From a bacterium (lineage in GTDB: Bacteria > Sysuimicrobiota > Sysuimicrobiia > Sysuimicrobiales > Humicultoraceae), in contig JBGQGY010000025.1 in assembly GCA_041497675.1 (NCBI GenBank), positions 1 through 35,089 on the forward strand: 35,089 bases of DNA, given 5' to 3'. Under the pieces are notes generated by a model. That model made no database searches. It was not told the origin of the DNA and saw nothing but the letters and a program-made list of their open reading frames with translations. The position numbers and the translations under genes are program-made. Of the stretch, positions 1 through 35,089 are shown piece by piece. Every line of letters begins with the position of its first letter. The stretch's first letter is position 1.

Positions 1-2
1 CG

Positions 3-482
3 GCGACGATTTCGGTCCTGGTGCAGAACGCGCCGGGGGTGTTGGTGCGCGTGGCTGGACTGATCCGCCGCCGTGGCGTGAACATCCACAGCCTCTCGGT
101 GGGGCCGACCGAGGATCCGCATATCTCGCGGATGACGATCGTGGTCGACACCCCGCCGGATCGCACCGAGTCGTTTGCCAAGCAGTTGCGCAAACTGGTC
201 GAAGTGCTGCGGGCGACCGCCGTTGACGGCACGCCCAGCGTCGACCGCGAGCTCGCGTTGATCAAAGTCAACGTCACGTCAGGGACACGGCTCGAGATCA
301 TGGAGATTTCCAACGTGTTTCGCGCGAACATCGTCGACCTGACCGACAAGACGATGACGCTCGAGGTCACGGGGCGCGACGAAAAAGTAGATGCGCTTGT
401 CTCGCTCCTGACCAAGTATGGCATCCGCGAGATGGCCCGCACCGGGCAAGTCACGCTCGTGCGGGGGGCGCAGAACACGTAG
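3..482 (+). CDS. ilvN: Acetolactate synthase small (regulatory) subunit, 5'-truncated by the window edge
   Basis: Frame is open from base 3 (ATISVLVQNAPGVLVRVAGLIRRRGVNIHSLSVG): ACT-domain signature of IlvN/IlvH, plus RELALIKV and EMARTG motifs; directly upstream of leuA. Confidence 0.93.
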   Translation, partial: ATISVLVQNAPGVLVRVAGLIRRRGVNIHSLSVGPTEDPHISRMTIVVDTPPDRTESFAKQLRKLVEVLRATAVDGTPSVDRELALIKVNVTSGTRLEIMEISNVFRANIVDLTDKTMTLEVTGRDEKVDALVSLLTKYGIREMARTGQVTLVRGAQNT

Positions 483-520
483 CGGCTAGCCGCCGCGGCC
501 GAGCGCCACAAGGAGAGGGC

Positions 521-2083
521 ATGGACGACCTGGTTCGCATCTTCGACACGACGCTGCGCGACGGTGAGCAGTCGCCCGGGTTCTCGATGACGCCCACCGA
601 GAAGCTCGAACTGGCGCGCCAACTCCAGGCGCTGCGGGTGGACGTGATCGAGGCAGGGTTCCCGATCTCGTCGCAGGGAGACCTGGACGCCGTGCGGGCG
701 GTCGCCCGTGACGTGCGCGATGTATCGATCGCCGCGCTGGCCCGCGCCAACCCTAAGGACGTCGACGCCGCCATCGAGGCGCTGAAGCCGGCCGCGCGGC
801 CGCGGGTGCACGTGTTTATCGCGACGTCGCCGATCCACATGCAGCACAAGTTGCGCATGAGCCCCGATGACGTGGTCGCGGCGGCCGACGCCGCCATCCG
901 CCAGGCGCGGCGGTTCACCGACGACGTCGAGTTTTCGGCCGAGGATGCGAGCCGGTCGGAGGTCGACTTCCTCTGCCGGATCTTTGACGTGGCGATTTCG
1001 GCCGGGGCGACGACGATCAACGTTCCGGATACTGTGGGCTACACCACGCCGCAGGAATACGCCGCGCTCATCCGGACGCTGCGCGAGCGCGTGCCGGCCG
1101 CCGACAAGGTGGTCTGGAGCGTTCACGGTCACAACGACCTGGGTCTGGCCGTCGCCAATTCGCTCGCGGCGATCGAGGTGGGCGCGCGCCAGGTGGAGTG
1201 CACGATCAACGGTATCGGCGAGCGCGCGGGCAACGCGGCGCTGGAAGAAATCGTGATGGCCCTACGCACGCGCCGCGATGCTTATGGGCTGCGGACCAAC
1301 ATCGATACGACGAAGCTCCATCGCACCAGCAACCTACTGACCGCGCTCACCGGCGTCCCGGTGCAGCCGAACAAGGCCATTGTTGGCGAGAACGCGTTCG
1401 CGCACGAAGCCGGCATCCATCAGCACGGCGTGCTCGTGAACCGCGCGACGTATGAGATCATGCAGCCTCAAGACATCGGTCTGCCGACCAACCGGCTCGT
1501 GCTCGGCAAGCACTCGGGCCGGCATGCGTTCCGCAAAGCGCTGGAAGACCACGGCGTGCACCTCGACGACGGCGCCCTCAACCGCGCGTTTGGCCGCTTC
1601 AAAACGGTGGCCGACCGCAAGAAGCAGGTGGCGATCGAGGACATCCTGGCCCTGGTCGACGAGGAGGTCCGCGCCGCCCCCGAGCGGTTCACGCTGAAAT
1701 CGTTCCAGGTCTCGACCGGCACGGGATCGGCGCCGGCGGCCACCGTCACGCTCGAATCCGAAAAGGGTGTGGCCACCGAGGCGGCATCCGGCGACGGTCC
1801 GGTGGATGCCCTGTGCGCGGCGGTCAACCGGCTGACCGGGGTGGCGGCCCAGTTGATGGACTATGCCATCCGGGCGGTCACCGGTGGCACGGACGCCCTC
1901 GGTGAAGTGACGGTGCGTGTCCGCGAGGGTGAGACCATCACCGTGGGGCGCGCGAGCAGCACCGACGTGCTTGAAGCGAGCGTGCGGGCGTACCTCGACG
2001 CGGTCAACCGACTCTTGGTCGCGCGGGAACGCTCGGCGCCGAGTGAGTCGCCGGCGCGCGACAGCGCCGCGGCGAGGGTGTAG
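521..2083 (+). CDS. leuA: 2-isopropylmalate synthase
   Basis: IFDTTLRDGEQSPG, HGHNDLGLAVANSL, GIGERAGNAALEE, AHEAGIHQHG and LGKHSGRHA motifs; C-terminal regulatory domain (GDGPVDA); SD aaggag upstream. Confidence 0.97.
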   Translation: MDDLVRIFDTTLRDGEQSPGFSMTPTEKLELARQLQALRVDVIEAGFPISSQGDLDAVRAVARDVRDVSIAALARANPKDVDAAIEALKPAARPRVHVFIATSPIHMQHKLRMSPDDVVAAADAAIRQARRFTDDVEFSAEDASRSEVDFLCRIFDVAISAGATTINVPDTVGYTTPQEYAALIRTLRERVPAADKVVWSVHGHNDLGLAVANSLAAIEVGARQVECTINGIGERAGNAALEEIVMALRTRRDAYGLRTNIDTTKLHRTSNLLTALTGVPVQPNKAIVGENAFAHEAGIHQHGVLVNRATYEIMQPQDIGLPTNRLVLGKHSGRHAFRKALEDHGVHLDDGALNRAFGRFKTVADRKKQVAIEDILALVDEEVRAAPERFTLKSFQVSTGTGSAPAATVTLESEKGVATEAASGDGPVDALCAAVNRLTGVAAQLMDYAIRAVTGGTDALGEVTVRVREGETITVGRASSTDVLEASVRAYLDAVNRLLVARERSAPSESPARDSAAARV

Positions 2084-2087
2084 CGCG

Positions 2088-3377
2088 ATGGGTATGACGC
2101 TGACCGAAAAGATCCTGGCCGCCCACACCGACTCATCGGTCGCCCGCCCCGGCGATCTGGTCGAGGCCCGTATCGACTTCTGCTTCGCCAACGACATCAC
2201 CGCGCCGCTGGCGATCCGCGAATTTGAGAAGACCGGGGTGTCGACGGTGTTCGACCGCCAGCGTGTGGCGATGGTGCCCGATCACTACGCACCCAACAAG
2301 GACATCGCCTCAGCCGAGCAGTGCAAGGTGATGCGCGAGTTTGCCCGAAAACACGATCTGCCCTATTACTACGAAATCGGACGAGCCGGCATCGCGCACG
2401 TGTTGCTGCCCGAAGAGGGTCTGGTGCTGCCCGGCGAGGTCTTTGTCGGCGCCGATTCGCACACGTGCAACCACGGGGCGCTCGGCACGTTTTCGACCGG
2501 GGTCGGATCGTCGGATCTGGCCGCCGCGATGGCCACGGGCACGCTGTGGTTCCGTGTGCCCGAGACCCTGCGCTTCGTTTTGAACGGCCGGCCGGCGTCG
2601 TGGGTGACGGGCAAGGATATCGTCTTGAAGATCATCGGTGACATCGGCGTCGATGGTGCGCGGTACTGCGCCATGGAGTTCACCGGCGACGCCCTGAGCC
2701 ACCTGACGATGGACGAGCGCTTCAGCATCACCAACATGGCGGTCGAAGCCGGGGGCAAGAACGGCATTATGGAGCCCGACGACCTCGTGCTCGACTGGGT
2801 CCGGCCGCGCGCGAAGCGGGCCTTTACGCCGGTCTACGCCGACCGCAACGCGGAGTACACGAAGGTGTTTACCTACGACACGAGCCGGCTCGAACCGGTC
2901 GTGTCGGCGCCGTCGTCCCCGGGCAACGTGGTGCCGGTGCGCGAGGTTGCGGGTGTGGCGGTCGATCAGGTCTTCATCGGCACCTGCACGAACGGCCGGC
3001 TCGAAGATCTACGCGTCGCCGCCCGGTTCCTCGACGGCCGGAAGGTGCACCCGCGTACGCGGCTGCTCGTGATCCCGGCGACGCCCGGCATCTACCGCCA
3101 GGCGCTCGATGAGGGGTTGATCAAGATCTTTCTCGAAGCCGGGGCCGTGGTCAGCGCCTCGACGTGCGGGCCGTGCATCGGCGGGCACATGGGCGTGCTG
3201 GCCTCCGGCGAGGTGTGCGTGAGCACGTCGTCGCGCAACTTCGTGGGCCGCATGGGACACCGCGAGAGCAAAGCCTACCTGAGCGGACCCGCCGTGGCGG
3301 CCGCCAGCGCGGTGTTGGGCCGGCTCGCGCACCCCGACGAGGTGTTGGGTCGGACGGCGGCGGGGGTGGGGGCATGA
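2088..3377 (+). CDS. leuC: 3-isopropylmalate dehydratase large subunit (short LeuC/HacA-type)
   Basis: Starts MGMTLTEKILAAH at ATG 2088; GADSHTC, FIGTCTNGR, TCGPCIG (three Fe-S cysteines) and SRNFVGRMG motifs. Confidence 0.95.
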   Translation: MGMTLTEKILAAHTDSSVARPGDLVEARIDFCFANDITAPLAIREFEKTGVSTVFDRQRVAMVPDHYAPNKDIASAEQCKVMREFARKHDLPYYYEIGRAGIAHVLLPEEGLVLPGEVFVGADSHTCNHGALGTFSTGVGSSDLAAAMATGTLWFRVPETLRFVLNGRPASWVTGKDIVLKIIGDIGVDGARYCAMEFTGDALSHLTMDERFSITNMAVEAGGKNGIMEPDDLVLDWVRPRAKRAFTPVYADRNAEYTKVFTYDTSRLEPVVSAPSSPGNVVPVREVAGVAVDQVFIGTCTNGRLEDLRVAARFLDGRKVHPRTRLLVIPATPGIYRQALDEGLIKIFLEAGAVVSASTCGPCIGGHMGVLASGEVCVSTSSRNFVGRMGHRESKAYLSGPAVAAASAVLGRLAHPDEVLGRTAAGVGA

Positions 3378-3883
3378 TCTTCCGCGGCACCGCCTGGAAA
3401 CTCGGCGATCACGTCGACACCGACGTCATCCTCCCGGCGCGCTACCTGGTCACGGCTGACGCGAAGGTGCTGGCGCCCCACTGTTTCGAGGATTTGGATC
3501 CGACCCTGGCGGGGAAGATCACACCGGGCGACATCATCGTGGCCGGGGAGAACTTTGGTCAGGGGTCGTCGCGCGAGCACGCGCCCATCGCGATCAAGGG
3601 CCTCGGGGTGTCGTGCATCATCGCCAAGTCGTACGCGCGGATCTTTTTCCGCAACGCCTTCAACATCGGGTTGCCGCTTTTGGAGTGCCAAGATCTGCAT
3701 CAGATCACTGAGAACGGCGACACCGTGGCCGTTGATCAGGCGACGGGCCGGATCACCAATGAGCGATGCGGGAGCACCCATCAAGCCGCGCCGATCCCCG
3801 AGTTCATGCGGCGTCTGGTCGAAGCCGGCGGCATCATCGAGTACGTTCGGCAAAAAGTGGCGGCTGGCAAAGCCGGCGCTTGA
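3374..3883 (+). CDS. leuD: 3-isopropylmalate dehydratase small subunit
   Basis: ATGA overlap with the leuC stop; VDTDVILPARYLVT, NFGQGSSREHA and ARIFFRNAFNIGLP motifs. Confidence 0.95.
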   Translation: MIFRGTAWKLGDHVDTDVILPARYLVTADAKVLAPHCFEDLDPTLAGKITPGDIIVAGENFGQGSSREHAPIAIKGLGVSCIIAKSYARIFFRNAFNIGLPLLECQDLHQITENGDTVAVDQATGRITNERCGSTHQAAPIPEFMRRLVEAGGIIEYVRQKVAAGKAGA

Positions 3884-3915
3884 TCTGGCGAGGACATCGC
3901 GCGGGGGAACACTTC

Positions 3916-4086
3916 ATGGAATGGTCCAACGTCTGGCGAACGGTATTCGTGGGATGGGACGGTGACGTCGATCTGACGGCGCTGGCGGAAGAGCTGCGGC
4001 ACGGCGTCCACACCAGACCGCGGCCGGCGAAGGACCGTGACGCCGCCTCGAACTGGGTCTGCGAACAGATTCAAGAAGTTTACTAA
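3916..4086 (+). CDS. Small hypothetical protein (56 aa)
   Basis: ATG 3916 preceded by GGGGGA at SD spacing; fills the gap between leuD and the peptidase; MEWSNVWRTVFVGWDG...NWVCEQIQEVY; no family recognised. Confidence 0.55.
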   Translation: MEWSNVWRTVFVGWDGDVDLTALAEELRHGVHTRPRPAKDRDAASNWVCEQIQEVY

Positions 4087-4098
4087 CCGCATCACCCC

Positions 4099-5433
4099 AT
4101 GGACCTCGGCCCGCGCGACCGCGAGATCATCGCCGATGTCTGGACATCTTCGCTCTCGTGGCAAACATGCGTGGAGCTCGTCGAGCGCTTTCCCCACCGA
4201 TATGGTGGGCACGTCGAGGAGATCGGCGCGCGTGATTTCGTCGCCGACCGATTCCGCCACCACGGGTTGACCGTTACGTTCGAAGAGTTCCCCTGTCACC
4301 ACTGGCATCCCGGGCGCGCCAGCCTGCACGCGCTTCCCGATGGGCGGGCCCTGGTTCCTATTCCGTGTCTCAACCTGCCGATGAACCCTACGGCGATGAT
4401 CGAGGCCGAGGTCGTCTGGGTCGAGGAGGGGACACAGGCGCAGTACGCGAGTCTCGGCGACCGTATCCGCGACCGCGTCGTGTTGGTCAACAGCCGTTGC
4501 CCCGCCTATTCGCATCGACCCCGCACGTGCCGGCGCGAAAAGTACCTGCAGGCCGTGGAGGGTGGTGCCGCCGGCTTCATCTATATGCGTCACGAGGGCG
4601 GGTTGTTGCCGGAAGTCTACAGCCTCTCGTCCGATGGGCCGGCGCCCGTGCCCGGCGTGAGCGTGACCCGCGAGGCCGGAAGCGCGCTGCTGCGCTACGT
4701 GCGCCGAGGCGCCGCCGTTCGGCTCGACCTTGAAAACCAGATCACGCCCGGGGTGTCGTGGAACATCATTGCCGACCTGCCGGGGCCACCGGGAGCGCCG
4801 GTCATCCTGGTGGGCGCCCACTACGACACGCTGGTGGGGTGCCCCGGCGCGATCGACGACGCATCCGGGGTCGCGGTGCTGCTCGAAGCCGCGCGCGTCC
4901 TGAGCCGGCATCGTGACGTCCTGCGGAGGACGATCCGGTTCGTCGGCTTTGGATTGGAAGAAGGCGGTCTGCAGGGCGCCAAAGCGTACATCGGCGTGCA
5001 CCGCGAGGACTTGAGCGGCGTCGAGTTCATGCTGAACGTCGATGGGGCCGCCTACGGCGCGCCAGAGAAGGGCATCGGGCTGCAGGGCTGGCCGATGCTC
5101 ATTCCTTATTTCAAGGGTCTGGTCGCGGCGATGGGCGAGGAGATGCCGGTTGATGTCTGGGTGACGCCGAACTCAGACATGCACCCGTTCATGGTGGCCG
5201 GGGTGCCCTGCGCCTGGTTTTTCGACATGGGGATGTCACTGGCCAACCTGGGCTGGCCGCACACCGCCGCCGACACGCTCGACAAGGTGTCGCCTCGGGG
5301 GCTGCGGATCACCGCCCTGCAGCTGGCGCGACTCTTGCTGTACATGGCCGCGACTCCGATGCCGGCCGTCACCCGCAGCCGCCAGGAGGTCGACCGGTGG
5401 CTCGCCGAATGGAACCTCACGCCGCGTATCTGA
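4099..5433 (+). CDS. M28-family zinc peptidase/amidohydrolase with PA domain, probably cytoplasmic
   Basis: GAHYDT, GAIDDASGVA, EEGGLQGA, LNVDG, SDMHPF and PHTAADT motifs (Zn ligands H/D/E/D/H); PA-like insert (AVEGGAAGFI); no signal peptide. Confidence 0.9.
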   Translation: MDLGPRDREIIADVWTSSLSWQTCVELVERFPHRYGGHVEEIGARDFVADRFRHHGLTVTFEEFPCHHWHPGRASLHALPDGRALVPIPCLNLPMNPTAMIEAEVVWVEEGTQAQYASLGDRIRDRVVLVNSRCPAYSHRPRTCRREKYLQAVEGGAAGFIYMRHEGGLLPEVYSLSSDGPAPVPGVSVTREAGSALLRYVRRGAAVRLDLENQITPGVSWNIIADLPGPPGAPVILVGAHYDTLVGCPGAIDDASGVAVLLEAARVLSRHRDVLRRTIRFVGFGLEEGGLQGAKAYIGVHREDLSGVEFMLNVDGAAYGAPEKGIGLQGWPMLIPYFKGLVAAMGEEMPVDVWVTPNSDMHPFMVAGVPCAWFFDMGMSLANLGWPHTAADTLDKVSPRGLRITALQLARLLLYMAATPMPAVTRSRQEVDRWLAEWNLTPRI

Positions 5434-5445
5434 GGAGGGGACAGA

Positions 5446-7068
5446 ATGAGCGCAGACCGTAAGGGGGTAACCCGCCGCCAGTTCTTAAAGACGACCGCCG
5501 CGACGGCGGCTGCTGTTGGCGCCGGTCTGGCCGCCCCACGCACGCTGACATGGCCGGGCGTTGGCCCCGTGTTGGCACAGGCGCAGAAGCCGCCCACGCT
5601 CGTCCAGGGCGTCGAGCCTGAGACGCTCGACCCTCACTTCGGCGAGTCGGGCATCATCGGCAACGTGCTCGGCAACGTGATGGAGGCGTTGATCGCCTAC
5701 GACCGCAAGATGCGCCCGCTGCCGTTCCTCGCCGAGTCGTACGAGGTCCTGTCTGACAAGGTGACGTGGCGGTTCAAGCTCCGCCAGGGCATCCGGTTCC
5801 AGAACGGCAAACCTTTCACCGCGGAGGCCGTCAAGTTCACGATCGACCGGACGATGAACGCCGATCTGCGCCGGCAGGGGCTCAACGATCCGTTCCCGGC
5901 TCGATCCGGTGTGACACAGGTGAAGGTCGTCAATGCCAGCACCGTTGATGTCGTGCTGGCGAGGCCCAACATTATCTTGCCGGTGTTCATGTCGTTCCTC
6001 TACATGATGGAACCCGAGTATTATGGCAGCAAGTCCCCGCGCGAGACCTCGGTCGCCCCCATGGGCACCGGGCCCTGGAAGGTCGACGAGTGGATCAAAG
6101 GCGACCGCCTCGCGCTGTCGGCGTTCGACGGCTACTGGCGCGGCGCCCCGCAGATCAAACGAGTCGTGTTCCGGCCGGTACCGGAGAAATCACAGCGCAT
6201 GAACATGCTGATCACCGGCGAGGCCGACATCGCCATCGCGTTGTCGCCGGACGATCTGCCGATCGTCGAACGGGTCAGCAAGCTGCGTGTCTCGATCGCC
6301 CCCGGCAGCCGGCGGATGCACATCGGTATTCCGACCGATTCGCCGAAGTACAAGGATCGTCGCGTGCGGTACGCGCTCAGCCACGCGATCGACTGGGATA
6401 CGCTGTCGAAGGGTCTGCTCGGCCGCCTGACGCCCGAGCGGCGCGCGACCGTGCTGGTGGCGGGCGAATCGTGGGTCAGCCCGCGGATCAAGCCGCTGGA
6501 GTTCAATCGGCAGCGGGCGCGCAGTCTGTTGACCGAAGCCGGGTTTCCGATGAACGAGCGGATCCGGGTCTACACGCCGGTCGGCCGTTATCTCAAAGAC
6601 AAAGAAACCGCCGAAGCGGTCGCCGGACAGTTCCGCGAGATTGGACTGCAGGCCGAAGCCGCCCCACTGGACTGGACGATCTATACGGACAAGATGCGTA
6701 GCCCCGGCGGCATGGATGATCTCTATCTGCTCGGGCTGGGTTCGCGCTTCAACGGCCCGGAGGACCTCAGCATCGTGACGACCGGGCAGATCTGGGACCA
6801 GACCAAGTGGATCACGCATACGCAGAACGGCCCCAAGTTCAACGCGATGTACAAGGAATTGATCGAAACGATCGATGAGAAGAAGCAGCGCGAGATGGCC
6901 TTCCAGATGGAGCAGCTCTTCGTGGAAGAGACGCCCTGGATCAATTTGTGGATCCAGCCCGGCGCGACCGGGGTGAACCGGCGCCTCGATTGGGAAGACT
7001 CGGGCGGCGGCGATCGACTGAACCTGTGGCTGCCGGGCGAACGCGACGTCCGGTTTGCGCCTATCTAA
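5446..7068 (+). CDS. ABC transporter substrate-binding protein, family 5 (Dpp/Opp), Tat-exported
   Basis: TRRQFLK twin-arginine signal ending AQA; PETLDPH, FKLRQGIRFQNG, GTGPWK and RVRYALSHAID motifs; SD gaggagg. Confidence 0.93.
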   Translation: MSADRKGVTRRQFLKTTAATAAAVGAGLAAPRTLTWPGVGPVLAQAQKPPTLVQGVEPETLDPHFGESGIIGNVLGNVMEALIAYDRKMRPLPFLAESYEVLSDKVTWRFKLRQGIRFQNGKPFTAEAVKFTIDRTMNADLRRQGLNDPFPARSGVTQVKVVNASTVDVVLARPNIILPVFMSFLYMMEPEYYGSKSPRETSVAPMGTGPWKVDEWIKGDRLALSAFDGYWRGAPQIKRVVFRPVPEKSQRMNMLITGEADIAIALSPDDLPIVERVSKLRVSIAPGSRRMHIGIPTDSPKYKDRRVRYALSHAIDWDTLSKGLLGRLTPERRATVLVAGESWVSPRIKPLEFNRQRARSLLTEAGFPMNERIRVYTPVGRYLKDKETAEAVAGQFREIGLQAEAAPLDWTIYTDKMRSPGGMDDLYLLGLGSRFNGPEDLSIVTTGQIWDQTKWITHTQNGPKFNAMYKELIETIDEKKQREMAFQMEQLFVEETPWINLWIQPGATGVNRRLDWEDSGGGDRLNLWLPGERDVRFAPI

Positions 7069-7098
7069 GCGTCCACACCGGTCTGACCGGCGCGCAAG

Positions 7099-8016
7099 AT
7101 GACCGCGTACATCCTGCGGCGGTTGTTGCAGACCGTCCTCGTGATCCTCGGGGTCTCGGCGCTGTCGTTTGGGTCGATGTTTTTGTCCGGCGATCCGACG
7201 ATGGTAATGGCGAGCGAATCGTGGACCCGCCAGCAGATCGACGACTTCCGGCACCAGATGGGCTTCGACCGGCCCTGGTTCGTGCAGTACCTGGACTTTC
7301 TCTCTCGCGCGGCCCACGGCGATCTTGGCGTCTCACTTCGTCAGCAGCAGCCGGTCTCGCAGTTGCTCCTCCAACGTGTGCCGGCCACCTTAGAGCTGGC
7401 CGCGGCGGCGATGGCCGTTGCGGTCGGGCTCGGCATTCCCGCGGGCGTAATCGCGGCCACGCGGCGCAACAGCCCCGTTGACCGCAGCCTGATGCTCGGC
7501 GCCTTGTTCGGGCAATCGATGCCCGTGTTCTGGTTGGGTCTGCTGCTGGCGATGATCTTTGCGGTCATGTTGGGCTGGTTTCCCGTGGCCGGGCGCGGCG
7601 GCTGGCAACATCTCGTCCTACCTGCCACGAGCCTCGGGCTTTTTTCGGTCGCGTACAATGCGCGCATGACCCGGTCTGCGGTCCTGGAGACGCTGGGGCA
7701 GGACTACATCCGCACGGCGCAGGCTAAGGGTCTGTCAGCGTTTCGGGTGTTGACGCGGCATGCGTTGCGCAACGCCTTGATTCCGATTGTGACCGTGGCG
7801 GGTCTGCAGTTTGGGAACCTGCTCGGGGGCGCCGTCATCACCGAGACGATCTTCGCCTGGCCCGGGGTCGGGCGTTTGACGATCCAGGCGATCCAGGGCA
7901 AGGACCTGCCGCTGGTGCAGGCGTCGGTCACGTTTTTAGCGACGATCTTTGTGGCGCTGAATCTGGTCATTGATCTGTTCTATGTGGTGCTCGACCCTCG
8001 GGTGAGGCCCCGCTGA
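7099..8016 (+). CDS. ABC transporter permease, DppB/OppB-like
   Basis: YILRRLLQ start, GDLGVS, EAA loop DYIRTAQAKGL, HALRNALIP, C-terminal LDPRVR. Confidence 0.95.
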   Translation: MTAYILRRLLQTVLVILGVSALSFGSMFLSGDPTMVMASESWTRQQIDDFRHQMGFDRPWFVQYLDFLSRAAHGDLGVSLRQQQPVSQLLLQRVPATLELAAAAMAVAVGLGIPAGVIAATRRNSPVDRSLMLGALFGQSMPVFWLGLLLAMIFAVMLGWFPVAGRGGWQHLVLPATSLGLFSVAYNARMTRSAVLETLGQDYIRTAQAKGLSAFRVLTRHALRNALIPIVTVAGLQFGNLLGGAVITETIFAWPGVGRLTIQAIQGKDLPLVQASVTFLATIFVALNLVIDLFYVVLDPRVRPR

Positions 8017-8894
8017 TGGCCGTCGCGGTGGCGCACCAGGCGGTGACCGCGCCAGCGGCAAGACGGCGGCGATGGCCTCCGGTGGCTGTGCTCGGCGCGC
8101 TCGGGTTTCTGGCGGTGCTGGTCGTCGTCGCGCTGTTCGCGCCCGTGCTCGCACCGCACCCACCGGGGCGCGTCGTGATGGGCGAGCGTCTCACCCCGCC
8201 GGTGTTCTCGGGCGGGACCTGGGCACACCCGCTTGGGACGGACTCGCTCGGTCAGGACCTGTTGAGCCGGACCATGTTCGGGGCGCGCGTGTCGCTGCTG
8301 GTCGGCGTCTGCGCGGTGTTGCTCTCGGGCACCATGGGGGTCACGCTGGGGTTGATCTCCGGGTACCGCGGCGGATGGCTGGACGACGTCATCATGCGCA
8401 TCGCGGAGATCCAGCTCGCCTTTCCCGCGATCCTGCTCTACATCGCGGCCATGGCGACGCTGGGCCCGGGGCTCTGGAAGATCATCCTGGTCATTGGGGT
8501 CGTGGGCTGGGTCTCGTATGCGCGGATCGAGCGCGGTGTCGTGCTCGCGGTTCGCGAGCAGGAATACGTGACGGCTGCGCGGGCGATGGGTGCGCCGGTG
8601 AGTTTGATCCTGCGCCGGCACATCTTGCCGAATACGATGGCGCCGATTATTGTGGTGGCGTCCTTTTCGCTGGCGACGACGGTGATTACCGAGGCGTCGC
8701 TGTCGTTCCTCGGGCTGGGTGTGCCGCCGTCGGTGCCCTCGTGGGGCAGCCTGCTCTCGGACGGTCGCGACTACCTACGCCAGGCCTGGTGGATTACCAC
8801 CTTTCCGGGTCTGGCCATCATGGCGACGGTGCTGGCGATCAACCTGATCGGCGACTGGCTACGCGACGCGCTCGATCCACGACTGCGACTCTAG
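8016..8894 (+). CDS. ABC transporter permease, DppC/OppC-like
   Basis: HPLGTDSLGQDLLSR, EYVTAARAMGA, HILPN, EASLSFLGLG, GDWLRDALDPR; TGATG coupling to the upstream permease. Confidence 0.95.
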   Translation: MAVAVAHQAVTAPAARRRRWPPVAVLGALGFLAVLVVVALFAPVLAPHPPGRVVMGERLTPPVFSGGTWAHPLGTDSLGQDLLSRTMFGARVSLLVGVCAVLLSGTMGVTLGLISGYRGGWLDDVIMRIAEIQLAFPAILLYIAAMATLGPGLWKIILVIGVVGWVSYARIERGVVLAVREQEYVTAARAMGAPVSLILRRHILPNTMAPIIVVASFSLATTVITEASLSFLGLGVPPSVPSWGSLLSDGRDYLRQAWWITTFPGLAIMATVLAINLIGDWLRDALDPRLRL

Positions 8895-8909
8895 AGGAGG
8901 CTGGTCCGA

Positions 8910-9560
8910 ATGGAACTCTACGAACTGACCGGTGCCACGGCCGAGGCGATCACGTTTCTGAAGACCGTCTCACCGGCCTGGATCAGCGACGCGCAGGGAT
9001 CGACCGGCGTGATGGCGGCCGAGATCAAACCCGTGTGGCGCGGGGCGCGGTTGTGCGGCCCGGCGTACACCGCGCGGTGTTATCCCGGCAGCATCATCAC
9101 GGTGCACAAGGCGTTGCTCGAAGCGCCTCCGGGGTCGGTCATCGTCGTCGACGGCGGCGGTGATGCGACGGGCGCGATGTTTGGCGAGTTGATGGCCACC
9201 GAGGCGAAGTCGCGCGGTCTGGCCGGCATCGTAGTCGACGCGGCCGTGCGCGACGCCGAGGGGCTGGCCGAGCTGCAGTTTCCGGTGTTTGCGCGTGCGG
9301 TCACGCCGCGTGTGGGGACCAACCGGCGCGTAGGGGCCACGCAGGTCGAGATCGCCTGCGGCGGGGTCGTGGTGCACCCCGGCGACATCGTCGTCGGCAC
9401 CGGCGACGGCGTCGCCGTCATCCCTCGGGGCAACCTGGCGGACGTGGTGACCGGGGTCCAGGCCGTGAGCAAGAAGGAAGCCGACATTCGGGTGCGCATG
9501 GCGAAGGGCGAGCGAGTCGCCGACATCATCGCGATGCGCGGCCTGATCTATCCGCAATAG
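8910..9560 (+). CDS. RraA-family protein / 4-hydroxy-4-methyl-2-oxoglutarate aldolase-like (copy 1)
   Basis: ISDA, CGPAYT, GELMA, VDAAVRD, FPVFAR and GGVVVHPGDIVVG motifs; SD gaggagg. Confidence 0.9.
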   Translation: MELYELTGATAEAITFLKTVSPAWISDAQGSTGVMAAEIKPVWRGARLCGPAYTARCYPGSIITVHKALLEAPPGSVIVVDGGGDATGAMFGELMATEAKSRGLAGIVVDAAVRDAEGLAELQFPVFARAVTPRVGTNRRVGATQVEIACGGVVVHPGDIVVGTGDGVAVIPRGNLADVVTGVQAVSKKEADIRVRMAKGERVADIIAMRGLIYPQ

Positions 9561-9652
9561 GCGGAGTCGTCGACGGCAGGGACCCCGCGCGGCCGGGGAG
9601 AACGGAAGGCGGTAATGTCCCAGTCGCGCCAGGAATCCTGGAGGTGACCGAC

Positions 9653-10705
9653 GTGAATATGACCCTCGTACGCCTGGCGGCCGTCGTGCTGGTCATCGCG
9701 CTATTGTCGAGCGCGCCGGCCCCCGTGGTCAAGGCCCAGTCCAACCAGCTGGTCGTGAACGGGTTCGGGGGCGAGTATGAAGATATCTTCAAGAAGACCC
9801 TCAAAGAGCCATTTGAGCGCCAGTTCAACGCCCGCATCATCTTTGACCCCACGGGTAGCGCCTCGGAGGACTACGCCAAGATCCGGGCCACCCGCGGCGA
9901 CCCGGGGTGGGACGTCGTTGTGATGACCGCGCCCGAAGCCATCCTGGGCTGTAGGGAGAAGTTGCTCCAGCCGATGACCGAGGCCAACATCCCCAACCTC
10001 AAGCAACTGTATCCGGAAGTGCAAAATACCGTCGCACCCTGCGGGGCCGTCCAGGAAATCCAGTACATGAGCCTGATGTACAACACGAACTCCGTGCGAC
10101 CCGCGCCGGATTCATGGAAGGTCTTCTGGGATCCTCGATACAAAGGCCACATCATCATCCCCGACATCGGCAGCATCTTGGCGGTGTACTTCCTGATCAT
10201 GGCATCGTACTCGTACGGTGGCGACGAAAAGAACATCGATCCCGGGTTTGACGCGATCGCGCGCCTGAAGCCGAACGTGACGGCCATTATCCTGTCGTCA
10301 TCGGCGATGATCCCGTATGTCGAGCGTGAGGAAGTGTGGCTGCTCCCGTACTGGGACGGTCGCGCGCACTACTACCGCGGCCGCGGCCTCCCGGTCGACT
10401 TTGTGATCCCGAAAGAAGGCAGCATCTTCCTGTTGGGCGCGCTCAGCGTGCCAATCGGAGCGAAGAACAAGGCGCTGGCGTACAAGTTCATCGACTGGTG
10501 GCTCTCTGCGGATGTCCAGCGGAAGTGGGCCATGGCCTACACCGTGGGTAGCGCGCGCGGCGGGCTCTCGTTCCCCACCGAGCACCGGCAAGCGCACATC
10601 AGCAGCATCGCTCAGGTCCGGAAGTTCAAGAACGTCGACCCCCTGTTTATCGGCGAGAAGCGCTCCGACTGGGCCGAGCGGTGGACGAAGGTGATCGCGC
10701 GCTGA
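9653..10705 (+). CDS. ABC transporter substrate-binding protein, PotD/PotF-like (polyamine/opine/phosphonate class)
   Basis: Sec-type signal ending VKA-Q; GFGG, LMYNT, PDSWKVFWDPRYKG, IPKEG and AYKFIDWWLS motifs; start placed at GTG 9653 from SD GGAGG at 9640-9644 (ORF track starts 9644). Confidence 0.88.
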   Translation: MNMTLVRLAAVVLVIALLSSAPAPVVKAQSNQLVVNGFGGEYEDIFKKTLKEPFERQFNARIIFDPTGSASEDYAKIRATRGDPGWDVVVMTAPEAILGCREKLLQPMTEANIPNLKQLYPEVQNTVAPCGAVQEIQYMSLMYNTNSVRPAPDSWKVFWDPRYKGHIIIPDIGSILAVYFLIMASYSYGGDEKNIDPGFDAIARLKPNVTAIILSSSAMIPYVEREEVWLLPYWDGRAHYYRGRGLPVDFVIPKEGSIFLLGALSVPIGAKNKALAYKFIDWWLSADVQRKWAMAYTVGSARGGLSFPTEHRQAHISSIAQVRKFKNVDPLFIGEKRSDWAERWTKVIAR

Positions 10706-11559
10706 GGCCGGCGCGGCGGCCTCCGGCGGTGCTGGTGCTTCTGGCGCCGTCGCTGATCTATCTGATGGTGCTGTTTTTCGTGCCGCTGGGTATCTTGGCC
10801 GCTGTCAGCGTGCTCAAGTTCCACAATGGCCTGATCGTCCGCGAATTGACCCTCGAGCATTACGTCAAGTTTCTGACCGACCCGTTCTATCTCGGCATCA
10901 TGTGGAACACTCTGCGTGTGGCGCTCATCGTGTCCGCGGTCACCACGCTTTTGGGCTATCCCGTTGCCTACGTGCTGGCACGCACGCAGTCGCGGTGGAA
11001 GGGGCTCCTGATCGCGCTGGTGCTCGCGCCTGAACTGTCGGGTGTGGTGCTTCGGACCTACGGGTGGCTGGTGATCCTTGAGGATCGCGGCGTCATCAAC
11101 ACGCTCCTGCGGTCGTGGGGGCTCATCGCGGCGCCGATCCGGCTCGTCCACAACTATACGGGTGTGATTATCGGGCTCACGCACGTGCTGCTGCCCTTTG
11201 CCATCCTGGCGCTCATGGCCTCGATCCAGGCCATCGATCCGACCCTCGAGCAGGCGGCGATGAATCTGGGCGCGGGCCGCGTGCGCACATTCCTGCGAAT
11301 AACCCTCCCGCTGTCCGCCCCCGGGGTGCTGGGTGCCTTCTTTCTGACCTTCAGCCTATCGGCCAGCGCGTATGCGACACCCGCCATCTTGGGCGGCAAG
11401 GGCGTCGAAGTGATGGCCACGATGATCTACACGCAATTGCTCTATATCCTCAACTGGCCGTTCGCGGCGGCGCTCTCGGTGGCGCTCATGGCCGTGGTCC
11501 TGGTGACGATGTTCGCGTCGGCGCGTCTTGTTGGCCGGATGAGTGGGGTGTTCCAGTGA
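10681..11559 (+). CDS. ABC transporter permease, PotB-like
   Basis: LLGYPVAY, VVLRTYGW, LEQAAMNLGA (EAA loop), TPAILGG, NWPFAAALS. Confidence 0.93.
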   Translation: MDEGDRALRPARRPPAVLVLLAPSLIYLMVLFFVPLGILAAVSVLKFHNGLIVRELTLEHYVKFLTDPFYLGIMWNTLRVALIVSAVTTLLGYPVAYVLARTQSRWKGLLIALVLAPELSGVVLRTYGWLVILEDRGVINTLLRSWGLIAAPIRLVHNYTGVIIGLTHVLLPFAILALMASIQAIDPTLEQAAMNLGAGRVRTFLRITLPLSAPGVLGAFFLTFSLSASAYATPAILGGKGVEVMATMIYTQLLYILNWPFAAALSVALMAVVLVTMFASARLVGRMSGVFQ

Positions 11560-12365
11560 GCCAGGTGAAGCGTCACCTGCCACGCTGGAGCCTTTTGGCG
11601 ATCGTGGGAATCATTTACGCGTACATGTTCCTCCCGATTGTGGTCGTGGTGCTCACATCGCTCAATCCAGGTCAGTATCTTCAGTTGCCGCCGCGCGGAT
11701 TCTCGCTTCGATGGTACGCGGCGGCGCTCAGCCCGGACTGGCTGGAGCCGTTCCGGGTCAGCCTGATGCTGGCGCTCTTGACGTCGGCCGTCGCGACGGC
11801 GCTCGGCCTGCCGGCGGCCTTCGCGCTCGTCCGCCACCGCTTTTACGGGCGTGATGCGATCAACGCGCTGCTCTTGTCACCGATCTCCCTGCCGGCGATC
11901 GTGAGCGGCGTGGCCATCCTGCAGTTCTTGTCGCTGGCGGGTCTGCACAGTCTGATCGGCTTCAACGCGCTGTTGCTGGCGCATACGGCCATTACGGTGC
12001 CCTACGCCATCCGCACCATCGCCATCAGCCTCCACGGCTTCGACCGCTCGCTGGAACAGGCGGCGGCGAACCTGGGCGCCACGCCGTGGCGCACGCTGCG
12101 GCACGTGACGCTGCCGCTGATCAAGCCCGGGCTGTTCGCCGGAATGGTGTTCGCCTTCATCGTATCGTTCAACAACGTGCCGGTCTCGCTATTTCTAGTG
12201 CGGCCGGGGATGATCACGCTGCCCATCCGCATCCTGAATTATCTGGAGTACCGCTTCGATCCGTCGCTGGCGGCGGTGAACATGCTGTCGCTGGTGGTCA
12301 TCCTGATTATTGTGGCCGCCGCCGAACGCGCAGCGGGCTTCACGAAATTCGTCTACGGCCGATGA
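11556..12365 (+). CDS. ABC transporter permease, PotC-like
   Basis: GTGA overlap with the previous stop; PPRGFSLRWY, LEQAAANLGA, FAFIVSFNN, TLPIRI. Confidence 0.93.
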   Translation: MSQVKRHLPRWSLLAIVGIIYAYMFLPIVVVVLTSLNPGQYLQLPPRGFSLRWYAAALSPDWLEPFRVSLMLALLTSAVATALGLPAAFALVRHRFYGRDAINALLLSPISLPAIVSGVAILQFLSLAGLHSLIGFNALLLAHTAITVPYAIRTIAISLHGFDRSLEQAAANLGATPWRTLRHVTLPLIKPGLFAGMVFAFIVSFNNVPVSLFLVRPGMITLPIRILNYLEYRFDPSLAAVNMLSLVVILIIVAAAERAAGFTKFVYGR

Positions 12366-13435
12366 GCAACGCGGCTGCAGAAGTCGAGCTTCGCGAGGTC
12401 ACTAAGCGCTTCGGCCGGGCCGTGGCGGTGAACCAACTATCGCTGGAAGTGCGCGCAGGCGAGTTCCTCACGTTGCTGGGCCCCAGCGGCTGCGGCAAGA
12501 CAACCACCCTGAACATCGTGGCAGGGTTCCTCGATCCCGACGAGGGAACGATCGCGCTGCGCGGGCGGCAGGTCAATTTTCTCCCGCCCTTTCAGCGCGA
12601 CACGAGCATGGTGTTTCAGAGCTATGCGCTGTTCCCCCACATGACCATCTTCGAAAACGTGGCCTTCGGGTTGCGGATGCGGGGGGTGTCCGAGGGGGAC
12701 ATCAAGCGCCGCGTGCTGCAGTCGCTGGAGCAGGTGCAGCTCGCAGGCTTAGATGACAGATATCCCCGGCAACTCTCGGGTGGGCAGCAGCAGCGCGTGG
12801 CGCTGGCGCGCGCGATCGTGACCGAGCCGACGGTGCTGTTGCTCGACGAGCCGCTGTCGAACCTCGATTTGAAGCTGCGCGAGTCGATGCGACTCGAACT
12901 GAAGGCCCTGCAGCACCGGTTGGGCCTCACGACGATCTACGTTACGCACGATCAGAGCGAGGCCCTCGTGATGTCTGACCGCATCGTCGTGATGCATCAA
13001 GGGCGCGCCGAACAAGTCGGCACGCCGCTGGACATCTACGAGCGACCGGCGACCCCGTTCGTCGCAGAGTTCATCGGGTCGATGAACTTCCTGCGCGCCA
13101 CCATGGCCGGCGCCGTCGATGGCGGGATAGAATTGGTCACGCGCGGCGGGCTGCGCCTGCGGGTCCCGGCACCGCCGGTGTCGGGAGAGGTGCTCGTGGC
13201 GATCCGGCCGGAGCGCTGCCGGCTCGTCCGGACGCAGCCTGCGGGCCTCAATACGTTCCCGGCGGAGGTCCAGGAGGTTGTGTACCTTGGCGCGACGATC
13301 CGCTATCAGCTGGCACTGGCGGGCGGCGAACCGTTGATTGTAGATGACCTGAACGCGCCGTCTATGGCGGTCCGACCGGGCGACGCGGTGTGGATCGCGG
13401 TGGCCCCGGAACACTGTCTGATCCTCACGAGTTAA
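12362..13435 (+). CDS. ABC transporter ATP-binding protein, PotA-like with TOBE domain
   Basis: ATGA overlap; Walker A GPSGCGKTT, signature LSGGQQQR, Walker B LLLDEP, H-loop VTHDQ. Confidence 0.95.
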   Translation: MSNAAAEVELREVTKRFGRAVAVNQLSLEVRAGEFLTLLGPSGCGKTTTLNIVAGFLDPDEGTIALRGRQVNFLPPFQRDTSMVFQSYALFPHMTIFENVAFGLRMRGVSEGDIKRRVLQSLEQVQLAGLDDRYPRQLSGGQQQRVALARAIVTEPTVLLLDEPLSNLDLKLRESMRLELKALQHRLGLTTIYVTHDQSEALVMSDRIVVMHQGRAEQVGTPLDIYERPATPFVAEFIGSMNFLRATMAGAVDGGIELVTRGGLRLRVPAPPVSGEVLVAIRPERCRLVRTQPAGLNTFPAEVQEVVYLGATIRYQLALAGGEPLIVDDLNAPSMAVRPGDAVWIAVAPEHCLILTS

Positions 13436-15041
13436 AGATGCCGACGCCGGCCCCTCCGCGGGGATCCGCCCCGGCTTCCATCGCGCGGCCGGTGGCATCC
13501 ATGCGGATCGCCTGCACCCGGGACATGTACGTGCTCCGCACCACTCGAAAACCGCGTCGGACCAGCTCATCGACGGTTGCATCGGGGATCGCGGGCTCCG
13601 CGAAGAGCTGTCCCGGCTCCTCGGCGTGAAACCGAGGCCGCGTCACCGCATCCGCCATCCCCAGGCCGAACTCGAGGGTGTTGAGCAGCGTCTGGAACAC
13701 CGACGTAATCAACCGGCTCCCGCCTGGCGCCCCGATCACGATGTACGGCGCGCCGTCTTTCAGGACGATTGCGGGCAACCCGCCGCCGCCGCGCTTGCCC
13801 GGCACGATCGAATCGGGGAATCCCGGCAGCGGGTGGAAGTGGCCGAGGAAGTTGTTGTACATGAATCCGAGGCCGGGGGTGACAACGCCCGAGGCGCCGA
13901 GCGATCCGTTCGAGTGTGTGAGCGCGACGAGGGTGCCGGCCGAATCCGCGACCGAGACGTGCGTCGTCCCCGCGTCGGGGGCCGCCGCAATGCCGGTGCG
14001 CGGTACGCGCCGCCGCACCTCGTCGGCCAGCGTCTTCGCATGGTCCCGCGAGAGACCGTCTCGGATGAAGCGCGTGGCGATGGAGTGCGGCGGGTCGCCC
14101 TTGAGCACGACCTGCTCGAGAAACGTCACGATCATGATCCGGGCGAGGGTGTCGAGGTAGTCGGGGCTGTTGTGTCCGAGCGGCCCGATCGACAGCTGCT
14201 CTGCCACCTGGAGCATCTCGATCAGCTGCACGCCGCTGGTCGGGGGCCGCGCCGTGAACACGCGGTGGCCATGATATTCGCCTTCAACGGGTGTGCCGAG
14301 GTCCGCGGTGAATCCGCGTAGGTCGTCGGCGGTGACGAGACCGCTGTGCGCCTGGATGTCATCCATCATTCGGCGGGCGATCTCGCCCGTGTAGAAATCC
14401 TCGGGGCCTTCGGACGCCAGCCTCCGGAGCGTGCGCGCTAGATCGGGCTGGACCATGCGCTCGCCTTCCTGCCAGGGACGCCCCTGGTTGAGAAAGATGG
14501 CCGCGCACGCCGCCGTCCGCGTCAGCGCGCGCATGAGCCCGGGATAGCCCGGCCGATCCTCGGTGTTCGCCCAGAAGCGCGCGACGTACGGGTAGATGTC
14601 GAAACCCTCTTCGGCCAGACGGATCGCCGGCGCGAGCAGGTCGGCCCAGGCGACGCGGCCGCTGCCCCATCGTTCGAACAGCGTATGCGCGGCGCGCACA
14701 AACCCGGGGACCATGATGGACTGATAACCTGTTTGGTTGATCTCACCTTCCACGACATAGCGACCAACTGTCTCCGTCCGTGCCTTGTAGCCTGTTCGAA
14801 ACGCCTCCGGCGGCGGGACGGAGCCGATCGTCGAGCTGGCATCCATCGTCGAGATAACGCCGGTCCGGCCGTCGCGCACCACGCCGGCGGCCGTGCCGCC
14901 CAGCCCGCACATTAACGGATCCACGACGCCCTGCGCGAACGCCGTGGCGACTGCGGCGTCGGCCGCATTCCCGCCTCGGCGAAACGCCTCGACGCCGGCC
15001 TGCGCCGCCAATGGCTCGGGGGCGACAATCATGCCATTCAT
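13425..15041 (-). CDS. Gamma-glutamyltransferase-family Ntn-hydrolase (copy 1, non-canonical active site)
   Basis: Starts MNGMIVAPEP at 15041 (ATGA overlap with upstream gene); GGNAADAAVA, GLGG, QPDLARTL, autoprocessing site G|TTHVS, GAPGGSRL, ADPRG; no signal peptide. Confidence 0.92.
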   Translation of the reverse strand: MNGMIVAPEPLAAQAGVEAFRRGGNAADAAVATAFAQGVVDPLMCGLGGTAAGVVRDGRTGVISTMDASSTIGSVPPPEAFRTGYKARTETVGRYVVEGEINQTGYQSIMVPGFVRAAHTLFERWGSGRVAWADLLAPAIRLAEEGFDIYPYVARFWANTEDRPGYPGLMRALTRTAACAAIFLNQGRPWQEGERMVQPDLARTLRRLASEGPEDFYTGEIARRMMDDIQAHSGLVTADDLRGFTADLGTPVEGEYHGHRVFTARPPTSGVQLIEMLQVAEQLSIGPLGHNSPDYLDTLARIMIVTFLEQVVLKGDPPHSIATRFIRDGLSRDHAKTLADEVRRRVPRTGIAAAPDAGTTHVSVADSAGTLVALTHSNGSLGASGVVTPGLGFMYNNFLGHFHPLPGFPDSIVPGKRGGGGLPAIVLKDGAPYIVIGAPGGSRLITSVFQTLLNTLEFGLGMADAVTRPRFHAEEPGQLFAEPAIPDATVDELVRRGFRVVRSTYMSRVQAIRMDATGRAMEAGADPRGGAGVGIFNS

Positions 15042-16588
15042 CGGTCCACTGTCACCATGTTCCAAGGCGTCACGAGTTCCCACCGCCAGTATTGGGTGGG
15101 TTTCAGGCCCTTCACCGGCTTGCGGTACGCGATGACGTTGTTCAGGTAGTACATCGGAATATGGTAAATCTTCTGCATCATGTCCCGCTGGATCTGCCGG
15201 TACATCCCCTCGCGCTCGCGCTGGTTGCGGCTGCGCTGGGCGGTCTGAAGTTGGTCGTCGAGCGCCGTGTCCTTGAGATTGAGGAACTTGGCCTGCTGCC
15301 CCGCCGACCCGAAGAGCCAGCGGAGATTCGCATCGGGGTCTGGGAAGGCCGGGATGGTGCCCAGCATGTAGATGACCATGGTGTCGGCCTGGATGTAGTT
15401 CACGTAGGTGGCCCACTCCACACGAACCACTTCGGCGTTCACGCCGTTCTCTCTTAGGTTGACGACCAGGATCTCCGCCATCTTGATGCGGGTGTCGTCC
15501 GGCGGCGGCGACACGATGACTTTGAAGTCACGCGGCATCACGCCCTCTTGCATGAGCGCCTGAAAGATGGTTTTGGCCTGGGCGTCGTTCTCCTTGAGCG
15601 CGATCTCCTGGAGGGCCTCATCATCGCGCGGCCATAGACCGGGCGGGACGGTGCCGTAGGCTCGGGAGCCCAGCTCGGACGGGACGAGCGTCTTGATGGC
15701 GGCGTCCCAGTTGAGAGACATGTAGACCGCACGCCGAAAGCGCTGGTCGGTGAACGGCGCCTTCAACATCCGGAATCCGAGGAAGACGTAGTTGTTCGCC
15801 GGGGCGCGCGCAATCTCGATGGACGGGTCGCCCTTGAGGACCGGCAGGTTGGCCGCCGTGACCGTGGCGGTGACATCCACGTCGCCGGTCTGGAGGGCCG
15901 CGGCCGCTGTGCTGCTGTCGGGGATCGGCCGGAGGATCACCCGTTCCAATGCCGGACGCTTCAGCCAGTAGTCCCGGTTGGCGTCGAGCACGACCCGGTT
16001 GTTGATGACCCACTCGGTGAGCTTGAACGGTCCGGTCCCCACGGGTTGCTTTTCGAACGCGGCGCCCGCGGCCTCGACGGCCTTGCGCGGTACGATGAAC
16101 AGCGAGGACAGCGCCGCGGGAAACGGCGCAAAGGGGAACTCGAGGGTGATGTCGACCCGGTCGCGCCCCTGCGCCGCGTAATTCTTGATCACGCGGATAT
16201 TCTCAGCCTTTCGACCGATGGCATTGGCCGGGTCAAAAGCCCTGCGCAGCGAGAACACCACGTCGTCGGCCGTCAGCTCGTCGCCGTTGTGGAACTTGAC
16301 GCCCTTGCGCAGGTAGAACGAGTAGGTGAGCCCGTCGGCTGATACCTCCCAGCGCTCGGCCAGCATCGGCCGCGGCCTGCCGTCGGGCGCGATCATCACC
16401 AGCGGGTCGAAGATGAGCTGATACACGTAGGACGAATCGGCGTCGTTCGTCCGGTACGGATCGGGGGAGATGATGTCCTTTGCCGCACCGATCACCAGCG
16501 TATTTCTGGCCCCCGGTGCGCTGTGCACCGGATAGACCGGTGCCAGCAACGCCCCCACGACAAGCAGAATCCAGAGCCGTCGCATCAT
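15038..16588 (-). CDS. ABC transporter substrate-binding protein, family 5
   Basis: MMRRLWILLVVGALL signal peptide after SD ggagggagg; LRKGVKFHNG, TADDVVFS, PVGTGPFK, PFTDQRFRRA. Confidence 0.93.
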   Translation of the reverse strand: MMRRLWILLVVGALLAPVYPVHSAPGARNTLVIGAAKDIISPDPYRTNDADSSYVYQLIFDPLVMIAPDGRPRPMLAERWEVSADGLTYSFYLRKGVKFHNGDELTADDVVFSLRRAFDPANAIGRKAENIRVIKNYAAQGRDRVDITLEFPFAPFPAALSSLFIVPRKAVEAAGAAFEKQPVGTGPFKLTEWVINNRVVLDANRDYWLKRPALERVILRPIPDSSTAAAALQTGDVDVTATVTAANLPVLKGDPSIEIARAPANNYVFLGFRMLKAPFTDQRFRRAVYMSLNWDAAIKTLVPSELGSRAYGTVPPGLWPRDDEALQEIALKENDAQAKTIFQALMQEGVMPRDFKVIVSPPPDDTRIKMAEILVVNLRENGVNAEVVRVEWATYVNYIQADTMVIYMLGTIPAFPDPDANLRWLFGSAGQQAKFLNLKDTALDDQLQTAQRSRNQREREGMYRQIQRDMMQKIYHIPMYYLNNVIAYRKPVKGLKPTQYWRWELVTPWNMVTVDR

Positions 16589-16628
16589 GTTGCCTGCCTC
16601 CCTCCAGCGAATCCGTCCTCGTCGCGCC

Positions 16629-17540
16629 TCACCGGATCGACCGCGGATCGAGTGCATCTCTGACCCCGTCGCCGATGAAATTGAACGCCATGACTGTGAG
16701 CGTGATCGCCGCGCCGGGGAACAATGCCACCCACGGCGCCGTCTGCAGGAACTTTCGCCCATCGGTGAGCATGATCCCCCAATCGGGGGTCGGCGGTTGG
16801 AGCCCCACGCCCAGAAACGACAGCCCGGCCAGCGACGTCACGATGGCGCCGAGGTCCAGGCTGATGAAGACCATGGCCGGCCCCAGACAGTTGGGCAGGA
16901 TGTGCCTGAGGATGATGCGGCCACCCGTGGCCCCGGCGGCGCGCGCCGCGGCGACGTATTCGGCCGTCTTCAGCCCGAGGGTCGCACCACGGAGCAGGCG
17001 GGCGAAGCGCGGCATCCTGGTGAAGGCCAGCACCGCGACGATGTTCGCCAGACTTGGACCGACCGCGGCCATCAGGGCGAGCCCCAGCAGGAACGCCGGG
17101 AACGCCAGCAGCACGTCGACCACCCGCATCACGACCCCGTCGATCCATCCGCCACTGTAGCCGGCGGCCACCCCGACCGTAATACCGGCGACTGCGGCCA
17201 GCGACGCGCTCAGTAGGCTCAGACCCAGGGCGTACCGACCGCCGTGGACGATCCGGCTGAAGACGTCGCGGCCGAGATCGTCGGTCCCGAAGGGATGACC
17301 GGGTCCCGGCGGCCGGAAGGGCGCCAGCAAATCGACCGCGATCGGGCTCCGGGCGATCAGCCACGGCGCGGCGACGCTGCCGAGTGCAAAGAGCGCGATC
17401 ATGGCGGCGCCGGCCACCGCCGTGTGGTGCTGCAGGAACCGCTGCCATGGGGACGGCCGCGGGCGGATCACCTCGGCCCGCCGGGGACGCGCCCGCCCCG
17501 CGGTCGGTGACGGCGCGACCGCCCCGGCGTCGCGCATCAC
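16629..17540 (-). CDS. ABC transporter permease, DppC/OppC-like
   Basis: HPFGTDDLGRDVFSR, EYVAAARAAGA, HILPN, GDGVRDALDPR; GTG 17540 or ATG 17537 overlaps the upstream stop. Confidence 0.94.
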   Translation of the reverse strand: MMRDAGAVAPSPTAGRARPRRAEVIRPRPSPWQRFLQHHTAVAGAAMIALFALGSVAAPWLIARSPIAVDLLAPFRPPGPGHPFGTDDLGRDVFSRIVHGGRYALGLSLLSASLAAVAGITVGVAAGYSGGWIDGVVMRVVDVLLAFPAFLLGLALMAAVGPSLANIVAVLAFTRMPRFARLLRGATLGLKTAEYVAAARAAGATGGRIILRHILPNCLGPAMVFISLDLGAIVTSLAGLSFLGVGLQPPTPDWGIMLTDGRKFLQTAPWVALFPGAAITLTVMAFNFIGDGVRDALDPRSIR

Positions 17541-18478
17541 TCGTAGCTGATCCGTGGGTCGATCATCACGTACACGACGTCGACCAGTAGATTCACCAGG
17601 AGAAACACCAGCGTGACCATCAGCAACGTTCCCTGGACCAGCGGATAGTCGCGCCGGAACATCGCGTCGACGCTGAGCCGGCCGATCCCGGGCCACGCAA
17701 ACACGGTCTCGGTGAGGAAGGCGCCTCCCAGGAGCGTCCCCATCTGCAGGCCCAGATTTGTCACGACCGGGATGAGCGCGTTGCGCAACGCGTGACCGTA
17801 TACGATCTGACGCCCGGTGAGTCCCTTCGCCCGCGCTGTGCGCACGTAGTCCTCGCTCAGGACATCAAGCATCGCCGCCCGCGTGAGACGCGTGGTGCTG
17901 GCGAGCATCACCGAACCCAACGTGACCGCCGGGAGCAACACGTGGCGGAGCCCCTCGAGCGTCCACAGCGGGCCGCCATGCCCCATGGCCGGCAGCCAGC
18001 GCAGCTTGACGCCGAAGAAATAGATCAACAGGATCCCGAGCCAGAACGGGGGCATCGCGACGCCGAGCACCGCCAGACCCATGCTGCCGTAGTCGGCTGC
18101 CGTGTGCTGCCGCAGGGCCGCCACGACGCCGAGCGGCACCGCGATGGCTACCGCCGTCACCATCGCGACCGCCGCCAGTTCCACGGTGGCCGGCAGCGTG
18201 CCGCGGATCAGCGTGATCACACTGTCTTTGAAGTAGTAGGAATAGCCGAGGTCTCCCCGCACAGCGCGCTGGAGGAACAGCGCGAACTGGATCCAGAGCG
18301 GGCGATCCAACCCCAACTGTTGGCGGACGCGCTCGACGTCCGCGGGTTGCGCGTCCGCGCCCAGCATGACCCGCGCCGGATCGCCCGGCACGAGCCGCAA
18401 CATCAGAAAGACCACGAGGGCGACGCCAACCGCGATCGGCACCGCCGCGATCAACCGGCTGACGATGAGTCTTGCCAT
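17537..18478 (-). CDS. ABC transporter permease, DppB/OppB-like
   Basis: MARLIVSRL start at 18478; PGDPA, GDLGYS, DYVRTARAKGL, HALRNALIP, IDPRI. Confidence 0.94.
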   Translation of the reverse strand: MARLIVSRLIAAVPIAVGVALVVFLMLRLVPGDPARVMLGADAQPADVERVRQQLGLDRPLWIQFALFLQRAVRGDLGYSYYFKDSVITLIRGTLPATVELAAVAMVTAVAIAVPLGVVAALRQHTAADYGSMGLAVLGVAMPPFWLGILLIYFFGVKLRWLPAMGHGGPLWTLEGLRHVLLPAVTLGSVMLASTTRLTRAAMLDVLSEDYVRTARAKGLTGRQIVYGHALRNALIPVVTNLGLQMGTLLGGAFLTETVFAWPGIGRLSVDAMFRRDYPLVQGTLLMVTLVFLLVNLLVDVVYVMIDPRISYE

Positions 18479-18483
18479 ATCGG

Positions 18484-19443
18484 TCAGGTGTGTAGGACCG
18501 CCTCGAACTCGGCAAAGACGACGGCGGGGTCGATGGGCCGCTCGATCAGGCCCTGAGCGTACTCCTCCGCGCACAGCCCTTCGATGCCCTTCCGGTTGGC
18601 GCGAACCCCGCTGGGCTTCCAGTCGTCGCCCATGAGCGAGGTCGTCTCTTCGAGTTCTGCGAGCACCCATGGTGTGAGTTCGGCATAGTAGAAACGGCGC
18701 TGCTGCCAGAGGAGTCTGGCCTGATCGAGCGCGCGATACAATGCCGGCGCGATCTGCGGCGACCGCTCGAAGACGTCCCGGCGCAGGCCGACGATGTGGT
18801 GCGGGGGGAAGATCCCCGTGCGCCGGTAGTACTCCTGCTCGGCGCGCCGGTAGTCTGGGATCAAGCGAACCATCTTTCCGTCGGCGGCGTAGAACCCTTT
18901 TGGCGGTACCGGGCACATCACGGCGTCGAGATCGCCGCTCAGCAGCATGTCCCGCAGCGAACGGCCGGCGGGCGCCGGGCGGACGTGGGGCGGGAAGTCG
19001 CCCTGTGGATTCGTGGGGTTTTGGTCATCCACCGGCCCCACCAGCCAGTGGATCTGGTCGATGCGGACGCCGTGTTCTCGAAGCACCGCGCGCGTCCAGG
19101 TGTTGCCCGTGTCTTGCCACCCGTTCGTCCCGATCCGCTTCCCGTGGAGCTGCTTCACATCGTTCAACCCGCCGTCGCGGCGGACGAAGAAGCAGCGGTG
19201 CCGGAACGCGCGAATCGGAAAGAAGGGAATCCCCACGAACGTGCGGTCCCCGTTGGACAACCCGATCAGGAACCGGCTGAAGGAGAGTTCGGCCGCGAGG
19301 ATGGAGGCATCGGTATAGGCGCGGGTCATGGGCGTCGCGCGGTCGATCGTCAGGCGGATGCCCTCTGGGACGATGTCGCCGCCGTAGAGAGGGGCGAGGT
19401 AGTCGTGATCCCGCATGAGTAGGGTGATGGCCGGGTCGCTCAT
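18484..19443 (-). CDS. 4,5-dihydroxyphthalate decarboxylase-like protein (periplasmic-binding-protein fold, no signal peptide)
   Basis: N-terminal DYLAPLYGGDIVPEGI, AELSFS, IPFFPIRAFRH, LHGKRIG, YYRRTGIFPPHH, W.PSGV.ANR and YAQGLI patterns match this family as I know it. Confidence 0.8.
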   Translation of the reverse strand: MSDPAITLLMRDHDYLAPLYGGDIVPEGIRLTIDRATPMTRAYTDASILAAELSFSRFLIGLSNGDRTFVGIPFFPIRAFRHRCFFVRRDGGLNDVKQLHGKRIGTNGWQDTGNTWTRAVLREHGVRIDQIHWLVGPVDDQNPTNPQGDFPPHVRPAPAGRSLRDMLLSGDLDAVMCPVPPKGFYAADGKMVRLIPDYRRAEQEYYRRTGIFPPHHIVGLRRDVFERSPQIAPALYRALDQARLLWQQRRFYYAELTPWVLAELEETTSLMGDDWKPSGVRANRKGIEGLCAEEYAQGLIERPIDPAVVFAEFEAVLHT

Positions 19444-19450
19444 GAAGCGC

Positions 19451-20131
19451 TCAGGACCGCCACGCCGCGATGCGCGGCTCCAGATTCTGCACCTCTGACA
19501 GCTTCTTGCCGCTGCGGATCTGGTCGGCCCGTGACTGCTCGCCGGCCAGGTGCTCGTCGGCGAGCTTCAGGACCTCGCGCACGCTCGCCCGCGGCACGAC
19601 CACAACGCCGTCGTCGTCGCCAATGATGAGGTCGCCGGGGTGCACGGGTACGCCGCCGCACTGGATCGGGACGTTGATCGCGCCCGGTCCGACCGATCCG
19701 TACACCGCGACGCACGCAGAGCGGGCAAACGTCGGGAGCCCGAGCGCGATGATCCCCCTGGTGTCGCGCGCGCCGGCGTCAATGACCTGGCCCTCGACCC
19801 CGCGCTGTTTCAGGTAGCCGGAGAATCCTTCCCCCGTGCCGGCCAGGTTCTTTTGACCGCCCGCGTCGATCACCAGCACGTCACCGGGCTGCACGACGTC
19901 GCTCGCCTTCAGGATGAACAGCGCATCACCGGGGCGGGTCCAGACCGTGACCGCCGGACCACACACTCGCATGCCCCGCTGGATCGGCTTGATCTCGTAG
20001 TCCATGACGCCGCCGCGGGCCATCGCGTCGGCGACCTTGCAGGCGTCATGCCTGCGAAAGGCCTCGATGACGTCCTTGGGTGGGCGCTCGATCTGCGTGT
20101 TGATCACACCATGTAGTGGATGCTTTTCCAT
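19451..20131 (-). CDS. RraA-family protein / HMG aldolase-like (copy 2)
   Basis: Starts MEKHPLHG at 20131 after SD ggaagga; VADAM, CGPAVTV, PGDVLVIDAGG, IDAGARD, INVPIQCGGVPVHPGDLIIGDDDGV. Confidence 0.9.
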   Translation of the reverse strand: MEKHPLHGVINTQIERPPKDVIEAFRRHDACKVADAMARGGVMDYEIKPIQRGMRVCGPAVTVWTRPGDALFILKASDVVQPGDVLVIDAGGQKNLAGTGEGFSGYLKQRGVEGQVIDAGARDTRGIIALGLPTFARSACVAVYGSVGPGAINVPIQCGGVPVHPGDLIIGDDDGVVVVPRASVREVLKLADEHLAGEQSRADQIRSGKKLSEVQNLEPRIAAWRS

Positions 20132-20286
20132 GAGGGCTCCTTCCCGCTGACTCGGCAAGACGCTTGGGCGAGTGGGTACGTTCGACGGCGACCGATCGCG
20201 CCCTGCGCGACCCGCGGGAGGGCGGGGGGAGACGTGCGGAGAACGGTCAGGACATCCCACAGGAGACAGCACAGGGAGGCGTGTGC
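20132..20286. promoter_or_regulatory. Divergent intergenic region expected to hold two promoters
   Basis: 155-bp gap between the leftward rraA-ggt operon and the rightward ggt copy 2; SD sequences at both ends; GGTCAGGACAT (GT-N4-AC) at 20245-20255. Confidence 0.6.
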
Positions 20287-21888
20287 ATGTCCAACGTTCG
20301 CGGGATGGTCGCATGTCCCGAGCCGGAGGCGGCCGAGATCGGTGCCGCGATTCTCGAACGGGGAGGCAGTGCGGTCGACGCAGGCGTCGCGACGGTCTTC
20401 GCCCAGACGGTCGCCAACCCGTTGATCAGCAGCCTCGGCGGCTGCGGCGGCTTTCTGGTCTACGATGCGCGCCGCGGCGCGGCCGAGGTGGTCGAAGCGT
20501 ACGCGATGTCGGGTTCTCGAGCGATGGTGGGCGTGTATACCCCGATGGAGGGCGGCGAGATCCCCGGGATCGTCGGCGGCGGCCGCAAAGTCGAAGGCGG
20601 TCGGAACATGCGCAGCCATGCGGCGTCGGTGATCCCCACGTTGGTGCGGGGTCTGGAAGAAGTCCACCGGCGTCACGGGCGACTCCCCTGGAAGGATCTG
20701 ATCGAGCCGGCGGCGCGTCTGGCCCGGGATGGCATCGCGGTGACTCCCTATCTGCACCGGACGTGGGACCCCGACCGGCCGCACCCCGACGGGATGGGGA
20801 TCCCCGAGAAGATCGAGGATGAACCGGAGGCCCGAAAGATCTTCATGCCCCAGGGACGGCTGCTTCGGCTCGGGGAGACGCTGGTCCAGCGCGACCTCGG
20901 GCACACACTGGAGCGCGTGGCGAACGACGGCGCGCAGGTCTTCTACAACGGTGAGATTGCCGGATTGATCGGACGCGACTTCGAAGCGCACGGCGGGTTG
21001 TTCACCACCCAGGACCTGAAGGCCGCGCGGCCGAGCATCGGTATCCCCCTGCGCGGGCGCTATCGGGATTGGACGCTCCTGACCGATGGGCCGCCCACGT
21101 TGGGCGTCGTGCAGTTGCAAATCATGCAGATTCTGGAGGGCATCGATCTCCGCGCGCTGGGGTGGAACACACCCGCCTACGTCGACGTGCTGGCCCGGAC
21201 GATGCAGTTCGCGTTTGCGGATGCCACAACTGTTCTGGGCGCCAAGACCGACGGCGCGGCCGCACGGCTGCTCGATCCGTCGCACATTGCCGCGTTGACG
21301 GCCCGCGTCGCCGCGGGCGAAGCCCCGGGCCGCCGCGAGGGGTTCGCCTCTGACGGGACGACCCATCTCGCGGCCATCGACGCAGACCGGAACGTCGTGT
21401 CGTGGGTGCATTCGAGCGGCAGCGGCTCTGGCGTCGTCACCCCTGGGCTCGGCTTCGTCCACAACAACCACATGATCATGTTCGACCCGCGGCCGGGCCG
21501 GCCGCAGACCATCGCGCCGCGCACCATCCCGGTGCACGGGGGAGGACCGGTGATCGTCGAACGCGGCGGTCGACCTGTGATGGCGATCGGGTCACCCGCC
21601 GGAGGATTGAAGACGACGGCGATCACGCAGGTGCTGCTGAACGTGTTTGAGTTCGGCCTCCCGCTGCAGGCGGCGATCTCCGCGCCCCGGATCCACACGG
21701 AGGCCGGGCGTGGGGTGATGGTCGAGCCGAGCTTCCCATCCGGTCTGCGCAGGGCGCTGCAGCGGCTGGGGCATCGCATCGTGATCAGTGACTACACCGC
21801 GCGGGTGTCAGCAGTCATGATTGCCGATGATGGCGACCTGGTCGGAGGCGCCGATCCCCGCGGTGGCGGCGGGCTGGAATGGTGTTGA
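20287..21888 (+). CDS. Gamma-glutamyltransferase-family Ntn-hydrolase (copy 2, most divergent)
   Basis: Starts MSNVRGMVACPEP after SD gggagg; GGSAVDAGVA, G|TTHLA, GSGVVTPGLGFVHNN, GSPAGG, APRIH, GADPRG. Confidence 0.9.
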   Translation: MSNVRGMVACPEPEAAEIGAAILERGGSAVDAGVATVFAQTVANPLISSLGGCGGFLVYDARRGAAEVVEAYAMSGSRAMVGVYTPMEGGEIPGIVGGGRKVEGGRNMRSHAASVIPTLVRGLEEVHRRHGRLPWKDLIEPAARLARDGIAVTPYLHRTWDPDRPHPDGMGIPEKIEDEPEARKIFMPQGRLLRLGETLVQRDLGHTLERVANDGAQVFYNGEIAGLIGRDFEAHGGLFTTQDLKAARPSIGIPLRGRYRDWTLLTDGPPTLGVVQLQIMQILEGIDLRALGWNTPAYVDVLARTMQFAFADATTVLGAKTDGAAARLLDPSHIAALTARVAAGEAPGRREGFASDGTTHLAAIDADRNVVSWVHSSGSGSGVVTPGLGFVHNNHMIMFDPRPGRPQTIAPRTIPVHGGGPVIVERGGRPVMAIGSPAGGLKTTAITQVLLNVFEFGLPLQAAISAPRIHTEAGRGVMVEPSFPSGLRRALQRLGHRIVISDYTARVSAVMIADDGDLVGGADPRGGGGLEWC

Positions 21889-22589
21889 ACGACGGGCTCG
21901 ATCGCCCGACGATCGTCAAGACCGCGTTTGGTCCTTTTCAGAAGTACAAGGCGTTTCAAGCGGCGTATGGTCTGCTGACGCCCTGGACGTACGCCTACGA
22001 TAAGGAAGCCGGCATCTATGGATTTGACCAGGCCAAGGCGCGGCAGCTCCTCGACAGGGCAGGATGGGAGATGAGCTCCGACGGCATCCGCAGAAAGGGC
22101 GGCAAGCGCCTGACGATCGGTCTGGCCTCATGGCAGCATGGGGTCCCCGAGTTGATGCAGGCGCAGCTGAAGCAGATCGGCATCGAGCTCGAGATCCTGG
22201 TGGAAGAGGGCGTTCGGGCCGGCCCGGCGGCCAACGAGAATCAGCGAAAGCAGATCTCCCACATGTCGTTCCTGGCCGCGCCCCGCAGCGATCCAGACAT
22301 CATCAGCGCGCTGCTCCACTCGCGCAACGTGGGTGGCGGCGGGTTCAACTTCTCGTTTGTCAAAGACCCCGAGCTCGATCAATTGCTCGACGCCCAGGCG
22401 GTCGAGATCGACGCGACGAAGCGCGCGGCGATCCTCGCGAAAGCGCAGCGGCTGGTCATGGCCAAAGCCTACATGCTGGCGGTGTACAACTGGGACAACG
22501 TCTCGCTGAGATCGGCACGAGTCAATGATCTGGAGTTTGATCACATCGGGTTCTTCCCGTGGCTGTACGACGCCTGGCTGCGCCAGTAA
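21885..22589 (+). pseudogene. 5'-deleted family-5 substrate-binding protein; paralogue of the C-terminal part of 26711..28318
   Basis: Collinear with 27614..28318 (both 705 nt); identical block IISALLHSRNVGGGGFNFSFVKDPELD; lacks the signal peptide and about 300 N-terminal residues; begins at the GGT stop. Confidence 0.88.
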
Positions 22590-22600
22590 CAGGGACGCCG

Positions 22601-23049
22601 GTGGACCGGGCTTCTGACGCCGCCCTCACCGCCTACGCGGCAGATTGGCGAAGGCGCGTCGGGGAGTGGCCGTTGCCACTGCCGCGCTTTACCCTCGACC
22701 TGGCCACGGCGGCGCTGCTGATCGTTGACCTGCAATACGGATCGGTCGATCCGGACACGGGTGTCGGCCCCTACCTGCGCGAGCACTACCCAGAGACCGC
22801 GGCGTACTACTATGGACGCGTGCGCGATGCGGTGATCCCGAATACCGCGCGGCTGCTGCAGTTCTTCCGTGAGCGCCGGCGCCCGGTCGTCTATCTCACC
22901 GTGGGCGTCAACCTCCCGGACGGAGCGACGGCCTGAGCCTGACGAGACAGATTAACGACGATCTCAAGGCTCGACGGGCGCATGGACCACTGGTACTCCG
23001 TGGCAGCCGAGGGAACAGCATCGTGCCGGACCCGCGGCTTCGGTCATAA
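22601..23049 (+). pseudogene. Frameshifted and 3'-truncated isochorismatase-family hydrolase; paralogue of 28329..29087
   Basis: EWPLPLP.FTLD, QYGSVDPDTGVGPYLR and YYYGRVRDAVIPNT shared with the intact copy; one base missing at 22920/21; shifted frame continues RSDGLSLTRQINDDLKAR to TAA 23049; catalytic Lys and Cys absent. Confidence 0.9.
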
Positions 23050-23080
23050 CGGGAGGCAGGAGTTCGGACGCCGACAGCCG

Positions 23081-23101
23081 ATACTAATGTTATACAATAT
23101 G
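23081..23101 (+). promoter_or_regulatory. AT-rich candidate -10 element and GntR-type operator at the gntR start
   Basis: ATACTAATGTTATACAATATG in a GC-rich background; near-palindrome TGTTATACA at 23088-23096; TAATGT and TACAAT hexamers. Confidence 0.5.
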
Positions 23102-23890
23102 GACCACACACAGGTTCTGCTGAACCGCGACGATCCGCTGCCGCTCTATCATCAACTGAAGCGACGGCTGATTCAAGAAATCCACTCCGGCCGTTTCACA
23201 CCCGACCGCGCGTTTCCCAGCGAACGCGAGCTCGTCGAGCATTTCCAGGTGAGTCGAATGACGGTTCGACTGGCGCTGCAGGACCTGGCCCGCGAGGGAT
23301 GGCTCCGTCGCGAGCGGGGCCGCGGTTCGTTCATTACGCCGCGAAAGCTGTCCCGCCAGGCCGATCGCCTGATCGGCTTCGCCGAGGATGAAATTGCCGC
23401 GAGCACACCCGTCGTCATCCGCGAGCGCAGCTTGCGCCTGCTCGGGGCGACGGAAGCCGTTCCGTCGTGCTTCACCAGACATCCCGCGTGTGTCTTCTAT
23501 CGGTCGGAACGCCTGGGCGTCCTGGGAGATCAGGCGCTGATGTACTCGATGGTTCACCTCAAGGTTCCCGCGGGCACCGTGCTGACCCCTGCGATGCTTC
23601 AGGAATTCGAATCATTCTATCCTTTGCTCGAGCGGCGAGTGGGGATCACGATCAGTCACGGTTCCCGTACGATGGAAGCCGTCGAAGCACGCAAGAGGGA
23701 CGCGCAGGTCCTGAACGTGCGTCCAAAATCGCCCCTACTGCTCGTTCGGACCACGGCGTTTGACAGCTCGGGTGACGCGGTGTTGCACTCGGAGAGCCGC
23801 TTTCGGGGCGATCGCTACCAGTACGTCGTACCTTATATCGGACGCCGCGCTTCTCGGATGAGTGAAACGAGCACGCTGACGCTTCGATGA
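23099..23890 (+). CDS. GntR-family transcriptional regulator, HutC subfamily (wHTH + UTRA)
   Basis: PLYHQLK, FPSERELVEHFQVSRMTVRLAL, RERGRGSF; UTRA-like C-terminus (SFYPLLE, SRFRGDRY); start at ATG 23099 or 23087, not 22982. Confidence 0.93.
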   Translation: MDHTQVLLNRDDPLPLYHQLKRRLIQEIHSGRFTPDRAFPSERELVEHFQVSRMTVRLALQDLAREGWLRRERGRGSFITPRKLSRQADRLIGFAEDEIAASTPVVIRERSLRLLGATEAVPSCFTRHPACVFYRSERLGVLGDQALMYSMVHLKVPAGTVLTPAMLQEFESFYPLLERRVGITISHGSRTMEAVEARKRDAQVLNVRPKSPLLLVRTTAFDSSGDAVLHSESRFRGDRYQYVVPYIGRRASRMSETSTLTLR

Positions 23891-23922
23891 GCGTCAGTGG
23901 GCGATATGAGGGAGGGGATCGA

Positions 23923-24075
23923 ATGCGACGTCGGTTGATCACCTCGCTGTTGATCATCCTGTTCTTGGGGGTGCCGTCGGCAATCGGTGGACCGGCGCCC
24001 CAGGCCGGCGGCGCCATCGTCGGCGGTGAGGTCGACCTGACCGGGCGGTTGACCGACGTGCGGTTCAGGCCGTGA
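23923..24075 (+). pseudogene. 50-aa ORF: signal peptide plus short tail, probably an internally deleted substrate-binding protein
   Basis: Strong SD gagggagggg; MRRRLITSLLIILFLGVPSAIG then PAPQAGG (compare PAPTKGG of 26711) then LTDVRFRP (compare ERDVRFAPI of 5446); GTGA overlap with the next gene. Confidence 0.55.
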
Positions 24076-25001
24076 CCGAACACGTCCTGAACCCGGGGAA
24101 GATCCATCACCGTTGGAACCGCGACCAGCCCCCAGCGCTCGAGATCAGACCCGGAGACGTGGTGGTCTTCGATACGGCCGAGGTGTCCGGCGGGCAAATC
24201 CGGCCCGGCGTCGATCTCAAGGCGCTCCTGCCACTCAACCCCGATCGCATCTACCCGCTCGGGGGGCCCATCTTCGTCGAGGGCGCGCGTTCCGGCGATG
24301 TACTCGAAGTCGAGATCCTCACCATGGATCCCGGGGCGTGGGGGTGGACGGCTATTCTCCCAAACGCCGGGCTGCTGCCGGAAGACTATCCTGACCCCTA
24401 CGCCAAGTTTTGGGATCTCTCCAACAAGCAGGACACCGCGTTGCGACCCGATATCGTCATTCCTCTCGATCCTTTCTGTGGGGTGATGGGGGTCGCCCCT
24501 GAGGAGCACGGAGAGTTCCGGATTCTCCCACCCGGCCGCTTTGGCGGGAACATGGACATTCGTCACCTCACGAAGGGGACGACCCTGTTCCTGCCGGTGC
24601 AGGTCGACGGCGCGCTCTTCTCGGCGGGGGACTGCCACGCCGCGCAGGGGGACGGCGAGGTGTGCGTGTCCGGCATCGAGTGCCCGATGACGTTCTCGCT
24701 GCGGTTCAAGGTGCAGAAGGGCCGCAGCATCCACACGCCGCGGTTTGTGACCCGCGGGCCGCTGACCCCGAAGTATGACGCATCCGGCTACTACGCGACG
24801 ACCGGGATCGCCCCGGACCTCATGGACGCTGCCAAAGGCGCCCTGCGCGAGATGATCGGATATCTTGTCGAGGCGCATCGACTCTCTCGGGAGGATGCCT
24901 ACGTCCTGTCCAGCGTTGCCGTGGATCTGAAGATCAGCGAAGTCGTGGACCGACCGAACTGGATCGTGTCTGCGTACGTGCCGCGCGGCATCTTCCGCTG
25001 A
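24072..25001 (+). CDS. Acetamidase/formamidase-family protein
   Basis: GPIFVEGARSGDVLEVEI, PFCGVMGVAP, GGNMD, GDCHAAQGDGEVCVSGIE, AYVLSSVAVDLKISEVVD. Confidence 0.93.
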   Translation: MTEHVLNPGKIHHRWNRDQPPALEIRPGDVVVFDTAEVSGGQIRPGVDLKALLPLNPDRIYPLGGPIFVEGARSGDVLEVEILTMDPGAWGWTAILPNAGLLPEDYPDPYAKFWDLSNKQDTALRPDIVIPLDPFCGVMGVAPEEHGEFRILPPGRFGGNMDIRHLTKGTTLFLPVQVDGALFSAGDCHAAQGDGEVCVSGIECPMTFSLRFKVQKGRSIHTPRFVTRGPLTPKYDASGYYATTGIAPDLMDAAKGALREMIGYLVEAHRLSREDAYVLSSVAVDLKISEVVDRPNWIVSAYVPRGIFR

Positions 25002-25033
25002 GGTGCCTGTGTCGAGGGTCGGTGAGGTGATGC

Positions 25034-26632
25034 ATGCGAGGAATCGTCGTCTGCCCCGAGCCACCCGCCGCTGAGGCCGGCCGCCAGATCCTGGCCCGCG
25101 GCGGCAACGCGTTCGACGCGGCGGTCGCCGCGGCATTCGCGCAAGGGGTGACCAATCCCATCGGGTGTGGGATCGGCGGGCTGGCATTCATCCAGACCTA
25201 CTCCGCGGCGCATGACGCCGGCGTGTACCTGAACGCCTCGGTGTCGATCGGATCGGGTGAGGTCCCACAGCGGTTCCGGACCGATCTCGTGGGGCGCTCC
25301 GAGCGCGTCGGGCGGTATCTCGTCCGCGGTGAGCCGAACCAGATGAGCTACCCCTCGATCATGACGCCCGGATTCGTGGCCGGGATGGACGAGCTCGCGC
25401 GTCGGTTCGGGAACGGTCGGGTCCCGTGGGCCGATCTGATCCGCCCCGCCGCGGACCTCGCCGAAGAAGGGTTTGATCTCTATCCGTATCTCGCCGCCTA
25501 CTACACCTTCGAGGGACAGGGTCGACCCGGATATCCTGACGTCCACCGCAAGCTCGCCAACGACCCGCGCGCGGCCGCCTTGTACACGCCCGGCGGAGCG
25601 GTCCCATCGGTCGGCTTCCGGCTCAGACAGCAGGCGATGGGCCGTACGCTGCGCCGCGTCGCCGAGGGAGGCGCCGGGGTGTTCTATCGGGGCGACGTCG
25701 CGCGCGAGATGGCCGCGGATCTCGCGGCGAACGGCTCACTGGTCACCGGCGACGATCTGGCGACGTACGACGTGCGTACCGAGCTGCCGGTTGTGACCGC
25801 GTGGCGGGATCTCGTCATCCAGACCAGTCCTCCGCCCAGCCACGGCTCGATCCTCCTGGCCATGCTGCGGACCGTCGAAGAGGCGGATCTGGCGGCCATG
25901 GGCTTCAACTCTCCACGGTATATCGACCTGCTGGCGAGGGTGACAAACCACGCCTTCACCGATGGGATCGCGATTCTCGCTGATCCGGCGTTCGCGCCGG
26001 TGCCCCTCGAGCGTCTGCTCTCGCGTGAGCGAGCCCGCCGCGTCCGGGGCGCGGGCGCGACCGCCACGGCCGGGCGGCTGGTCGGGGGCAGCGACGGTCA
26101 TACCACACACGTGAGCGCGGCGGACGCAGACGGCAACGCCGTCGCGATCACTCATTCCATCGGGTCGGTGACGGGAGCCGGCGTCATGACGCCCGGGCTG
26201 GGGTTTCTCTACAACAATTTTCTTGGACACTTCAACCCCGAACCCGGCCACCACGATTCGATCGCGCCCGGCAAACGGGTTGGCGGGGGGTGCCCCACGA
26301 TCATCTTCAAAGACCGCCGTCCGGTGCTCGCCATCGGCTCGTCGGGAGGCAGCCGGTTGATTAGCGCGGTCTTTCAAACCATTCTCAACGTCTTCGTGCA
26401 CGGTATGGATCCTCAAACTGCGGTCGGCACCCCGCGATTCCACTGCGAGCAAGACGGCCGGCTCTACCTCGAGCCATCGTTTCCCGAATCGACGGTGAGC
26501 GATCTTCGCCGGATGGGATACGAGATTACGGTCACGTCGTACATGGGATGCAACCAGGCCGTGCGTCTCGACGGGTCTACCCTTCAGGGTGGCACGGATC
26601 CGCGCGGCAGCATGGGTATCGGTATCGCCTAA
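25034..26632 (+). CDS. Gamma-glutamyltransferase-family Ntn-hydrolase (copy 3, close to copy 1)
   Basis: MRGIVVCPEP, GGNAFDAAVA, GIGG, H|TTHVS, YNNFLGHF, GSSGGSRL, GTDPRG. Confidence 0.92.
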   Translation: MRGIVVCPEPPAAEAGRQILARGGNAFDAAVAAAFAQGVTNPIGCGIGGLAFIQTYSAAHDAGVYLNASVSIGSGEVPQRFRTDLVGRSERVGRYLVRGEPNQMSYPSIMTPGFVAGMDELARRFGNGRVPWADLIRPAADLAEEGFDLYPYLAAYYTFEGQGRPGYPDVHRKLANDPRAAALYTPGGAVPSVGFRLRQQAMGRTLRRVAEGGAGVFYRGDVAREMAADLAANGSLVTGDDLATYDVRTELPVVTAWRDLVIQTSPPPSHGSILLAMLRTVEEADLAAMGFNSPRYIDLLARVTNHAFTDGIAILADPAFAPVPLERLLSRERARRVRGAGATATAGRLVGGSDGHTTHVSAADADGNAVAITHSIGSVTGAGVMTPGLGFLYNNFLGHFNPEPGHHDSIAPGKRVGGGCPTIIFKDRRPVLAIGSSGGSRLISAVFQTILNVFVHGMDPQTAVGTPRFHCEQDGRLYLEPSFPESTVSDLRRMGYEITVTSYMGCNQAVRLDGSTLQGGTDPRGSMGIGIA

Positions 26633-26710
26633 ACCACAAGGAGGGGGGGAACGCCGCGTTCCGGTTGGGCGCTCAGCAGTCGACGACATTCTCGTTGTAG
26701 AAGGAGGATA

Positions 26711-28318
26711 TTGATGGGCAGGATGCTCGCGGTACTCCTCGTCGTGCTTTTGGCGGTTCCCGTCTCGTGGACCGCCGCCGCTCCGGCGCCAACGAAGGGG
26801 GGCACGCTGAATTACGCCCTCCGCGATGAGCCCGACCGGCTCGACCCCAACCTCTCAGGGCTGCGCCCGTCGCAGATCGTCTTCTTTCAGATCTTCGATC
26901 CTCTCGTCGTGCGCGACAAGCAGGACAAGAAGTTCAAACCCTGGTTGGCGACGAGTTGGACCGTGTCGACCGATGGCAAGGTGTACACGTTCAAGCTCCG
27001 CCCCGGCGTGAAGTTTCAAGACGGGACCGCGTTCGATGCCGCGGCGGTCAAGTTCAACTTTGATCGAACCCACAACCCGGCGCTCGCCAGCCGGTGCGGC
27101 GGCTGCGCCGTGGGCTTCTATGATCGCGCCGAGGTCGTCGACGCACAGACCGTGCGCATCTATCTCAAGCGACCGTGGGCGCCGTTCCTGGACGCCGCGA
27201 GTCTCTACTACCGTATGGTCTCGCCGGCAGCGGTGAAGCAGTACGGCGACCAGGACTTCGGCCGGCATCCGGTGGGCACCGGCCCCTTCAAGTTTGTGGA
27301 GTGGGTTCCCAACGACCACATCACGCTCGAGCGGTTCGAGGACTACAACTGGGCCCCGTCGGTTCTCAAGCACAATGGCGCGGCGTATCTCGACAAAGTG
27401 ATCTTCCGCATGTTGCCGGAGGACAGCACTCGGGTGGCCGCCCTCGAGAACGGCGAGGCGCAGGTCATTGACAACGCGCCCGCGCAGGACTTCGAACGTC
27501 TGACCAACGAGGCGAAGTACAAGGGCCTAGTCGGCTTCGTGCCGGGCGTGCCATTTGATTTCGCCTTGAACGTGACCAAGGCGCCGACCAACGACCTGGC
27601 GGTGCGACAGGCGCTCAGTTGGGGGATCGACCGAGAGGCGATCGTGAAGACGGTCTTCGGGCCGTTCCAGAAGGTCGGCGCGTTCCGGCCGGCGTACGGG
27701 TTGCTGACGCCCTACACCTACGCCTTTGACAAGGGTGCGGATCGGTATGGGTACGATCCCGCGAAGGCGAAGGCCTTGCTCGAAAAGGCGGGATGGAAAC
27801 CGGGACCTGATGGCATCCGCCAGAAGGGCGGGGTGCGGCTCGTCGTGCCCATCGGGTCATGGGAGCACGGCGTCCCCGAGGTGATGCAGGCGCAACTCAA
27901 GGCGATCGGGGTGGACGTGAAGTTGTACATCGCGACGGGCACCGCGATTCAGACGGTGAACGAGAACCAGCGGAAGGCCGTGACCTTACTCTCTCCGTTG
28001 CCGGCGCCGCGGAGCGACCCCGAGATCATCAGCGCGCTGCTGCACTCGCGGAACGTGGGCGGCGGAGGGTTCAACTTCTCGTTCGTGAAGGATCCCGAGC
28101 TCGATCGGCTGTTGGATGCTCAGGCCGTGGAGGTCAACGAAGTGAAGCGCGCCCAGGTACTGTCCAGGGTACAGCGGTTGGTCATGGACAAGGCGTACAT
28201 GCTGGCCGTGTACAACTGGGACAATATCTCGCTGAAGCTCGCAACCGTCAATGACCTGGAGTTCGACAGCATCGGGTTCTTTCCGTGGCTGCACGACGCC
28301 TGGATGACCACCAAGTAG
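26711..28318 (+). CDS. ABC transporter substrate-binding protein, family 5, with a CGGC motif
   Basis: SD aaggagg; signal peptide; KGGTL, EPDRLDP, FKLRPGVKFQDG, PVGTGPFKF, VRQALSWGIDR; start TTG 26711 or ATG 26714. Confidence 0.94.
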   Translation: MMGRMLAVLLVVLLAVPVSWTAAAPAPTKGGTLNYALRDEPDRLDPNLSGLRPSQIVFFQIFDPLVVRDKQDKKFKPWLATSWTVSTDGKVYTFKLRPGVKFQDGTAFDAAAVKFNFDRTHNPALASRCGGCAVGFYDRAEVVDAQTVRIYLKRPWAPFLDAASLYYRMVSPAAVKQYGDQDFGRHPVGTGPFKFVEWVPNDHITLERFEDYNWAPSVLKHNGAAYLDKVIFRMLPEDSTRVAALENGEAQVIDNAPAQDFERLTNEAKYKGLVGFVPGVPFDFALNVTKAPTNDLAVRQALSWGIDREAIVKTVFGPFQKVGAFRPAYGLLTPYTYAFDKGADRYGYDPAKAKALLEKAGWKPGPDGIRQKGGVRLVVPIGSWEHGVPEVMQAQLKAIGVDVKLYIATGTAIQTVNENQRKAVTLLSPLPAPRSDPEIISALLHSRNVGGGGFNFSFVKDPELDRLLDAQAVEVNEVKRAQVLSRVQRLVMDKAYMLAVYNWDNISLKLATVNDLEFDSIGFFPWLHDAWMTTK

Positions 28319-28328
28319 GAGGGGCAGG

Positions 28329-29087
28329 ATGGAGCCGACGCGCGAATCGCTGACCCGTGGGCTCTCCTCCGACTGGCGTGATCGGCTGCGGGAGTGGCCG
28401 CTACCACTCCCGCAGTTCACCCTCGATCCGCAGCGGACGGCGCTCGTCATCGTCGATATGCAGTACGGCTCGGTCGACCCGGACACCGGGGTGGGGCCGT
28501 ACCTTCGACAGCACTACCCTGTGGTCGCCGAGTACTACTACGGCCGGGTTCGCGACGCCGTGATTCCCAACACGCAGCGGCTCCTGGGCGCTTTCCGGAA
28601 GATCGGCCGCCCCGTCGTCTACCTGACGATCGGGTTCGCCCTTCCAGATCGGAGCGACGGTCTCGGTCTCCTCCGACAGATCGACGACGACCTCAAGGCC
28701 CGGATGGCCGAGGGCCCCCTTGTGCGGCGGGGGAGCCGGGCGAACACCGTGGTCGACCCCCTGGCGCCCAGGGACGGTGAGTTGGTGATCAACAAGACCT
28801 CGATGGGCGCGTTCAACTCCACGTCGATCGATCAAACCCTGCGCAACCTGGGGATCACGACGCTGGTGGTCGTCGGTGTTTCGACCGAGTGTTGCGTGGC
28901 GACGACTGCGCGGGACGGCGGAGACCGCGGGTTCCACGTTCTGCTGGTCGAAGACGCCTGCAGCGCGGTCACCCCATACCTCCAGGAGAGCAGCCTGGTC
29001 ACGTTTGCGGCGATGTTCGGACGGGTGGCGACGACTGAGGAGACGCTGGCAGAACTGACGGCGAAGACACGGGCATCGGCCCGCTGA
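28329..29087 (+). CDS. Isochorismatase-family cysteine hydrolase (amidase)
   Basis: TALVIVDMQ (Asp), VINKTSMGAF (Lys), GVSTECCVATTARD (Cys): complete catalytic triad. Confidence 0.92.
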   Translation: MEPTRESLTRGLSSDWRDRLREWPLPLPQFTLDPQRTALVIVDMQYGSVDPDTGVGPYLRQHYPVVAEYYYGRVRDAVIPNTQRLLGAFRKIGRPVVYLTIGFALPDRSDGLGLLRQIDDDLKARMAEGPLVRRGSRANTVVDPLAPRDGELVINKTSMGAFNSTSIDQTLRNLGITTLVVVGVSTECCVATTARDGGDRGFHVLLVEDACSAVTPYLQESSLVTFAAMFGRVATTEETLAELTAKTRASAR

Positions 29088-29090
29088 TCC

Positions 29091-30014
29091 GTGGGGCGCT
29101 ATCTGGCCTATCGGCTGTTCCAGGCCACGCTTGTCGTCCTCGGCGCCATGGTCATGGTCTTTATGATGCTCCATCTGATCCCCGGCGATCCGGTCCAGGT
29201 CCTGTTTGGTGATGCGCCCGTCCCCAAAGAGCAGGTGGAGGCCGTCCGCCACCAACTCGGGTTGGACCTGCCGCTGGATCAGCAGTTTCTGCGCTATGTG
29301 CGGCAGACGGTGAGTGGAGACCTGGGCCGGTCTCTCAAGACCAACCGGCCGATCGTCGCCGACCTGCGCAGGGCGATCCCCTATACCGCCAGCCTGGCCG
29401 TGACGGCGATGCTGCTCGCGGTGGGCGGGGGGACTCTCTGTGGAATCGTCTCGGCGGTGCGTCACAATACCTGGCTCGACAATGCCGTCACGACGGTCGC
29501 GCTCGCCGGGATCTCGCTCCCGACGTACTGGACGGGTCTCTTGCTGATCTGGGCGTTCAGCATCAAGTTCAACTGGTTTCCCATCACCGGTCAGGGGACG
29601 GTGCGTCACCTGGTCCTGCCGGCCATTACGCTGGGCTGGTATGCGGGGGCGATTCTCACGCGTCTGGTCCGCAGCGGCATGCTCGAGGTCCTGCGCCAGG
29701 ACTACGTGAGGACGGCGCAGGCGAAGGGGCTCTCGACCCGGACGGTGCTGGTGCAGCACGCATTGCGAAACGCGCTGATCCCGGTGATCACGGTGGCCAG
29801 CATTCAGCTTGGGACCATGCTCGGCGGCGCGGTGGTTGTGGAAACCGTGTTCGCGCGCGACGGCGTTGGCCGGATGCTCGTGAACGGGATCTTGCAGAAG
29901 GATTTCCCGACGGTCCAGGGCGCTGTACTCCTGGTGGCCATTGTCTATAGCGTAACCAATCTGGTCGCCGACGTGTCGTACGGCTTCATTGACCCGCGGA
30001 TTCGCTACACGTAG
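29091..30014 (+). CDS. ABC transporter permease, DppB/OppB-like
   Basis: PGDPV, GDLGRS, DYVRTAQAKGL, HALRNALIP, IDPRIRY. Confidence 0.95.
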   Translation: MGRYLAYRLFQATLVVLGAMVMVFMMLHLIPGDPVQVLFGDAPVPKEQVEAVRHQLGLDLPLDQQFLRYVRQTVSGDLGRSLKTNRPIVADLRRAIPYTASLAVTAMLLAVGGGTLCGIVSAVRHNTWLDNAVTTVALAGISLPTYWTGLLLIWAFSIKFNWFPITGQGTVRHLVLPAITLGWYAGAILTRLVRSGMLEVLRQDYVRTAQAKGLSTRTVLVQHALRNALIPVITVASIQLGTMLGGAVVVETVFARDGVGRMLVNGILQKDFPTVQGAVLLVAIVYSVTNLVADVSYGFIDPRIRYT

Positions 30015-30022
30015 CGTGCGGC

Positions 30023-30895
30023 ATGGGCCCGACAACGCTCCCAGCATCGAGCCCGCCGCGCCGCCCCGGCCGCTTTGCGGTGCTCCGGCGTCTCAGCCCC
30101 GGTGGGAAGGCATCGCTGGTGATCTTCCTGTTGTTCTGCGTACCGCTGGTCGTGCCGCAGCTGCTGGCGCCGTACGACCCCACGGCCATTTCATACAGTG
30201 AAATCTTCCAGGGCCCGAGCGGGCACCACTGGCTCGGCACGGACCAGTACGGGCGTGACATCCTAAGCCGGCTCATCCACGGGACTCGTGTCTCAATGAG
30301 TCTAGGCCTGGTATCCGTCTCGCTCTCGCTTGCCCTGAGCCTGCCGCTGGGGATTGCCGCCGGATTCTATCGCGGGCGATTCGAAACCGTCGTCATGCGG
30401 TTGCTCGATATCCTGATGGCATTTCCGGGGATCCTGCTGGCCCTCATCGTGGTGGCCATTCTCGGGCCCGGTTTGGCGAATGCCATGGTGGCCGTCGGTA
30501 TCGGCGAGGCGCCGGCCTACACGCGGGTCGTCCGGTCGGCCGTGCTGACGATCCGCGAAAATCTCTACGTGGAGTCGGCTCGGGCGGTTGGCGCCGGTGA
30601 CGGCCGGACGCTCTGGCGCCACGTGCTGCCGAACGTGTTGCAGCCCATCATTGTGATCTCAACCGTCGGGTTTGCGGTCGCGATCATCATCGGGTCCTCG
30701 CTGGGGTTCCTGGGGCTGGGCGCCCAGCCCCCGACGGCCGAGTGGGGAACCATGGTGAGCGAGGGTCGGACTTATCTTCGGTCCCGCTGGTGGATTTCGA
30801 CCTTCCCCGGCGCCACGATCGGCGTGGCCGTCATCGCGCTGAACGTGCTGGGAGACGCCCTGAGAGACGTACTCGACCCCCGGTTGAGGCGCTAG
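30023..30895 (+). CDS. ABC transporter permease, DppC/OppC-like
   Basis: HWLGTDQYGRDILSR, YVESARAVGA, HVLPN, GDALRDVLDPRLRR. Confidence 0.95.
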   Translation: MGPTTLPASSPPRRPGRFAVLRRLSPGGKASLVIFLLFCVPLVVPQLLAPYDPTAISYSEIFQGPSGHHWLGTDQYGRDILSRLIHGTRVSMSLGLVSVSLSLALSLPLGIAAGFYRGRFETVVMRLLDILMAFPGILLALIVVAILGPGLANAMVAVGIGEAPAYTRVVRSAVLTIRENLYVESARAVGAGDGRTLWRHVLPNVLQPIIVISTVGFAVAIIIGSSLGFLGLGAQPPTAEWGTMVSEGRTYLRSRWWISTFPGATIGVAVIALNVLGDALRDVLDPRLRR

Positions 30896-30961
30896 GATGT
30901 CGCAGGGATGCCGTAGGTGGAATACGAAGCAACAGATGTTTCCTTTCCCATGGAGGCGACT

Positions 30962-31747
30962 GTGACGCGCCACCTCGCCCGCATGACCTGGACGCAGGTG
31001 GCCGCCGCATTAACGCGCCGCCCGGTCGTCCTGATACCCTTGGGGGCTCTGGAGCCGCACGGGCCGCACATGCCCATGGGACTGGACTTCCTGGTGGCGG
31101 AGCACATGGCCGAAGCGGCGGCCGAACAGACCGATTCGCTGATCGCCCCCACGCTGCCCCACGGCTACGGCGTCTCCTCCGCCGACTTTCCGGGTGCTGT
31201 GACGCTAAGGGCAGAGACGCTGATCGCCCTCGTCGAGGACACCTTGCGTAGCCTCGTGCGTCACGGCGTGACTCACGTGCTGCTGGTCGACAACCACCGC
31301 AGCAACAACCCCTATGTCGAGGTCGCGGCCCGCCGTATCCGCGCCGAGACCGGTGTGCTCGTCGGGTCGTTCTTCCCCTGGGGCACCATCATCAACCTGG
31401 CGCCGCCGCTCTACAAAGACTTCGCCAACGTGGTCGGACACGGCGGCGAACCCGAGACGTCGGTGGCCCTCCATCTCTACCCGGATTGGGTTGACATGAC
31501 GCAGGCCCGACCCGACACATTTGCGCCGTTTCACGGTCAGGCAATGAGATCGGCCGGCGAGCCTGCGCTGGGCAAGGCCGCGGCGCACATTTGGGTCACG
31601 AGTCGGGAGATTTCCGACACCGGTATCAAGGGCGACCCGACGATCGCCGACCCCGCGCGGGGCCGGACCCTTGTTGAGGGAGCAGTCCAAGAGCTCGTAC
31701 GCGTCATCGAGGCGTTCCACCGGCTCCCAGCCGGGATGAAGTCGTGA
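30962..31747 (+). CDS. Creatininase-family metallo-amidohydrolase
   Basis: MTW, PLGALEPHGPHMPMGLD, FPGAVTL, DNHRSN, HGGEPETS, GIKGDP; start placed at GTG 30962 from SD GGAGG at 30952 (ORF track starts 30917). Confidence 0.9.
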   Translation: MTRHLARMTWTQVAAALTRRPVVLIPLGALEPHGPHMPMGLDFLVAEHMAEAAAEQTDSLIAPTLPHGYGVSSADFPGAVTLRAETLIALVEDTLRSLVRHGVTHVLLVDNHRSNNPYVEVAARRIRAETGVLVGSFFPWGTIINLAPPLYKDFANVVGHGGEPETSVALHLYPDWVDMTQARPDTFAPFHGQAMRSAGEPALGKAAAHIWVTSREISDTGIKGDPTIADPARGRTLVEGAVQELVRVIEAFHRLPAGMKS

Positions 31748-31784
31748 CGAAGACCCAACTCGAAGCTCCCACTGGAGGAACAGG

Positions 31785-32486
31785 ATGAACGATCGTGTCA
31801 CCGTCGAGTTCAAACTCCGTTTATCAATCACCCGGCCCGATCCGTCGTCGTATGCCCGGTTCCACGAGTACGCCACCGCCAACATCTCCGATGCCTTTTT
31901 CAAGCGGCAGACGCTGCCGCACGACATCAAGCCGGTGTACACCGGCTGCCCCCGCATCGTCGGTCCGGCGATCACCGCGCAGGTCACACCGGGCGACGAG
32001 CTGCTTCCGCTAAAGGCCATCGAGATCGCTAAACCCGGCGACGTCATCGTGGTCGTCGGCGCCTACTCGCCGCGATTCAGCCTGTGGGGCGGTGTGATGA
32101 GCACGATGGCGAAGGCGCGGGGCGTCGCGGGTCTGATCACCGACGGACTGGTGCGCGACGTCGACGAGACGCGGCGCGCCGGCTTCGCGATCTACGCGAC
32201 GGGGCTGACGCCCTGCGCGCCGTGCATGAACGTGCCGCCGGGTGAGTTGAACTATCCGATCGTATTCGGCACCGCCGAGATCCGGCCGGGCGACCTGATG
32301 GTCGCCGACGAGGACGGGGTCGTGTGCGTGCCCCGAGAGCAGATCGCCGCCGTCGACGCCGCCGTGCAAGAGCGCATGGCCAAAGAGCAGGGCTGGCACA
32401 AAGAGATCCAGCGGACCCGCGCTATGATCCTGAAGGACGCGGTCGACAAACTGCTCGCGGCGCGCTCGACGCAGATCGAGCCGTAG
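31785..32486 (+). CDS. RraA-family protein / HMG aldolase-like (copy 3)
   Basis: TANISDA, VGPAIT, PGDVIVV, WGGVMS, TDGLVRD, PGDLMVADEDGV; SD ggagga. Confidence 0.9.
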   Translation: MNDRVTVEFKLRLSITRPDPSSYARFHEYATANISDAFFKRQTLPHDIKPVYTGCPRIVGPAITAQVTPGDELLPLKAIEIAKPGDVIVVVGAYSPRFSLWGGVMSTMAKARGVAGLITDGLVRDVDETRRAGFAIYATGLTPCAPCMNVPPGELNYPIVFGTAEIRPGDLMVADEDGVVCVPREQIAAVDAAVQERMAKEQGWHKEIQRTRAMILKDAVDKLLAARSTQIEP

Positions 32487-32494
32487 AGGGTGGA

Positions 32495-33448
32495 GTGAGG
32501 GCGTACCTGATCCGGCGGATGGTCACTGCCCTGGGACTGCTGTGGGTGGTGGCATCGGTCGTCTTCTTTTCAATCTATCTGCTGCCCGGCGATCCCGCGC
32601 ACGTCATCCTGGGCGGGATGGATGCCAACCCGACACCGGAGCAGCTCCAGGCGGTGCGCGAGAAACTGGGGCTCGACCGTCCGGCGGTGACGCGCTACGT
32701 CGAGTGGATCACCCACGTGCTGCGCGGTGACTTTGGCCGCTCGCTCATTACCGACCGCCCCGTGGCCGCGGATCTCGTCGTGCGTCTGGGGCGTACGCTG
32801 CAGCTGATCGTCCCCGCGATCAGCATCGCGGTCGCGGTCGGCGTTCCGGCCGGTGTGTTTGCCGCCCGCCGCCGGGGTACGGTGTACGATCCGCTGGCGT
32901 CCGCCGTGACCCTGCTCGGCTTTTCCGTGCCCGTGTTTGTGGTCGGTCCGATGCTCGTGTACGTGTTCGCGCTGTGGCTCAAGGTGCTGCCATCGGGCGG
33001 GTACGTGCACTTCGCCGAGCAGCCGGCAGCATACCTCACGTATCTGGTGATGCCGGCGCTGGCGCTGGCCGCCGGCCCCATGGCAACCACGATGCGCATG
33101 GCGCGCTCCGCGGTGCTCGAACAACTGCCGCTCGACTACGTGCGCACGGCGCGCAGTAAGGGACTGTCAGACCCAGGCGTCTTGGGCCACCATGTGCTGC
33201 GCAACGCCCTGCTGCCGGTGCTCACCATCGTGGGGCTGCAGATCGGCGCGATGTTCGCCGGCAGCGTCATCGTCGAAGCTATTTTTAGCTGGCCGGGGAT
33301 GAACGCGTTCTTGCTGCAGGCCATCGGGGTGCGGGACTACCCGGTGATCCAGGCCGTGGTCTTCACCGCCTCAGGGCTGTTCATCACGATCAACTTCATG
33401 ACCGACGTCGGCTATGCAGTCCTCGACCCTCGCATTCGCTACGCATAG
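32495..33448 (+). CDS. ABC transporter permease, DppB/OppB-like
   Basis: GTG 32495 (RAYLIRRMV); PGDPA, GDFGRS, DYVRTARSKGL, HVLRNALLP, LDPRIRY. Confidence 0.94.
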   Translation: MRAYLIRRMVTALGLLWVVASVVFFSIYLLPGDPAHVILGGMDANPTPEQLQAVREKLGLDRPAVTRYVEWITHVLRGDFGRSLITDRPVAADLVVRLGRTLQLIVPAISIAVAVGVPAGVFAARRRGTVYDPLASAVTLLGFSVPVFVVGPMLVYVFALWLKVLPSGGYVHFAEQPAAYLTYLVMPALALAAGPMATTMRMARSAVLEQLPLDYVRTARSKGLSDPGVLGHHVLRNALLPVLTIVGLQIGAMFAGSVIVEAIFSWPGMNAFLLQAIGVRDYPVIQAVVFTASGLFITINFMTDVGYAVLDPRIRYA

Positions 33449-34292
33449 GCCCGCGGCCCAGCGCCGCGCGCGCCCCCGCTGGTGGAGCGTGCGGCTCGCC
33501 GCGCCGGCGGTGGTGGTGGCCGTGGTGGCGGCAGTGGCCGCGCTGGCCCCGGTCATCGCGCGCTACGACCCGGACGCGATCGACCCGGCGATCCGTGTGG
33601 CAGGGCCGTCACGCGCGCACCTGCTCGGTACCGATGAGTACGGCCGCGATATCACGAGCCGTCTGGCCCACGGGGCGCGCATCTCGCTGGCCGTCAGCCT
33701 GGTGAGTGTCACCATCGCCCTGACCGCCGGGACCCTGGTCGGGATGACGGCGGGATACTTCGGCGGCCCGCTCGAACTCATCCTAATGAGGGTCGTGGAT
33801 GGCCTCTTGTCGTTCCCCCCGATCCTGCTGGCGCTGTTCGTCATCACGTTCCTGGGGCCGTCGCTGTCCAACGTGATCTTGGTCATTGGGCTGCTGTACA
33901 TCCCCCGGTTTGCCCGGATCGCCCACGGCGCAACGCTGTCGGTACGTGAGACTGAGTACGTCCAGGCATCGACGGCGATGGGCGCCACCCACGGCCGGAC
34001 GCTGCGGCGCGCGATCCTGCCAAATATCGCGGCGCCGTTGTTCGTGCAAACATCACTTGGGCTCGGGCAGGCGATCTTGCTCGAAGCCGGATTGAGTTTC
34101 TTGGGGCTGGGCGCGCCGCCGCCGGCGCCCTCGTGGGGGCGGATGATCGAGCAGTCGAGCCGGTTCATGAGCCTGAGCCCCTGGCCGATGGTCTGGCCGT
34201 CGATTGTCGTGTCGGCGACGGTCCTGGCCTTCAATCTCTTGGGAGATGCTGCGCGCGACGCCCTCGATCCCCGTCTCAGGGGAAGGGCGTAA
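33414..34292 (+). CDS. ABC transporter permease, DppC/OppC-like
   Basis: HLLGTDEYGRDITSR, EYVQASTAMGA, ILPN, EAGLSFLGLG, GDAARDALDPR; exact start uncertain. Confidence 0.92.
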   Translation: MQSSTLAFATHRPAAQRRARPRWWSVRLAAPAVVVAVVAAVAALAPVIARYDPDAIDPAIRVAGPSRAHLLGTDEYGRDITSRLAHGARISLAVSLVSVTIALTAGTLVGMTAGYFGGPLELILMRVVDGLLSFPPILLALFVITFLGPSLSNVILVIGLLYIPRFARIAHGATLSVRETEYVQASTAMGATHGRTLRRAILPNIAAPLFVQTSLGLGQAILLEAGLSFLGLGAPPPAPSWGRMIEQSSRFMSLSPWPMVWPSIVVSATVLAFNLLGDAARDALDPRLRGRA

Positions 34293-34306
34293 CAGGAGGG
34301 ATAGCG

Positions 34307-35089
34307 ATGCGTATGCACAGAACGATGGCCGCCCTCGTCGTCATTCTCGGCTTGATCGGCCTGCCTGCGTTCGGTCAACAACCGGCCGGGCAACCGTCCG
34401 CGGATGCCTGCAAGGTCCGCGGAGGCACGCTCAAGTTTGGTTTGTCCCGCGACGCGATCGGGCTGGACCCGCACCTCAACTACGGCGTCACGAGCTCGTC
34501 GGTGCAGGGCAACGTCTACGACACGCTCGTGCAATACGACGTCCAGGGTCGGCTCTCGCCGGCGCTGGCCGAATCGTGGACGCAGCCGCAGCCGACCCTC
34601 TACGTGCTCAAACTGCGGCGGAACGTGACGTTTCACGACGGCAGCCCCTTTAGCGCCGCCGACGTCCTCTATAGCCTGCAGCGGATTCGCGATCCCAACA
34701 CCCGCGCCTACCGCCAGCGCGACCTGGAGACACTGTTGGAGAATGCGACCGCGCCGGACCCGTACACGGTTGAGTTGAGGCTCAAGAGTCCCAGCGCGAC
34801 GTTCATGGACATGCTGGCCCGCCCCGAGATGTACATCATTAGCAAGCGGTGGAGCGAGGGCGGCGGTGATGTTCGTAAGACCGCCATTGGGACCGGCCCC
34901 TTCCGGCTCACAAGTTATGAGTTCGGGGTCCGCTACATCTTCGACCGGAACCCCACCGCGTGGAGCCCGCCGTGCGTGGATCGCGTGGAGATGTACACGT
35001 ATCAGGACGACCGCGCGCGCGTCAACGCCCTCAAGAGCGGGCAGGTGGATCTCATCGAGTACCTGCCGTGGCAAGAGGTGGAGTACTTC
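34307..35089 (+). CDS. ABC transporter substrate-binding protein, family 5, 3'-truncated by the window edge (absent from the ORF track)
   Basis: SD aggagg then ATG 34307; MRMHRTMAALVVILGLIGLPAFG signal; RGGTLKFG, GLDPH, VYDTLV, KLRRNVTFHDG, IGTGPFRL; frame open to the last base. Confidence 0.92.
   Translation, partial: MRMHRTMAALVVILGLIGLPAFGQQPAGQPSADACKVRGGTLKFGLSRDAIGLDPHLNYGVTSSSVQGNVYDTLVQYDVQGRLSPALAESWTQPQPTLYVLKLRRNVTFHDGSPFSAADVLYSLQRIRDPNTRAYRQRDLETLLENATAPDPYTVELRLKSPSATFMDMLARPEMYIISKRWSEGGGDVRKTAIGTGPFRLTSYEFGVRYIFDRNPTAWSPPCVDRVEMYTYQDDRARVNALKSGQVDLIEYLPWQEVEYF

Follow-up and report, generated by a model that had tools for sequence, protein, structure and literature searches.

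Several described systems can be compared with the locus reported here. Dpp-type importer operons with a dedicated hydrolase are represented by GsiABCD with GGT in E. coli and by dppABCDE with the D-aminopeptidase DppA in B. subtilis. Creatinine and hydantoin are degraded by creatininase, creatinase (M24), N-carbamoylsarcosine amidase (isochorismatase family), N-methylhydantoinase (HyuA/B), hydantoin racemase and carbamoylase, and we know of no described set of these enzymes to which an RraA-like gene or a Dpp-type importer belongs. Some sugar ABC importers depend on shared ("multitask") ATPases, such as MsiK in Streptomyces. 4,5-dihydroxyphthalate decarboxylase accomplishes the step from phthalate to protocatechuate. 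Finally, HMG/CHA aldolase/oxaloacetate decarboxylase (LigK, GalC; P. putida F1, PDB 3NOJ) has its fold and family (PF03737) in common with three RraA-like proteins of our locus, and E. coli RraA is a non-catalytic partner of RNase E.

The window, i.e. the whole stretch analysed, comprises 35,089 nucleotides from an uncultured hot-spring bacterium of Ca. Sysuimicrobiota (CSP1-3). Gene families were assigned by Pfam and NCBIfam profile searches, which located every gene named in an earlier note on this DNA where that note had put it; its observation of gene content is confirmed. Positions 4099-35089 hold the genes of five Dpp/Opp-type ABC importers, one set decayed and the other four intact, accompanied by hydrolases (M28, three GGT-like, creatininase-family, isochorismatase-like and FmdA-like), a 4,5-dihydroxyphthalate decarboxylase homologue (PhtD-like) and three RraA-like genes. 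In our opinion there is about an even chance that the region is a variable group of catabolic operons, each serving its own substrate, with four of the five intact. As the note had said, oxygenase, dehydrogenase and CoA-ligase families have zero Pfam matches in this interval. Nor does the window hold an aminotransferase or dehydrogenase that could make a 2-oxo acid from a liberated amino acid, so a lyase step would need either an oxo-acid coming straight from hydrolysis or enzymes encoded elsewhere. The note's statement that it knew of no described pathway with this layout is likewise supported: our literature search found no paper that pairs RraA with creatininase or with these hydrolases.

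Module 1 (plus strand) has the order M28-SBP1-B1-C1-RraA1. It starts with an M28-family metallopeptidase (4099-5433; PF04389, E 4.6e-33), whose N-terminus shows no signal peptide and whose orthologue lies 5´ of SBP1-B1-C1-RraA1 also in L016 and in the f5 genomes L024-L026. The Dpp/Opp-type solute-binding protein SBP1 (5446-7068; PF00496, E 1.8e-69) carries a twin-arginine signal (TAT model 25.7 bits, cut-off 16.7). Permeases B1 (7099-8016) and C1 (8016-8894; both PF00528, PF19300) are followed by no ATPase gene, and RraA1 (8910-9560; PF03737, E 7.5e-44) begins 15 nt 3´ of C1. Between modules 1 and 2 lies a complete PotD-type ABC importer (9644-13435, plus strand; SBP, two permeases and an ATPase with TOBE; PF13343/PF13416, PF00528, PF00005+PF08402), which is unrelated to the RraA modules and scores 90.3 bits with the NCBIfam PotD model, under its cut-off. 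Its ATPase (12086-13435) is the sole ABC ATPase of 4099-35089; the four Dpp-type sets have none.

Module 2, on the minus strand, opens with RraA2 (19451-20131; PF03737, E 4.3e-39), which starts at 20131 behind a ribosome-binding site (RBS). The PhtD-like ORF (18484-19443), of binding-protein-like fold, lies 7 nt 3´ of RraA2; Pfam gives a weak NMT1 match only, and PDB 9jp7 aligns over residues 6-303 (E 5.8e-46). Next come permeases B2 (about 18478-17537) and C2 (about 17540-16629; both PF00528, PF12911, PF19300), with starts inferred from Pfam envelopes, the Dpp-type SBP2 with a Sec-type signal (15038-16588; PF00496, E 1.5e-84; start codon and RBS read) and GGT2 (13425-15041; PF01019, E 5.3e-111), a GGT-family Ntn hydrolase with the invariant Thr at the start of its small subunit and no signal peptide.

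Modules 4 and 3 form a single co-directional run on the plus strand with gaps of 3-78 nt, and the boundary between them is therefore not evident. Module 4 consists of an FmdA/AmdA-family amidase (24072-25001; PF03069, E 3e-58; 133.8 bits with the FmdA model, cut-off 500), the cytoplasmic GGT4 (25034-26632; PF01019, E 2.6e-113), whose T357 aligns with residue 1 of solved small subunits, SBP4, an isochorismatase-family cysteine amidohydrolase, and permeases B4 (29091-30014) and C4 (30023-30895; both PF00528, PF19300), again without ATPase. SBP4 (26711-28318; PF00496, E 2.3e-86) is a Dpp-type protein with a Sec-type signal, 260.9 bits with TIGR04028 (cut-off 468.5) and E 1.8e-62 with PDB 5u4o. 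For the amidohydrolase (28329-29087; PF00857, E 1.7e-39), BiuH and RutB come first among the NCBIfam models, with scores far under their cut-offs. Module 3 begins with a creatininase-family metal hydrolase (30962-31747; PF02633, E 9.3e-62) that keeps equivalents of the metal ligands E, H, D and H of 3a6g. It continues with RraA3 (31785-32486; PF03737, E 2.4e-40), permease B5 8 nt downstream (32495-33448; PF00528; start read), permease C5 (33414-34292; PF00528) and the Dpp-type SBP5 (34307-35089; PF00496, E 1.9e-42), which has a Sec-type signal and an AGGAGG RBS before its start and is truncated where the contig ends, at 35089. Scans for promoters and terminators gave counts at shuffle level and do not define the operons. 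Signal peptides, as read from the N-termini, are present on the binding proteins and absent from the hydrolases and RraAs, a distribution that fits import followed by hydrolysis.

A fifth module has decayed. It is headed by GGT3 (20287-21888, plus strand; PF01019, E 2e-107), divergently transcribed from RraA2; the Thr nucleophile is conserved here and invariant across the aligned GGTs. Behind it are a C-terminal SBP fragment (21879-22589; profile positions 225-366 of 368) and an N-terminal isochorismatase fragment (22631-23034), both remnants of the lost module, the first 68% identical to SBP4 and the second 72% identical to the module 4 isochorismatase, and then a GntR/UTRA (HutC-type) regulator (22982-23890; PF00392, PF07702), all on the plus strand. 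The intact counterpart in L044 reads GGT3-SBP-Isoc-B-C-GntR, with GntR closing the operon; compared with it by blastn, two deletions removed about 1.0 kb and about 2.1 kb. Close relatives differ in this region by whole modules, and the gene 5´ of RraA3 is variously creatininase, GGT3, RraA1 or isochorismatase. The window RraAs themselves are old paralogues with 31-39% mutual identity, placed by our tree in three separate clades (RraA1: 10 members, support 99; RraA2: 5 members, support 100; RraA3: 21 members, support 98). Three RraA modules are present, as the earlier note had it, but its wording "repeated three times" overstates a local design, given the age of the paralogues, their separate clades and the module content that changes between close relatives.

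The window is not unique in its genome, which harbors about 95 Dpp-type importers and 17 creatininase paralogues. Importer and hydrolase were found paired at 10 of 20 Dpp loci picked at random, so this plan is genome-wide and not special to the window. Five DppDF ATPase pairs face all these importers. No ATPase is adjacent at 82 of the 88 loci with both B and C permeases (48 of the 82 lie away from contig edges), and there are 11 oligo_HPY matches compared with about 113 SBP ORFs. The same deficit is seen in relatives and in one Thermomicrobiales genome.

With so many importers and frequent rearrangement of modules, RraA genes could have come to lie beside them without functional meaning. The density of importers is indeed high, with a Dpp component no more than 3 kb away from 15% of all genes; strains with 94% nucleotide identity differ in whether they carry a 9.9-kb block; and among RraA2 relatives at 33-45% identity in the metagenome only 2 of 74 have a Dpp component within 3 kb, both near-identical relatives of the window. 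Nevertheless, the association of RraA with importers is beyond chance: four of eight RraA genes have a Dpp component no more than 300 bp away, compared with 6.1% (200/3260) of non-Dpp genes (binomial P 8e-4), and six of eight have one within 3 kb, compared with a background of 15.4% (P 3e-4), with the reservation that paralogues are not independent. Gaps within the cassettes are merely 3-40 nt, and the same partners are kept in another phylum at 43-45% identity, where housekeeping LeuA is 51-55% identical. We consider co-localisation by accident disfavoured and very improbable.

Partners of RraA recur at other loci of the genome. We found SBP-B-C-GGT-creatininase-RraA (C17), GGT-SBP-B-C-RraA-M55-isochorismatase (C57) and hydantoinase A/B with racemase, RraA and CN_hydrolase (C29). 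A Dpp component is found at 300 bp or less from 8 of 17 creatininase and 5 of 10 GGT genes, and M24 occurs beside Dpp loci as well, with Creatinase_N on C40. RraA-hydrolase-importer co-localisation extends to other families of the phylum; among 24 RraA-like genes in 20 fetched regions, 18 have Dpp components within 3 kb, six have none, and ten are near a creatininase gene. Checked in the way that the note asked for, RraA does recur with amide hydrolases and Dpp-type importers, and the note is not refuted on this point. Its "redox-free" label holds in the window, but other RraA loci of genome and phylum have genes for SDR, Ldh_2 or aldehyde dehydrogenase nearby, and the RraA locus L027 has redox enzymes and no Dpp importer.

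In Thermomicrobiales, creatininase is adjacent to all 12 RraA3 orthologues and an SBP5-type gene is visible at 8 of the 12 loci. The best match of B5 there (54-56% identity) is the permease of a creatininase-RraA cassette. A PhtD-like ORF is paired with an RraA2-type gene in L168 and L170, and 20 kb of L170 contain five RraA-like genes, three importers, GGT and a PhtD-like gene, without ATPase. Altogether, five RraA clades (support 86-100), each with members from both phyla, keep importer and hydrolase neighbours in Ca. Sysuimicrobiota and Thermomicrobiales. RraA thus appears to be an integral, conserved member of the three operons, and the recurring gene sets probably encode undescribed routes for breakdown of imported nitrogen compounds.

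All three window RraAs (216-233 aa) keep, in alignment, the equivalents of Arg123, Asp124 and Glu199, which PMC5065237 describes as essential to catalysis and metal binding in HMG/CHA aldolase. RraA1 has the motif VDAAVRD and RraA2 IDAGARD; in RraA3, R-D and E are aligned with 3noj (E 1.8e-25). The residues required for pyruvate-enolate chemistry are retained. Of the pocket residues in the P. putida aldolase, whose roles are likewise taken from PMC5065237, RraA3 has Glu for Asn71, Leu for His75, Cys for Thr145 and Asn for Lys147, and these replacements rule out HMG/CHA as its substrate.

RraA-like proteins might also be non-catalytic and serve the adjacent hydrolases, or the ATPase-less transporters, as regulatory or structural subunits. 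In a sister clade borne by the same operon types (the C57 and C29 copies), Thr replaces the essential Arg in 6 of 6 members, so the same chemistry is not open to every cassette RraA. In L170, such copies stand in tandem directly 3´ of RraA1-type genes, suggesting mixed oligomers, and the invariable creatininase-RraA adjacency at the orthologous loci would suit a subunit too. The window proteins, however, all retain Arg, Asp and Glu, score far under the cut-off of the RraA regulator model (83.7, 45.5 and 66.2 bits, cut-off 136) and are longer than its 161 positions. We find a non-catalytic role of the RraA-like proteins rather improbable.

The hydrolases raise the question of ordinary scavenging of peptides, gamma-glutamyl compounds or glutathione, with standard amino acids released and the RraAs acting as generic oxaloacetate decarboxylases that feed Asp/Asn-derived carbon to pyruvate. 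Nearest solved relatives of the SBPs are the glutathione-binding YliB/GsiB (1uqw; E 8.5e-41 for SBP1), DppA (E 2.6e-42 for SBP2) and NikA, and the classical peptide-trimming families M28, M55, M20 and GGT adjoin many further Dpp loci. Yet NCBIfam equivalog cut-offs for characterised SBPs and GGTs are never reached, and the GGTs are cytoplasmic by absence of signal peptides, whereas canonical GGT is periplasmic. Amidases of the creatininase, isochorismatase and FmdA types do not trim peptides, nor does a PhtD-like decarboxylase, and a generic decarboxylase would have no need of five clades that each keep their particular importer and hydrolase over two phyla. Such scavenging is in our view unlikely, though less so than the other two alternatives.

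We propose the following course of events. ATPase-less importers would draw their power from the few DppDF pairs that other parts of the genome encode. An exported binding protein may capture a small nitrogen compound, for example peptide-like, gamma-glutamyl or cyclic-amide, whose C-N bonds would next be broken in the cytoplasm by M28, GGT-like, creatininase-family, isochorismatase-like or FmdA-like enzymes. Three of the operons add an RraA-like protein, which would most likely form pyruvate by cleaving or decarboxylating a 2-oxo-acid product; in module 2 the PhtD-like non-oxidative decarboxylase would take part as well. Judged from gene content, catalytic residues, localisation signals and the persistence of the gene sets in two phyla, this reading of importer, C-N hydrolase and RraA lyase as a catabolic operon might equally well turn out right or wrong; the earlier interpretation is partly supported.

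Compared with HMG/CHA aldolase, the window RraAs conserve Arg and both metal ligands, but none of the three reaches the LigK equivalog cut-off (116-148 bits, cut-off 304.5), RraA3 has an altered pocket, and the neighbours are importers and amide hydrolases instead of ring-cleavage enzymes; LigB dioxygenase was not found in the 98.6%-complete genome. The PhtD-like ORF aligns with 4,5-dihydroxyphthalate decarboxylase, but it sits between RraA2 and importer permeases with no phthalate dioxygenase, dehydrogenase or protocatechuate-cleavage genes near. Creatinine and hydantoin sets are echoed by creatininase and isochorismatase in the window, by the C29 enzymes and by M24 on C40, although the window creatininase reaches 115 bits with TIGR04448 (cut-off 235). 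As in MsiK systems, many sets of SBP and permeases come without an ATPase gene of their own and ATPase genes are few, but the peptide/nickel (Dpp/Opp) family needs two ATPases with oligo_HPY domain, and five pairs would be shared by about 95 permease pairs. GsiABCD and dppABCDE differ in having ATPase genes; our GGT-like enzymes are cytoplasmic, RraA-like, creatininase, isochorismatase and PhtD-like genes are added, and all equivalog cut-offs are missed. What unites our locus with these two operons is an SBP and two permeases encoded with a peptide or gamma-glutamyl hydrolase, YliB/GsiB as the best solved relative of SBP1, and M55 DppA-type genes in sister cassettes.

The genome (3.97 Mb in 272 contigs, 98.6% complete) contributes one whole contig, C25, as the window. 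Ahead of the first module stand ilvN-leuA-leuCD (1-3883). In module 1 (4099-9560) an M28 peptidase, the binding protein SBP1, two permeases and RraA1 are identified by Pfam and NCBIfam and follow each other with intergenic gaps of 0-30 nt. Next stands a PotD-type importer that is complete, ATPase included (9644-13435), and then module 2 on the minus strand (20131-13425), which consists of RraA2, a homologue of 4,5-dihydroxyphthalate decarboxylase, two permeases, SBP2 and the gamma-glutamyltransferase-family gene GGT2. A third gene of this family, GGT3 (20287-21888), is followed by fragments of binding-protein and isochorismatase genes, and these by a GntR/UTRA regulator that precedes module 4 (24072-30895; FmdA-type amidase, GGT4, SBP4, isochorismatase-type amidase, two permeases). 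Module 3 starts 21-66 nt past module 4 and holds a creatininase-family hydrolase, RraA3, two permeases and SBP5, the last truncated by the contig end; with refined gene starts, the RraA3 stop lies 8 nt from the start of the permease gene B5. The genes listed in the earlier note are borne out by Pfam and NCBIfam scans of the window ORFs. Its remark that oxygenase, dehydrogenase and CoA-ligase genes are missing holds too: these families have no match in 4099-35089. The Dpp/Opp importer core (SBP_bac_5 and two BPD_transp_1 permeases) is present in four sets. The Pfam scan found neither PF08352 nor Dpp-type PF00005 genes in the window, so none of the four sets has an ATPase there. Promoter and terminator consensus scans of 3800-35089 gave counts at the level of shuffled sequence, with no site between modules.

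RraA1, RraA2 and RraA3 belong to PF03737 with 150, 134.6 and 138.6 bits (gathering threshold 24.5 bits). They stay below the cut-offs of the LigK/PcmE equivalog TIGR02798 (147.6, 139.2 and 116.9 bits; cut-off 304.5 bits), of PRK09262 and of the RraA regulator NF006875 (83.7, 45.5 and 66.2 bits; cut-off 136 bits; ~161 aa); the three proteins have 216, 226 and 233 aa. RraA3 matches the P. putida HMG/CHA aldolase 3noj (E 1.8e-25) and keeps Arg123, Asp124 and Glu199, the equivalents of which are kept in RraA1 and RraA2 too. According to an excerpt of PMC5065237, stabilisation of the pyruvate enolate needs Arg-123, and the metal is bound by Asp-124 and Glu-199. Counted on the 3noj alignment, the pocket residues Asn71, His75, Thr145 and Lys147 are replaced in RraA3 by Glu, Leu, Cys and Asn, and its substrate therefore probably differs from HMG/CHA.

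The decarboxylase homologue of module 2 (18484-19443, minus strand) matches PhtD (9jp7) with E 5.8e-46 over residues 6-303; the phthalate dioxygenase and dihydrodiol dehydrogenase genes that make up the PhtD context are missing from 4099-35089. A protocatechuate 4,5-cleavage or phthalate pathway was considered as a reading of the region and rejected. LigB (PF02900) has no match in the genome at 98.6% completeness, none of the 8 RraA copies reaches the LigK cut-off (best 147.8 bits), and there is no oxygenase. The window neighbours are importers and hydrolases, not a protocatechuate 4,5-cleavage or gallate context.

The hydrolases, too, are relatives of known enzymes outside the equivalog limits. 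The GGT-family proteins belong to PF01019 at 360-380 bits and remain below equivalog TIGR00066 (320.2, 299.3 and 334.8 bits; cut-off 357.85 bits). Solved small subunits align from residue 357 of GGT4, and this Thr nucleophile, T357, is invariant in GGT2, GGT3, GGT4 and the copy on contig C17. Canonical bacterial GGT is periplasmic. In GGT2, GGT3 and GGT4 the conserved domain starts at the N-terminus, with neither a hydrophobic leader nor a signal peptide before it. Signal peptides are also absent from the M28 peptidase, the creatininase and the other hydrolases, and are present in SBP1 (twin-arginine type), SBP2, SBP4 and SBP5. The creatininase-family protein belongs to PF02633 (209 bits), misses creatinine amidohydrolase TIGR04448 (115 bits; cut-off 235 bits) and is not an equivalog of MftE (103.8 bits; cut-off 172) or IolN (63.5 bits; cut-off 245). 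Aligned to 3a6g, it has equivalents of the E, H, D and H metal ligands, which we take to be Glu34, His36, Asp45 and His120 of the binuclear site in P. putida creatininase. The binding proteins match solved structures only distantly (the closest to SBP1 is 1uqw, E 8.5e-41), and we therefore assign no ligand class.

Is the neighbourhood of RraA and importers peculiar to the window? The positions of gene families in the genome come from a six-frame phmmer search with the window proteins, because the crude GC3-based gene caller, which served for background gene counts, missed B2, one PotD-type permease and GntR in the window. Of 3260 called non-Dpp genes, 6.1% have a Dpp component no more than 300 bp away, and 15.4% no more than 3 kb away. 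The corresponding figures for RraA genes are 4/8 (binomial P 8e-4) and 6/8 (P 3e-4), probabilities that overstate the case, since RraA paralogues are not independent. Contig C17 combines RraA with an HpcH-type aldolase, SBP-B-C, GGT and creatininase, and C57 combines it with GGT, SBP-B-C, an M55 D-aminopeptidase and an isochorismatase. On C29, hydantoinase/oxoprolinase A and B genes are divergent from a racemase, RraA and CN_hydrolase; here (C29:5679-11280) the RraA gene adjoins HyuA/B, the Asp/Glu/hydantoin racemase and CN_hydrolase. The copies on C42 and C64 have unrelated neighbours. Of the 17 creatininase genes, 8 have a Dpp component at a distance of 300 bp or less.

The closest named relative is Ca. 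Fervidifonticultor quartus (Ca. Sysuimicrobiota), the RraA3 of which is 81% identical. Of 61 genomes sampled from the phylum, 39 have RraA-like genes and 61/61 have the creatininase family (PF02633), in up to 19 copies; both tallies include G007, a genome flagged unpublished, and no other result rests on it. We took 20 phylum regions, picked by RraA Pfam score or by several RraA matches on one contig. There, 24 RraA-like genes passed a filter of >=60 bits and >=130 residues, with three copies from locus L027 excluded, and within 3 kb they had Dpp components in 18 cases, creatininase in 10, GGT in 7 and none of the families in 6. A seven-gene operon SBP-isochorismatase-B-C-GGT-creatininase-RraA, divergent from a GntR/FCD regulator, occurs in L032, L033 and L040, with a variant in L041. 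In genomes of family f5 (L023-L026), M28-SBP1-B1-C1-RraA1-GGT2-SBP2-B2-C2 is adjoined by an RraA3-like gene, a creatininase-RraA-M55 unit and a PhtD-like gene; together these are the gene set of the window in another order. L027 is a counter-example, with its three RraA-like genes accompanied by HIBADH, Ldh_2, aldehyde and alcohol dehydrogenases and a non-Dpp permease.

Outside the phylum, a scan of the genome collection with RraA3 gave four Thermomicrobiales/Chloroflexia loci (44-46% identity). Creatininase genes flank RraA in 4/4, an importer of the SBP5/B5/C5 type is present in the three that include downstream flank, GGT or M20 peptidase and a LacI regulator are found at some, and an ATPase at 0/4. 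Among 121 Thermomicrobiales genomes, 12 have an orthologue that shares 68% identity or more with the L022 protein; creatininase adjoins it in 12/12, and an SBP5-type gene lies within the 1.5-kb flanks in 8/12. Six weaker matches comprise three C17-type RraA genes with creatininase and/or permeases, one (L168) with GGT, an RraA2-type gene and a PhtD-like gene, and two with a luciferase-like neighbour only. The extended L168 region (L170) shows, within 20 kb, five RraA-like genes, three Dpp-type importers, GGT and a PhtD-like gene, without an ATPase. Co-localisation of RraA with amide hydrolases and importers, which had been proposed from the window, recurs on C17 and C57 of the same genome, in the phylum and in Thermomicrobiales. 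We rate the cassette as real, recurrent and uncharacterised.

Were the cassettes common to the two groups acquired from Thermomicrobiales by recent horizontal transfer? When window B5 is compared with three Thermomicrobiales genomes, its best match (54-56% identity) is each time the permease of a creatininase-RraA3 cassette. LeuA is 51-55% identical between the same genomes, and the identity of RraA3 is 43-45%; as RraA3 and B5 are no more similar than LeuA, the cassettes are not recent imports, and this explanation is not supported. An old transfer may still be the source of the cassettes common to both phyla.

The association has its limits. Relatives were searched with single RraA proteins as queries. 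An even sample of 201 Chloroflexota genomes contained 29 with RraA matches; 30 loci were made from these, and the 29 loci from genomes other than G061 (Thermomicrobiales) showed no creatininase or Dpp genes in 1.5-kb flanks. Hydantoinase subunits occur at three of these 29; at L146, L147 and L150 the genes for the A and B subunits of hydantoinase/oxoprolinase flank the RraA-like genes or adjoin them. From a metagenome scan with RraA2, 80 loci were kept, and only L043 and L044, near-identical relatives, have the context of the window. Dpp components lie within 3 kb in 2/74 RraA2 metagenome relatives, and 65/74 have none of the families. A Pfam scan of 124 ORFs at 16 of these loci found no SBP_bac_5 importer; the genes present were TRAP, TctC/TctA and MFS transporters, one sugar-type ABC system, Amidohydro_2, redox enzymes and NeuB/ATP-grasp clusters. 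A GntR(FCD)-RraA-Ldh_2-AFOR-(SDR)-cupin set (AFOR, aldehyde ferredoxin oxidoreductase) recurs in L048, L053 and L057, and in L048 and L057 a creatininase gene comes after it. Here RraA and creatininase come together in a second setting, one rich in redox enzymes. The hosts of L048, L053 and L057 have 45-58% GC. HIBADH-RraA-Ldh_2 is found also in a Sysuimicrobiota genome (L027:16134-19125). Two further metagenome loci contain three RraA-like genes within ~3.5 kb: L046:7161-10657, with aconitase X large and swivel subunits, a class III aminotransferase and an FAD oxidoreductase, and L052:9965-12060, in tandem beside a TRAP transporter.

A FastTree tree was built of 173 non-identical RraA-like sequences from all sources (own genome, phylum, Thermomicrobiales, Chloroflexota, metagenome). 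Five clades are of interest here, RraA1 (10 members, support 99), RraA2 (5, support 100), RraA3 (21, support 98), the C17-type clade (13 (+2), support 86) and a Thr-variant clade (6 (+1), support 99), and both phyla are represented in each. The common ancestor of the five is the root of the sample, and they are therefore interleaved with clades without cassette context. In the Thr-variant clade, Thr replaces the catalytic Arg (Arg123) in 6/6 assigned members, including the copies on C57 (19180-19845) and C29 (5679-6365); other genes are at L170:5329-5928 and 17113-17703, and also in L023 and L025. Those of L170 lie in tandem with RraA1-type genes, directly 3´ of them, which suggests that catalytic and non-catalytic RraA paralogues may form mixed oligomers.

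The earlier note saw in the window a module repeated three times. A designed triple repeat is contradicted by close relatives that differ by whole modules and by the mutual identity of the three RraA proteins, which is 31-39%. Local tandem duplication as the source of the three RraA modules was rejected because of the same low identity and because the best paralogues of the permeases are on other contigs; the decayed module of GGT3 alone is a paralogue of module 4 (fragments 68-72% identical). The GGT3 block is a decayed module. A metagenomic relative, L044 (~80% nucleotide identity), has the operon GGT3-SBP-isochorismatase-B-C-GntR intact, and compared to it the window lacks ~1.0 kb with the 5´ part of the SBP gene and ~2.1 kb with the 3´ end of the isochorismatase gene and both permeases. 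In L043, which is 94% identical at the nucleotide level on both sides, positions 21885-31772 are missing and GGT3 runs straight into RraA3. This 9.9-kb block includes the gene fragments, GntR, module 4 and the creatininase, and amounts to a whole module inserted or deleted at the strain level. In L017, RraA1, an isochorismatase gene and RraA3-B5-C5-SBP5 come after the leu operon, and nothing of the intervening material is present; L016 has leuACD, M28-SBP1-B1-C1, GGT, RraA1 and RraA3-B5-C5. Because close relatives differ by whole modules, we regard the window as an accretion zone on the backbone leu operon-RraA1-RraA3-B5-C5-SBP5, in which RraA1 and RraA3 are 22 kb apart due to inserted modules. 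RraA1- and RraA3-type genes adjoin in L016 (9257-10699) and have one gene between them in L017 (8478-10696); at a Thermomicrobiales locus (L174:5613-9227) they are divergent across a LacI gene.

How special is the importer itself in this genome? The search revealed 113 ORFs for SBP_bac_5-type binding proteins, 95 for DppB-type and 100 for DppC-type permeases, 17 for creatininase, 10 for GGT and 8 for RraA-like proteins. Matches to oligo_HPY (DppD/F) number only 11, on six contigs other than that of the window, and 10 of them form five pairs, on C5, C9, C67, C70 and C140; about 95 permease pairs thus stand against five DppDF ATPase pairs. No ABC ATPase adjoins 82 of the 88 loci with both permeases, and 48 of the 82 lie more than 1.5 kb from a contig end. 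The imbalance between binding proteins and ATPases is likewise present in relatives (73 SBP against 7 oligo_HPY matches in G047, 77 against 6 in G063, 105 against 9 in G064, 33 against 9 in G017) and in one Thermomicrobiales genome (34 against 2 in G061). Twenty Dpp loci were drawn at random from contigs other than the window's. A clear peptidase or amidohydrolase gene (M24, M20, M28, M42, S58, Amidohydro_1, creatininase, ceramidase-like, deacetylase and beta-lactamase families) lies within 3.5 kb at 10/20, 1/20 is ambiguous, the remaining loci have SDR, enolase-family, cupin or aminotransferase neighbours, and an RraA gene is near 0/20. Given the hydrolases at half of these loci, importer plus hydrolase is a general plan of the genome, and the link to RraA is its special part.

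Starting from gene content, residues, localisation signals and conservation, which are observed, we infer the other steps of the most likely mechanism. Extracellular binding proteins would hand a small nitrogen-containing compound to the ATPase-less permeases, and these would be powered by shared DppDF ATPases. Cytoplasmic hydrolases would then cut amide bonds. Finally, the RraA-like lyase, in module 2 together with the PhtD-like decarboxylase, would make pyruvate from an oxo-acid product. This mechanism is weakest where the 2-oxo acid has to be supplied without a transaminase or dehydrogenase. The acid would need to come straight from the hydrolysis, for instance of a 2-oxo-acid amide, or from an enamine-forming residue or a ring-opened product; alternatively, enzymes encoded elsewhere could supply it.

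As a joint reading, in which our doubt outweighs our belief, we tentatively suggest that a creatininase-family hydrolase and an RraA-like Mg-dependent lyase may form the conserved core of a redox-free catabolic route that has not been described so far. Its substrate, a cyclic-amide or peptide-derived compound taken up by the importer, would undergo ring opening or deacylation, after which the resulting oxo-acid would be split to give pyruvate. Diversification would have produced five or more paralogous cassettes, in which the partners are GGT-like, isochorismatase-like, M28/M55 and PhtD-like proteins; these cassettes, common to thermophilic Ca. Sysuimicrobiota and Thermomicrobiales, would use Dpp-type importers that depend on few shared ATPases.

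We know of no role for most members of the RraA-like family outside aromatic ring cleavage and RNase E regulation. The combination of RraA with a creatininase-family hydrolase and a Dpp-type importer, with its GGT, isochorismatase and PhtD-like variants conserved across two phyla, points to a different job. Each cassette offers handles on its substrate in the form of one binding protein and one or two hydrolases. The lack of dedicated motors for ABC importers is also extreme in this genome, and one may ask how about 95 permease pairs could be served by five ATPase pairs. The two features help to explain how these uncultured bacteria of hot springs and the subsurface subsist on dissolved organic nitrogen, and the chief interest of the region is as an entry point to RraA-like function and to large-scale ATPase sharing.

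Our literature search found no paper that pairs creatininase, or the other cassette hydrolases, with RraA. The excerpts of papers on CSP1-3 (PMC11604079, PMC11962464) mention peptide/oligopeptide uptake and gains of peptide/nickel transporter genes in passing. For the RraA chemistry, the closest known system is HMG/CHA aldolase. Dpp-type importer operons with dedicated hydrolases (GsiABCD with GGT; B. subtilis dpp with DppA), the enzyme sets for creatinine and hydantoin, and sugar importers with shared ATPases are among the closest known systems as well.
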